Part shown: in pieces, positions 1 through 64,000 of the stretch | How positions within the stretch are numbered: position 1 is the first letter of the stretch | How the letters are laid out: each line of letters opens with the position of its first letter | Assembly: GCF_023055435.1 (NCBI RefSeq) | Contig: NW_025964372.1 | Coordinates: 8,060,001-8,124,000, forward strand | Length of the DNA: 64,000 bases | Reading direction: 5' to 3' | DNA from: Haliotis rufescens | Taxonomy: Eukaryota | Program-made: the position numbers and the translations under genes | The notes under the pieces: generated by a model | What the model saw: only the letters and a program-made list of their open reading frames with translations | What the model was told of the DNA's origin: nothing | The model's database searches: none

Positions 1-2016
1 TCAAGGATGGAGTGGTGCTGTAGTTTAAGGCTGGCAGTGAACTATTTTCTTCGGATACTGTATCCATGAAAACAAATTTAGAATATATTGGAATTTGACG
101 TCATACCTTTTGCATACAGAAAAACGATGGAAGTTGAAATTTGTTTTGCGTTCTTAAACCAATACAGTATGTACATACCTGGGAGAGTGATATATAAGAC
201 ATTGATGCCACGACCAACAATAGAGGCGTCACTATGGAAACACAACTGGAAACTGTCCGTACTGTTGACTGAAAAACCAACATGGTACAATCAATCATTA
301 TTAAGTAAGTTGCTGATTGGAGTATAATGCAAGATGTCTATTTAGTGTTGTTGCAATGGTGAGTCTTACAGCACATGACAAACCGGTAGATTGATAGGTT
401 TGTGTAAGGTTTCTATATCTGAATAAGGTATTGTTGATAAACAAGTATTTCTATATGGCCATTTTAAAAACAATTTGACGGATAAGTACTTTGAGCATAT
501 AAATATAAAACGTATATGGTAATAGTGTGCCACTGACTACTCGATGTGAATATTGTTGTATATCCTTGAGGTATACTGCCGCAACGTGTTGCGTTGACAA
601 CGGAGTCAGGCTTGTGAATTCTAACACTTTGCAAAACAAAGAGAAGAAAAGAAAACCAAAAGAAAATATATTCTTCCTTACACGATCTAATGTATCCGAA
701 ATCTTTCGTGCCACAGTCGATCTCGGTAATACCGTCACTTGTTCCATAGGTAACATAGTCATAACTGCAGCGAGGACCTTGCTCAATGTCAAAGACACTA
801 AACTCCAGATCGACCGTGAAAGAACCGCCAAAGTAAGGACGGAGCTCGAAGCAGCAGTCTTCGTTGTTTTGGTATTGACCAGAGCCAAACTCTATCTCTC
901 CAATGAGATCTTCCCTCACGCCCCCAACACATCCTGAACATCATGGAAGATTATTTGAACACATTTTAATAAACGGACTGAACATATATGTTATCAAAAT
1001 ATGTGCTGGTCTTCATGTAGATCTTAGTTCTCGTTGTACCTCTCTTTCAACTGCAAGGTCCATCCTCAGGTAAAATACCCATGAATGATAGGTCCCTGTT
1101 GAACGATATCATAAACACGTTCATGTATATTCACTTGATGTATTAATAGAGGTACATATTGTATTCATCAAAATATCATCAGACTTCAAACTATGAACTA
1201 ATTGATCAAAACTCATTGAAATATATACACCTTGAAATCATTTAAATATTCATATACTTTTTTTTATTTTCATTTTTATTTGTGTGAAATAACCACATTG
1301 AAATGTAGAAACCGGAATCGGTTAACGTAGATTAGTCCAAACAGTTCGGGCGTTTCATATTTAGCTGCGTTTTCATTTTTTAGCTCGTTAAAGCTGTGAA
1401 CTTACTACTTCCAGCTTGTCGCTTGAACCGTGCTTTCTCATTCTGTTGGAGAAAAATAATATATATTGACTGTGGATGTATGAAGCACCCATAAAGGTAT
1501 GGTTTGTATAGTAAACGGCTTTTTGATAACCTCAGTATGATCTCATGACATTGCAAAATATCACTCATTAAAAAAACGCTTTAAAAGTTTTAACAGCCAA
1601 GAATTCTTGATCTTTTTAGCCGAACACGACTTATAAACTATACATAACATAAGTGTGAACAATGACATTACGTGTCTCGTTCTGCAATAGAGATCTAGAT
1701 TATCTACTCAAAAGAAGTTAAGTAACATCCAATTCTTTTATATTTCTACAATTATTTATCGTTGCATGACAGAATGGATATTTTGCTCTCTGTAACTGGC
1801 GTACTGTTGTTTGTCACAGTTGTAAGCTATGAGTTGAATGACGACCAACTGCAGTTGTACTGAAGAGGACAGTAACACAGTTTATGTGTAAATCATGGCA
1901 TTCGGTACAACGTTAGATAAGTTGCCGCGTACTACACTTACTTTGAATGCTCTTCCTTCTGTGGAGGCCAGACAGAGGCAAACCACCAGCAAGCTGATCA
2001 CTGCACGTGGAGACAT
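1..2016 (-). CDS. Secreted 4xCUB glycoprotein, paralog 1 (5' part; runs off window). Exons 1942-2016, 1406-1442, 682-933, 179-268, 1-57 (partial)
   Basis: Exons nearly identical to paralog 3 (offset ~51.5 kb). Signal peptide MSPRAVISLLVVCLCLASTEG, micro-exon NEKARFKRQAGS, CUB1 (C..YQNNEDC..FDIE..CSYDYV..CG..FHSDASIVGRG), GT-AG sites in phase. Confidence 0.88.
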
Positions 2017-2054
2017 CTTGATGTACTCTGTACCTCCAGACAATTGCTGAAACT

Positions 2055-2061
2055 TATATAG
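2055..2061 (-). promoter_or_regulatory. TATA box (TATATAA) of CUB paralog 1
   Basis: TATATAA on minus strand about 40 nt upstream of ATG; conserved in all three paralogs. Coordinates +/- a few nt. Confidence 0.6.
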
Positions 2062-3010
2062 TCTCCGAGCTTCAAGAAATTAAAGATGCATGTTGATTTT
2101 CAGTAACGTCGATAACGTGGGTAGCGTCCGACATTCTGGAACAGTGCTAATTGTGTGACCACCCACTGGAAATCCGATTGCACATATACCAACAGGACCA
2201 TCTGCAGAATTTGATATCACAGACGCTGATGGTCACTATTGACATACCATTACTCTACAGATATTGATATGTTGAAGACATTCACAATCAGCAAAAATAC
2301 CACGTGGTAACTACGTGATAACCTCGTGTTAAGTAAAAGTTTGTTCTACAAGGCTGAAGGCGTATCTGGTCTAGAGACAATAGACAAGTGTGCGAAGAAG
2401 GGTGGTATGTTTCTAATGTTTTCCCAAACTATATACTAGTATGTCCAAAAGTTATTATTGATAACTGAAAAGTAAAACTTTCGTATGTTTTTCTTCGACT
2501 GTGTACACATGTAAAGAAAACGATTACTTAATGTAACTGGACATAATGGAAAGCCTGACCGATATTCAGTCTAAAAATTCATAATATGAAAAATATGATT
2601 TTTGAAACAGTCACTTATTATGTCTTTGTATGTAATGTGCTATGTTGATGGTGGGACACGTGGTTCTGTTGGGTGTTTCAACAGGACGGCAGCGAACATA
2701 TGGGGTATCACTCCCCACTCACCACTCATAGAGGAAAGACTGTTTGTTGGAGGAAAATGAGATTCTTGCAACCTTTGATTGTAGTCTCTTCATTGTTTAT
2801 CCTGAAATCAAATTGGGTCGTTATTGTTTGCCAGGCAATACGGAATTAATAGATATTTTCAATTTGCTGTGCAAGATATCCCAAGTCAGTATTTTTAAAC
2901 TCTTTGTTCCTGCAAGTGTGAAGTATGGCTTTGGCTATGTTTACATTTATATTTCAGACAACGCTGACGTTCGTACTTGATATACCAATATGGACGAAAA
3001 GGTATAAGGC

Positions 3011-3987
3011 GTGTTACAACCCTCAATGTAAAAATTACTCTTAATGAAAAAAAAATGACATTAATGGTTACGGGTTAACTCTTGTTACAACCCTTAATGT
3101 AAACATTACTCTTAATATAAACATATATTACATTAAGGGTTGCGGGTTCACCCTTGTTATAACTCTTAATGTACAAAAATACTTTTACATTAAGGGTTGA
3201 AATGGTAGATAATATTGTTTTTACATTAAGGGTTATCACTATGAAATAATACTTATCGAACTTTCATGCAACTTCGCAGATTTAATTGATCGTTACTTTG
3301 TCTAGATGTGCAAATGACTAATAATTTTTCCTACTCTACAACGACCTCCTGGTTGTTATATTCAGGCTTCATAACCGATTTGTATCAAACTTACTAATAA
3401 CAAAGGTTATTTTTCGATACTCTGCAAGGTAACCTCGTGACTATCCTAATACCGTAACGACGGAAAGGAGGACTCAGCCCAAGCAGATCAGACCAAGTTG
3501 TAGATGATGGTTGGTTGTTAGAATGGTCTATTAACAGAGTTTTAGGCATAAAATAATGGACTTTTTCTTGCAGTATTACGGATATGACAGTTAAGCATAC
3601 ACCAGAATCAAATGTTATTACAAACGACTGGAATTCCAATGCAATGGTGTTTGGTTAGAATAAGAAACCGTAGGTTTCCCAAGTACCGTGCCGAGTCAAA
3701 TATAGCCACTTAAAAGTTATATTTTTCGGATATGCAGTTTCTATAGCAGTTAAGCAGATCTTGTAGTAAGACCATTGTTGATTGAAGAAGAATTAGGCAT
3801 ACGGCCTGTAGAGTATTTCATGTCAGTTAGGGATCGACCATTCGATCTTCTGGGGGAGCTGACATATAAGCTATAAAAAGATAATTTTTACATTAAGGGT
3901 TGCGGGTTGTTACTCTCAATGAATTATTTTTTTTACATTAAGATTTAACGCATAAACCTTAATGTAAAGGCGCCACAAAGTGCTGTT
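3011..3987. mobile_element. Truncated non-autonomous CMC-like DNA element with ACAACCCTTAATGTAA subterminal repeats (also ~36805-37718, ~54645-55621)
   Basis: Motif acaacccttaatgtaaa / ttttacattaagggttg repeated in both orientations at both ends. The unit-2 copy ends in ...GTTGCTGTG (CACAGC terminus). Left terminus is missing. Confidence 0.55.
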
Positions 3988-4480
3988 AAGAGTTGCGTTC
4001 CTTATTTGTTCCAGGTTCAGCTGGTTGTACTTCGAATCCCAGATTCGCCCTGAGTATAAGCTTTGGCCTTATTTTCAAAATAAATAGAATTACTTGTAGT
4101 GTACATGAACGAAACTGAACGAGTCATACGTGCTTACACCAAGTACTACTCATACCCGTGAGATATACAAAAATGTATTTAATTTGGTCTTTTGCCCAAA
4201 TAAAATTTACGAATTGAGATGCCTTGGGTCCACAGAGTAGAGACACAATATGTAAGTGAAATGTTTTCTACAATACAGAACGCGTTGAATATACAAGGCT
4301 GTATCATTAAGTAATTCGGAATTATTTGTAAACATTAGAATAGGTACTGAAAGATAAATTGATAACAAATAATATTGGCTGAGTAATTTATACCTGTCCA
4401 AACTGAAACTGCATAGGTCGTGCGTGATATTGGTCTTCATCGGCGTTCCGACAACAGTTTACATATTCTTCCTGTTTTAT

Positions 4481-4638
4481 GAGTAAGTGAGTGATTGTGG
4501 TTTTACGCCACTTTAAGCAATATTCCAGCAATATCCAGAAATGGGCTCCACACAAAGTGCCCATGTAGGGAATCGAACCCGGGTCTTCAGCGTCGCGAGC
4601 GAACGCTTTAACCACGAGGCTACCCCCCTCCCCCCCCC
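4481..4638 (-). mobile_element. tRNA-derived SINE (also ~38341-38520, ~56116-56272)
   Basis: Minus strand head GGTAGCCTCGTGGTTAAAGCGTTCGC...GGGTTCGATTCCC (A and B boxes), tail CACTCAC; approximate TSD gtttatga. Confidence 0.8.
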
Positions 4639-5159
4639 CTGGTTTATGAAATAGCATCATACACATACAGTGGGTCTGCTAATTATGGTATTTTTGTTAC
4701 ACCAGGATATGATGCAAAGTAGTTATTTATCAAAATCGAAATGTTTTTGTGAACCCGGAATACGTCTATTTACAGGCGGTTTGTGCATGTTTCACTCCAT
4801 TGGTTACTTTGTGCCATCTCCATGGTATAACAACGTGTAGCCACTGAAGAAAAACACTGTGTTATGACTTAAAGATATTATATTGTCGAAAAAGTCCCAA
4901 TAACCAGGATTAATTGACGTGAGTAATGTGGGTTAACGCTGCTTTTAGCATTATTTCAGAATATCGCTTTGGTGGAACCCGCGAGCACAGAGATGCGTCA
5001 CAGAGACCAAGGGTCAGAATCGGAGGTCATCCAGGGTTGGAACTTACGATCAGTGGATCAATCGTATGATGAAAGTATAGCTTCGACCACTTGTCCACGC
5101 GCACCCCTTCTCACATGGAACATATATTAGTTTTCATCATACTATGTACATTTGACATG

Positions 5160-5330
5160 GGCCGCCTCCGCGGTCTAGTGGATAGAGTATCCGCCCGGTA
5201 TTCATGTCAAACAGCGAAATGGTATTCAGTGGGATAGCACTATGAAGTCGGCATTAGTCCTGGCTAGTACAAGCATCCACACAAACACGTGCATGTACGT
5301 CGCTATATCAGTGCAATAATCACATGTCTG
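5160..5330 (+). mobile_element. Degenerate tRNA-headed SINE fragment (also ~39020-39200, ~56638-56810)
   Basis: GGCCGCCTCCGCGGTCTAGTGGATAGAG A-box-like head followed by SINE-like body; B box region deleted. Confidence 0.5.
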
Positions 5331-6649
5331 ACATGACATTGTGTTTCTTTTGCCAAAGACCATTAACTAGATAGTTTCAAGTCGATACAGCTTATTGGTA
5401 AAGAGTTAACAATATTTAAGACACATGTTGTTTTTTGTATCTTAATCCAAGTAATTCTGACCCGGACGCCAGGGTCAAAGGCAGCCATCAACGCGGAACT
5501 CAAGCAGGAATTACCAATGCTTTCATCTGAAATAATACGTGATCGTGTCGTTCAGTTCGCTATCGGTAACTGTTAAGTTTTACGACGATGATATTTTAAC
5601 ATTTTCAGTTGTCTAAACATGAATCAAACAAATAGTCGATGCACTTACTGGTATTCTGCACTTAGCAGGCTCAATCAAGAACCCAATGACCACGAAGGTT
5701 ATTCAGTTTGTATAAAAGGTTAATTGTATGACAATGTACCAAATGATCTGTCCCCAATATCTAGAAAACAAATTGGTTTACTCTTACAATGACAACGATA
5801 GTTTAGTTCAGCTGGAATTGGTTGGGGAAGGGCACCGTAGCCCACATACAGGCAAACAATGTCTGTAGTGTGTGACAGATGAAGCATCGGGTAATTACTA
5901 GAGTTCACATTATAGAGTAGTGGCCAGACCCTCATACCCCTCCCCATAGTAGAAATAGCAAACTGAGATTTTCCTTATGTTTTTGTATCCAACAGACTAG
6001 AAAATGGTGGTTGTGGTCAAATGGGTTGGTGGCAGATACAGTCAAAATGCACTTTTCTGTTGTAAAAATGGAGAAACTCAAACATTGTCCCACTGAATTC
6101 TAGTAGACTGGAATTATTATTATTTTTTAAAATATAGCCTCTCGCAAATTGAGTTATTAGTAAAAATATTTTGCTCTATTTTCATTTTTAATTATTTGAA
6201 AAAGAACCGAAATGAGCTATTAGTATTATCATCCAAGCCATTTGATATCTCAAAATGAGCCGACACGCCTTATGATGAGATGGCAGTGTTCATATTACAC
6301 ATAATCGTTATGATTTAAAACAAATAGTAACAAAATGTCAAAATGTGCATTTGTTGTATTCACATTGTTAATTTCATTAATAATGGATTTATACAACACA
6401 TACCTATCACCGTTTGCAAATACCTTTTCTATATAGGATTTTATTATATAAATCAATGATTATCTAAACCACCGAGGAAGGTCAATGTCACTTTGAAGGT
6501 CAAGTTCGAAATTAATACATAAATTCATAAAAATGCTACAAATGCACATACAACTATCATTACTGGTTCTGGGTATGCTTGGTAAAGATCTATAGAATAT
6601 ACGAGGAAACAAACTAAAAATGTGCACAACCAGATCAAAATAACTGCTG

Positions 6650-7210
6650 CCCCTTAGAGAACATATGTATTTACCTGTGAGAACAAGACAGTAACAAGAT
6701 AACAAAGGTGGAAACAAGGGAAGCCAACAGTTAATTGGCTCTGATAGGTGATTAGCAATGGACAAATTGAACCGTATACATTCTCCGAGCCAATGGCAGA
6801 GGCACCAGCAGCGCAAGTCCCAACCCCAGAGGATGTATATTCCAGCTGTGTCCACCAATACATTGGATGTACCCTCAGATCCCTCAACACCAGACTCTAT
6901 TGCTATTTCCTATCAGTGCTAATTACCCCCTGCCTCCCGTTTGCCCCTTGATCATTGCCTATTTCCAACCAGTGATAAAGTCCTGCTGTCATCCATCAGC
7001 GCTTATTAACTGTTGGCTTACCTTGTTTAGTTTCCACCTTTGTTATCTTATTACTTTTGTTGTTCTTACAGGTACATATATATGTTCTCTGCTTCGTAGC
7101 ATTAATTCACCTGATGAAGGAGCAAGTATATATTCCGAAACGATCCTCATTATAAAGAAGTCGACATCCGTAAAGTCTCTCCTTTATGTGTAACACTTCT
7201 AAATGCCATC
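6650..7210 (+). mobile_element. Penelope-like element remnant: inverted pLTR pair, GIY-YIG fragment, hammerhead-like core (also ~40517-40975, ~58129-58690)
   Basis: Inverted repeat ~6657-6748 vs ~6992-7089; between them CVHQYIGCTLRSLNTRL (GIY-YIG 'YIG.T.R.L..R'); CTGATGA...GAAAC at 7111-7141. Confidence 0.7.
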
Positions 7211-8159
7211 TAAAGACTTCAAGGTTACAAAACCTTATAATCTGACATATAAATCAGAATATTCATGAATACACTATTTCTGTAAATACCCAAAGGAGTG
7301 CACTATTATGATTATATTTGTAATGACATACCTGATTCAACATAAGAGAAAGTCACTTAAATTGCAAAACGCGTACAGTTCGGTATGACTAGACTTCAAA
7401 TGTAGTCAAAAGTAACAAAAAATGAATATGATCGAGATGTAACCGAGAAATATCTTTACTCATGCCATAGAACATTATTTTCGGTTATGTTGCCATACTC
7501 CGTCCCAATCACAATTCTGAACTTGTTCACGACAGACGTAATTAAAAATTAACATATCGGTTTTTAGTTTCCACATAAAGCAGTAGGACTATCTATCCGG
7601 TCCATTACTTGACGTTTGGTTTCTTTAAAGACAACTGTCGCATGGAAGGCAACATACAATTGTATGAGTGGCATGTGTTACCGGTAGGGCAGGACAGTAC
7701 TTTTTTCACTGATTTTCAGCGATCTATTCAAATCATTTTTCGCTTTGGCTGTTTTGCTTTTACGCTCAAGGGAATCTGTATTGGCGGACAATCGAGCCTG
7801 GTTTTTGACATTTTATAACTTTTAAGAAATATTTTGTTCTGTTATGTTCTGCAATACTGAATGTAAGGGTCGTGTCTATAAGATGTTACCACATTTATAT
7901 ACTGTAATAATGTGTTAGGTTTTAAACATACTTAGCTTTGGATTAATATCGCTGAAAGGAACAAAACAATATTTGTGTGTTTTAACTCTACACGTTAATG
8001 ACATTTATCACATGTCAGGGGCTCAATATCCCAAAATATCAACATGCTTTGAACATAACATGTTCATGAAAAGTGTGGAATATAGTAATTGGTGTCATTC
8101 ATTAATTACCCATCCCGCTTACGAGGTACGTCTAGAAGAGTCAGAAGAGAAATTTTATC

Positions 8160-8800
8160 ACTTTGCTTTGATAAATACAGCAGCAAGCAAGAGTCGAGCA
8201 AGGATTGTAGAAATATCCATATTTGATCGGACATGTTTAAGCTCTTGCTTGGTGTTGATGTTGTCGTATTGTAAGCATCTCAGAGCATGATATACCAAGT
8301 ACCAAAACTGTTTAAACGGTTTAGAGGGTTGGGTGGGTCGCTGGAGTGTGCCCACCTCTAATATGAAGACAGAGATCATATTAGATGAGTAAACGTTAAC
8401 TGAGATAATGATAAGGATAAGATCTTATGGAAATTGTTTGAACTCACATTCTTGTGTAACTTAATGATACAGCTTAATTGCACTGAGCTGAGTTCATCTG
8501 GACTGGGTATTCTCTGTAATTTATTTGTAAGTGAATCGTGAAAGGCAGTTACATGCTGGTAAGTGTGATCTAGAAGAACATTGTGAAACATGATATTCTT
8601 ATGGTGATGACTGGTTATAAATTCAGAGAAGACAGCTTTTTCGACATTGCTGACACCTATAGAAGATGCTTTCAAGCAATACATGTTGAGATCCATGTTT
8701 CGACGACAATATGGCTGCAGATATATCACTCATCTCATCTGCAGTGACAGATCACATGTCATTTGAACCTGAGGCTTGAGTGACAGTGCAGTGGTGGCAG
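8160..8800 (-). mobile_element. Decayed LINE AP-endonuclease fragment (also ~41850-42470, ~59636-60280)
   Basis: Motifs in APE order across frameshifts: AILSSETWL (clearest in the unit-2 copy), VGTL(H/Q)RP (cf. IYRPP), YDNINT (cf. GDFNI). Confidence 0.5.
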
Positions 8801-8883
8801 AGACTATATGTATCTTACTGCATTGGAGAAAAATATGGATTTGGTAAAGAGTTTCTGACAATATTGAAGCATTTGGAAGTAAG

Positions 8884-9002
8884 CGTTTGTTTGTTTATTT
8901 GTTTGTTGTTTAACGCCGCACTCAACAATGTTCCAGCTCTATGACGGCGGACTGTAAAATAATCGAGTCCTGACCAGACTATTCAGTGATTGACAACATG
9001 AG
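8884..9002 (-). mobile_element. SINE split by the Gypsy insertion (other half ~25703-25780; intact empty-site copy ~42570-42800; also 60363-60481)
   Basis: (GTTT)n tail then ttaacgccgcactc...gacaacaTGAG. The sequence resumes after 25702 exactly as in the uninterrupted copy at ~42680. Confidence 0.8.
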
Positions 9003-9699
9003 TGTAGCAGGTTAGGGTGGTGCAAATATCACAGTTAAGACCAACGCCTGCTGGGGGTGAGATGCGACCAAAAAGCCACAAGTTTATTTTCCATTCCAAT
9101 ATTCACCATGGAACATAATTGAACAAATAATAAATAAATAATTATACTCATTAAAACATTGCACTTATCACCGTTATTTATATAATAATTAAAATGCATT
9201 TACATTATTATATGATGTTATCCATATTACTTCAACTGTATCAATGCACTTTTATATACAAGATGTATATTATACATACATGAAATATAAACGATGAATA
9301 ACTAAATTATTATGCCTACCGAATGTATGGCACTCAGGTGATAGTAGGCCAAATCACTCGTCACTCAGATCCATCTATAAATAACATACACATGTCATTC
9401 TAACTTTAATATAAATATCATAAAATAATATACATAGTAATCTACTGCCATATTAATTCAATTTAAACCTACTACCAACATTATCTCAAATAGAATGTCA
9501 CAGATAAACCTACATAAATATACACATTACCTATGCTGTAATATGCTCATAATTATACACAACACACATTTCTCATGGCAAACAATATGGCGGACACAAA
9601 TACTTATATCTGTCGCCTTTATCATAAAAACATATTATAGTACATTACATCAGAGAATCATAAACATGAATGGTGTGTTTATTATCGTTACTGTACTTA

Positions 9700-10520
9700 C
9701 ACAGCAAAAAAAATGCAGTTTCCGGTATCCGGATACCTTCCGGATACCACCGGACACTTACCCAAAACGCGTCAGGGTATCCGGTGGCAGATACCTTGCC
9801 GGATACCAGATCCGTGGTATCCGGCATGGACACCTCACCTGAAAGTATGTCACCTGGAATCCGGGTATCCGGCACCGGATACCTCACCGGATACCTCAAT
9901 CTGGGTGTCCAGGGATCCGGCACCGGATACCTCATTCTGAGTTTCCAAAAACATGTCACAATTTGGGGGGTGCATTTTGTTCAATTAAGTGTGAAACACC
10001 TAAAAATATATTGGAAACTAACCATGAAAATTGAACATTGCTGAAGGTATCCGGCAGGTATCCGGCAGGTATCCGGATGCAATTTGTCGAGATGTCTTTC
10101 TCCTAGTAAATAATGTTAGCCTGGGCATAGCAGATAGCTGTAGTAATATTCTGTGTTATTTTAGTTGTAAATATCCCCTTGAAGTTGAGATCTATGGGCA
10201 TGTACTTTTGGTGAAAACATTTTTCAAGTTCATATATATTTCATTTTAGATGTTCAGCGTATTAAATGAAAAGCATTCAGTCCTGGTATGATGGTATCCT
10301 TACATTTCATCTTCATATTCCCAGTTTGTTCTAGCCTGGTGGTTGAAGCGTTCGATTCACCACATCGGTACATTGCTTGGTGTCACCCATCATGATATTG
10401 TTGGAATTTTGCTCATAAAGTGGCATAACACCATACTCACTCTGACAAAAAAATGAAAGTCATTGGCTATGTGCTCACTTGGGCCTTTGTTCCTGGTGAG
10501 ATTAAAAGATTATTTTGGAA
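9700..10520 (+). repeat. Left long TIR with dense GGTATCCGG/CCGGATACC subterminal motifs (small SINE inserted ~10333-10445)
   Basis: Reverse complement of ~16360-17098; similarity is high in the outer ~500 bp and decays inward. Confidence 0.9.
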
Positions 10521-12685
10521 CTGTTTCAATACTTGTTACATCTTGACAGACGAGTTTCATTGATGGTTGAAACAGCATATCATTAACCCAAATGGGTGCA
10601 TAAGACTAATGGCACCCACAGAAAACACCTAATAAAGCACTGGTACATAAAAATATCAATGTAACTTTTCTAATGACATGGAACTAAAAACTTCGTTCAG
10701 TGAGCTGTATTAATTGTAGGAAAACATTCAGGGCATTAGTATATTTGATTTATGTTAGCACCTATGTTATGAATGATCAATATCATATTTCTTTAAAGAA
10801 GAAAAACAAAAAAATTGTTAAGATAAAAAATCATATTTATTGATTTTATGACATTTCATTGGTTCAGTAACCAGAGGTGTTTGCAAGAACATTCAAAAAC
10901 AGAAACAGATGCTTCAATGCCATTTTCTAAATAAACAAATTAGTCAAATCTCAGAAGAATTTCAAGGTAGAAGAATATTTAAAGTCAATTATGTTGGTGC
11001 AGTAAACCACAAAAGTCATTCAGATTTGTATATTCAGCGTCAGTGTACACCACATAAACATAGTCTCACTGCTGTGGTATTAATTCCTTTAGACTTGATT
11101 AATGTCGTAATTAAACAACCTACGGAATCACACTGAATCACACTGATGTGGCATTATTCATTCAGAATCATCACTTTCTGAGGTGAACCTGTTAGTTGTT
11201 CTGGGGAAGATTATTCTGCATCCGGAGAGTCCTTTGTATGACTTGTCTGATCTGGTGTCACTGTGAAATCCAGGTGCCTAAAACAATTTATAACATCTTT
11301 AAAAGCTTGTTATTAAAAATATAAGAAACACACATATATTGACAAAGGGTAAAAAGTTGGTTTCTCAATGAGTAAGGTAATGACAATTTATCAAGCAACT
11401 GTTAACCAAACCATGTTAACCAGTGTAAAAAAGCCATAGCAAACAGTATGTAAAATTGTAATTGATCTTCTGAAAACAATTCCTGTAGTACGTGCCATAA
11501 GGCAGGCTCACCTGAATTTTTCTCAAATGTTTGCATTACATCAAAAACATAAGGAAGGGTAAACAAGGCAATGCAAATTGCATAAAATAGGTTCTTATAC
11601 ATAAAAACAGAACTACCATATTTGACGTAATAAGCGCCTCACTCTAATAAGCGCCCACGGGAATATTTGCTAATATATTGGCTAGTGAACAATCCCAATT
11701 AGCACCCTTTCCAATTGATCAATGTATACAAGACTTATTTATTTGCGTATAATACACACTCGTGTGTGATATGCATTATCATATTTTTATCATTTATCCA
11801 ATATTTAATTAAAATTAACAATAACGGGAAAAACTGCCAAATATATTGGTCAAGTGTAATCATAATTTAAGTAGTTCTATTTGGTTTTGGAACTTTTCAT
11901 GGGTAATTGTAAATATATGTGTATTCCTATTTGAATACTCATTTGATTGTTATAAAGTTACACAGTATTGCATCTATCGTCTGTTTCTAAATACAGTGGA
12001 ACCCATCTTTGACTTGTGTGACATAATTGAATCATACCCCAAGTTCATTATGCATTGTTATGCATCTGCACAGAGTGGTCAAAGTCCTTGTCACACACAT
12101 AGTTTGCTAGTTTCAGGTTGTATCCAGACAAACTGTCTGATAATCTCGAGTATGGTCTTGGTAGCATCAAGGGATGTAGCTAATCCTAAATAAACATTAA
12201 ACAAGTGACATAATCTCTTCTACAGAACACTTGATCAAAGCCTGCCCCACCTTTGATGTTTATCATCTCGTTACGCTCACAACAGCTCATTAGCAAGATG
12301 AACTCAATGTCAACTCATGGTGGATTAGGGATTAACAGGGCATTTAGTGTCAGGTGGGTATTATCACTTGCAATTGTCTGTTAATTACTTAACTGAGTAG
12401 TGACGGCTTAGTTAGTTTCCAACCACACTGACTGCTATGCTACTTATCAAGTCAGTTTACTGGTAACATGTTTCTGTGGACCAAGGAAATGTATCATGCC
12501 AGATACTTAAAAAGTTCTACTCATAAGTAATAAAATAATGACAGTTTTAATTTGCAATTCTCCCTACAAAGACATGTATGTATATATTCCTTACCTTAAT
12601 GTGTCACTTCAGCTGCCAGCATGACCTCAGCTGCAATCTCAATATTTGGCCAATTGTGACGAAATGACCGATCGTGTTCAGTGTA

Positions 12686-12831
12686 TAAGCTGGGCCTCGT
12701 CTCCAATATAACTTGGCGCAAGTTGACGACGCGCATAGAGAGCCGGGAACCAGCTTATGTCGTGTTAACCTGGTTCCCGGCTCCCTATGCGCATAACAGT
12801 ATTGTGATATTAGAGACGGGGGCCCAGCTTA
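12686..12831. repeat. 146-bp nested imperfect palindrome (MITE-like)
   Basis: Outer arms TAAGCTGGGCCTCGTCTCCAATAT / ATATTAGAGACGGGGGCCCAGCTTA; inner arms GCGCATAGAGAGCCGGGAACCAG / CTGGTTCCCGGCTCCCTATGCGC. Confidence 0.85.
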
Positions 12832-12894
12832 GTGTTAACCCGGAACAAGCCATTTTACCCATTTCCCCTACGGTCCAGGGCGCCATTTTAGAAC

Positions 12895-15169
12895 ATGGAT
12901 GTAAACAAACCTCGTGTATCGATATACACTGTCATGCTTGATAACGATAAGCTTACCTCGTGTATCGATACATTGTTCTCATTCACCTCCACCACGGAAA
13001 TGCCAGCCGAAGTTCCTCTCAGCCATCCACAAAGCGGAAGTCAACAGTATTTTGAAAGGCGATTGTCATTGCCAGGTACGTAGCAGGGCTTCGAGACCTT
13101 ATGATTTCTGTGCAGAGACCTTATGGAACGGATTGATTTAGATATTTTCCTGCTCTACATACTTTACCGTAAACGCCAAGGGTCCTTTTTTTAGTATTAT
13201 GGTATTATGGTCAACTATTTGTTAGCATAAGGGGCGTAATGGATTTGTGGTCAAAACAAGATGATCCAAATTAGATCCGCTTTTTATAGATAATGAAGAA
13301 AAGTACAAAGATCTAGGAACGATTATTAACTCTAAACTTTCGTGGGATGCTAATACAGACTATAATTTACAATAATGGCCACCAAAGACTTTACTTTTTT
13401 TACACTTAAGATATTTTTATAATATACACTGTTATGCCCTTGTTTTGTATAAGCTTCATAACTTAATAATTCAATATTTCATGGAATGACTCTGACCTTG
13501 GCGAGGATCTTTTTTGCAACAAGTGATTCCCTATGTAAAGTGTATGTTGAATGACCCTGGCTTTGTTGTCAAATAATTGTTTGACAGTTGTTACATATGG
13601 GGTTATGTTTTATCTTTGAATGCTTGGGATGAAATATTTTAATAAGGACAGTTCTATGTTGGAAACTCAACTGGGGCCTTTTCAATTGAATTCAATGTAC
13701 AGCATATACAGTTTGGACATTTCTGTAATGTGAATGCCACTTATGTTTGCAGAATGTCTGGATGAATGAATGAGTCAGTCATCTGCACAGCATCAATGGA
13801 AAAAGGGAAGCAATGAGGAACAAGAGAAGAGTAGCAGTGAGTGGTAAATATTTGAAATTATTCTGTTTGGTTCATCATGTTCATGTAGCTATTCTGCAAA
13901 TATTTCTTCAGTTTGCTTGTTCTTTATCACCTGTTGGCATGGATGGCCTAATTATCAAAGGCACCACAACTTGCTGTGCATAGTTGCATCTCTTGGGCTT
14001 GACAGAAACCGATGGTCGTGGGTTTGAATCGAGGGTAGCATCATACACTTGCTTGTGGGTTTCATCAAAGTGGTAAACATGTAAGACCTGCATCACTTCA
14101 GGCTTTCTTCCCACATCAAGCTTACATGCCGTGATATAACTGGAATACTGTTCAAAGAGGCGTTTAACCCAATTCACTCATTTAACACCACATCCAGCAA
14201 TAGTTCGGCTAAATGACAAGGATTATAAATAATCAAATCTCAAATCTCAACTAGACAAACCAGTGATTAATGTTATGAGCTCGATCCAGACGCACCGATG
14301 ATGACTGTTATGGACAACATCCCACGTTATTGGGTACGATTACGAGCAATCAATGAGCCCACTTGCTACCTCATCTATTACTTTGGCTTGTATGGCAAGC
14401 ATAGGTTGCTAGGAACATTTTTAAGAGATGTCAGTTAATGATTGTTTCAACTCATCAGCATGGAACAATATATATCTCAAATGTTTGGTATATAACAAAA
14501 CTCAAAGATGATAAATTAAGTGAATTTGCTGCCTTTTATCTGTAAGTACATGTTGCAACAATTCTTTTCTATTGCTACAATCTTTATACATAATTTTGCA
14601 GAAACTGAAGTCCAGCTTGAGATACCCGGATGACAGGTTGACAGTCTGGAAGGACCCTTCCAGATATCCGAAGGGATTGGCAGACAGCGATGAGGAGAGT
14701 CCTGTTATTTCAATGGGAGCCTACCGAGAAGTTATTTGCCAATTGACACTGGGACACACTCACAAAGGCTGGTCTGGCTAATGTGAGAAGACCAACCAAT
14801 GCCAAGTCGGAGTGGGACCCTTCAAGGACGTTGAAGAAATTATTGTCTTTGGCCATGTGGTAATCACTTGAAAGGAATGATGTTTGCGACTACTTGTCTA
14901 TAAATGTGGACCCAAACACCAAATAGAATGTTCACAATTCTACTAACACAATGCAACAGGGATGGAGCCCATCTGGCCTCCCCTCATCCTGGTTCCTGTT
15001 TTTCCATGGCAATATAGAAGGAAAAAGATGTTTGAGGGCAAGTAACTCTGAACTGGTGAGCATGGTCTGCTGATGCTTTCAAGCGAACAGTTATCCCGCT
15101 CTGTTATGAGAATTGAAGAATAGGAGCATCAGGAACCATTATGTGAACACTGTTCAATGTGTGATATAG
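12895..15169 (+). pseudogene. Decayed 3-exon cargo gene of the CMC element (~260 aa reconstructed, family unknown). Exons 12895-13075, 13753-13836, 14602-15169
   Basis: Phase-0 GT-AG junctions, AATAAA at 15177-15182. Frame is restored by removing a 46-nt insertion bounded by a 16-nt duplication and allowing one more frameshift. The five internal stops can all arise by single C>T changes. Confidence 0.6.
13990..14420. mobile_element. Two degenerate SINEs, tail to tail, in intron 2 of the cargo gene
   Basis: + copy with GGTTTGAATC B box and ...cactca tail (same family as 28160-28400 and 45362-45644). The - copy resembles the 8884/42570 SINE. Confidence 0.55.
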
Positions 15170-15430
15170 GCATATAAATAAAAGAAATTGATAATTTGTT
15201 TGTTGTTTATGTTTCTTTAGCCAGCTGTGCAAATGGGGATTTTCCAATATTTTGCCTCAGTTTGATAGCCACAGTTATCGTATGAAACCATGCATTGCTT
15301 GGACATCTTTGGAATAACACATTGATCTGCTATGTCAAAGGTCAATGTCATAGCCAGACAAACAAATTGTTAATGGCCAAACTCTTCCTTAGGGCAGGGA
15401 TAGAAGTTGGCAACAGGTCATACACTTACT

Positions 15431-16061
15431 TTTTATCCCCCCCCCGGCATATAATACGGGGGGATATAGCGATCATCTGTCTGTCCGTCCGAAATCATTT
15501 CCTTTTCCGGGGCAGGATTCCCAAACCATTCAGTGTATTTGATCGAAACTTGGCAAATCTATCCGGCACATACTGAAGTGGTGCCTTTTGATATTTTGGG
15601 ATTTTTCTAATTTTTATTTTTTTAAATTTTATGGAATGAAGTTGGACATAGACTTAATTGACGATGGGGTTCGTTTCCGGGGCAGAATTCGAAAACTATT
15701 CAGTGTATTTGATCGAAACTTGCCAAAGGTATCAGGCACATACTGAAGTGGTGCCTTTTGATATTGTGGGATTTTTCTAATTTTTATTTTTTATTTTTTT
15801 TATGGAATGAAGTTGGACATAGACTCAATTGGGGATGAGGTTCGTTTCTGGGACAGAATTAAAAAAAAACATTCAATGTATTTGATCAAAACTTGGCATT
15901 CATATGGATGCGACCATGGTGGATCTTTTGTAGGTAAACAATGTATGATTCTTAAAGAACTTTAAACTTTTGACTCATTACATACAGAATTGCACATTTA
16001 CTAGTGGTTACTTTACAGACAGCTGCCGGGGGGATATGTCATCTTTCTGATGACTCTTGTT
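15431..16061 (+). mobile_element. Helentron-associated interspersed element (HINE/DINE-1/pearl-like)
   Basis: T-rich start, subTIR TATCCCCC..CCGGCA and its inverse TGCCGGGGGGATA near the 3' end, GTCY microsatellite, ~2.4 tandem ~170-bp cores, 3' hairpin GTCATC-tttct-GATGAC, end CTCTTGTT. Confidence 0.75.
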
Positions 16062-16359
16062 CTCTAATTTGCCTTTTCCTGCAGAAGTCTAAATAACTCT
16101 TATACATATAGTTGTATATCATTGTCATATGTTTGTCAATATTACACTGAATGAAGCACTTAACAATTGTTTTTGAAATAGTCGCAACTGATATTGAAGG
16201 TCAAATTAGCTTTCAATGTCTTTCAGTAAAAATGTTCACAGTAACTGAGGAACAGCTCTCGGTAGTGTGATGAAATCTGGTACATGTCACCCTCAGAGTG
16301 AGGCATATTGTGTTTCAAACTTAAATGAAGCTGGTATGCTCATAACAAGTACTTGTACC

Positions 16360-17098
16360 TTTACAAATAATCATATTATCATCTCACTAGGACCAAAGGC
16401 CCAAGTGAGCACACAGTCGATGAGTTGATACTTTCACTCAGAACAATCCGGAAGTCTGAACATGAAATTTAAGGATATCATCATACATGTATTAGAACTG
16501 ATGTTTGTTCATTAAACATCTTAACATCTAAAAAGAATTATAGATGAAATTGATAAAAATGTCTTCTCCAAAAGTACATGCCCATAGATCTCAACTTTAA
16601 GGGGATATTTACAACTAAAATGACACAGAATATTACTACAGCTATCTGATATGCCCAGGCTAACATTATTTACCAGAAATAAGACATCTCGAAAAATTGC
16701 ATCCGGATACCTGCCGGATACCTGCCGGATACCTTCAGCAATGTTCAATTTTCATGGTTAGTTTCCAATATATATTTAGGTGTTTCACACTTAATTGAAC
16801 AAAATGCACCCCCCAAATTGTGACATGTTTATGGAAACTCAGAATGAGGTATCCGGTGCCGGATTTTTGGTATCTGTGCCGGATCCTTGGACACCCAGAT
16901 TGAGGTATCCGGTGAGGTATCCGTGCCGGATACCCGGATTCCAGGTGGCATACTTTCAGGTGAGGTTTCCATGCCGGATACCACGGATCTGGTATCCGGC
17001 AAGGTATCTGCCACCGGATACCCGGACGCGTTTTGGGTAAGTGTCCGGAGGTATCCGGCAGGTATCCGGATACCGGAAACTGCATTTTTTTTGCTGTG
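16360..17098 (-). repeat. Right long TIR
   Basis: Inverted copy of 9700-10520; mirrored spurious ORFs such as MNIAEGIRQVSGRYPDAI occur on opposite strands. Confidence 0.9.
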
Positions 17099-17575
17099 TT
17101 ATGACATAAATTACATTCATACACTCAAATCACACAAGTATATCTACACTAAAATAATGTTTACATTATACATGCTGTACTAAAACAAATATTACATCCT
17201 ACATAATGTTTATAATCTAGTATTAAAACTAACCTTTGGAGATTTATAGTGAAGATGAAGCCGTGAAAGTCCTTGGCACAATACGTGTCAAAATATGAGT
17301 CTCATGTCGTGACTGTCCAGAGAGAGCTGTATATAGTAGACTGACTTAGTGCCTGTGTTAGTATAGAAGCTTGCCCTCTAAAAGCAAGACAAAAGAATAA
17401 TCTGAAAAGAATTGCCCCTGACAATAAACAAAAGAACTTACCAGCCCAAGTTCAGCTTGGAGCAATCAGGTTGGAAACTTGTACCGTACATGATCTAATA
17501 AAATACACCAATTACACTGTCTAAAACCAATACCATATATATATACAGATAAATTATAGAAATGACATTGCCACA

Positions 17576-17590
17576 CACTTCCCCCCTTCG
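17576..17590 (-). promoter_or_regulatory. Polypurine tract of Gypsy (also ~61653-61667)
   Basis: CGAAGGGGGGAAGTG directly before the TG of the 3' LTR on the minus strand. Confidence 0.85.
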
Positions 17591-17683
17591 ACAAATGACG
17601 TCCTCGTCATCATAGCTTTCCTGTTACCAGATTCACAAGAGCTTCTGATGCCTGGTCACATCTGCTTGCTACGACTCCTGTGG

Positions 17684-20600
17684 CTATGAACGAACTAAGG
17701 TAATCTGCTCTTGATTTCCAGTCTGGCTTTGGTGTTGTGTCGTCGCCATCACATACTTCCCACTCGTCTGCCAGTGCGGTTTCATCCTTTCTCTCTGTGA
17801 CCTCCTAAGTTGTGGGGTAGGTAGCATCCTCCTCCTAGGTGTGTCGTCAGGTGTGGTCACTGTTGGTGGTGGTTCAGGAGTGTCTGCTTCAGTCTGCACA
17901 TCCTCTTGTGCAGAAGCATCTACATCCTCCAGCAACAAGTCGACAGGTGGTATGGGCGGTCCAGGAGCTTCGGCTTCAATCTGCACATCCTCTTGTACAG
18001 AAAAGAATCGACTTCTTCTTGCAACAAGTCGACAGGTAGTATGGGCGGTCCAGGAGCTTCGGTTTCAATCTGCACATTCTCCTGTGCAGAAACCACGACA
18101 TCACCTGGAGTACCCACAGTCACATCCACGTCATCTCTGGCTCTCTGTAGGTCATCTAACCTGTGATCCTCAATCAGAGCGACGTCTGTAACAACTTCAG
18201 TTTCACCCTCAGGTGGCCCATCAGCTGGTACACCAGCTGAAACTGAGGGTTCTGATGAGGTCACGGGCCCAATACAAATATCATCATCTGAATCTTCCTC
18301 TTGATCCTGGCACAAGTTCTCCGTAACATCCTGAGTTGATAATCCGGATGGAGCACTTGATGTCTTGTATTTCTGATAGGGTCTTTCAGTAGGGACAGGT
18401 GCCTTTTGAACTGGTAGTGGCAGACATCCTATGGGGAGCAGTAGATTCCTGTGGAGAGTCCTCCGTTTCCCATCATCTCTTTCCTTTCTTACCACAAACA
18501 CAGGTATCGCAGGATCAGGCTGTTTGAGAATTACGTAAACATTCTCCTCCCATTTATCTGCGATCTTGTGTTTCCCATCAAAAGCGACGATCTTTACAAG
18601 CACTCTGTCTCCAACGTCCAACATGGCAGCTCTAGCTTTGGCGTCATAGTTAGTCTTCTGTCTTGTTTGGGATTTGTCAGCAGCTTCAGCAGCAAGTTCG
18701 TACGCATGTTTCAGTCGGTCTCTCAGGGACTTAGTATATTCCGACAGGGACTTGGCCTTGCTTGGGTCGATCTCCAGTCCAAAAGCTAGGTCAACAGGAA
18801 GTCTTGGATGTCTACCGTACATGAGGAAGAATGGTGAGTATCCAGTCGTCTCATGTCTTGTAGAGTTGTATGCATGTACAAGAGGACCTACATGGCTCTT
18901 CCAGTCCTTCTTCCCAATAGCATCCAAGGTTCCAAGCATATTAAGTAGAGTCCTGTTGAAACGTTCACATTGACCCTTACCCATAGCATGGTAAGGAGTA
19001 GTTCTCGACTTGTCGATCTGTGTGAGACTGCACAACTCCTTCATAAGCTTTCCCTAAAAGTTCGCTCCTTGGTCCGAGTTGATCCTCTTAGGTAGTCCAT
19101 AGTTAACCACAAAGTTCTTGAAGAATACTTCGGCTGTTGTCCGAGCAATCATATTCTTAGTGGGATAAGACTGGGCGTAGCGGGTGAAATAATCTGTGAT
19201 AACTAGTATACACTATTGTCCTCCCTTGCATGGTTCCAATGTCAGAAAATCCATACAGACTAACTCCAAGGGCTGGGTGGTCTTGATACTTACTAAAGGT
19301 GCTTTCACTGTTGTGCCGCTCTTCCTCCTAATGCATCTTTCACACTGGCTGACATAGTTCTCTATGTCCTTAGTCATTTCAGGCCAGAAGAAGCGATCCC
19401 GATTAAGAGAATTAGTTCTATCACATCCGGGATGTCCAACTTTGTCATGGAGGCAGCGCAGGACTGATTGGCGACATCTACTTGGCAGAACAAGTTGCTC
19501 GCAGGTTTCACCATCCACTGATATAACTCGGTAAAGGACTCCTCTTTGATGTTTGAAGCTTGAAATGTTCTTATTGAGACCACTCATCTCAGGATCTGCT
19601 CGACAATCACTTGGTCTTGGCTTAGTTCCATTCCTCAGATGGGCCATAACAGTATCCAAGGCTGGGTCTCTGGCTTGGGCTCTTCTCCAGTCTCGGGCAT
19701 TGGCATCACACTTCTCATCACTTATTTCTACTTCCTGCTCCTGAATAATGGCTGATGAAACAGATACACCCTCCACGAGACTAAGGGTAGATGTCATGTT
19801 GCAGATAGCATTGATGGAATGTGATGAAATCTGTCTCATAGTCGACTGATCCTCGGGTGTTGGAAGTCGTGACAACGCATCAGCATCAGCATTGTACTTC
19901 CCAGGCTGGTATGATATCGTGAAGTTATAGGCTGAGAGTGCTGCCAACCATCTATGCCCTGTTGCGTCCAACTTCGCACTGGTGAGCACATATGTCAGAG
20001 GATTGTTGTCTGTTAGCACTGTGAAGTCATGTCCGTAAAGATAGTCATGAAACTTTTCCGTGACGGCCCATTTCAAACACAAAAATTCCAATTTGTGAGC
20101 AGAGTAATTTCTTTCAGACTTGTTTAGGCTCCTACTGGCATATGCAATAACTTGCTGATGTCCTTCATGCGTCTGATATAACACGGCACCAAGACCTCGT
20201 GTGCTGGCATCTGTATGCAATTCGAAAGGCTGGGAACAGTTTGCATATCCTAGAACAGGTGGTGATGTTAATCTGTTCTTCAAGTCCCTGAAAGCCTTTT
20301 CCTGGTTGGGTCCCCAAATCCACTGTACAGTCATCTGATCCTGTCGTGATCGATGTTTCTTGCCTTTCGTCTTAGGCATCAGCTCTGAGAGGGGTTTCAC
20401 AATCTTGGAGAAGTCCTGTACAAATTTTCTATAATATCCGGCGAAGCCAAGGAACTTTCTAACTTCTTCAGAACTTGTCGGTGTAGGCCAGTCTCTAATC
20501 TTGTTGATCTTCTCCGGGTCTGCTTCGATTCCATTTTTAGAAACGATGTAACCAACATACTTGACTTTATTCTTGAAGAACTTGCATTTCTTGGGTGACA

Positions 20601-22106
20601 ATTTCAAGCCGCATTCCCTGAGACGTTGAAACACAAGCTCCAGGCGTTCAAGATGTTCTTCATAGGTCTTGGAGAAGATTATGAGGTCGTCAATATAAAC
20701 AAGACATATCTTGAGATGTAATCCTGACAGGCAGTTTTCCATCAATCTCTGGTAGGTGGCTGGCACATTACATAAGCCGAACGGCATTCGATTAAACTCA
20801 TAAAAACCTAGTGGTCCAACGGTGAATGCTGTTCGTTGTTTGTGTTCTTCTTTGAGTTCAACTTGATGGTAACCGGACTTCATGTCAAGGACAGAGAAAT
20901 ATTTCATGCCGCCGAGACAATCCAACATCTCTTCAACTCGAGGAAGCGCATACGAGTCCTTCAATGAACGATTATTCAGCTGGCGATAATCCACCACATC
21001 CTTAGTTTTCCATCAGACTTGCGCACAAGAACAACGTTGGATGACCATGGGCTATGTGATTCACTTATCACTCCAGATGACAACAGTTGTTGAAGGTGGC
21101 TATGAACTTCATACATGGCAGGAGGTATTCTTCTATGGCGTTGCTTAAATGGAATGTCGTTGGTCAAGTGGATGCGATGTCTTACAGCAGAACTGTGTCC
21201 CAAGTCATCATCTCCCTTGGAAAAATATGTCCTTGAACTTGAGGATGACTCCAAGTCCTAAGTCCAGTTCCTCTTGAGATATGCTCTTCTGCTCTATATC
21301 AACTTGTTCAAGCAAGCGCTTCTCATCTTCTGACTCCAATGGCATCAGTCCTTTAAACATGATGGGTTGAAGCTCGCATAGCAGTGCTCTTGGTCGTACA
21401 ACAACTGTCTGGGTAGTGACGTTGGCTACGTGCACATAAACTTCGCTAGGGTGCTCAAAGTTGAAGTCTACGATGGAGGGAGCAATGTCAAGGTCACTTG
21501 GAATCGCAGCGTTGTCAGTCGGTTGGATCAGTGCACATACTTTAGGAAAGTTCACATTCTTCACTACATTGCCTCTGATGACTACTTGACTGTTGGCAAC
21601 ACCATACTGTGGAAAGCCAAGTACCAGGGTGTATGCAGTGCAGCCTTCTGTAGAAACTGGACACAATGTGTGTTCTTGCATCCTTCCAGTAGGTGGCATA
21701 AGATGTTGGTCCCAAGTAACGCAGGCACTTTAGAATTAAACTGGGTGTCTGTCGATACAAGAAACAAACAAGAAACCAGTTTGGCTGATGCTATCCCAGA
21801 TGTTTCCAACTTGACATCCACATATCCTGTATAAGGTAGCGACTCTCCTCCAGCACATTCGATGTTCAAAATGTTATCAAGTAGCTCCAAAGGTACATGC
21901 TTTAAGTAGGAATCATAGAAGGTCTGTGATAATATAGACACTGTAGCTCCTGTGTCTAGAAGTGCTCTTGCCTTTACCCCTTCAATATGAATGTCCACTT
22001 CATTAACGTTACCCACAAGTCCATCGGGGATTCCTTTTTCCCTATCTCTGGGGCGCTTGTAAAAACCTACAGGCGGCCCCTGCCCATAGGCCTGCGCGAG
22101 TTTAAA
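17684..22106 (-). pseudogene. pol: Gypsy pol (protease-RT-RNase H-integrase), disrupted by frameshifts and stops
   Basis: LLDTGAT; LDMKSGYHQ, MPFGL, YIDD; LHTDAS, LEFLCLKWAV; H..GHPG..CERC; MDFL, SDQG, QCERFNRTL. Split across ORFs 21582-22118, 21208-21699, 20976-21254, 19213-20997, 17920-19044, 17684-17986. Confidence 0.95.
22100..22106 (-). promoter_or_regulatory. Candidate -1 ribosomal frameshift heptamer TTTAAAC at the gag/pol junction
   Basis: X XXY YYZ slippery site just after the zinc knuckle, followed by GC-rich sequence. Confidence 0.6.
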
Positions 22107-23151
22107 GCACTTCCACATCTAGAATGGTCCAGTCTAACTGTGCATGTGTGTTGAGTATGTCCAGCCAGTCCACATCTCCAACAGGTGGGCCCCATTACCC
22201 TCTGTGGTCTGTACTCCATGTCTTGAGCTTGTCCATATGAGGCTTGGCAACCACCTGATCCTTCATTCCATGGTGGCCTATAGGAATCGTAGCTAGCGTG
22301 GCCTTGATCCTCTCTCGACTGCTGTCTGTTTCAGTTAGGGGGTCCACTTGATGGCATTGACCTCTGATCCGGGGCAGGATAAGGAAACTCTTGCTCTGTT
22401 GCACTTGTTAATCTCATCCCAGCAACTTCAGAAGTAAGCTTGTTGATCATAGCTTTCATTTCCTTAATCTCCTTCTTCCACCCAGGCTCCTGTGCAGTGG
22501 CACTCTTTGCTGTTCCTGGTGTCTTTGTCTTAGCAGATGGGACTGTGCTCAACTGATCTCTATCTCCCGGAGAGCTTCTAACAGGTCATCAAAGTTATTG
22601 ATGGTATCAAACTTGTGTCCTGAGATGTTCTTGAGGTCTGACTTGAGTCCTGTCCAAAGCATACTCCTAAGCATCTCATCAGAATCCTCATTGCTGGTCG
22701 GCTTATCCTTTAGGGCACGGGAAAGAAGTTCCTCCAAACGACAAGCCCACTGTGACACATCCTCCTCTTCCTTCTGTCTAGCGCTATAAAACTGTGCCAT
22801 CCTTAATTCCCTCCCCTCGACTACTCCAAAAACAATACTGAGCTTCCTTAGCAGGGATGAAATACTGGTCCCAGGCCTCATGTTGACGGCGATCGTAGCA
22901 GCCTCTCCCTTCAAGGAATCCTTGATTGCCTGTTCCTTAATATCCTGTGTATAAGATGAAGATTCCAAAAGCCCATCAACACGATACCTCCAGACGTCAT
23001 AAGGTGTTTCCTTCCCAGTCCTGTCTCCACTGAATGGGGGAATTCTAGGAAACCTATGATGATTCATAGCACTAGCCTGAGCTCCATTTCCTGTGTCAGA
23101 AGAGTTTGATTTCTGTTCCACAACTGGTTTAACCTCAGTCTTAACTGACAA
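22100..23151 (-). pseudogene. gag: Gypsy gag (PNMA-like capsid, CCHC knuckle), frameshifted
   Basis: PFSGD..ETPYDVWRY..SLKGEAA..QKEEEDVSQWACRLEELL; knuckle CWRCGLAGHTQHTC at ~22142-22183. True start codon not located. Confidence 0.85.
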
Positions 23152-24525
23152 TACATCCTGTAGCCAAGATTGGAAATCCTCAGGAGAATTAGCCTTGGGT
23201 TTCTCCTTTCCACGCTTAAATGCTTCCAGAATATTGTCAATTTCCGTCTGAGAAAACTCAATGATTTACCGAAGAGTGAGCACAGAATATAATAATCAAA
23301 GAATTCCAAAATCACAAACTCATACAATGCAAGTAGAACTCACAAATTCCAAGAAATCGCACAAGATGTCAAGAAACCAAGCAACCCCACCTGATCAAAC
23401 CTAGTCCAAGTTCAAACTACAACACACAAACAATACCAAACCAATGAAAAGAGTCCAGTACTCCCACTCAGTGAGGGTGATACATCTCACTGAGGATCAA
23501 TGACAAACACAAACTGTTCCATAATGAACTTCACAATATAACAGAACACTTCAGATTTATAAACTCATCTGCTGAAAATTGAAAAACAAATATGGTCAAT
23601 AAAGAACTTCACTTACGAAAGGTTCCACTGAGTAAATAAAAAAAATAGATATATGGTTACATGGTGCAACGTGCATATACTGAGTGCGGCTAAGGTAATC
23701 AGTCAAGTCTGTCAGTCAGAAAGAGAGACAACACAAGCCACTTATACCTACATAATTACAGAAAGTTTAACACCTTATTATAGATAAGCTTAAACCTACT
23801 CACTTTTATTACACAGTCACACAAACTCACTTCAACCAAACACGCATTGCAAGGTAATATAACTAAGTAAAGTAACTAAGGCATGACAGATAGGTAATAT
23901 GGTGATCACCAACTAGTAGGGTACCCTTAATGACAAAGGTAACTAATGTAACTAAAGTAACTAACTAAAGTAACTAAATAAAGTAACTAACAAAACTCTA
24001 AACTAACTAAACTCTAAACATCAATATCTATTTCACAAGTGAAAAACTAATAGCTGCATTCAATCACATCTTAATTATGAACACAACTAAGAAATGGTTA
24101 AGTTTAATTTACAAAACACAAATACTTATAGTTGATGAAATAGTATCACATCTTGTCTAACAATGACAAGATAATCCAATATATCAAATTTAAATTACAT
24201 ATTATCAGACAAATTTAGCACAATATGATTACCTTATGGGTATATAATTTGTGAATTTACAAATACATAAGTAGCAAGTTACACTGCTCCATGACAAATA
24301 CGCAATTAATATATATAAACTGTGATCACATGATCACGAGAAAGATAGAACAAAGCGATCCAAAGACACTGAAAGCTGACGTGCAATGTCAGACGCGTAC
24401 GCGGCCAAGATTACATAGTGTCACAGTAAATTACAAGTAGAGCTCTACTATATACTACTAACACGTATGCGAGTACAGCTGATATCTCACTGATGTGGCA
24501 CCTCACTCTCCTCTTTCGTCAGTTT

Positions 24526-24543
24526 TCCTCACCGGGGGCTCCA
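24526..24543 (-). promoter_or_regulatory. Primer binding site
   Basis: TGGAGCCCCCGGTGAGGA, 3 nt after the 5' LTR; complementary to a tRNA 3' end (most like elongator Met, not confirmed). Confidence 0.85.
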
Positions 24544-24546
24544 TTT

Positions 24547-25702
24547 TGTAGCAGGTTAGGGTGGTGCAAATATCACAGTTAAGACCAACGCCTGCTGGGC
24601 GTGAGTTGCGACCAAAAAGCCACAAGTTTATTTTCCATTCCAATATTCACCATGGAACATAATTGAACAAATAATAAATAAATAATTATACTCATTAAAA
24701 CATTGCACTTATCACCGTTATTTATATAATAATTAAAACGCATTCACATTATATGATGTTTTCCATATTACTTCAACTGTATCAATGCACTTTTATATAC
24801 AAGATGTATATTATACATACATGAAATATAAACGATGAATAACTAAATTATTATGCCTACTGAATGTATGGCACTCAGGTGATAGTAGGCCAAATCACTC
24901 GTCACTCAGATCCATCTATAAATAACATACACATGTCATTCTAACTTTAATATAAATATCATAGAATAATGTACATAGTAATCTACTGCCATATTAATTC
25001 AATCTGAACCTACTACCAACATTATCTCAAATAGAATGTCACAGATAAACCTACATAAATATACACATTACCTATGCTGTAATATGCTCATAATTATACA
25101 CAACACACATTTCTCATGGCAAACAATATGGCGGACACAAATACTTATATCTGTCGCCTTTATCATAAAAACATATTATAGTACATTACATCAGAGAATC
25201 ATAAACATGAATGGTGTGTTTATTATCGTTACTTTACTTATGACATAAATTACATTCATACACTCAAATCACACAAGTATATCTACACTAAAATAATGTT
25301 TACATTTAAATGCTGTACTAAAACAAATATTACATCCTACATAATGTTTATAATCTAGTATTAAAACTAACCTTTGGAGATTTATAGTGAAGATGAAGCC
25401 GTGAAAGTCCTTGGCACAATACGTGTCAAAATATGAGTCTCATGTCGTGACTGTCCAGAGAGAGCTGTATATAGTAGACTGACTCAGTGCTTGTGTTAGT
25501 AAACAAGCTTGCCCTCTAAAAGCAAGACAAAAGAATACTCTCGCCCCTGACAATAAACAAAAGAACTTACCAGCCCAAGTTCAGCTTGGAGCAATCAGGC
25601 TGGAAACTTGTACCGTACATGATCTAATAAAATACACCAATTACACTGTCTAAAACCAATACCATATATATACAGATAAATTATAGAAATGACACTGCCA
25701 CA
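24547..25702 (-). repeat. Gypsy 5' LTR
   Basis: TGTAGCAGG...TGCCACA; differs from the 3' LTR by scattered substitutions and small indels. Confidence 0.95.
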
Positions 25703-26704
25703 TGGGTATCGATCAATGCAATTGTGATACGATGACATGCATCAACCGAGTCAGCGAACCTGACCACCCGATCCCGTAAGCATATGAGTACTTCACATTG
25801 ACACTTTAAAGTAAATCAATATGATCAGCAATTATAGTACATAACACAGGCGGTAATTATCTTATATATGACAATAACACGCTAGATGGAGTTCCCGGTC
25901 GAAACCAAAATTTTGACATATAAAGTTCTTATACATTCCAAAGTGAACACGACTATGGAATTGGCGGCCATCTTGGAGGCCATTTTGTCCGCCATATTGG
26001 ATAAATCAAATTTCTCAAGCTCATATATGTAAGATACTTAAACGATTCATGTGTTCAAATAAACACATTGGTGTACAAGAATGTTAGTGTTGTCATAGTT
26101 ATTTTTAAACTATGTTATTATTTGTTGTTTCCTTCACAGGATGGGGGTCCGGATCACATTTACTAAATGTTATATTGTATATATGGATATCATTGTAAGT
26201 TCCTTAAGCATTCAGGCAGATTTTGAGATATCACACGACACGGTTGTCAATATGGAAGTAACATTACCTTGAGTTTAGGAATATTTTGAAAATGAAAATT
26301 GAATAATTTGTTCCTGTTTTTGACACATTTTGGCCCATAACTCGACTTTGATAATTTTGCTAATTCTTCTTTTGTAGGTTTCCTAAGTCAGCACACTGAT
26401 TTTGTTTATAAAATGAGCATTGCAAAATACAGACTGACTTCTTTAGACACAAATATGCAATTTACCACAATAATACATGTCTGCCACCAAAAGAAATCAC
26501 CACAACAATCGTTTTCTAATGCATGAATGACATCTTGTGAAGAAAAATATGATTGTGCTTTGTTCTTCTGTGATGAGGGGTTATTCATTAAATCAGCCTC
26601 GCTTTAAGGGTTGGCCGCTACTCTATTTGTAAGCCACCCTTCTCGCCCTCTTTCCCTCTCGTATTCACTCACTCTCTCACGCATAGCCTACTCAACTGGG
26701 CTGC

Positions 26705-27116
26705 CATATGTCACTGGGCTGCATGTTGAATAAAAGCTGTACGTGTATCAAGATAAGACATATGTCACTGTACTGAATGTGGAATGTAAACTGTACGTGT
26801 ATCCAGATAAGACATACGTCACTGGGCTGCATGTGGAATGTAAGCTGTACGTGTATTCAGATATATCTTATGTCACTGGACTGAATGCGGAATGTAAGAT
26901 GTACGTGGATCAAATAAGTCATGCGTCACTGGGCTTCATGTGGAATGTAAGATGTACGTGTATGGAGATAAGTCATATGTCCCTTGCCTGGTTGTTGAAT
27001 GTAAGCTGGACGTATATCCAGATAAGTCATATGTCACTGGTCTGCATGTTGAATGTGAACTGTACGTGTATCAAGATAATAAGTCACGAGTCACTTGGCT
27101 GCGTGCTGAATGTAAG
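26705..27116 (+). repeat. 54-bp minisatellite, ~7.5 units (paralog ~43697-43953, ~4.7 units)
   Basis: Repeats of catatgtcactgggctgcatgttgaatgtaagctgtacgtgtatccagataagt. Confidence 0.9.
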
Positions 27117-28159
27117 TTAATATATAGTAAACAACTGCTTTCCCGAAATATTTTATATTACTCCTATTTCCCTTTCATTCACAATCCCATAGTAGTCATA
27201 GCATCTTTTATTATAGCAGCAAAATCTATACATATAGGATATATTAAGGATTTTACGAAAAGCCTTCCCCTCCACCAAATAGATGCGTTTTAACTAGTGA
27301 CCTTATAACAACCATTGGCGAATCCTACATTTACGTGTTATGTTATAAGGGAAATTATTACTGCTTATACTGCACAATGATTATGCCACTAAACCTGGAG
27401 CCAAATTTATGCATGTATAACCTATTTCAATATTTCCATAAAAGATGGGTAGGTATTTTTTCTTGTTGTGATGTCAAATTCACAAATCACTGCAGTATCA
27501 ATACAGAAAAAAACCTACATGACATCATCCTACTCATTGTTTTCATCACATAATTGGGACCTTTAGTAAAACTTCACAAGGTGCGATGGAAGGAGGTTCG
27601 TGTTGTGTGTCGTAACCGGTTCCACTATTGGTATGAGCACCAACCTTTGCGCATTTGCAGATACCTGTAGACGGGAGTCAAGTTAAAGATAATCGTATCT
27701 CCATCGTTGAAGAATTCGAACTGAACCCAAAGCCATCTTACAATCGTGCAAAGATCGGTTTGTGCAAGTGGAATAGGACAGTTGTATGGTGGCTCTAAAG
27801 TTGATCTTCGGCGCCTAAAATCGCTTGTAACTAAGATTGCTCTGTACATGTGGGCCGACACAGAGCATAACGAAAGCGTGAAAGAACGGTATAAAGCCAA
27901 ACTGTAGTGGCGTTAGCTGGAGACACGCCAGTCTGCGGTCTGTGTCGTGTTGGGAATCGGCGGTCCGGGTTACAGTTCGTCTCCCAGGCCTATCCTTATG
28001 GATATTTTGCCATTGTGGATGCGCCTGTTTTTACATATAGTGCCCTATGGCGGATTGTATGTACCTTCACAATGAATTCCAATAGGCCCATTGGACTCTC
28101 CAACATCAGAAAGATGAATAGAGACTTGTAACATATTAATAGACTTTATGATTGAGTGT

Positions 28160-28400
28160 GTGAGTTGTTATTAACGCCACTTGGAAGAGTATTTCAGCTA
28201 CAATCCGGCGTGTAAGCTTCTTGTGTTCAGAAAACCCAAAGTGATGCAGGTCTCAGACAATTGCCTCTGTGGTGAAACACACAAGAAACATAAGACCAGA
28301 AACATAATCAGGGTGAATCTTGGATTTCGAACCGTCGATCAGCGGTCTCCGGTGCAACAAAGGTTCACAACTCTGCATAGCGAATAGCGGCATACAGACG
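28160..28400 (-). mobile_element. Degenerate tRNA-derived SINE downstream of the CUB gene
   Basis: Same family as the young copy at 45362-45644; paralog ~45330-45860. Confidence 0.65.
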
Positions 28401-28489
28401 AAAGACGTCGTGATGAGTTAATTTACAGTTCAAAGCGTCATTAACTCATTGAAATAATGAGATGAAAGATAAATATTGAGCACATGGAG

Positions 28490-28495
28490 TTTATT
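28490..28495 (-). terminator. PolyA signal AATAAA of CUB paralog 2 (paralog 3 ~45948-45953)
   Basis: About 47 nt after the stop codon; conserved in both complete copies. Confidence 0.65.
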
Positions 28496-28541
28496 TACTC
28501 ATATTGTTGTCAACTAGATCTCGCGGTGTAGGTCAGTCTGT

Positions 28542-31500
28542 TTATGCCACTGCGTAAAAGAAAATAGGAATATCAGTTAAAAAGTATGTGTCAGTGTATC
28601 TTGTTTACAAAACAACCCCACATCACATTTATATGATCACTTTGATTGTGGATTCCACAATTGTAAAGATAGTTTTATGTTTACGTTTTTGAAACAAAGA
28701 AATTGGTTAAATAATATTTAAGACTTGAATTTATGGGCACTTCTATACAAATATACTTGTATTACCAGATCCATATTGTTTACTAGTATATGTGCGAAGC
28801 TCACCTGGCGATGATGTGAAGGACATGTAGAAACCTTCCCTTTGCACGGAGCCGTCAGATGTGAAGGTGATCACAAAGGTTCCATCAGATTCTGAGCAGC
28901 AATAAACATAAAGTTACTGGAAGTACTAATACAGGTTTTACAGAAAAAAATTCATATGTGAATGTATGCTAGCTTTAGGTTTTTATTTTTAATCTTAAAA
29001 TACTTCAAAGTAACTAAAACTGTTTCTATTTTAGTGTTTCTTGTTCATCAGAAATGAACGGAAAGCAGAAATGATAAACATGTAACCGAAATTATAGAGG
29101 TGGAAAGTGAGCTACACTCACGGTATGTCTTGCTGCCGGGGTTGCTTCCACACAGTCTGTCTTCGCCCATGGTAACGGCGTCGTACATGCATCTGCTTGC
29201 ACTCTCAATGTCAAATTCCTCGAAGGTGAAGTGGAGTTCAGCTGGCGTGGGAGTGTTGATGGTGTATGTGCATGCCATGTTGGGACTGTAGCCACCAGGG
29301 GGAGTTGCGAATGACCCGGATGTACCATTGATCACAGCATTACAGTACTCTGAATTCGATAAAAAGGCAGAACATCCTAAAAGTAGTTTCATGTCCTTAG
29401 TTTTGTGTCATTGACCACACGAAACTGAGCTTGGGATCGTTGGATCAAACAAGTGTCTCTCCTGTTAATGAGGGCTTGGGGTTATTAAAAGTGCAATGCC
29501 AAGGAGGAAAGCAGAATAATGCTTGTGAGGTGATATTCGCCTGTTTGGCTGAGATGAAATCAACTTGAAACTTGGTCCCAACAATTCATTTTAAAATGAT
29601 CAGAGTATTTGTTCATCTGAATTGTCTCTGGGGCATGATACAATGATAAATATACGTTAATGTAAACAGTTTATTAATAACCACTGATTAGGTATGTGAT
29701 GCGAAGGTTGTACTTGCCTACTTCAGTCTGGTAGTCGAATGCGAAACCGAGACCCGAAACACTCGAATCACTGACGAATGTCATGGCGAGGAGTGGTTCT
29801 GCGTTAGAGTCTGGATTATAGAAATCTTTATCAGATAACAGAGGAGTTGAATTTATAAAAGTGATGTGAAAATTTTTGTTTCTGTCATCTCAAGTATACC
29901 AATATCAGAGCGGGGGACACAAATATGCAGAAACTAAAAGGCGATTTCAGAAGACACATGCATAAATGTACTAATGTACCTGTGTTAACATTGATATTAA
30001 CACTTGCAGTGAGCTTACATTGCTTCACGAAGGGACTTCTGTTGTTTCCACATAGTGTGTCGATGGTGTTGTTTCCAAGCCTCACTGACAGGCTGTCGTA
30101 ACGACAGTTGCTATTATATTCAACATCAAAGCGTGTGAAATTGATCGTGGTCACGTGGGGAAGAGCAGGTGAATATAGATTGATGCGGCACTCTTCGTTG
30201 TTTGCGTAGAAACCATCAATATCAGTTGCCAGAGATATTCTGCCTTCGAGGGAGGCAGTGTCGTAGTTGCAGGCTGCAATGAGAGATGGGAACTTGCATC
30301 ATTATACACGTTTGCCAACTCTCAAATGAAGTAACTTTGGGGACAAACTCTTGCTCTGGTCATCTATGTTTTCCTTGGGCTTTTCCACTAAATAAAGTTG
30401 ACGTCATGCATGTAACAGCACAACTGAAGGCAGAACTGCGAGTTTCTTTCCTCTAAAAATAACACATGAGTCACAATGTGTGGGATATATTGACAAGGCC
30501 CAAATCCTGTGTCATAAATATGGAAATTATTATGAAAGTATAAATAATTATAAAAACACACAAAAAACCGTTTACATGACTCACGGGTTGTTTATGATCA
30601 TAATAGTATTGTCCTGGAACCGTATGACTTCAAGGTTCCATAAAGAACCATACTCTGATCAAGGAATTAAACTTTGTCCCGTGTTTGTAGGAAAATGCAA
30701 ATAATATGCATTTAGAAAATCATAACATAGCGGGTGGCTTTTGTTCAACAATTCATTCCTTTTAATATTTCAGTTGCTGAAACCAAATTCCTCTTCATCT
30801 TATAAGCGACGTGAACGAACATATTTACAAGATCCCACTGCCCCCATCAACTATCTATTTAACAGCTAAATGTGTCCATCAAAGCTCCACATATTGAGAC
30901 TATAAATTTCCTTTACCCATGAAGGCTTTATTTGTGTGTAAGAAGACAATGACCTACCATTTGTTGTTTCGTCGGAAGGTTCCACGGTTGTGTTGCTTTG
31001 TGCGACTGTCGTGTTGCTTGGTGCGACTGTCGTGTTTCCTGGTGCGGCTGTCGTGTTGCCTGGTGCGACTGTCGTGTTGCCTGGTGCGACTGTCGTGTTG
31101 CCTGGTACGACGGTCGTGTTGCTTGGTGCGACGGTCGTGTTGCCTGGTGCGACGGTCGTGTTGCCTGGTGCGACGGTGGTGTTGCTTGGTGCGACGGTCG
31201 TGTTGCCTGGTGCGACGGTCGTGTTGCTTGGTGCGACGGTCGTGTTGCCTGGTGCGACGGTCGTGTTGCCTGGTGCGACGGTCGTGTTGGCTGGTGCGAC
31301 GGTCGTGTTGCCTGGTGCGACTGTCGTGTTGGCTGGTGCGACTGTTGTGTTCGGAGATGTTCCATTTTCTTAAGTAAAGTAAAATGTAAAGGGAAAACGA
31401 CTCAATAATAACTTGTGTGTGAATACATACACACAGTTATGATTCATGAGATGACAAAACACATATCTTAAATGATCTTCGTATTCAGAAGTTTGTTATT

Positions 31501-34500
31501 AAATGGTAAATCTTCTGACAACGTTTTGACGAACTCACGAACTCGATCATATATCTTTTTCATAGCCAGCCATTCAGAAGTGTATCGTACCCATCCTGAT
31601 GTTGAAGCGAGCCACAAAACCTCTGCTTGTCACTGAACCGTCGGTGACAAATCTCAGCACAACCTCACCAGTTCCGTTCACTGTAACAGAAACAGTGGAA
31701 CCTATTGACAAGAGAGCCCAATTCAAAATAAATATCTGGTGAAGGTTTTGATTTCATGTAGTGCGTTACTACAACGTTGAACTCTCATTTGATATCGACC
31801 ACTTCTCTGAGCTTACCTTGCCTCCCGTTAATTGTACTTCCACACCATCTTCGTCCACCATTGATCTGAACATAATCGTAGGGACATCCATTACCGCCCT
31901 CGAGGTCGAAGGTGGTGAAGTTGAAGTGAATACTGCTGTTCCTGGGCACATTGAAGACGTAGCTGCAGTTGAGGTTGTTCTGGTAGTCCTCCCCTGTACC
32001 AGGCAGGCTCTGGATCATGCCTTGGTCAGCAAGGGTAGAGAAGGTGCAGTTGCGATGGCTCCTGGGAACACCCCCTTAAACACAAAGATAGGCTTCTATC
32101 AGGGGAAGACAGCTCAATAGTCTTGTAGCATGTATGTTTGCATGTTGTCATTCAATGCATGGGACATGGACGACGACATCTCGTCAATTCAGAATACAGT
32201 CATATCATAAATTACTCGAAATAAGTCTGATGTATTCATAAAAATCCGTACAAAGAGGGAAATATAGCATGGCCTAGGACATACATAACCGAATCTCACT
32301 GTGAAATGTTGGACTTCCTCATACATGTATATAATATCTGTGTGAAATGTAGACAAGTCGTAGGCATCCCCATGGGTACCAGTTGTCCTCGAAATTACCT
32401 CATCTGTTTTTTATGCATACGAGTCAGGATTTATGCTCGGATTGGCAAAATGAAAACACGGAAATTTGGCCAAAAAGTATAACTTACGCTTCAGGTATAT
32501 GAATGATCTCATATCTTTGAATATTTGTCAAATAACCAATTACCTTCCACTGATTTGCTCACCTGAGCCGGAAATAATAGATACCAGTGAAACCACTACA
32601 TCTGTTTCATATTTAGATATATGCATAATAATTCAGTATTCACAATACTACGATACGAGCGAGCAATATTACAATGTTTATCTCCATTTCACAATCAAGC
32701 ATCCTTTTTCTCCTAAGATTTCGAAGAGCGTCATACGACTCTTGCTCAAAGGTTGTTTTTTTCAGGGTTAATACAGTCATGGCATCAGTAAAACTTTCAA
32801 AATATTTATGGTAGGATATCTAAAAAAATGATGTATGATGCAATTCCTTATTTCATTTGTATCATATGTACCTGTTTGTTTCAGATGAGCATATGACTTG
32901 TCTTTGCATGTGTTTGTGATGGTGTCAGTCGGTTACGCTCATCTGTTCGTTAACACCTAGTATCCTCACTATTTGGAAGTGGTTAATAAAACATGCTTAT
33001 GATATGATCGGAATCTCAGAATGGACTTATCGTTATGGAAAAGCCCTTTTTTCATTCAAATAAATATTCAAATGCTATCCTGTCCGCTCTGTGGTTCAAC
33101 GTTCTACTTAAACCTACTGACGAAAAGCTGGTCGGGAAGAGTAGTTGTCACGATTTGTGTCTTCATTTTCGATGAGACAAAGTTCAGTGAAAACGGAAAA
33201 GTTTCTTGTTTCATATATAGCCTTTAAAATCAACTATGAAACTATATTTACGAGATTCATTTCCGGTGGTTTCGGGAGAAGATGTTGCATTGTTGTAGGG
33301 AAAGGTAAAATTCGGTGAAGACGAGTTTGTCACGTTCAAGGACGGAGTGGTGCTGTAATTCAGGGAAGGCGAGGCTGTCACGTTCAAGGACGGAGTGGTG
33401 CTGTAGTTCAGGGAAGGCGAGGCTGTCACGTTCAAGGACGGAGCGGTGCTGTAGTTCAGGGAAGGCGAGGCTGTCACGTTCAAGGACGGAGCGGTGCTGT
33501 AGTTCAGGGAAGGCGAGGCTGTCCCGTTCAAGGACGGAGCGGTGCTGTAGTTCAGGGAAGTCGAGGCTGTCACGTTCAAGGACGGAGCGGTGCTGTAGTT
33601 CAGGGAAGGCGAGGCTGTCACGTTCAAGGATGGAGTGGTGCTGTAGTTTAAGGCTGGCAGAGAACTATTTTCTTCAGATACTGTATCCATGAAAACAAAT
33701 TTAGAATATGTTGGAATTTGACGTCATACCTTTTGCATACAGAAAAACGATGGAAGTTGAAATTTGTTTTGCGTTCTTAAACCAATACAGTATGTACACA
33801 CCTGGGAGAGTGATATATAAGACATTGATGCCACGACCAACAATAGAGGCGTCACTATGGAAACACAACTGGAAACTGTCCGTACTGTTGACTGAAAAAC
33901 CAACATGGTACAATCATTCATTATTAAGTAAGTTGCTGATTGGAGTATAAAACAAGATGTCTATTTAGTATTGTTGCGATGGTGAGTCTTTCAGCACATC
34001 ACAAACAGGTAGATTGATAGGTCTGTGTAAGGTTTCTATATCTGAATAAGGTATTGTTGATAAACAAGTATTTCTATATGGTCATTTAAAAAACAATTTG
34101 ACGGATTAGTACTTTGAGCATATAAATATAAAACGTATATCGTAATAGTGTGCCACTGACTACTCGATGTGAATATTGTTGTATATCCTGGAGGTATACT
34201 GCCGCAACGTGTTGCGTTCACAACGGAGTCAAGCTGGTGAATTCTAACACTTTGCAAAACAAAGAATTGAAAAGAAAACCCAAAGAAAATATATTCTTCC
34301 TTACACGATCTAATGTATCCGAAATCCTTCGTGCCACAGTCGATCTCGGTAATACCGTCACTTGTTCCATAGGTAACATAGTCATAACTGCAGCGAGGAC
34401 CTTGCTCAATGTCAAAGACACTAAACTCCAGATCGACCGTGAAAGAACCGCCAAAGTAAGGACGGAGCTCGAAGCAGCAGTCTTCGTTGTTTTGGTATTG

Positions 34501-35818
34501 ACCAGAGCCAAACTCTATCTCTCCAATGAGATCTTCCCTCACGCCCCCAACACATCCTGAACATCATGGAAGATTATGTGAACACATTTTAATAAACGGA
34601 CTGAACATATATGTTATCAAAATATGTGCAGGTTTTCATGTAGATCTTAGTTCTCGTTGTACCTCTCTTTCAACTGCAAGTTCGGTCCTCAGGTAAAATA
34701 CCCATGAATGATAGGTCCCTGTTGAACGATATCATAAACACATTCATGTATATTCACTTGATGTATTATTAGAGGTACATATTGTATTCATCAAAATATC
34801 ATCAGACTTCAAACTATGAACTCATTGATCAAAACTCAATGAAATATATACACCTTGAAATCATTTAAATATTCATATACTTTTTTTCATTTTCATTTTT
34901 ATTTGTGTGAAATAACCACATTGAAATGTAGAAACCGGAATCGGTTAACTAATGACGCTTTGTAACTGTTAACATAGATTTTGGACCACTTTTTCAAATA
35001 CTTCCTCAGCTTCTTTGCATCACATAATACGACTTGCGACCGTCAGAAGAAAAATGCAGTGTTCTTGTCCCAACTGTTCAACAGGTACATATTTATCAAA
35101 ACTCGATCAATGTTATACGTAGATAAGTCCAAACTGTTCGGGATATCTGATGGCGTTTCATATTTAGCTGCGTTTTCATTTTTTAGCCCGTTAAAGCTGT
35201 GAACTTACTACTTCCAGCTTGTCGCTTGAACCGTGCTTTCTCATTCTGTTGGAGAAAAATAATATATATTGACTGTGAAGCCTCCATAAAGATATGGTTT
35301 GTATATTCAACGGCTTTTTGATAACCTCAGTATGATCTCATGACACTGCAAAATATCACTCCATAAAAAATCGCTTTAAAAGTTTTAACAACCCAGAATT
35401 CTTGATCTTTTTAGCCGAACACGACTTATAAACTATACATAACATAAGTGTGAACAATGACATTACGTGTCTCGTTCTGCAATAGAGGTCTAGATTATCT
35501 ACTTAAAAGAAGTTAAGTAACATCCAATTCTTTTATATTTCTACAATTATTTATCGTTGCATGACAGAGTGGATATTTTGCTCTCTGTAACTGGCGTACT
35601 GTTGTTTGTCACTAAGAGTTGTAAGCTATGAGTTGAATGACGACCAACTGCAGTTGTCCTGAAGTGGACAACTTAATGTCAGTTAATGTGTAAATCATGG
35701 CATTCGGTACAACGTTAGATAAGTTGCCGTGTACTACACTTACTTTGAATGCTCTTCCTTCTGTGGAGGCCAGACAGAGGCAAACCACCAGCAAGCTGAT
35801 CACTGCACGTGGAGACAT
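28542..35818 (-). CDS. Secreted 4xCUB glycoprotein, paralog 2, 777 aa. Exons 35744-35818, 35209-35245, 34305-34556, 33802-33891, 33252-33680, 31817-32074, 31591-31701, 30958-31368, 30019-30273, 29718-29810, 29122-29349, 28805-28891, 28542-28549
   Basis: Exons sum to 2334 nt and stay in frame. Signal peptide, RFKR, four two-exon CUB domains with conserved Cys, FD.E, YD and (S/T)D.S motifs, two Asn/Thr/Ser/Pro repeat exons, no transmembrane segment. Ends SSPVA*. Confidence 0.9.
30975..31352 (-). repeat. 21-bp coding VNTR (NTTVAP[S/G/A]), ~18 units
   Basis: Direct count within exon 8; one N-T-T sequon per unit. Confidence 0.95.
32290..32830 (+). mobile_element. Decayed Penelope-like reverse transcriptase fragment in intron 5 (paralog ~50450-50950)
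   Basis: RQVVGIPMGT, LF..YE, FRY(M/I)NDL.SLN, EIIDTSE..VSYLDI motifs with frameshifts. Confidence 0.7.
33325..33652 (-). repeat. 48-bp (2x24) coding VNTR (LNYST[A/T]PS-LNVTASPS), 7 dimers
   Basis: Read from ORF 33211-33690; one N-x-S/T sequon every 8 aa. Confidence 0.95.
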
Positions 35819-35854
35819 CTTGATGTACTGTGTACCTCCAGACAATTGCTGAAC

Positions 35855-35861
35855 TTATATA
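35855..35861 (-). promoter_or_regulatory. TATA box of CUB paralog 2 (paralog 3 ~53688-53694)
   Basis: TATATAA 37-43 nt upstream of ATG. Confidence 0.6.
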
Positions 35862-37718
35862 GTCTCCGAGCTTCAAGAAATTAAAGATGCATGTTGATTT
35901 TCAGTAACGTCGATAATGTGGGTAGCGTCCGACATTCTGGAACAGTGCTAATTGTGTGACCTCCCACTGGAAATCCGATTGCACATCTACCAACCGGACC
36001 ATCTGCAGAATTTGATATCACAGACGCTGATGGTCAGTATTGACATATCATTACTCTACAGATATTGATACGCTCGTATGTTGAAGATTTTCACAATCAG
36101 CAAAAATATCACGTGGTAACTACGTGATAACCTCGTGTTAAGTAAAAGTTTGTTCTACAAGGCTGTAGGCGTACCTGGTCTAGAGACGACAAACAGCTGG
36201 AAGAAAGACGTGCCCTCCTTCTGTTGATTGCAAAAAACAGATGTGCGAAGAAGGGTGTTATGTTTCTAATGTTTTCCCAAATGTTTTCGTTTAAGGTTTT
36301 ACACATTGCAGCCGGGGTTGTGTTGTGTCTTCTAGCATGTCTGATTAATGTTCATGATATATACTAGTATGTCGAAAAGTTATTATTGATAACTGAAAAG
36401 TAAAACTTTCTTATGTTTTTCTTCGACTGTGTACACATGTAAAGAAAACGATTACTTAATGTAACTGGACATAATGGAAAGCCTGACCGACAGTCACTTA
36501 TTATGTCTTTGTATGTCATGTGCTATGTTTATGGTGGGACACGTGGTTCTGTTGGGTGTTTCAACAGGCCTACAGTTCCAACAGGACGGCAGCGAACATA
36601 TGGGGTATCACTCCCCACTCACCACTCATAGAGGAAAGACTGTTTGTTGGAGGAAAATTTGCTGTGCAAGATATCCCAAGTCAGTATTGTTAAACTCTTT
36701 GTTCCTGCAAGTATGAAGTATGGCTTTGGTTATGTTTACATTTATATTTCAGACAACGCTGACGTTCGTACTTGATATACCAATATGGACGAAAAGGTAT
36801 AAGACGTGTTACAACCCTTAATGTAAAAATTACTCTTAATGTAAAAAAAATACATTAATGGTTACGGGTTCACCCTTGTTAAAACTCTTAATGTAAAAAA
36901 ATACTTTTACATTAAGGGTTGAAATGGTAGATAATATTTTTTTAACATTAAGGGTTATCACTATGAAATAATTCTTATCGAACTTTCATGAAACTTCGCA
37001 GATTTAATTGATCGTTACTTTGTCTAGATATGCAAATGACTAATAATTTTTCCAACTCTACAACGACCTCCTGGTTGTTATATTCAGGCTTCATAACCGA
37101 TTTGTATCAAACTTACTAATAACAAAGGTTATTTTTCGATATTCTGCAAGGTAACCTCGTGACTATCCTAATACCGTAACGACGGAAAGGAGGACTCAGC
37201 CCAAGCAGATCAGACCAAGTTGTAGATGATGGTTGGTTGTTAGAATGGTCCATTAACAGAGTTTTAGGCATAAAATAATGGACATTTTCTTACAGTATTA
37301 CGGATATGACAGTTAAGCATACACCAGAATCAAATGTTATTACAAACGACTGGAATTCCAATGCAATGGTGTTTGGTTAAAATAAGAAACCGTAGGTTTC
37401 CCAAGTACCGTGCCGAGTCAAATATAGCCACTTAAAAGTTATATTTTTCGGATAGAGTTTCTATAGCAGTTAAGCATATCTTCTAGTAAGACCATTGTTG
37501 ATTGAAAATAGTGAAAAAGAAGAATTAGGCATACGGCCTGTAGGGTAATTTCATGTCAGTTAGGAACCGACCATTCGATCTTCTGGGGGAGCTGACATAT
37601 AAGCTATAAAAAATAATTTTTACATTAAGGGTTGCGGGTTTTTACTCTTAATGAATTTTTTTTTTACATTAAGATTTAACGCGGAACCCTTAATGTAAAG
37701 GCGCCACAAGTTGCTGTG

Positions 37719-39580
37719 AAGAGTTGCGTTCCTTATTTGTTCCAGGCTCAGCTGGTTGTAGTTCGAATCCCAGATTCGCCCTGAGTATAAGCTTTGGCCT
37801 GTCCGCACAATGTCTCTGATGGTTTAAGCGAAATGCCTCCCTTCGGTCTTTCCATCCTCGTCAGGCTAACCCGTCTGGAAACACTTTTCAATGGAGCCCT
37901 AAATCTAGCTCACTGATTGATATTGTAATACAACTGGAACTGGTGTCCACATTTCTAGTTATTTTTATAAGTAAGAACCAAGGAGCATGTCGCTTCTTAA
38001 CGTATTTTCAAAATAAATAGAATTACTTGTAGTGTACATGGACGAAACTGAACGAGCCATACGTGCTTACACCAAGTATTACTCATACCCATGGGTTGAG
38101 ACACAATATTGTAAGTGAAATGTTTTCTACAATACATAACGCGTTGAATATACAACACTGTATCATTAAGTTATTTAGGAATTATTTGTAAACATAAGAA
38201 TAGGTACTGAAAGATAAATTGATAACAAATAATATTGGCTGAGTAATTTATACCTGTCCAAACTGAAACTGCATAGGTCGTGCGTGATATTCGTCTTCAT
38301 CGGCGTTCCGACAACAGTTCACATATTCTTCCTGTTTTATGAGTAAGTGAGTGATTGTGATTTTACGCCACTTTTAGCAATATTCCAGCAATATCACGGC
38401 GGGGGACACCAGAAATGGGCTTCACACATTGTGCCCATGTAGGGAATCGAACCCGGGTCTTCAGCGTCGCGAGCGAACGCTTTAACCACGAGGCTACCCC
38501 CCTCCCCCCCCCCCCCCCCTGGTTCATGAAATAGCATCATACACATACAGTGGGTCTGCTAATTATGGTATTTTTGTTACACCAGGATATGATGCATAGT
38601 AGTTATTTATCAAAATCGAAATGTTTTTGTGAACCCGGAATACGTCTATTTACAGGCGGTTTGTGCATGTTCTCTCCATTGGTTACTTTGTGCCATCTCC
38701 ATGGTATAACAACGGGTAGCCACTGAAGAAAAACACTGTGTTATGACTTAAAGATATTATATTGTCGAAAAAGTCCCAATAACCAGGATTAATTGACGTG
38801 AATAATGTGGGTTATTTCAGAATATCGCTTTGGTGGAACCCGCGAGCACAGAGATGCGTCACAGAGACCAAGGGTCAGAATCGGAGGTCATCCAGGGTTG
38901 GAACTTACGATCAGTGGATCCATCTTATGATGAAAGTATAGCGTCGACCACTTGTCCACGCGCACCCCTTCTCACATGGAACATATATTAGTTTTCATCA
39001 TACTATGTACATTTGACATGGGCCGCCTCCGCGGTCTAGTGGATAGAGTATCCGCCCGGTATTCATGTCAAACAGCGAAATGGTATTCAGTGGGATAGCA
39101 CTATGAAGTCGGCATTAGTCCTGGCTAGTACAAGCATCCACACAAACACACACACGTGCATGTACGTCGCTATATCAGTGCAATAATCACATGTCTGACA
39201 TGACATTGTGTTTCTTTTGCCAAAGACCATTAACAACATTTCAAGTCGATACAGCTTATTGGTTAAGAGTTAACAATATTCAAGACACATGTTGTTTTAT
39301 GTATCTTAATCCAAGTAATTCTGACCCGGACGCCAGGGTCAAAGGCAGCCATCAACGCGGAACTCAAGCAGGAAATACCAATGCTTTCATCTGAAATAAT
39401 ACGTGATCGTGTCGTTCAGTTCGCTATCGGTAACTGTTAAGTTTTACGACGATGATATTTTAACATTTTCAGTTGTCTAAGCATGAATCAAACAAATAGT
39501 CGATGCACTTACTGGTATTCTGCACTATGCAGGCTCAGATAAGAACCCAATGACCACGAAGGTTATTCAGTTTGTATTAA
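37719..39580 (-). pseudogene. Decayed LBP/BPI-like gene, best-preserved copy (ATG 39390; exon-2 donor 38254; exon 3 37719-37874)
   Basis: DPGVRVRIT-GLRY; exon 2 ends ..CSFSLD-AG|GT (phase 2); exon 3 starts RVSLTRMERPKGGISLKPS; truncated by the CMC remnant. Confidence 0.45.
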
Positions 39581-42500
39581 AGGTTAATTGTATGACAATG
39601 TACCAAATGATCTGTCCCCAATATCTAGAAAACAAATTGATTTACTCTCACTTTACTCTCATAGTTTAGTTCAGCTGGAATTGGTTGGGGAAGGGCACCG
39701 TAGCCCATATACAGGCAAACTGTGTCTGAAGTGTGTGACAGATGAAGCATCGGGTAATTACTAGAGTTCACATTATAGAGTAGTGGCCAGACCCTCATAC
39801 CCCTCCCCATAGTAGAACATAGCAAACTTAGATTTTCCTTATGTTTTTGTATGTTTTTGTACTAGAAAATGGTGGTTGTGGTCAAATGGGTTGGTGGCAG
39901 ATACAGTCAAAATGCACTTTTCTGTTGTAAAAATGGAGAAAACCCAAACATAGTCCCACTGAAGTCTAGTAGACTGGAATTATTATTATTTGTTAAAATA
40001 TAGCCTCTCGCAAATTGAGTTATTAGTAAAAATATTTTGCTCTATTTTCATTTTTCAACTATTGGAAAAAGAACCGAAATGAATTATTAGTATTATCATC
40101 CAAGCCATTTGATATCTCAAAATGAGCCGACACGCCTTATGATGAGATGGCAGTGTTCATATTACACATAATCGTTATGATTTAAAAAAAATAGTAACAA
40201 AATGTCAAAATGTGCATTTGTTGTATTCACATTGTTAATTTCATTAATAATGGATTTATACAACACATACCTATCACCGTTTGCAAATACCTTTTCTATA
40301 TAGGATATTATTATATAAATCAATGATTATCTAAACCACCGAGGAAGGTCAATGTCACTTTGAAGGTCAAGTTCTAAATTAATACATAAATTCATAAAGA
40401 TGCTACAAATGCACATACAACTATCATTACTGGTCCTGGGTATGCTTGGTAAAGATCTATAGAATATACGAGGAAACAAACTAAACATGTGCACAACCAG
40501 ATCAAAATAACTGCTGCCCCTTAGAGAACATATATATTTACCTGTGAGAACAAGACAGTAACAAGATAACAAAGGTGGAAACAAGGGAAGCCAACAGTTA
40601 ATTGGCTCTGATAGGTGATTAGCAATGGACAAATTGAACCGTATACAGTCTCCGAGCCAATGGCAGAGGCACCAGCAGCGCAAGTCCCAACCCCAGAGGA
40701 TGTATATTCGAACTGTGTCCACCAATACATTGGATGTACCCTGAGATCCCTCAACATCTGACTCTATTGCTATTACCTATCAGTGCTAATTACCCCCTGC
40801 CTCCCGTTTGCCCCTTGTTCATTGCCTATTTCCAACCAGTGATAAAGTCCTGCTGTCATCTATCAGCGCTTATTAACTGTTGGCTTACCTTGTTTAGTTT
40901 CCACCTTTGTTATCTTATTACTTTTGCTGTTCCTGCAGGTACATATATATGTTCTCTGCTTCATAGCATTAATTCGACTTCAAATGTAGTCAAAAGTAAC
41001 AAAAAATGAATATGATCGAGATGTAACCGAGAAATATCTGTACTCATGCCATAGAACAATATTGTGGTTATGTTGCCATGTGCCGTCCCAAACACACTTC
41101 TGAACTTGTTCACGGAAGACGTAATTAAAAATTAACATATCGGTTTTTACTTTCCACAAAAAGCAGTAAATGCACAATGGTGTCACTGGACTATCTATCT
41201 GGTACATTACTTGACGTTTGGTTTCTTTAAAGACAACTGTTGCATGGAAGGCAACATACAATTGTATGAGTGGCATGTGTTACCGGTAGGGCAGGACAGT
41301 ACCTTTTTTCACTGATTTTCAGCGATCTATTCATATCATTTTTCGCTTTGGCTGTTTTGGCTTTTACGCCCAAGGGAATCTGTATTTGCGGACAGTCGAG
41401 CCTGGTTGTTGACATTTTAAAACTTTAAAAAAATATTTTGTTCTGTTATGTTCTGCAATACTGAATTTTAAGGGTCGTGTCTATAAGATGTTACCACATT
41501 TATATACTGTAATAATGTGTTAGGTTTTAAACATACTTAGCTTTGGATAAATATCGCTGAAAGGAACAAAACAATATTTGTGTGTTTTAACTCTACACGT
41601 TAATGACATTTATCACATGTCAGGGGCTCAATATCCCAAAATATCAACATGCTTTGAACATAACATGTTCATGAAAAGTGTGGAATATAGTTATGGTGCC
41701 ATTCATTAGTTACCCCCTCCCGCTCGCGAGTCACCACGAGGTACGTCTGGAATAGTCAGAAGAGAAATGTCAACTGTTGTGCGATGTCCAATCGAAACAC
41801 ATTTAGACATTAACTACTTGATTATCTGAATATTTCATCGCTTTGCTTTGTGAAATACAGCAGCAAGCAAGGATTGTAGAAATGTCCATATTTGATCGGA
41901 CATGTTTAAGCTCTTGCTTGGTGTTGATGTTGTCGTATTGTAAGCATCCCAGAGCATGATATACCAAGTACCAAAACTGTTTAAACGGTTTAGAGGGTTA
42001 GAGAGAGGGTTGGGTGGGTCGGTGGAGTGTGCCCACCTCTAATATGAAGACAGAGATCATATTATATGACTAAACATTAGCTGAGATACTGATAAGGATA
42101 AGATCTTATGGAAATTGTTTGAACTCACATTCTTGTGTAGATTAACGATACAGCATAATTGCACTGAGCTGAGTTAATCTGGACTAGGTATTCTCTGTAA
42201 TTTATTTGTAAGTGAATCGTGAAAGGCAGTTACACGCTGGTAAGTGTGATCTAGAACATTGTGAAACATGATATTCTTATGGTGATGACCATGGTGATGA
42301 AATTCAAAGAAGACAGCTTTCTCAACATTGCTGACACCTATAGAAGATGCTTTCAAGCAACACATGTTGAGAGCCATGTTTCAGACGACAATATGGCTGC
42401 AGATATATCACTCATCTCACCTGCAGTGACAGATCACATGTCATTTGAACCTGAGGCTTGAGTGACAGTTCAGTAGTGGCAGAGACTATATGTATCTTAT

Positions 42501-45361
42501 ATACTGCATTGTGAAAAATAATGGATTTGGTAAAGAGTTTCTGACAATATTGAAGCAGTTGCATATAAGTGTTTGTTTGTTTATTTGTTTGTTGTTTAAC
42601 GCCGCACGCAGCAATGTTCCAGCTATATGACGGCGACCTGTAAAATAATCGAGTCTAGACCAGACTATCCAGTGATTGACAACATGAGTATTGATCAATG
42701 CAATTGTGATACGATAACATGCATCAACCGAGTCAGCGAACCTGACCACCCGATCCCGTTAGTCGCATCTTACGACAAGCATAGTCGCCTTTTACGGTAA
42801 GCATATGAGTACTTCACATTGGCACTTCAAAGTAAGTCAATATGATCAGCAATTATAGTACATAGTACAGGCGATAATTATCTTATATATGACAATAACA
42901 CGCTAGATATAGTTCCTTGTCGAAACCCAAATTTTGACATTTAAGGTATTCATACATTCCAAGTGAAGACGACCATGGTCTTGGCGGCCATCTTGGAGGC
43001 CATTTTGTCCGCCATATTGGATAAATCAAATTTCTCAAGCTCATATATGTAAGATACTTAAGCAATTCATTTGTTCAAATAAACACATTGGTGTACAAGA
43101 ATGTTAGTGTTGTCATAGTAGTTTTTAAAGTATGTTATTATTTGTTGTTTCCTTCACAGGATGGGGGTCCGAATCATATTTACTAAATTTTCATACGTTA
43201 TATTATACCTACATTAATTGTGGATATTATTGTAAGTTCCTTAAACATTCAGGCAGATTTTGAGATATGACACGACATGGTTGTCAATATGGAGGTAACA
43301 TTACCTTTAGTTTTGGAATATTTTGAAAATTGAGTAATTTGTTCCTGTTTTTGACACATTTTGGCCCATAACTCGACTTTGATAATTTTGCTAATTATTC
43401 ATTTGTAGGTTTCCTAAGTCAGCACACTGATTTTGTTTATAAAATGAACATTGCAATATGCAAACTGACTTGTTTAGACACAATTATGCATTTTACCACC
43501 TAAATACATGTCTGCCACCAAAAGAAATCAAAGAAAAATATGTTTGTCCTTTGTTCTACTGTGATGAGGGGTTACTCCTTAAATAAGCCTCGTTTTAAGG
43601 GTTGGCCGCTACTCTATTAGTAAGCCACCCTTCTCGCCCTCTTTCCCTCTCTTATTCACTCACTCTCTCACGCATAGCCTACTCAACTGGGCTGCCATAT
43701 GTCACTGGGCTGTATGTTGAATGTAAGCTGTACGTGTATCCAGATAAGTCCTATGTCACTTGACTGAATGTGGAATGTAAGATGTACGTGGATCAAATAA
43801 GACATACGTCACTGGGCTGCATGTGGAATGTAAGCTGTACGTGTATCAAGATACGTCCTATGTCACTGGACTGCATGTTGAATGTGAACTGTACGTGTAT
43901 CAAGATAATAAGTCACGAGTCACTTGGCTGCGTGTTGAATGTAAGCAGTACGTAAATTAATGTAATAATGTTGTAAAATCTTTGAGCTCTGCCTATATTT
44001 CTTTTGGGTCACATTACTGTCTGCGATTTGTCTTCAGTTTATCATGAAAATAATCTACATTTAAATACAAGTTGAAGTGCGAAATTACGCAGTGGGACCA
44101 GTGACGTTCAGTTTTAATTTATGAATATTAAATAAAAGTATTTATCAAACAAGGACATACACATGACATTTGTACTTTTGTTAAATAATTTATAAAAAGC
44201 AAAAGCATATTTCACATTTAAAATATGCTAAAATTATCAATGTAATTTTGTTCAGTAATTGATACCCAGTTATTATATATTAAACAACTGCTTTCCCGAA
44301 ATATTATATATTACTCCTATTTCCCTTTCATTCACAATCCCATAGTAGTCATAGCATCTTTTATTATAGCAGCAAAATCTATACATATAGGATATATTTA
44401 GGATTTTACGAAAAGCCTTCCCCTCCCCCAAATAGATGCGTATAAACTAGTGACCTTATAACAACCATTGGCGAATCCTACATTTACGTGTTATGTTATA
44501 AGGGAAATTATTACTGCTTATACTGCACAATGATTATGCCACTAAACCTGGAGCCAAATTTATGCATGTATTTATTCCTATTTCAATATTTCCATGAAAG
44601 ATGGGTAGGTATTTCTCTTGTTGTGGTGTCAAATTCACAAATCACTGCAGTATCAATACAGAAAAAAACCTACATGACATAATCCTACTCATTGTTTTCA
44701 TCACATAATTGGGACCTTTAGTAAAACTTTACAACGTGCGATGGAAGGAGGTTCGTGTTGTGTGTCGTAACCGGTTCCACTATTGGTATAAGCACCAACC
44801 TTTGCGCATTTGCAGATACCTGTAGACGGGAGTCAAGTTAAAGATAATCGTATCTCCATCGTTGAAGAATTCGAACTGAATCCCAAGCCATCTTACAATC
44901 GTGCAAAGATCGGTTTGTGCAAGTGGAATAGGACAGTTGTATGGTGGCTCTAAAGTTGATCTTCGGCGCCTAAGATCGCTTGTAACTAAGATTGCTCTGT
45001 ACATGTGGGCCCACGTGTTCATATACATGCACACAGAGCATAACGAAAGCGTGAAAGAACGGTATAAAGCCAAACTGTAGTGGCGTTAGCTGGAGACACG
45101 CCAGTCTGCGGTCTGTGTCGTGTTGGGAATCGGCGGTCCGGGTTACAGTTCGTCTCCCAGGCCTATCCTTATGGATATTTTGCCATTGTGGATGCGCCTG
45201 TTTTTACATATAGTGCCCTATGGCGGATTGTATGTACCTTCACAATGAATTCCAATAGGCCCATGGCTGGACTCTCCAACATCAGAAAGATAAATAGAGA
45301 CTTGTAACATATTTATAGACTTTATGATTGAGTGTGTGAGTTGTTATTAACGCCGCTTTGA

Positions 45362-45644
45362 GTGAGTGAGTGAGTTAGTTTGTCTTAACGCCGCTTTTAA
45401 CGGTATTACAGTTATATCACGACGTGTCAGCTTAATGTGGGAGGAAAGCCCGAAGTGATGCAGGTCTCAGACGTTTACCACTTCGGTGAAACCCACGAGC
45501 ACGGGTATGGTGCTGACAAACCTAGAAACATAATCGGGGCGAACCGGGATTCGAACCCACAATCATAGGTTTCTGGCATGCCCAAGGGACGCAACTCTGC
45601 ACAGCGAATCGCGGCGCCTAAGACGACTGGGCCACCCGTGCCCC
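45362..45644 (-). mobile_element. Young full-length SINE nested in an older copy of the same family
   Basis: 12-bp TSD ACGCCGCTTTGA (45350-45361, 45645-45656), (ACTC)n tail, A box TGGCCCAGTCG, B box GGTTCGAATCC. Absent from the paralogous site ~28175. Confidence 0.9.
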
Positions 45645-45999
45645 ACGCCGCTTTGAAGAGTATTTCAGCTACATCACGGCGTGTAAGCTTCTTGTGATCA
45701 GAAAACCCAAAGTGATGCAGGTCTCAGACGTTTGCCTCTGTGGTGAAACACACAAGAAACATAAGACTAGAAACATAATCAGGGTGAATCTTGGATTCGA
45801 ACCGACGATCAGCGGTCTCTGGTCACAACTCTGCATAGCGAATTGCAGCTTTTAGACGAAAGACGTCGTGATGAGTTAATTTACAGTTCAAAGCGTCATT
45901 AACTCATTGAAATAATGAGATGAAATATAAATATAGAGCACATGGAGTTTATTTACTCATATTGTTGTCAACTAGATCTCGCTGTGTAGGTCAGTCTGT

Positions 46000-48900
46000 T
46001 TATGCCACTGCGTAAAAGAAAATAGGAATATCAGTTAAAAGGTATGTGTCAGTGTATCTTGTTTACAAAAAAACCCACATCAAATATGATAAATTTGATT
46101 GTGGATTCCACAATTTGTAAAGATAGTTTTATGTTTACGTTTTTGAAACAAAGAAATTGTTAAAAATTATATTTTAGACTTGAATTTATGGACACTTCTA
46201 TACAAATAAACTTGTATTACCGGATCCATATCGTTTACTAGTATATGTGCGAAGCTCACCTGGCGATGATGTGAAGGACATGTAGAAACCTTCCCTTTGC
46301 ACGGAGCCGTCAGATGTGAAGGTGATCACAAAGGTTCCATCAGATTCTGAGCAGCAATAAACATAAAGTTACTGGAAGTACTAATACAGGTTTTACAGAA
46401 AGAAATTCATATGTGAAAGTATGCTAGGTTAAGCGTTTTATTTTTAATCTTAAAATACGTCAAAGTAACTAAAACTGTTTCTATTTTAGTGTTTCTTGTT
46501 CATCAGTTGTTTCAAGGTCACGGAAAGCAGAAATGATGAACATGTAACAGAAATTACAGAGGTGGAAAGTGAGCTACACTCACGGTATGTCTTGCTGCCG
46601 GGGCTGCTTCCACACAGTCTGTCTTCGCCCATGGTGACGGCGTCGTACATGCATCTGCTTGCACTCTCAATGTCAAATTCCTCGAAGGTGAAGTGGAGTT
46701 CAGCTGGCGTGGGAGTGTTGATGGTGTATGTGCATGCCATGTTGGGACTGTAGCCACCAGGGGGGGTTGCGAATGACCCGGATGTACCATTGATCACAGC
46801 ATTACAGTACTCTGAATTCGATAAAAAGGCAGAACACCCTAAAAGTAGTTTCATGTCCTTAGTTTAGTGTCATTGACCAGACGAAACTGAGCTTGGGATC
46901 TTGGGGTCAAACAAGTGTCTCTCCTGTTAATGAGGGCTTGGGGTTATTAAAAGTGCAATGCCAAGGAGGAAAGCGGAATAATGCTTGTGAGGTGATATTC
47001 GCCTGTTTGGCTGAGATGAAATCAATTTGAAAGTTCGTCCAACAATTCATTTTAAAATGATCACAATATTTGTTCATCTGAATGGTCTCTGGGGCATGAT
47101 ACAATGATAAATATACGTTAATGTAAATGGTTTATTAAGTATGTGATGCGAAGGTTGTACTTGCCTACTTCAGTCTGGTAGTCGAAGGCGAAACCGAGAC
47201 CCGAAACACTCGAATCACTGACGAATGTCATGGCGAGGAGTGGCTCTGCGTTAGAGTCTGGATTATAGAAATCTTTATCAGAAAACAGAGGAGTTGAATT
47301 TATAAAAGTGATGTGAAAAATCTTGTTTCTGTCATCTCAAGTATACCAATATAAGGGCGGGGGACACAAATATGCATATGCTAAAAGGCGATATCAGAAG
47401 ACACATGCATAAATGTACTAATGTACCTGTGTTAACATTGATATTAACACTTGCAGTGTGCTTACATTGCTTCACGAAGGGACTTCTGTTGTTTCCACAT
47501 AGTGTGTCGATGGTGTTGTTTCCAAGCTTCACTGACAGGCTGTCGTAACGACAGTTGCTATTATATTCAACATCAAAGCGTGTGAAGTTGACCGTGGTCA
47601 CGTGGGGAAGAGCAGGTGAATATAGATTGATGCGGCACTCTTCGTTGTTTGCGTAGAAACCATCAATACCAGTTGCCAGAGATATTCTGCCTTCGAGGGA
47701 GGCAGTGTCGTAGTTGCAGGCTGCAATGAGAGATGGGAACTTGCATCATTATACACGTTTGCCAACTCTCAAATCAAGTAACTTTGGGGACAAACTCTTG
47801 CTCTGGTCATCTATGTTTTCCTTGGGCTTTTCCACTAAATAAAGTTGACGTCATGCATGTAACAGCACAACTGAAGGCAGAACTGCGAGTTTCTTTCCTC
47901 TAAAAATAACACATGAGTCACAATGTGTGGGATATATTGACAAGGCCCAAATCCTGTGTCATAAATATGGAAATTATTATGAAAGTATAAATAATGATAA
48001 AAACACACAAAAACCGTTTACATGACTCACAGGTTGTTTATGATCATAATAGTATTGAGCTGGAACCGTACAACTTCAAGCTTCCATAAAGAACTATACC
48101 CTGATCAAGGAATTAAACTTTGTCCCGTGTTTGTAGGAAAATGCAAATAATATGCATTTAGAAAATCATAACATAGCGGGTGGCGTTTGTTCAACAATTT
48201 GTTCCTTTTTAATATTTCAGTTGCTGAAACCAAATTCCTCTTCATCTTATAAGCGACGTGACACCAACATATTTACAAGACCCTACTGCCCCCATCAACT
48301 AACTATTTAACAGCTAAATGTGTCCATCAAAGCTCCACATATTTAGACGATGAATTTCCTTTTCAGATGAAGGCTTTATTTGTGTGTAAAATGACAATGA
48401 CCTACCATATGTTGTTTCGTCGGAAGGTTCCACGGTTGTGTTGCTTTGTGCGACTGTCGTGTTGCTTGGTCCGACTGTCGTGTTTCCTGGTGCGACGGTC
48501 GTGTTGCCTGGTGCGACTGTCGTGTTTCCTGGTGCGACTGTCGTGTTGCCTGGTGCGCCTGTCGTGTTTCCTGGTGCGACTGTCGTGTTGCCTGGTGCGA
48601 CGGTCGTGTTGCTTGGTGCGACGGTCGTGTTGCTTGGTGCGACGGTCGTGTTGCTTGGTGCGACGGTCGTGTTGCCTGGTGCGCCTGTCGTGTTGCTTGG
48701 TGCGACTGTCGTGTTGCCTGGTGCGACTGTCGTGTTGCTTGGTGCGACTGTCGTGTTGCCTGGTGCGACGGTCGTGTTGCTTGGTGCGACGGTCGTGTTG
48801 CTATGTGCGACTGTCGTGTTGCCTGGTGCGCCTGTCGTGTCGCTTGGTGCGATGGTCGTGTTGCCTGGTGCGACGGTCGTGTTGCCTGGTGCGACTGTCG

Positions 48901-51900
48901 TATTGCTTGGTGCGACGGTCGTGTTGCCTGGTGCGACGGTGGTGTTCATTGGTGCGACGGTGGTGTTGCTTGGTGCGACGGTGGTGTTGCTTGGTGCGAC
49001 GGTCGTGTTGCCTGGTGCGACGGTGGTGTTTCCTGGTGCGACGGTCGTGTTGCCTGGTGCGACTGTCGTGTTTGCTGGTGCGACTGTCGTGTTGCCTGGT
49101 GCGACGGTCGTGTTGCTTGGTGCGACTGTCGTGTTGCTTGGTGCGACGGTCGTGTTTCCTGGTGCGATGGTCGTGTTGCCAGGTGCGACTGTCGTGTTGC
49201 TTGGTGCGACGGTCGTGTTGCTTGGTGCGACGGTCGTGTTGCCTGGTGCGACGGTCGTGTTGCTTGGTGCGACGGTCGTGTTGCCTGGTGCGACGGTCGT
49301 GTTGCCTGGTGCGACGGTGGTGTTGCTTGGTGCGACGGTCGTGTTGCTTGGTGCGACGGTCGTGTTGCTTGGTGCGACGGTCGTGTTGCTTGGTGCGACG
49401 GTCGTGTTTCCTGGTGCGATGGTGGTGTTGCCTGGTGCGACGGTGGTGTTGCTTAGTGCGACGGTCGTGTTGGCTGGTGCGACTGTTGTGTTCAGAGATG
49501 TTCCATTTTCTTAAGTAAAGTAAAATGTAAAGGAAAAAAGATAAAAAGACTCAAATATAACTTGTGTGTGAATACATACACACAGTAATGAGTCATGAGA
49601 TGACAAAACACATATCTTCAATGATCTTCGTATTCAGAAGTCTGTTATTTAATGGTAAATCTTCTGACAACGTTTTGACGAACTCACGAACTCGATCATA
49701 TATCTTTTTCATAGCCACACATTCAGAAGTGTATCGTACCCATCATGATGTTGAAGCGAGCCACAAAACCTCTGCTTGTCACTGAACCGTCAGTGACAAA
49801 TCTCAGCACAACCTCACCAGTTTCGTTCACTGTAACAGAAACAGTGGAACCTATTGACAAGAGACCCAAATCAAAATAAATATCTAGTGAAGGTTTTGAT
49901 TTCATGTAGTGCGTTACTACGACGTTGAACTCTCATTTGATATTGACCACTTCTCTGAGCTTACCTTGCCTCCCGTTAATGGTACTTCCACACCATCTTC
50001 GTCCACCATTGATCCGAACATAATCGTAGGGACATCCATTACCGCCCTCGAGGTCGAAGGTGGTGAAGTTGAAGTGAATACTGCTGTTCCTGGGCACATT
50101 GAAGACGTAGCTGCAGTTGAGGTTGTTCTGGTAGTCCTCCCCTGTACCAGGCAGGCTCTGGATCATACCATGGTCAGCCCGGGTAGAGAAGGTGCAGTTG
50201 CGATGGCTCCTGGGAACACCCACTAAAACACAAAGATAGGCTTCTATCAGGGGAAGACAGCAGAATAGTCTTGTAGCATGTATGTTTGCATGTTGTCATT
50301 CAATGCATGGGACATGGACGACGACATCTCGTCAATTCAGAATACAGTCATATCATAAATTACTCGAAATAAGTCTGATGAATTCATAAAAATCCGTACC
50401 AAGAGGGAAATATAGCATGGCCTAGGAAATGCATAACCGAATCTCTGTCATAAATGTGAAATGTTGGACTTTCTCATACATGTATAAAATATCTGTGTGA
50501 AATGTAGACAAGTAGTAGGCAACCCCATGGGTACCAGTTGTCCTCGAAATTACCTCATCTGTTTTTAATGCATACGAGTCAGGATTTATGCTCGGGTATA
50601 TAACTTACGCTTCAGGTATATTAATGATTTCATATCTTTGAATAATTGTCAAATAACCAATTACCAATTACCTGATTTGCTCACCAGAGCCGGAAATAAT
50701 AGATACCAGTGAAACCGCTACATCTGTTTTATATTTAGATATATGCATAATCAGTAATCACAATACTACGATACGAGCGAGCAATATTACAATGTTTATC
50801 TCCATTTCTCAATCAAGCATGCTCTTTCTCCTAAGATTTTGAAGAGCGTCATACGACTCTTGCTCAAAGGTTTTTTTTTCAGGGTTAATACAGTCATGGC
50901 ATCAGTAAAACTTTCAAAAGTTTTATGGTAGGATATCTAAAAAAATGATGTTTGATGCAATTCCTTATTTCAGTTGTATCATATGTACCTGTTTGTTTCA
51001 GATGAGCATATGACTTGTCTTTGCATGTGTTTGTGATGGTGTCAGTCGGTTACGCTCATCTGTTCGTTAACACCTAGTATCCTCATTATTTGGAAGTGGT
51101 TCATAAACACATGCTTATGATATGATCGGAATCTCACAATGGGCTTATCGTTATGGAAAAGTTGTTTTTTTTCATTCAAATAAATATTCAAATGCTTTCC
51201 TGTCCGCTCCGTGGTTCAACGTATTACTTAAACCCACTGACGAAAAGCTGGTCGGGAAGAGTAGTTGTCACGATTTGTGCCTTCATTTTCGATGAGACAA
51301 AGTTCAGAGAAAGGGAAAAGTTTCTTGTTTCATATATAGCCTTAAAATCAACTATGAAACTATATTTACGAGATTCATTTCCGGTGGTTTCGGGAGAAGA
51401 TGTTGCATTCAGGGAAGGCGAGGCTGTCACGTTCAAGGACGGAGCGGTGCTGTAATTCAGGGAAGGCGAGGCTGTCACGTTCAAGGATGGAGTGGTGCTG
51501 TAGTTTAAGGCTGGCAGAGAACTATTTTCTTCGGATACTGTATCCATGAAAACAAATTTAGAATATATTGGAATTTGACGTCATACCTTTTGCATACAGA
51601 AAAACGATGGAAGTTGAAATTTGTTTTGCGTTCTTAAACCAATACAGTATGTACATACCTGGGAGAGTGATATATAAGACATTGATGCCACGACCAACAA
51701 TAGAGGCGTCACTATGGAAACACAACTGGAAACTGTCCGTACTGTTGACTGAAAAACCAACATGGTACAATCAATCATTATTAAGTAAGTTGCTGATTGG
51801 AGTATAATGCAAGATGTCTATTTAGTGTTGTTGCAATGGTGAGTCTTACAGCACATGACAAACCGGTAGATTGATAGGTCTGTGTAAGGTTTCTATATCT

Positions 51901-53650
51901 GAATAAGGTATTGTTGATAAACAAGTATTTCTATATGGCCATTTTAAAAACAATTTGACGGATAAGTACTTTGAGCATATAAATATAAAACGTATATGGT
52001 AATAGTGTGCCACTGACTACTCGATGTGAATATTGTTGTATATCCTTGAGGTATACTGCCGCAACGTGTTGCGTTGACAACGGAGTCAGGCTTGTGAATT
52101 CTAACACTTTGCAAAACAAAGAGAAGAAAAGAAAACCAAAAGAAAATATATTCTTCCTTACACGATCTAATGTATCCGAAATCCTTCGTGCCACAGTCGA
52201 TCTCGGTAATACCGTCACTTGTTCCATAGGTAACATAGTCATAACTGCAGCGAGGACCTTGCTCAATGTCAAAGACACTAAACTCCAGATCGACCGTGAA
52301 AGAACCGCCAAAGTAAGGACGGAGCTCGAAGCAGCAGTCTTCGTTGTTTTGGTATTGACCAGAGCCAAACTCTATCTCTCCAATGAGATCTTCCCTCACG
52401 CCCCCAACACATCCTGAACATCATGGAAGATTATTTGAACACATTTTAATAAACGGACTGAACATATATGTTATCAAAATATGTGCTGGTCTTCATGTAG
52501 ATCTTAGTTCTCGTTGTACCTCTCTTTCAAATGCAAGGTCCATCCTCAGGTAAAATACCCATGAATGATAGGTCCCTGTTGAACGATATCATAAACACGT
52601 TCATGTATATTCACTTGATGTATTAATAGAGGTACATATTGTATTCATCAAAATATCATCAGACTTCAAACTATGAACTAATTGATCAAAACTCATTGAA
52701 ATATATACACCTTGAAATCATTTAAATATTCATATACTTTTTTTATTTTCATTTTTATTTGTGTGAAATAACCACATTGAAATGTAGAAACCGGAATCGG
52801 TTAACTAATGACGCTTTGTAACTGTTAACATAGATTTTGGACCACTTTTTCAAATACTTCCTCAGCTTCTTTGCATCACATGATACGACTCGCGACCTTC
52901 AGAAGAAACATTCAGGGTCCTTGTACCAACACATCTATCAAAACTCGATCAATGTTATACGTAGATTAGTCCAAACAGTTCGGGCGTTTCATATTTAGCT
53001 GCGTTTTCATTTTTTAGCCCGTTAAAGCTGTGAACTTACTACTTCCAGCTTGTCGCTTGAACCGTGCTTTCTCATTCTGTTGGAGAAAAATAATATATAT
53101 TGACTGTGGATGTATGAAGCACCCATAAAGGTATGGTTTGTATATTCAACGGCTTTTTGATAACCTCAGTATGATCTCATGACACTGCAAAATATCACTC
53201 ATTAAAAAAACGCTTTAAAAGTTTTAACAGCCAAGAATTCTTGATCTTTTTAGCCGAACACGACTTATAAACTATACATAACATAAGTGTGAACAATGAC
53301 ATTACGTGTTTCGTTCTGCAATAGAGATCTAGATTATCTACTCAAAAGAAGTTAAGAAACATCCAATTCTTTTATATTTCTACAATTATTTATCGTTGCA
53401 TGACAGAATGGATATTTTGCTCTCTGTAACTGGCGTACTGTTGTTTGTCACAGTTGTAAGCTATGAGTTGAATGACGACCAACTGCAGTTGTACTGAAGA
53501 GGACAGTAACACAGTTTATGTGTAAATCATGGCATTCGGTACAACGTTAGATAAGTTGCCGCGTACTACACTTACTTTGAATGCTCTTCCTTCTGTGGAG
53601 GCCAGACAGAGGCAAACCACCAGCAAGCTGATCACTGCACGTGGAGACAT
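46000..53650 (-). CDS. Secreted 4xCUB glycoprotein, paralog 3, 921 aa. Exons 53576-53650, 53040-53076, 52162-52413, 51659-51748, 51370-51537, 49965-50222, 49740-49850, 48406-49509, 47466-47720, 47165-47257, 46584-46811, 46260-46346, 46000-46007
   Basis: Same exon structure as paralog 2; 2766 nt in frame; only exons 5 and 8 change length. Confidence 0.9.
48423..49493 (-). repeat. 21-bp coding VNTR (NTTVAP[S/G]), ~51 units
   Basis: Exon 8 is 1104 nt versus 411 nt in paralog 2, a difference of exactly 33 x 21 nt. Confidence 0.95.
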
Positions 53651-55621
53651 CTTGATGTACTCTGTACCTCCAGACAATTGCTGAAACTTATATAGTCTCC
53701 GAGCTTCAAGAAATTAAAGATGCATGTTGATTTTCAGTAACGTCGATAACGTGGGTAGCGTCCGACATTCTGGAACAGTGCTAATTGTGTGACCACCCAC
53801 TGGAAATCCGATTGCACATATACCAACAGGACCATCTGCAGAATTTGATATCACAGACGCTGATGGTCACTATTGACATACCATTACTCTACAGATATTG
53901 ATATGTTGAAGACATTCACAATCAGCAAAAATACCACGTGGTAACGACGTGATAACCTCGTGTTAAGTAAAAGTTTGTTCTACAAGGCTGAAGGCGTATC
54001 TGGTCTAGAGACAATAGACAGGTGTGCGAAGAAGGGTGGTATGTTTCTAATGTTTTCCCAAACTATATACTAGTATGTCCAAAAGTTATTATTGATAACT
54101 GAAAAGTAAAGCTTTCGTATGTTTTTCTTCGACTGTGTACACATGTAAAGAAAACGATTACTTAATGTTACTGGACATAATGGAAAGCCTGACCGATATT
54201 CAGTCTAAAAATTCATAATATGAAAAATATGATTTTTGAAACAGTCACTTATTATGTCTTTGTATGTAATGTGCTATGTTGATGGTGGGACACGTGGTTC
54301 TGTTGGGTGTTTCAACAGGACGGCAGCGAACATATGGGGTATCACTCCCCACTCACCACTCATAGAGGAAAGACTGTTTGTTGGAGGAAAATGAGATTCT
54401 TGCAACCTTTGACTGTAGTCTCTTCTTTGTTTATCCTGAAATCAAATTGGGTCGTTATTGTTTGCCAGGCAATACGGAATTAATAGATATTTTCAATTTG
54501 CTGTGCAAGATATCCCAAGTCAGTATTTTTAAACTCTTTGTTCCTGCAAGTGTGAAGTATGGCTTTGGCTATGTTTACATTTATATTTCAGACAACGCTG
54601 ACGTTCGTACTTGCTATACCAATATGGACGAAAAGGTATAAGGCGTGTTACAACCCTCAATGTAAAAATTACTCTTAATGAAAAAAAAATGACATTAATG
54701 GTTACGGGTTAACTCTTGTTACAACCCTTAATGTAAACATTACTCTTAATATAAACATATATTACATTAAGGGTTGCGGGTTCACCCTTGTTATAACTCT
54801 TAATGTACAAAAATAGTTTTACATTAAGGGTTGAAATGGTAGATAATATTGTTTTTACATTAAGGGTTATCACTATGAAATAATACTTATCGAACTTTCA
54901 TGCAACTTCGCAGATTTAATTGATCGTTACTTTGTCTAGATGTGCAAATGACTAATAATTTTTCCTACTCTACAACGACCTCCTGGTTGTTATATTCAGG
55001 CTTCATAACCGATTTGTATCAAACTTACTAATAACAAAGGTTATTTTTCGATACTCTGCAAGGTAACCTCGTGACTATCCTAATACCGTAACGACGGAAA
55101 GGAGGACTCAGCCCAAGCAGATCAGACCAAGTTGTAGATGATGGTTGGTTGTTAGAATGGTCTATTAACAGAGTTTTAGGCATAAAATAATGGACTTTTT
55201 CTTGCAGTATTACGGATATGACAGTTAAGCATACACCAGAATCAAATGTTATTACAAACGACTGGAATTCCAATGCAATGGTGTTTGGTTAGAATAAGAA
55301 ACCGTAGGTTTCCCAAGTACCGTGCCGAGTCAAATATAGCCACTTAAAAGTTATATTTTTCGGATATGCAGTTTCTATAGCAGTTAAGCAGATCTTGTAG
55401 TAAGACCATTGTTGATTGAAGAAGAATTAGGCATACGGCCTGTAGAGTATTTCATGTCAGTTAGGGATCGACCATTCGATCTTCTGGGGGAGCTGACATA
55501 TAAGCTATAAAAAGATAATTTTTACATTAAGGGTTGCGGGTTGTTACTCTCAATGAATTATATTTTTTACATTAAGATTTAACGCATAAACCTTAATGTA
55601 AAGGCGCCACAAAGTGCTGTT

Positions 55622-57195
55622 AAGAGTTGCGTTCCTTATTTGTTCCAGGTTCAGCTGGTTGTACTTCGAATCCCAGATTCGCCCTGAGTATAAGCTTTGG
55701 CCTTATTTTCAAAATAAATAGAATTACTTGTAGAGTACATGAACGAAACTGAACGAGTCATACGTGCTTACACCAAGTACTACTCATACCCGTGAGATAT
55801 AGAAAAATGTATTTAATTTGGTCTTTTGCCCAAATAAAATTCACGAATTGAGATGCCTTGGGTCCACAGAGTAGAGACACAATATTGTAAGTGAAATGTT
55901 TTCTACAATACAGAACGCGTTGAATATACAAGGCTGTATCATTAAGTAATTCGGAATTATTTGTAAACATTAGAATAGGTACTGAAAGATAAATTGATAA
56001 CAAATAATATTGGCTGAGTAATTTATACCTGTCCCAACTGAAACTGCATAGGTCGTGCGTGATATTGGTCTTCATCGGCGTTCCGACAACAGTTTACATA
56101 TTCTTCCTGTTTTATGAGTAAGTGAGTGATTGTGGTTTTACGCCACTTTAAGCAATATTCCAGCAATATCCAGAAATGGGCTCCACACAAAGTGCCCATG
56201 TAGGGAATCGAACCCGGGTCTTCAGCGTCGCGAGCGAACGCTTTAACCACGAGGCTACCCCCCTCCCCCCCCTGGTTTATGAAATAGCATCATACACATA
56301 CAGTGGGTCTGCTAATTATGGTATTTTTGTTACACCAGGATATGATGCAAAGTAGTTATTTATCAAAATCGAAATGTTTTTGTGAACCCGGAATACGTCT
56401 ATTTACAGGCGGTTTGTGCATGTTTCACTCCATTGGTTACTTTGTGCCATCTCCAACCCGCGAGCACAGAGATGCGTCACAGAGACCAAGGGTCAGAATC
56501 GGAGGTCATCCAGGGTTGGAACTTACGATCAGTGGATCCATCGTATGATGAAAGTATAGCGTCGACCACTTGTCCACGCGCACCCCTTCTCACATGGAAC
56601 ATATATTAGTTTTCATCATACTATGTACATTTGACATGGGCCGCCTCCGCGGTCTAGTGGATAGAGTATCCGCCCGGTATTCATGTCAAACAGCGAAATG
56701 GTATTCAGTGGGATAGCACTATGAAGTCGGCATTAGTCCTGGCTAGTACAAGCATCCACACAAACACGTGCATGTACGTCGCTATATCAGTGCAATAATC
56801 ACATGTCTGACATGACATTGTGTTTCTTTTGCCAAAGACCATTAACTAGATAGTTTCAAGTCGATACAGCTTATTGGTAAAGAGTTAACAATATTTAAGA
56901 CACATGTTGTTTTACGTATCTTAATCCAAGTAATTCTGACCCGGACGCCAGGGTCAAAGGCAGCCATCAACGCGGAACTCAAGCAGGAATTACCAATGCT
57001 TTCATCTGAAATAATACGTGATCGTGTCGTTCGGTTCACTATCGGTAACTGTTAAGTTTTACGACGATGATATTTTAACATTTTCAGTTGTCTAAACATG
57101 AATCAAACAAATAGTCGATGCACTTACTGGTATTCTGCACTTAGCAGGCTCAATCAAGAACCCAATGACCACGAAGGTTATTCAGTTTGTATAAA
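55622..57195 (-). pseudogene. Decayed LBP/BPI-like gene (unit 3 copy, ATG 57005)
   Basis: Duplicate of 3988-5715; retains GGA TTA AGA TAC GTAAAA at the exon end. Confidence 0.4.
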
Positions 57196-60100
57196 AGGTT
57201 AATTGTATGACAATGTACCAAATGATCTGTCCCCAATATCTAGAAAACAAATTGGTTTACTCTTACAATGACAACGATAGTTTAGTTCAGCTGGAATTGG
57301 TTGGGGAAGGGCACCGTAGCCCACATACAGGCAAACAATGTCTGTAGTGTGTGACAGATGAAGCATCGGGTAATTACTAGAGTTCACATTATAGAGTAGT
57401 GGCCAGACCCTCATACCCCTCCCCATAGTAGAAATAGCAAACTGAGATTTTCCTTATGTTTTTGTATCCAACAGACTAGAAAATGGTGGTTGTGGTCAAA
57501 TGGGTTGGTGGCAGATACAGTCAAAATGCACTTTTCTGTTGTAAAAATGGAGAAACTCAAACATTGTCCCACTGAATTCTAGTAGACTGGAATTATTATT
57601 ATTTTTTAAAATATAGCCTCTCGCAAATTGAGTTATTAGTAAAAATATTTTGCTCTATTTTCATTTTTAATTATTTGAAAAAGAACCGAAATGAGCTATT
57701 AGTATTATCATCCAAGCCATTTGATATCTCAAAATGAGCCGACACGCCTTATGATGAGATGGCAGTGTTCATATTACACATAATCGTTATGATTTAAAAC
57801 AAATAGTAACAAAATGTCAAAATGTGCATTTGTTGTATTCACATTGTTAATTTCATTAATAATGGATTTATACAACACATACCTATCACCGTTTGCAAAT
57901 ACCTTTTCTATATAGGATTTTATTATATAAATCAATGATTATCTAAACCACCGAGGAAGGTCAATGTCACTTTGAAGGTCAAGTTCTAAATTAATACATA
58001 AATTCATAAAAATGCTACAAATGCACATACAACTATCATTACTGGTTCTGGGTATGCTTGGTAAAGATCTATAGAATATACGAGGAAACAAACTAAAAAT
58101 GTGCACAACCAGATCAAAATAACTGCTGCCCCTTAGAGAACATATATATTTACCTGTGAGAACAAGACAGTAACAAGATAACAAAGGTGGAAACAAGGGA
58201 AGCCAACAGTTAATTGGCTCTGATAGGTGATTAGCAATGGACAAATTGAACCGTATACATTCTCCGAGCCAATGGCAGAGGCACCAGCAGCGCAAGTCCC
58301 AACCCCAGAGGATGTATATTCCAACTGTGTCCACCAATACATTGGATGTACCCTCAGATCCCTCAACACCAGACTCTATTGCTATTTCCTATCAGTGCTA
58401 ATTACCCCCTGCCTCCCGTTTGCCCCTTGTTCATTGCCTATTTCCAACCAGTGATAAAGTCCTGCTGTCATCCATCAGCGCTTATTAACTGTTGGCTTAC
58501 CTTGTTTAGTTTCCACCTTTGTTATCTTATTACTTTTGTTGTTCTTACAGGTACATATATATGTTCTCTGCTTCGTAGCATTAATTCACCTGATGAAGGA
58601 GCAAGTATATATTCCGAAATGATCCTCATTATAAAGAAGTCGACATCCGTAAAGTCTCTCCTTTATGTGTAACACTTCTAAATGCCATCTAAAGACTTCA
58701 AGGTTACAAAACCTTATAATCTGACATATAAATCAGAATATTCATGAATACACTATTTCTGTAAATACCCAAAGGAGTGCACTATTATGATTATATTTGT
58801 AATGACATACCTGATTCAACATAAGAGAAAGTCACTTAAATTGCAAAACGCGTACAGTTCGGTATGACTAGACTTCAAATGTAGTCAAAAGTAACAAAAA
58901 ATGAATATGATCGAGATGTAACCGAGAAATATCTTTACTCATGCCATAGAACATTATTTTCGGTTATGTTGCCATACTCCGTCCCAATCACAATTCTGAA
59001 CTTGTTCACGACAGACGTAATTAAAAATTAACATATCGGTTTTTACTTTCCACATAAAGCAGTAGGACTATCTATCTGGTCCATTACTTGACGTTTGGTT
59101 TCTTTAAAGACAACTGTCGCATGGAAGGCAACATACAATTGTATGAGTGGCATGTGTTACCGGTAGGGCAGGACAGTACTTTTTTCACTGATTTTCAGCG
59201 ATCTATTCACATCATTTTTCGCTTTGGCTGTTTTGCTTTTACGCTCAAGGGAATCTGTATTGGCGGACAATCGAGCCTGGTTTTTGACATTTTATAACTT
59301 TTAAGAAATATTTTTTTCTGTTATGTTCTGCAATACTGAATTTAAGGGTCGTGTCTATAATATATTACCACATTTATATACTGTAATAATGTGTTAGGTT
59401 TTAAACATACTTAGCTTTGGATTAATATCGCTGAAAGGAACAAAACAATATTTGTGTGTTTTAACTCTACACGTTAATGACATTTATCACATGTCAGGGG
59501 CTCAATATCCCAAAATATCAACATGCTTTGAACATAACATGTTCATGAAAAGTGTGGAATATAGTTATGGTGTCATTCATTAATTACCCATCCCGCTTAC
59601 GAGGTACGTCTAGAAGAGTCAGAAGAGAGATTTTATCACTTTGCTTTGATAAATACAGCAGCAAGCAAGAGTCGAGCAAGGATTGTAGAAATATCCATAT
59701 TTGATCGGACATGTTTAAGCTCTTGCTTGGTGTTGATGTTGTCGTATTGTAAGCATCTCAGAGCATGATATACCAAGTACCAAAACTGTTTAAACGGTTT
59801 AGAGGGTTGGGTGGGTCGCTGGAGTGTGCCCACCTCTAATATGAAGACAGAGATCATATTAGATGAGTAAACGTTAACTGAGATAATGATAATGATAAGA
59901 TCTTATGGAAATTGTTTGAACTCACATTCTTGTGTAACTTAATGATACAGCTTAATTGCACTGAGCTGAGTTCATCTGGACTGGGTATTCTCTGTAATTT
60001 ATTTGTAAGTGAATCGTGAAAGGCAGTTACATGCTGGTAAGTGTGATCTAGAAGAACATTGTGAAACATGATATTCTTATGGTGATGACTGGTTATAAAT

Positions 60101-60481
60101 TCAGAGAAGACAGCTTTTTCGACATTGCTGACACCTATAGAAGATGCTTTCAAGCAATACATGTTGAGATCCATGTTTCAGACGACAATATGGCTGCAGA
60201 TATATCACTCATCTCATCTGCAGTGACAGATCACATGTCATTTGAACCTGAGGCTTGAGTGACAGTGCAGTGGTGGCAGAGACTATATGTATCTTACTGC
60301 ATTGGAGAAAAATATGGATTTGGTAAAGAGTTTCTGACAATATTGAAGCATTTGGAAGTAAGCGTTTGTTTGTTTATTTGTTTGTTGTTTAACGCCGCAC
60401 TCAACAATGTTCCAGCTCTATGACGGCGGACTGTAAAATAATCGAGTCCTGACCAGACTATTCAGTGATTGACAACATGAG

Positions 60482-63400
60482 TGTAGCAGGTTAGGGTGGT
60501 GCAAATATCACAGTTAAGACCAACGCCTGCTGGGGGTGAGATGCGACCAAAAAGCCACAAGTTTATTTTCCATTCCAATATTCACCATGGAACATAATTG
60601 AACAAATAATAAATAAATAATTATACTCATTAAAACATTGCACTTATCACCGTTATTTATATAATAATTAAAATGCATTTACATTATTATATGATGTTAT
60701 CCATATTACTTCAACTGTATCAATGCACTTTTATATACAAGATGTATATTATACATACATGAAATATAAACGATGAATAACTAAATTATTATGCCTACCG
60801 AATGTATGGCACTCAGGTGATAGTAGGCCAAATCACTCGTCACTCAGATCCATCTATAAATAACATACACATGTCATTCTAACTTTAATATAAATATCAT
60901 AAAATAATATACATAGTAATCTACTGCCATATTAATTCAATTTAAACCTACTACCAACATTATCTCAAATAGAATGTCACAGATAAACCTACATAAATAT
61001 ACACATTACCTATGCTGTAATATGCTCATAATTATACACAACACACATTTCTCATGGCAAACAATATGGCGGACACAAATACTTATATCTGTCGCCTTTA
61101 TCATAAAAACATATTATAGTACATTACATCAGAGAATCATAAACATGAATGGTGTGTTTATTATCGTTACTTTACTTATGACATAAATTACATTCATACA
61201 CTCAAATCCCACAAGTATATCTACACTAAAATAATATTTACATTATACATGCTGTACTAAAACAAATATTACATCCTACATAATGTTTATAATCTAGTAT
61301 TAAAACTAACCTTTGGAGATTTATAGTGAAGATGAAGCTGTGAAAGTCCTTGGCACAATACGTGTCAAAATATGAGTCTCATGTCGTGACTGTCCAGAGA
61401 GAGCTGTGTATAGTAGACTGACTTAGTGCCTGTGTTAGTATAGAAGCTTGCCCTCTAAAAGCAAGACAAAAGAATAATCTGAAAAGAATTGCCCCTGACA
61501 ATAAACAAAAGAACTTACCAGCCCAAGTTCAGCTTGGAGCAATCAGGTTGGAAACTTGTACCGTACATGATCTAATAAAATACACCAATTACACTGTCTA
61601 AAACCAATACCATATATATATACAGATAAATTATAGAAATGACACTGCCACACACTTCCCCCCTTCGACAAATGACGTCCACGTCATCATAGCTTTCCTG
61701 TTACCAGATTCACAAGAGCTTCTGATGCCTGGTCACATCTGCTTGCTACGACTCCTGTGGCTATGAACGAACTAAGGTAATCTGCTCTTGATTTCCAGTC
61801 TGGCTTTGGTGTTGTGTCGTCGCCATCACATACTTCCCACTCGTCTGCCAGTGCGGTTTCATCCTTTCTCTCTGTGACCTCCTAAGTTGTGGGGTAGGTA
61901 GCATCCTCCTCCTAGGTCTGTCGTCAGGTGTGGTCACTGTTGGTGGTGGTTCAGGAGTGTCTGCTTCAGTCTGCACATCCTCTTGTGCAGAAGCATCTAC
62001 ATCCTCCAGCAACAAGTCGACAGGTGGTATGGGCGGTCCAGGAGCTTCGGCTTCAATCTGCACATCCTCTTGTACAGAAAAGCATCGACTTCTTCTTGCA
62101 ACAAGTCGACAGGTAGTATGGGCGGTCCAGGAGCTTCGGTTTCAATCTGCACATCCTCCTGTGCAGAAACCACGACATCACCTGGAGTACCCACAGTCAC
62201 ATCCACGTCATCTCTGGCTCTCTGTAGGTCATCTAACCTGTGATCCTCAATCAGAGCGACGTCTGTAACAACTTCAGTTTCACCCTCAGGTGGCCCATCA
62301 GCTGGTACACCAGCTGAAACTGAGGGTTCTGATGAGGTCACGGGCCCAATACAAATATCATCATCTGAATCTTCCTCTTGATCCTGGCACAAGTTCTCCG
62401 TAACATCCTGAGTTGATAATCCGGATGGAGCACTTGATGTCTTGTATTTCTGATAGGGTCTTTCAGTAGGGACAGGTGCCTTTTGAACTGGTAGTGGCAG
62501 ACATCCTATGGGGAGCAGTAGATTCCTGTGGAGAGTCCTCCGTTTCCCATCATCTCTTTCCTTTCTTACCACAAACACAGGTATCGCAGGATCAGGCTGT
62601 TTGAGAATTACGTAAACATTCTCCTCCCATTTATCTGCGATCTTGTGTTTCCCATCAAAAGCGACGATCTTTACAAGCACTCTGTCTCCAACGTCCAACA
62701 TGGCAGCTCTAGCTTTGGCGTCATAGTTAGTCTTCTGTCTTGTTTGGGATTTGTCAGCAGCTTCAGCAGCAAGTTCGTACGCCTGTTTCAGTCGGTCTCT
62801 CAGGGGCTTAGTATATTCCGACAGGGACTTGGCCTTGCTTGGGTCGATCTCCAGTCCAAAAGCTAGGTCAACAGGAAGTCTTGGATGTCTACCGTACATG
62901 AGGAAGAATGGTGAGTATCCAGTCGTCTCATGTCTTGTAGAGTTGTATGCATGTACAAGAGGACCTACATGGCTCTTCCAGTCCTTCTTCCCAATAGCAT
63001 CCAAGGTTCCAAGCATATTAAGTAGAGTCCTGTTGAAACGTTCACATTGACCCTTACCCATAGCATGGTAAGGAGTAGTTCTCGACTTGTCGATCTGTGT
63101 GAGACTGCACAACTCCTTCATAAGCTTTCCCTAAAAGTTCGCTCCTTGGTCCGAGTTGATCCTCTTAGGTAGTCCATAGTTAACCACAAAGTTCTTGAAG
63201 AATACTTCGGCTGTTGTCCGAGCAATCATATTCTTAGTGGGATAAGCCTGGGCGTAGCGGGTGAAATGATCTGTGATAACTAGTATACACTATTGTCCTC
63301 CCTTGCATGGTTCCAATGTCAGAAAATCCATACAGACTAACTCCAAGGGCTGGGTGGTCTTGATACTTACTAAAGGTGCTTTCACTGTTGTGCCGCTCTT

Positions 63401-64000
63401 CCTCCTAATGCATCTTTCACACTGGCTGACATGGTTCTCTATGTCCTTAGTCATCCCAGGCCAGAAGAAGCGATCCCGATTAAGAGAATTAGTTCTATCA
63501 CATCCGGGATGTCCAACTTTGTCATGGAGGCAGCGCAGGACTGATTGGCGACATCTACTTGGCAGAACAAGTTGCTCGCAGGTTTCACCATCCACTGATA
63601 TAACTCGGTAAAGGACTCCTCTTTGATGTTTGAAGCTTGAAATGTTCTTATTGAGACCACTCATCTCAGGATCTGCTCGACAATCACTTGGTCTTGGCTT
63701 AGTTCCATTCCTCAGATGGGCCATAACAGTATCCAAGGCTGGGTCTCTGGCTTGGGCTCTTCTCCAGTCTCGGGCATTGGCATCACACTTCTCATCACTT
63801 ATTTCTACTTCCTGCTCCTGAATAATGGCTGATGAAACAGATACACCCTCCACGAGACTAAGGGTAGATGTCATGTTGCAGATAGCATTGATGGAATGTG
63901 ATGAAATCTGTCTCATAGTCGACTGATCCTCGGGTGTTGGAAGTCGTGACAACGCATCAGCATCAGCATTGTACTTCCCAGGCTGGTATGAGATCGTGAA
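60482..64000 (-). mobile_element. pol: Second copy of the Gypsy element: intact 3' LTR 60482-61652, PPT, integrase and RNase H end; runs off window
   Basis: Same TGAG target; ORFs 61997-63121 and 63290-63952 nearly identical to 17920-19044 and the end of 19213-20997. Confidence 0.96.

What the first reader, a model, noticed from the sequence alone, without database searches (positions are those of the whole stretch)
1..53650. Tandem family of secreted 4xCUB proteins spaced by two N-glycan 'bottle-brush' linkers
Seen: three paralogs with architecture SP-propeptide-CUB-[8-aa sequon repeat]-CUB-[7-aa sequon repeat]-CUB-CUB and no transmembrane or catalytic domain. Each repeat unit carries one N-x-S/T (NYS, NVT, NTT), none with Pro at x. 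Known: typical mucin spacers are O-glycosylated PTS tracts, so strictly periodic N-sequons are less usual. Inference: a multivalent cross-linking or adhesion protein (mucus, egg coat, shell matrix or immune agglutinin) whose reach and glycan load are tuned by VNTR length. I do not recognise a named gene with this layout.
Basis: partly seen in the sequence, partly recalled or inferred. Interest (0 to 1): 0.8.

Follow-up and report, generated by a model that had tools for sequence, protein, structure and literature searches.

The report
Abalone secreted CUB proteins, sugar-site linkers
The window holds part of a large tandem array of red abalone genes, transcribed and spliced, that encode secreted proteins made of four CUB binding domains joined by repeat linkers carrying one N-glycosylation site every 7 or 8 residues; the family is real and unusual, but its biological role is still unknown.

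Summary
The window (Haliotis rufescens, contig C594 8.060-8.124 Mb) carries two complete minus-strand genes and the 5' end of a third. The layout is signal peptide, RxKR propeptide, CUB, 8-residue sequon repeat, CUB, 7-residue NTT repeat, CUB, CUB.

Contigs of RNA-like runs show GT-AG joints for 9 of 12 introns. Loose ends place two more. Both repeat exons are joined to their neighbours. Copy 2 equals the public model XP_048245008.1 ("cubilin-like", 770 aa).

The array is larger than the window: 11 loci on 8.01-8.24 Mb, 7 of them intact canonical copies. A sister cluster with Tyr-rich YPDYATA linkers lies at 8.30-8.50 Mb. The linker-2 exon runs from 411 to 1188 nt, always in steps of 21.

In 329 heptads the N-T-T positions have 170 synonymous and 7 nonsynonymous variants; positions 4-7 have 57 and 227. 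All four CUBs keep the acidic triad of Ca2+-binding CUBs.

Full-layout relatives were found only in Haliotis, and no characterised orthologue turned up. It is not cubilin.

Best reading: a multivalent, Ca2+-dependent cross-linker of an abundant secretion, with heavily glycosylated spacers. Tissue, site occupancy and ligands are untested.

The parts
35744..35818 (-). Copy 2 (A-type) exon 1: ATG and signal peptide MSPRAVISLLVVCLCLASTEGRAFK. A TATA-like TATATAAG lies at 35854-35861.
   Evidence: Sequence read, translation, GTAAGT donor. Identical to the N-terminus of P0002.
35209..35245 (-). Copy 2 exon 2: NEKARFKRQAGS, with a furin-type RFKR site (propeptide end).
   Evidence: The loose end of RNA contigs at 34556 maps here. 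AG/GT splice sites. RxKR is conserved in 7 of 7 family proteins checked.
34305..34556 (-). Copy 2 CUB1, first exon.
   Evidence: Pfam CUB E 2.6e-6. Joint 33891|34305 in X2 and X11.
33802..33891 (-). Copy 2 CUB1, second exon.
   Evidence: Joints 33680|33802 (X1) and 33891|34305 (X2, X11).
33252..33680 (-). Copy 2 linker 1 exon: 8-aa (16-aa double) sequon repeat, 19 sequons, symmetric phase 1-1.
   Evidence: TRF. Joints 32073|33251 (cut +1) and 33680|33802. Counts.
31817..32074 (-). Copy 2 CUB2, first exon.
   Evidence: Pfam CUB E 9.7e-13. Joints 31680|31817 and 32073|33251.
31591..31680 (-). Copy 2 CUB2, second exon.
   Evidence: Joints 31368|31591 and 31680|31817.
30958..31368 (-). Copy 2 linker 2 exon: 7-aa NTTVAPG/S repeat, 19 sequons, symmetric phase 1-1.
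   Evidence: TRF. Joints 30273|30958 (X1 2 contigs, X2 3 contigs) and 31368|31591. Counts.
30019..30273 (-). Copy 2 CUB3, first exon.
   Evidence: Pfam CUB E 2.4e-6. Joints 29810|30019 and 30273|30958.
29718..29810 (-). Copy 2 CUB3, second exon, followed by a GC-AG intron.
   Evidence: Joint 29349|29718 with ends CT..GC in 4 of 4 runs. The GC donor is kept in all 9 copies that have this exon.
29122..29349 (-). Copy 2 CUB4, first exon.
   Evidence: Pfam CUB E 1.7e-10. Joints 28891|29122 and 29349|29718.
28805..28891 (-). Copy 2 CUB4, second exon.
   Evidence: Joint 28891|29122. The loose end at 28805 maps to 28549. GTGAGC donor.
28542..28549 (-). Copy 2 last exon, coding part (..VA, stop). A poly(A) signal lies about 54 nt further on.
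   Evidence: Matches the C-terminus ...FTSSPVA of P0002. Exon lengths sum to 2313 nt = 770 codons plus stop.
53576..53650 (-). Copy 3 (B-type) exon 1, signal peptide.
   Evidence: 100% identical to copy 2 exon 1 (coordinates corrected by one base).
53040..53076 (-). Copy 3 exon 2, RFKR propeptide end.
52162..52413 (-). Copy 3 CUB1, first exon.
   Evidence: 100% identity to copy 2. Open, AG/GT.
51659..51748 (-). Copy 3 CUB1, second exon.
51370..51537 (-). Copy 3 linker 1 exon: short form, 168 nt, 7 sequons.
49965..50222 (-). Copy 3 CUB2, first exon.
   Evidence: 97.7% identity to copy 2. Open.
49740..49829 (-). Copy 3 CUB2, second exon.
48406..49509 (-). Copy 3 linker 2 exon: long form, 1104 nt, 51 sequons.
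   Evidence: TRF 50.5 copies. Open, AG/GT, length a multiple of 3. Counts.
47466..47720 (-). Copy 3 CUB3, first exon.
47165..47257 (-). Copy 3 CUB3, second exon (GC donor).
46584..46811 (-). Copy 3 CUB4, first exon.
46260..46346 (-). Copy 3 CUB4, second exon.
46000..46007 (-). Copy 3 last exon, coding part.
1..2016 (-). Copy 1 (B-type), 5' part only: exon 1 at 1942-2016, exon 2 at 1406-1442, CUB1 exons at 682-933 and 179-268, and the first 57 nt of the linker 1 exon at 1-57. The rest lies left of the window.
   Evidence: The remainder was read in L003 and is intact, with a 1104-nt linker 2 exon.

Best explanation
These are real, transcribed members of a Haliotis-restricted tandem gene family.

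The product. Each gene encodes a soluble secreted glycoprotein. After the signal peptide is removed and a furin-type cut is made at RxKR, the mature chain is CUB1, linker 1, CUB2, linker 2, then CUB3-CUB4 as a tight pair.

The CUBs. Each keeps the Glu/Asp/Asp triad and tyrosine of Ca2+-binding CUB domains. In solved complexes these clamp a lysine of the partner protein. In sea water the protein would therefore act as a four-headed, Ca2+-dependent binder.

The linkers. They are uncharged, free of cysteine and about half Ser/Thr/Pro, with one N-x-S/T every 7 or 8 residues. I read them as extended, densely N-glycosylated (probably also O-glycosylated) spacers that hold the heads apart, hydrate the molecule and protect it from proteases. 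Their lengths change by unequal exchange of 21-bp and 24/48-bp units, which gives paralogs different reach.

The role. The most likely one is cross-linking or coating in an abundant extracellular secretion, with mucus the leading candidate.

Shown: gene structure, splicing, inclusion of the repeat exons, domain identity, the conserved triad, constraint on the sequon, and length variation among paralogs.
Inferred: secretion, the furin cut, glycan occupancy, the ligands, the tissue and the cross-linking role.
For: Transcription and splicing.
- Contigs of 4 of 4 runs cover exons only. Four intron bins (28897-29093, 30473-30866, 33034-33230, 34019-34215) have depth 0 in all four runs.
- 9 of 12 introns are seen as joints. 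Eight have GT-AG ends on the minus strand and one has GC-AG.
- Two more introns are placed by loose ends.
- The summed word depth on exons reaches 1e5 in run X5. This is a poor measure, but it points to abundance.

Identity.
- Copy 2 equals XP_048245008.1, "cubilin-like" of Haliotis rufescens, 770 aa.
- Exon lengths sum to 2313 nt, and all internal introns from exon 2 onward are phase 1.

Domains.
- P0002 has 4 CUB stretches at 175.5 bits; its only other hits are two CUB-like models on the same stretches.
- Foldseek returns cubilin CUB5-8 at E 2.6e-23, then PCPE-1, neuropilin and MASP. The sequence match to PCPE-1 CUB1CUB2 is E 4e-17.
- FD[ILV]E, CxYD and [ST]DxS motifs are present in 4 of 4 CUBs and lie in shared columns of the four-CUB alignment (for CUB3 the first CxYD hit printed is the N-terminal CNYD, and CRYD is the aligned site). 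[quoted passage not shown]

Linkers.
- AF2 gives pLDDT 21-32 and almost no secondary structure (two 3-residue strands) for residues 154-301 and 412-548.
- Sequon periodicity is far above shuffles.
- In 329 heptads from 8 copies, N-T-T has 170 synonymous and 7 nonsynonymous variants. Positions 4-7 have 57 and 227.
- N-T-T is also kept in H. cracherodii, H. asinina and H. rubra, while positions 4-5 differ (VA against FV).

Array.
- There are 10 CUB1 exons at 98% identity or more on 8.017-8.233 Mb, and an eleventh locus (L010) has no CUB1 exon.
- Of the 11 loci, 7 are intact canonical copies.
- Linker 2 exons measure 411, 453, 705, 1020, 1104 (two copies) and 1188 nt (two copies), all differing by multiples of 21.
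Against: - No call shows the protein, its secretion, any glycan, any ligand or the tissue. Run labels were coded and marked "RNA? (a guess)".
- All runs laid were contigs, so depth cannot rank expression. VNTR lengths in transcripts could not be read.
- Thr at the middle sequon position is as constrained as Asn and the third Thr (3 nonsynonymous of 329). N-glycosylation alone does not require that.
- PF21300 (grass antifreeze beta roll) passes its cut-off for the copy 3 linker (41.3 bits) and for relatives (up to 59.9 bits). AF2 drew periodic strands for the H. asinina relative. A folded rod is therefore not excluded.
- Heptads are copies of one another, so the synonymous/nonsynonymous counts are not independent events.
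- One locus (L004) has frameshifts in both repeat exons. These are either decay or assembly error.
- Units that are more than 99% identical could be assembly duplicates.
Confidence: 0.55

Rival explanations
1. The 7-residue repeat is not a floppy glycan brush. It is a folded beta-roll or beta-solenoid rod, as in the Lolium ice-binding protein. The Asn would form an internal ladder and stay unglycosylated, so the rod would be a rigid spacer or a surface-binding face.
For: - PF21300 scores above its cut-off of 30 bits for the copy 3 linker (41.3), P0005 (59.9), P0152 (41.6), P0156 (41.8) and P0151 (34.7).
- The single-sequence AF2 model of P0005 (NTTFVPG units) has 3-residue strands every 7 residues, with pLDDT 51-61, higher than its own CUBs.
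- The weak Foldseek rows include beta-helix proteins and curli.
Against: - The Pfam score comes from summed weak matches. No single stretch passes for the window's gene, and an unrelated Ig-like family (PF22544) passes in the same way.
- The copy 2 linker reaches only 23.5 bits.
- AF2 with an alignment gives pLDDT 21-32 and almost no strands for the window's protein.
- Foldseek finds no match at E <= 0.001 for the P0005 model.
- Position 7 is 169 Gly, 139 Ser and 16 Ala of 329, which is loose for a tight turn.
- There is a Pro in nearly every unit.
Confidence: 0.12
2. The proteins are mucosal or humoral immune agglutinins, like DMBT1/gp340. The CUB heads would recognise microbes, and copy-number and linker diversity would be driven by pathogens.
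For: - Beads-on-a-string layout.
- Large, recently duplicated, diversifying tandem array.
- The automatic name "deleted in malignant brain tumors 1 protein-like" is given to a 272-aa member of the same 90% cluster as the short fragment model P0188.
- Generic CUB relatives named DMBT1-like appear among distant hits.
Against: - No SRCR, ZP, lectin or other recognition domain.
- CUB1 is 99-100% identical among copies, the opposite of a diversifying recognition head.
- No expression or challenge data were seen.
Confidence: 0.13
3. The proteins are reproductive: egg jelly or coat, or a sperm surface component used in gamete recognition.
For: - CUB proteins act in gamete interaction in other phyla (seen only as titles and abstracts in the listing).
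- Rapidly evolving tandem families and repeat-length change are typical of abalone reproductive genes (recalled, from no call).
Against: - No ZP module.
- The text searches for abalone with CUB or cubilin gave no gamete protein of this layout.
- Transcripts were found in runs of 3 studies and 2 organism labels, but tissue and sex are unknown.
Confidence: 0.08
4. The proteins are shell or periostracum matrix components secreted by the mantle.
For: - Secreted, repeat-rich, lineage-restricted proteins are typical of mollusc shell secretomes (recalled).
- The sister subfamily has Tyr-rich acidic heptads (YPDYATA) that could be cross-linked or bind mineral.
Against: - In the H. laevigata shell proteome paper PMC6003135 the word CUB occurs only inside a reference DOI in the main text.
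- The linkers of the window's genes are uncharged (3-4 charged residues per exon), unlike acidic matrix proteins.
Confidence: 0.07
5. The family is real, but the copy number is inflated. Some of the A+B gene-pair units that are more than 99% identical would be allelic haplotypes or mis-assembled repeats laid in tandem.
For: - Window 1-9699 matches 51481-61178 at 99.3-99.6%, and 17099-19923 matches 61176-64000 at 99.4%.
- L003 and copy 3 have the same 1104-nt linker exon.
- L004 has 1-2 nt indels in both repeat exons, as long-read errors would give.
Against: - The units differ by a 7.4-kb insertion (9700-17098).
- They also differ in linker length (411 against 453; 1104 against 1020) and in point differences.
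- H. cracherodii also has several distinct models of 590, 816 and 886 aa on one contig.
Confidence: 0.15

Closest known systems
Cubilin (the automatic public name of these genes is "cubilin-like")
   Same: Best sequence and fold match of the CUB domains: 3KQ4 cubilin CUB5-8, phmmer E 2.8e-21 and Foldseek E 2.6e-23. The Ca2+-type acidic triad is kept.
   Different: As described in PMC5368703 (passage), cubilin has 8 EGF and 27 CUB domains and is about 450 kDa. The abstract of PMC6283879 (listing) gives 460 kDa. Here there are 4 CUBs, no EGF, 770-914 aa and two VNTR linkers. A separate long cubilin-like protein of 3484 aa exists in Haliotis (P0006).
PCPE-1 (procollagen C-proteinase enhancer), CUB1CUB2 pair
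   Same: CUB3-CUB4 aligns as a unit with PCPE-1 CUB1CUB2 (E 4.3e-17). PCPE-1 is a secreted, non-catalytic CUB protein whose Ca2+ sites clamp partner lysines (PMC6372009, passages).
   Different: PCPE-1 has two CUBs and an NTR domain (the NTR is recalled). It has no sequon VNTR and no tandem gene array.
DMBT1 / gp340 and secreted mucins
   Same: Folded modules strung on Ser/Thr/Pro-rich repeat linkers of variable number. The linkers here are 47-51% S+T+P.
   Different: No SRCR, ZP, VWD or cysteine-knot domain. The repeat period is set by an N-x-S/T sequon, which is under the strongest constraint. A purely O-glycan PTS tract has no such requirement.
NTT-heptad linkers in other secreted proteins: Anopheles christyi GH18-domain protein (GGNTTVA units) and Oreochromis aureus "mucin-5AC-like" (NTTAAPS units)
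   Same: Nearly the same heptad with one NTT per unit, in long arrays beside folded domains.
   Different: The flanking domains are unrelated (GH18; PF03351) and so are the phyla, so this is most likely convergence. I found no functional description of them in the two text searches made.
Sister subfamily in the same genome (XP_048244915.1 and relatives)
   Same: Same signal peptide, RxKR site and CUB order, at 37-41% identity, on the same contig.
   Different: Linker 1 is a Tyr/Asp/Pro heptad (YPDYATA, tens of units) without sequons. These proteins have 6 to 8 CUBs, and the genes lie on the opposite strand at 8.296-8.503 Mb.

Membership tests
CUB domain proteins (PF00431) | Match to the family profile above its curated cut-off. 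| tested here: met
   P0002 scores 175.5 bits against a cut-off of 21.4, with 4 stretches. Exon by exon, four first-half exons score 28.2-48.8 bits.
CUB domain proteins (PF00431) | Beta-sandwich fold like solved CUB domains. | tested here: met
   The AF2 model has four all-beta domains with block-mean pLDDT about 52-87. Foldseek gives 127 matches at E <= 0.001, and those listed are nearly all CUB-containing chains.
Ca2+-binding subset of CUB domains | [quoted passage not shown] | tested here: met
   FD[ILV]E, CxYD and [ST]DxS motifs are found in 4 of 4 CUBs, in shared columns of the four-CUB alignment (the CxYD hit printed for CUB3 is the N-terminal CNYD, CRYD being the aligned site). They pair with the PCPE-1 sites. 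This is at sequence level only.
Ca2+-binding subset of CUB domains | Actual Ca2+ binding and lysine-dependent ligand capture. | not testable with these tools
   Needs recombinant protein.
Cubilin orthologue | EGF repeats followed by about 27 CUB domains in a protein of about 450 kDa (PMC5368703, passage). | tested here: not met
   4 CUBs, no EGF, 770 aa.
Gel-forming mucins | VWD / C8 / cysteine-knot oligomerisation domains flanking PTS repeats (recalled definition). | tested here: not met
   Only CUB and CUB-like families at E <= 0.001.
Mucin-domain glycoproteins in the wide sense | Ser/Thr/Pro-rich tandem repeats that are densely glycosylated. | tested here: inconclusive
   The composition fits (S+T+P 0.47-0.51). 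Glycosylation cannot be tested here.
DMBT1-type agglutinins | SRCR domains with interspersed linkers, plus CUB and ZP (recalled definition). | tested here: not met
   No SRCR and no ZP.
Grass ice-binding beta roll (PF21300) | Profile match above the cut-off together with a folded beta-roll. | tested here: inconclusive
   Copy 2 linker scores 23.5 bits, below 30. Copy 3 linker scores 41.3 bits, but no single stretch passes and an unrelated family also passes. AF2 shows disorder for P0002, periodic low-confidence strands for P0005, and no PDB match at E <= 0.001.

The most novel reading that the evidence does not exclude
The linkers would be a distinct kind of spacer, an "N-mucin". This is a VNTR whose selected unit is an N-glycosylation sequon, giving a brush of N-glycans rather than O-glycans. 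It would have evolved convergently in abalone, a mosquito GH18 protein and a fish mucin-like protein. In abalone it would be one of several interchangeable symmetric (phase 1-1) linker cassettes slotted between Ca2+-binding CUB heads; the Tyr-rich YPDYATA cassette would be another. A half-megabase gene cluster would then make a graded set of cross-linkers that sets the material properties of a major secretion.
Probability: 0.25. Interest if true: 0.65.

Novelty: new variant of a known kind. Interest (0 to 1): 0.45.

Why it matters
Abalone mucus, adhesion and surface secretions matter for aquaculture, larval settlement and disease, yet their protein makers are poorly known. This locus offers a concrete, abundantly transcribed candidate family.

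The design is clean: four Ca2+-type CUB heads and two spacers whose length differs about threefold between neighbouring genes. That makes a long-standing idea directly testable, namely that repeat number sets the reach and glycan load of extracellular cross-linkers. Paralogs with 19 to 57 units can be compared side by side.

It also points to sequon-periodic repeats as a linker type that annotation pipelines mislabel. The automatic names seen here include "autotransporter adhesin BpaC-like", "mucin-12-like" and "cubilin-like".

Tried and rejected
Tissue of expression. I could not find it.
- Run, organism and study names were coded.
- A word search with the CUB1 exon for short transcript-derived fragments returned only one public model, P0188.
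- A text search for six protein accession numbers found 0 papers.

Literature.
- Searches: abalone + "CUB domain" (9 papers); Haliotis + cubilin (8); Haliotis + CUB as a whole word (536 papers, 40 listed); CUB domain + mucus + gastropod (5); abalone mucus proteomics terms (332 papers, 20 listed); sequon / tandem repeats / bottlebrush terms (9).
- None gave a protein of this layout.
- In five papers opened for the word CUB (PMC6003135, PMC11518883, PMC13229213, PMC11806381, PMC13544226) the word was only "j.cub" inside reference DOIs.
- PMC5368703 (passages) reports many "cubilin" isoforms in H. discus hannai Iso-Seq data, with clusters of 4.4-6.5 kb. I could not tie them to this family.
- PMC7333891 (passages) lists one limpet mucus protein with a single CUB among other domains. 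It is not comparable.
Shell, mucus and expression tables there may bear on the tissue question.

Rejected readings.
- Cubilin orthology (see the membership test).
- A membrane-anchored form: the model has no helix after residue 35.
- Chance ORFs: splicing is seen in the RNA contigs.

Other.
- The bacterial promoter/terminator scan was a misplaced call and says nothing here.
- The search of earlier findings by words gave nothing.
- I did not use the ESM Atlas search, the RNA-family tools or the third word search.

Full report
WHAT IS THERE

The window is G000:C594:8060001-8124000 of a 1.33-Gb assembly. The species is Haliotis rufescens, because the product of the central gene is identical to XP_048245008.1, "cubilin-like [Haliotis rufescens]".

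Tandem Repeats Finder gives two 21-bp arrays (30984-31351, 17.5 copies; 48432-49492, 50.5 copies) and two 48-bp arrays (33317-33648, 6.9 copies; 51407-51502, 2 copies). On the minus strand they encode NTTVAPG/S heptads and LNYSTAPS-LNVTASPS octad pairs.

Between them lie open frames that match the CUB profile exon by exon, at E 2.6e-6, 9.7e-13, 2.4e-6 and 1.7e-10 for the four first-half exons.

GENE MODEL AND TRANSCRIPTION

I laid contigs of four RNA-like runs (3 studies, 2 coded organism labels) on 28700-34600.

Depth sits on the predicted exons only. Four intron bins have depth 0 in all four runs.

Nine introns appear as joints. Eight have CT..AC ends and one has CT..GC, which read as GT-AG and GC-AG on the minus strand. 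The joints are 28891|29122, 29349|29718, 29810|30019, 30273|30958, 31368|31591, 31680|31817, 32073|33251, 33680|33802 and 33891|34305.

Both repeat exons are joined to the CUB exons on either side. None of the 15 joints shown skips a repeat exon entirely. Eleven further joints were not shown.

Loose ends at 34556 and 28805 map to 35209 and 28549. They give a 37-nt exon 2 and a small last exon. Intron 1 lay outside the stretch and rests on the sequence and on the public model.

The result is 13 exons. Their lengths sum to 2313 nt, that is 770 codons plus a stop, which is exactly the length of the public protein. Searches were made exon by exon, and whole-protein steps used the public protein P0002.

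All introns from exon 2 onward are phase 1, so each repeat exon is a symmetric cassette.

Other joints carry letters between their two sides. They fit other paralogs: a short linker 1 form, and the QPYDVTTY junction of the 1079-aa paralog P0001. Several family members are therefore transcribed.

Summed word depth on exons reaches 1e5 in run X5. The tool warns that this is a poor measure. I take it only as a hint of abundance.

THE PROTEIN

- The signal peptide is MSPRAVISLLVVCLCLAS... (h-region mean hydropathy 3.08).
- Next comes NEKARFKR|QAGS, with an RxKR site conserved in 7 of 7 family proteins checked.
- P0002 has four CUB stretches and no other kind of domain: its only other hits are two CUB-like models on the same stretches.
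- AF2 gives four beta-sandwich domains with block-mean pLDDT about 52-87. Helices occur only at residues 3-23 and 27-35.
- Foldseek and phmmer point to cubilin CUB5-8, PCPE-1, neuropilins and MASP/C1r/C1s.
- All four CUBs keep the Glu, Asp, Asp motifs and the tyrosine, in shared alignment columns. PMC6372009 describes these as the Ca2+ site of this CUB subset; in its PCPE-1 complex two of the acidic residues form salt bridges with partner lysines (passages).
- The two linkers (residues 154-301 and 412-548) have pLDDT 21-32 and almost no secondary structure, only two 3-residue strands.
- The linkers are cysteine-free and almost uncharged, and 47-51% Ser+Thr+Pro.
- Each linker carries 19 sequons in copy 2. 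Copy 3 carries 7 and 51. None has Pro at x. Shuffles give about 6-7 sequons, with a maximum of 14.
- P0002 has 48 sequons in all.

THE ARRAY

The CUB1 exon occurs 10 times at 98% identity or more on the minus strand between 8,016,750 and 8,232,931. I fetched ten 9.9-kb stretches and checked them exon by exon. With the window's two complete genes this gives 11 loci:

- 7 intact canonical copies: L002, L003, copy 2, copy 3, L005, L006 and L008.
- L004 has frameshifts in both repeat exons (427 and 412 nt).
- L001 is truncated. It has a stop in CUB1b and lacks CUB2, linker 2 and CUB3.
- L010 is an open three-CUB variant without CUB1 and linker 1.
- L007 with L009 is the 7-CUB paralog P0001.

Linker 2 exons measure 411, 453, 705, 1020, 1104, 1104, 1188 and 1188 nt in the eight open copies. 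All differ by multiples of 21. Linker 1 exons measure 429 (2 copies), 285 (1) and 168 (4) in the seven intact canonical copies. The truncated L001 also has a 168-nt exon, and L004 has 427 nt.

Two types alternate: long linker 1 with short linker 2, and the reverse.

Window 1-9699 repeats at 51481-61178 with 99.3-99.6% identity. The pair unit was therefore duplicated very recently, or in part by the assembler.

A sister cluster of 5 loci lies on the opposite strand at 8.296-8.503 Mb. It encodes proteins with the same head and CUB order, but with a YPDYATA heptad linker.

WHAT IS UNDER CONSTRAINT

In 329 in-register heptads from 8 copies, the counts of synonymous and nonsynonymous variants are:

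- Positions N, T, T: 2/2, 50/3 and 118/2.
- Positions 4-7: 16/32, 1/18, 10/17 and 30/160.

The NTT triplet is also kept in H. cracherodii, H. asinina and H. rubra relatives, where positions 4-5 are FV/FA/FI instead of VA.

This argues that the sequon is the selected element. Two cautions apply. The units are copies of one another, and the middle Thr is equally constrained, which N-glycosylation alone does not explain. Added O-glycosylation or sequon efficiency could account for it.

RELATIVES AND NAMES

The profile-free search of 1.84 billion representatives with the CUB1 exon gave 199 proteins at E <= 0.001. The four listed hits in which CUB1 sits right after the signal peptide and propeptide (residues 39/40 onward) are all Haliotis: P0001, P0002, P0004 and P0005. 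The nine lower hits whose names I looked up are generic multi-CUB proteins: 8 named cubilin-, DMBT1- or tolloid/BMP1-like and 1 unnamed.

The word search with P0002 found full-layout relatives only in H. cracherodii, H. asinina and H. rubra, under unrelated automatic names. The remaining hits matched the repeats alone.

Two of those remaining hits have nearly the same heptad: an Anopheles GH18 protein and a tilapia "mucin-5AC-like" protein. The linker type therefore recurs elsewhere.

No paper describing this layout was found. Supplements were closed.

HOW IT MOST LIKELY WORKS

The product is a secreted, furin-processed, four-headed Ca2+-dependent binder. Its heads are held apart by extended, heavily glycosylated spacers of paralog-specific length, and it cross-links or coats an abundant secretion.

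Shown are the structure, the splicing, the domains, the motifs, the constraint and the length variation. Secretion, cleavage, glycan occupancy, ligands and tissue are inferred.

RIVALS

- A beta-roll rod. PF21300 passes for the long linker, but only by summed weak matches, and an unrelated family passes in the same way. AF2 is negative for the window's protein and weakly periodic for the H. asinina relative.
- An immune agglutinin.
- A gamete protein.
- A shell-matrix protein.
- Assembly-inflated copy number.

VERDICT

The family is a new variant of a known kind: modular secreted CUB glycoproteins with mucin-like VNTR linkers. It is not a cubilin. Interest is moderate. It is a clean natural series for testing how repeat number tunes an extracellular cross-linker, but its function is still open.

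Noticed in passing
G000:C594 8,295,719-8,502,634 (+ strand), outside the window: Sister cluster of 5 loci encoding XP_048244915.1-type proteins. They have the same signal peptide, RxKR site and CUB order, but a Tyr/Asp/Pro heptad VNTR (YPDYATA, tens of units) in place of the sequon repeat. The Tyr next to Asp suggests sulfation or cross-linking (my inference).
   Followed up: partly
window 17687-23339 (-) and 61764-64000 (-): Ty3/gypsy-type LTR retrotransposon ORFs (PNMA-like gag, aspartyl protease, RT, RNase H, integrase). The two copies are 99.4% alike as part of the duplicated unit. Observed only.
   Followed up: partly
window 9700-17098: A 7.4-kb stretch present in the first duplicated unit but absent from the second: 1-9699 continues at 17099 in the copy at 51481-64000.
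   Followed up: no
window 4237-7108 and 38095-40975 (also 56455-58587): An intergenic block repeated upstream of each gene at 95-97% identity. It overlaps the place another reader noted as an LBP/BPI-like pseudogene (37719-39580). I did not examine it.
   Followed up: no
window 26705-27079 and 43698-43953: 54-bp tandem repeat (7 and 4.7 copies, about 80% matches) about 1.5-2 kb downstream of each complete gene. No coding reading was tested.
   Followed up: no
L004 (G000:C594:8130900-8140800): An otherwise 100% conserved A-type copy has a 2-nt loss in the linker 1 exon and a 1-nt gain in the linker 2 exon (427 and 412 nt). This is either a young pseudogene or assembly indels in the repeats.
   Followed up: partly
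L010 (G000:C594:8183000-8192900) and L001 (8009300-8019200): Rearranged family members. L010 keeps the signal peptide, propeptide, CUB2, linker 2 (705 nt), CUB3 and CUB4, all open. L001 keeps CUB1, linker 1 and CUB4, with a stop in CUB1b and a lost acceptor.
   Followed up: partly
window 29350-29717 and the same intron in 8 other copies: A GC-AG intron after the second CUB3 exon, kept in all 9 copies that have this exon and spliced in 4 of 4 runs. Low-depth contigs (6-17 against thousands) retain it with 23-24 mismatches.
   Followed up: partly
window 34305-34556 against 52162-52413 and 682-933: The 5' exons (signal peptide to CUB1) are 99.6-100% identical among copies, while the 3' exons are 96.7-98.7% identical. 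This suggests gene conversion or a mosaic duplication history.
   Followed up: no

Follow-up and report, generated by a model that had tools for sequence, protein, structure and literature searches.

The stretch of DNA analysed here (the window, 64,000 nt from Haliotis rufescens) contains a CACTA/EnSpm element at positions 9700–17098. Its termini, CACAG...CTGTG, have the 5'-CAC..GTG-3' form of this group (423 exact end matches, control 0), its terminal inverted repeats (TIRs) are ~630 bp long and 89.7% identical arm against arm with gaps (window copy), and the outer 450 bp hold 13 and 12 copies of the CCGGATACC repeat, a subterminal array of the kind found in CACTA elements. The element is bounded by a TTA target-site duplication (TSD), empty sites with a single TTA being found in two paralogous stretches inside the window (25211ff and 61149ff), and a 3-bp TSD is present in 11 of the 12 copies of its family and sister subfamily (Y and E, below) that were fetched. 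With these ends, the TTA duplication and no transposase ORF inside the window element, the original prediction of a non-autonomous CMC element is supported. Chapaev3 elements are defined by a TWA target preference and a Chapaev-type transposase; membership of that group was considered and rejected, as the TSDs vary (CAA, TGT, AGT, AGG, TGC, TGG) and the parent transposase is of the PF02992 type.

The features of the element are given below, with reference to two further CACTA families, A and B. The spliced joints come from family copy L066 rather than the window copy, and from three contig runs that count as RNA by guess only, no run being registered as such.

9697–9699 (left) and 17099–17101 (right), no strand: TTA target-site duplication, 3 bp.
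9700–9948, plus strand: outer part of the left TIR, family-B type, with the CACAGCAAAAAAA terminus and CCGGATACC subterminal repeats; 232/248 identical to the B112 end.
9942–9948, plus strand, mirrored at ~16831–16837: B/A junction with TTCCAA microhomology, from alignment and a genome pattern count.
9943–10332, plus strand: inner part of the left TIR, family-A lineage, with a weaker inverted match to ~10540; spacer 93/108 to A108.
10815–11277, minus strand: last exon of the transposase-gene remnant; 62–75% DNA identity to A108, spliced joint in 3/3 contig runs.
12575–12582, no strand: site of a ~1.65–1.69-kb deletion in the window copy relative to full-length Y copies.
12595–12800 (5' end approximate), minus strand: first exon of the minus-strand remnant transcript; spliced joint.
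12713–12792, no strand: central palindrome, situated in what is likely a bidirectional promoter region.
12850–13075 (5' end approximate), plus strand: decayed accessory exon 1, ATG at 12897; score 96 against a shuffle maximum of 80.5, a modest excess.
13753–13843, plus strand: decayed accessory exon 4; DNA score 116 against a shuffle maximum of 58, tblastn E 0.003, spliced joints.
14037–14180, no strand: dispersed repeat in an intron of the accessory remnant, presumably SINE-like; matches at 28152, 45371 and 45645.
14602–14880, plus strand: decayed accessory exon 5 with stops and a 31-nt deletion near 14653; DNA score 179.5 against a shuffle maximum of 68.
14881–15200, plus strand: 3' tail of non-homologous sequence on the remnant transcript, with AATAAA at 15177–15182; covered by contigs, no match in the intact gene.
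15435–16056, no strand: ~620-bp nested insertion with a 170-bp tandem repeat, lacking in the older Y copies L038, L039, L040 and L050.
16440–17098, minus strand: right TIR; the inside is a copy of the family A transposase-side arm, the outer part (~16831–17098) is of family-B type.

The window element belongs to family Y, a young, non-autonomous family of ~9-kb elements with 100+ copies that differ by 0–2.7%; subfamily E, the sister of Y, carries A-type ends. The deletion at 12575–12582 took out of the window copy an 84-nt middle exon, the homologue of transposase exon 2, that full-length Y copies keep. No intact Y copy was found, since none of the 150 listed matches to the earlier last-exon frame is open (all carry at least three stops) and an ORF of 110 aa is absent from either strand at 29 of the first 30 loci, the lone exception sitting in the nested repeat. 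A stop-free stretch of the older copy L033 had no homologue among 17 candidates. A relationship of the left and right genes as inverted paralogues was ruled out (score 42, shuffle maximum 51).

Family A is an autonomous family of 20.6 kb in the same genome, represented by four copies that are 99.6–99.7% alike; TSDs flank all three A copies having both exact ends. It encodes a transposase and, divergently (head-to-head), a six-exon accessory gene of 313 aa. The parent transposase matches PF02992 (E 5e-14, 52.3 bits, cut-off 28.6) and has the DDE, C(2)C and H(3)H motifs; PF02992 hits carry open frames of 673–857 aa. The right TIR of family A is 93–98% like subfamily E. Judged by its sequence, the window element is a non-autonomous CACTA/EnSpm (CMC) deletion derivative, as its interior is colinear with this autonomous family (intron ends, 3' repeat and transposase exons match in order) and holds no intact transposase. 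The body is only 59–66% identical to A108 in exon 5, so that A cannot be the true parent, which is instead an extinct relative of this family; in an exon-5 tree the placement of Y relative to A108, C124 and C90 is weakly supported (73/89).

The intact homologue of the plus-strand gene lies between CACAG TIRs, adjoining a CACTA DDE transposase, in the four near-identical copies of family A. This is the arrangement that the original prediction had suggested looking for, and it supports the idea of an accessory gene, not described before, in an animal CMC family. Joining the GT-AG exons of this gene yields an open 302-codon frame in three of the four regions examined, the fourth region ending short of the gene; the product is NCBI protein P0006, annotated as uncharacterized. 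In a genome-wide search P0006 recovers window exon 5 (E 1.1e-5, 41% aa identity), and accessory exons 2, 3 and 6, like transposase exon 1, were not detected in the window by alignment. More distant accessory homologues adjoin transposases in family B; at three of five further regions with accessory homologues, no transposase was present within the 20 kb fetched. The proposed comparison of substitution rates gave a pN/pS of 0.30 for exon 5 to C124 and C90 (0.92 for C157, on 12 differences); Y against E in the old frame gave 0.36–0.77, which is not decisive over six frames, other frames also going down to 0.35.

On these alignments the 'cargo' is a broken remnant of the parent family's own accessory gene and not a captured host gene. 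A Pack-CACTA-like capture of host-gene fragments, which the original prediction had also put forward, is unsupported because the parent element's own gene accounts for the exons, which are its relics in colinear order, and we regard it as largely refuted and very improbable. The missing transposase ORF, the spliced exons inside TIRs, the annotation of P0006 by NCBI as an ordinary uncharacterized protein and the lack of a Pfam match for it would all suit such a capture, but every intact close homologue with resolved surroundings lies inside CACAG TIRs adjoining a transposase, and the order of intron ends, 3' repeat and transposase exons is that of family A.

Several details of the gene model proposed earlier hold. 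The ATG at 12897 corresponds to the true start (MDVNK) of intact P0006, spliced contigs make use of the donor following 13075 and of both acceptors, 13753 and 14602, and an AATAAA is present at 15177–15182. The duplicated 16-nt repeat at 12909/12955 also exists, but the 46 nt that it was thought to bound are not an insertion, because the intact gene has nearly the same length there and both repeats occur in the sister subfamily. The second donor had been misplaced, the used one being at 13844, 7 nt beyond (family copy L066); acceptor and donor of window exon 4 are both displaced relative to the intact gene. The last-exon frameshift assigned to 14747 is really caused by the 31-nt deletion near 14653, the homologous frame reading PDIRRDW...HWDTL, and the last ~95 residues of the reconstruction (after ~14880) have no counterpart in the intact protein or its next intron. 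The reconstructed protein is thus partly an artefact. The transposase remnant on the minus strand had been overlooked.

In that remnant, exon 10815–11277 starts with the acceptor and initial codons from the main transposase exon, which are fused to the 3' region, includes one unit of A's 63-bp repeat and has an AATAAA at ~10836–10841; exon 12595–12800 shows no homology to A's transposase exon 1 by alignment. Transcript-like contigs contain two GT-AG joints on the plus strand in two, and two joints on the minus strand in all, of the three presumed RNA runs, and a promoter role of the region at 12713–12792 is suggested because the two transcripts diverge. Both gene remnants are spliced in these contigs, yet their ORFs have just 46–65 codons. 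A small-RNA run (X19) contributed only 29 reads, all partial and uninformative in either direction. A function for the spliced RNAs or the 65-codon ORF that is kept by selection, such as regulation of family A, is conceivable, although we consider it improbable. Splicing persists in both directions and the minus-strand joints reach a depth of 556–698 against ~33–55 for intronic contigs (run X9), but the splice sites have shifted so that the frame is lost, and expression is poorly gauged by contig depth. Retention of the 65-codon ORF in 13/13 parsed Y copies (of 16) is to be expected anyway in copies so young, and subfamily E is without its ATG; the old-frame pN/pS between subfamilies, which might also argue for a functional ORF, is matched by other frames.

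The ends of Y have a different affinity from its body. At either end the outermost ~245 bp are of B type (93.5% identity to B112 over the 248 bp), the body is of A lineage and has no match to family B, and the exon-5 tree rejects a grouping of Y with B (p-AU 0.0097). The TTCCAA junction pattern has 204 exact matches in the genome (G000; control 0), and B-specific ends have four. B-type ends are carried by 20 of the 21 Y-clade copies (one is without the outer end), A-type ends by 11 of the 12 E-side copies (one without an end), and the termini of C124 and C90, two A-related copies, are of A type. The outer ends of Y were likely acquired from family B by an end swap. That no swap took place, with B-like ends being ancestral or the A, E and Y ends having drifted under transposase-binding constraint, seems to us to have only a small chance of being correct: the terminal 13 bp and a CCGGA(T/A)ACC motif are indeed common to A and B ends and subterminal arrays readily expand and contract, but the similarity to B extends over non-repeat spacers, whereas the transposase DNA of A and B is 68–70% alike (proteins 57–60% identical), the junction is sharp and symmetric, and A-type termini occur in A108, C124, C90, E and the basal copy L031.

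Our best explanation, with a probability of about 0.88, is that the locus is a non-autonomous CACTA/EnSpm element which carries the remnant of its parent's accessory gene, is likely mobilized in trans by cut-and-paste and likely has ends from a second CACTA family. An A-related ancestor would have been stripped of most of its two genes, and its transposase-side arm would have been duplicated at the opposite end; lineage Y would then have picked up the B outer end through recombination or template switching at TTCCAA and copied it to both ends, and a recent A copy likely served to renew the ends of the sister lineage E. The element is predicted to move by cut-and-paste with a transposase supplied in trans, which likely binds CCGGATACC-type repeats. 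For the recent Y jumps we favour, with moderate confidence, the family A enzyme, because every B transposase found is broken (C112, C582 and C235; 97 of 146 candidates scored). It is conceivable, if less probable, that an intact family-B transposase missing from the assembly drove the recent amplification, and the end swap would then be a true change of partner. The B-type ends of Y point in this direction, as does the almost complete B112 transposase, split into two frames; against this, only broken B copies were found, and Y copies 0–0.2% apart fit the age of A (0.3–0.4%) better than that of B (~5%, B112 against B582).

CACTA transposases contain Transposase_21 with C(2)C and H(3–4)H motifs (accessible part of PMC12730594) and CACTA elements encode a second protein (accessible part of PMC1636069). 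As far as these portions go, CACTA/EnSpm elements and their dSpm-type derivatives share with the present element the 5'-CAC..GTG-3' termini, 3-bp TSD, subterminal arrays, Transposase_21 parent and second protein; they differ from it in that the accessory gene here is a separate head-to-head six-exon gene rather than a splice form of the transposase transcript, the TIRs are very long and the ends are chimeric between two families. Pack-CACTA and Pack-MULE elements are likewise TIR elements without transposase that carry spliced exon fragments, but the fragments here come from the element's own genes and not from host genes. In the Galileo E/X chimeric copies of Drosophila mojavensis, for which recombination or conversion has been proposed, one central region is also found on TIRs of different subfamilies and TIRs lengthen via inverted internal copying (PMC3573991, accessible part). 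Galileo is, however, of the P superfamily, and here the breakpoint lies within the TIR at a 6-bp microhomology, affects both ends, and the chimera grew to its present copy number. Literature searches on partner switching in DNA transposons and on animal EnSpm accessory genes yielded little; families A, B, E and Y may already be in Repbase/Dfam.

A full HMMER search with P0006 gives nine proteins (P0006–P0014), a word-index search only P0006 itself. None of the nine matches Pfam, including PF15394 and the TnpA family, PF15394 has no candidate in the genome, and Pfam and PDB sequence searches with the window exon translations gave no match. The accessory protein is predicted to form a three-helix bundle that matches HTH, homeodomain and Myb folds weakly (Z 5–6.8; for neither model did Foldseek return a match at E 0.001 or better, and VIA gave none with Z of at least 8). 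After the bundle come a basic helix and an acidic motif, S-P-D/E-x-S/T-D-D. Like plant TnpA and SmTRC-PrA it is a second CACTA protein, here with a predicted three-helix domain. TnpA contains a tandem pair of tri-helical HTH motifs and reportedly occurs only in flowering plants (bioRxiv 10.64898/2026.08.24.746577, accessible part), whereas the accessory protein has one predicted bundle and no TnpA Pfam match; supplements of that Spm survey (962 proteins) may list the accessory family. We see an even chance that the intact protein is a DNA-binding helper with a TnpA-like role.

An Atlas feature search, supportive for two queries, returned clusters at 0.94 and 0.92 that have PF15394 on 33% and 29% of their members, and the model of the oyster homologue P0010 matched with TM 0.70/0.60 over 205 residues, the aligned part being named DUF4616 (both sides are models). 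PF15394 is, we assume, the C14orf93 family. The accessory family thus resembles DUF4616/C14orf93 by language-model and predicted-structure search, not by direct Pfam match.

The question of the unknown cargo has a fairly ordinary explanation. Of wider interest is the probable replacement of one transposon family's ends by those of another, resolved to the base, for which the parent, the donor, the sister and older copies all lie in one genome; the transposase of the chimeric passenger is therefore directly testable. An unannotated family (P0006 and its oyster homologues, all 'uncharacterized') can now be assigned to animal CACTA elements, as the second gene alongside the transposase. More speculatively, and in our view rather doubtfully, a long-lived non-autonomous lineage may survive by re-acquiring its termini each time from the autonomous family then active (B in the case of Y, a recent A in that of E), and the accessory protein may represent a CACTA helper family of wide distribution, occurring in molluscs and with look-alike clusters among fungi, cnidarians and sponges, from which DUF4616 arose. 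A literature search returned no paper linking C14orf93 with 'transposon' or naming DUF4616. If this proposal is true, vertebrate C14orf93/RTFC would be a domesticated CACTA accessory gene and likely a DNA-binding protein.

The element at 9700-17098 of the window is real, as originally predicted: it starts with CACAG and ends with CTGTG, with inverted arms of ~630 bp (89.7% alike with gaps), it is flanked by TTA on both sides, and two paralogous stretches of the window (from 25211 and from 61149) hold the empty site, where TTA occurs once and the element is missing. The element lies in an LTR of a Gypsy-type retroelement, which is itself within a CUB-domain gene unit repeated in tandem. Compared with the closest empty paralogue, the two flanks show only 22/4725 and 17/2825 differing bases, so the insertion is recent. 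A search inside the element finds no transposase frame, and the element belongs to a known class, the dSpm-like deletion derivatives; compared with full-length copies of its own subfamily (Y), ~1.65 kb is missing at 12575-12582.

Surroundings of the element and the insertion nested in it
1-64000: tandem triplication, unit ~17.8 kb (starts 33624, 51481); identity is 99.5% between units 1 and 3 and ~95% for unit 2
Each unit, minus strand: gene that has several exons for CUB domains as well as mucin-like exons of 21-bp and 48-bp repeats, with differing repeat copy numbers (17.5 vs 50.5)
9003-25702, minus strand: Gypsy-type LTR retroelement (LTRs 9003-9699 plus 17099-17575, and 24547-25702) in several broken pieces, with frames for a PNMA-like gag, protease, RT, RNase H and integrase
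From 60482: second copy of the Gypsy-type retroelement
~42689: empty site
15435-16056: nested insertion of ~620 bp that only young Y copies carry; it contains a 170-bp tandem repeat, has short palindromes at its ends, and we take it to resemble Helentron-associated (HINE/DINE-like) elements

The PF02992 profile has 49 matches among 56 candidates in the genome. One lies 3.7 kb from a terminus of the type seen in the sister subfamily E and belongs to family A, the autonomous parent: 20.6 kb, four copies (99.6-99.7% alike), with 3-bp TSDs in all three that have both exact ends. Its transposase (857-aa frame, PF02992 match above cut-off) has the motifs that PMC12730594 assigns to CMC elements: DDE, C(2)C and H(3)H. 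An accessory gene of six exons with GT-AG boundaries lies head-to-head with the transposase gene and is open in 3/4 regions examined (the fourth region ends short of the gene). Its 313-aa product is P0006, a Haliotis rufescens protein that NCBI lists as uncharacterized. Judged against two diverged copies, exon 5 shows purifying selection (pN/pS 0.30 for each); against a third copy the value is 0.92 (12 differences). In the family A copy on contig C108 a 5-bp deletion (L083:6021-6052) throws the first accessory ATG out of frame; this is intact in the three others. Beyond the transposase stop lies a 63-bp tandem array whose copy number varies (L084:5818-6747 and equivalents); Y and E retain a single unit of it.

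The window element is colinear with family A at 61-77% DNA identity, in blocks comprising the transposase-side end, the 3' repeat unit, the start of the main transposase exon, the accessory start, exon 4 and exon 5. A whole-genome search with P0006 recovers the window exon (41%, E 1.1e-5), and DNA scores against A exceed the shuffled maxima for exon 4 (116 vs 58), exon 5 (179.5 vs 68) and, more weakly, exon 1 (96 vs 80.5); accessory exons 2, 3 and 6 are not detected in the element by alignment to A. Together these comparisons show that the spliced cargo is the decayed accessory gene of the element itself. The original prediction chose the right start codon, since P0006 begins MDVNK, and left out a decayed transposase gene in the left half of the element. 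Its 46-nt ‘insertion’ is no insertion when related copies are compared, the true event behind its frameshift being a 31-nt deletion near 14653; the protein it proposed past ~14880 has no counterpart in the intact gene, and its last-exon frame contains stops in all 150 matches listed.

The element's last exon has 284 candidates in the genome (40/284 scored, all 96-100% identical), and there are 423 occurrences of a terminal 19-mer (control 0). The fetched copies form two non-autonomous subfamilies, ~80% alike and of common layout: Y (~9.05 kb), to which the window copy belongs, and E (~12.05 kb), with a 3-bp TSD of variable sequence in 11/12 fetched Y/E copies. Divergence among 30 Y copies is 0-2.7% (mean 1.4%), and Y3 and Y5, with different TSDs, are 0.19% apart. 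The Y family is present in runs under three organism labels, so its origin is likely older than a species split, or it has crossed one. E copies repeatedly contain nested LINE elements that are nearly intact (L059-L065, L039 flank). Within window 12880-12970, A, E and Y all retain a CGCCATTTT motif (presumably YY1-like) just 5' of the accessory ATG. Two TATCGATA motifs, which we take to be DRE-like, lie inside a 16-nt direct repeat of Y, less perfect in E and absent from A.

The ends of Y are likely of different origin from its body. Of the outer 248 bp of the window TIR, 232 positions are identical to family B, a second CACTA family, and at both element ends this B-type part meets the A-type inner TIR at TTCCAA, common to both parents; a search for this junction pattern gives 204 matches (control 0). 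The window body has no match to B, and an exon-5 tree (13 rows) rejects grouping Y with B (p-AU 0.0097), leaving the placement of Y+E among A-related copies unsettled. B-type ends are found in 20/21 Y-clade copies, the basal L040 included, and A-type ends in 11/12 E-side copies, the remaining copy on each side being without an outer end. Against the C108 copy of A, identities of TIR spacer and exon 5 are 91.7% and 89% for C124, 82-87% and 59-65% for Y, 73% and 65% for L031, and 95.5% though only 65% for E, which suggests, less securely, that E's ends were also renewed from a recent A. Galileo already offers a described case of a single body flanked by TIRs from different subfamilies (PMC3573991); unlike there, the exchange here spans families 57-60% alike in transposase, its breakpoint is base-resolved and the chimera founded an amplified subfamily. 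Family B (C112, C582) has the two-gene layout of A, with 57-60% identity in the transposase and 36-41% in the accessory exon. It is rare here (4 exact B-specific end matches), and its transposases are split or stopped at C112, C582 and C235 (97/146 candidates scored). All families have in common the terminal 13 bp and a CCGGA(T/A)ACC repeat; CCGGATACC is present in 12-13 copies per end in Y vs 3 (plus 8 of a variant) in A. Most likely it would be A's enzyme that moves Y today.

Splice joints were read on a full-length family copy (L066) with contigs of three runs presumed to be RNA. The plus-strand joints, equivalent to window 13075 to 13753 and 13843 to 14602, are present in 2/3 runs, the second donor lying 7 nt beyond the ancestral one. 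On the minus strand, the transposase remnant has two joints, seen in 3/3 runs. Yet the longest ORF with these joints is only 65 codons on the plus strand (13/13 parsed copies, 16 tried) and 46 codons on the minus strand (9/9 parsed, 16 tried; first exon fixed arbitrarily at 200 nt). Thus, at the level of the family and from presumed-RNA contigs, Y yields two spliced, essentially non-coding RNAs.

HMMER finds 9 relatives of accessory exon 5 among 1.84 billion representatives, those with names being uncharacterized abalone and oyster proteins that have in common the motif E-x-x-S-P-D/E-x-S/T-D-D...W-E-S...K...L-D. P0006 and its relatives have no Pfam match, and the PF15394 profile has none in the genome. 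In the Atlas, P0006 and its oyster homologue P0010 lie near clusters with DUF4616 on 29-33% of members (scores 0.94, 0.92); P0010 also has a model match of TM 0.70/0.60 over 205 residues, the aligned part being named DUF4616, and other look-alike clusters are mainly from Mucoromycota, Mollusca, Cnidaria and Porifera. A literature search returned nothing joining C14orf93 with ‘transposon’ and nothing on DUF4616; by their titles, the C14orf93 papers listed (25 of 41) concern human genetics. The AlphaFold models are all-helical at modest confidence (pLDDT 61 and 69), and a three-helix bundle gives only tied, weak fold matches (Z at most 6.8), which include DNA-binding domains of transposase, homeodomain, Myb and Zeste type as well as unrelated bundles. 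Our best guess is that the accessory protein may be a DNA-binding helper with a TnpA-like role; the TnpA helper, as outlined in PMC1636069 and bioRxiv 10.64898/2026.08.24.746577, serves as comparison.

Contigs C124, C90 and C586 carry the accessory gene, the transposase being absent from the 20 kb fetched. A further CACTA family, at ~25 loci (e.g. C1:57440826, L093-L094), has an intact 917-aa transposase frame in many near-identical copies. Two more PF02992 families (C68:11.81-11.83 Mb, L089-L090; C112:59.15-59.17 Mb, L091-L092) are paired with a second, divergent gene that by eye has BEN-domain-like frames, and animal CACTA families of one genome may therefore use different accessory proteins.
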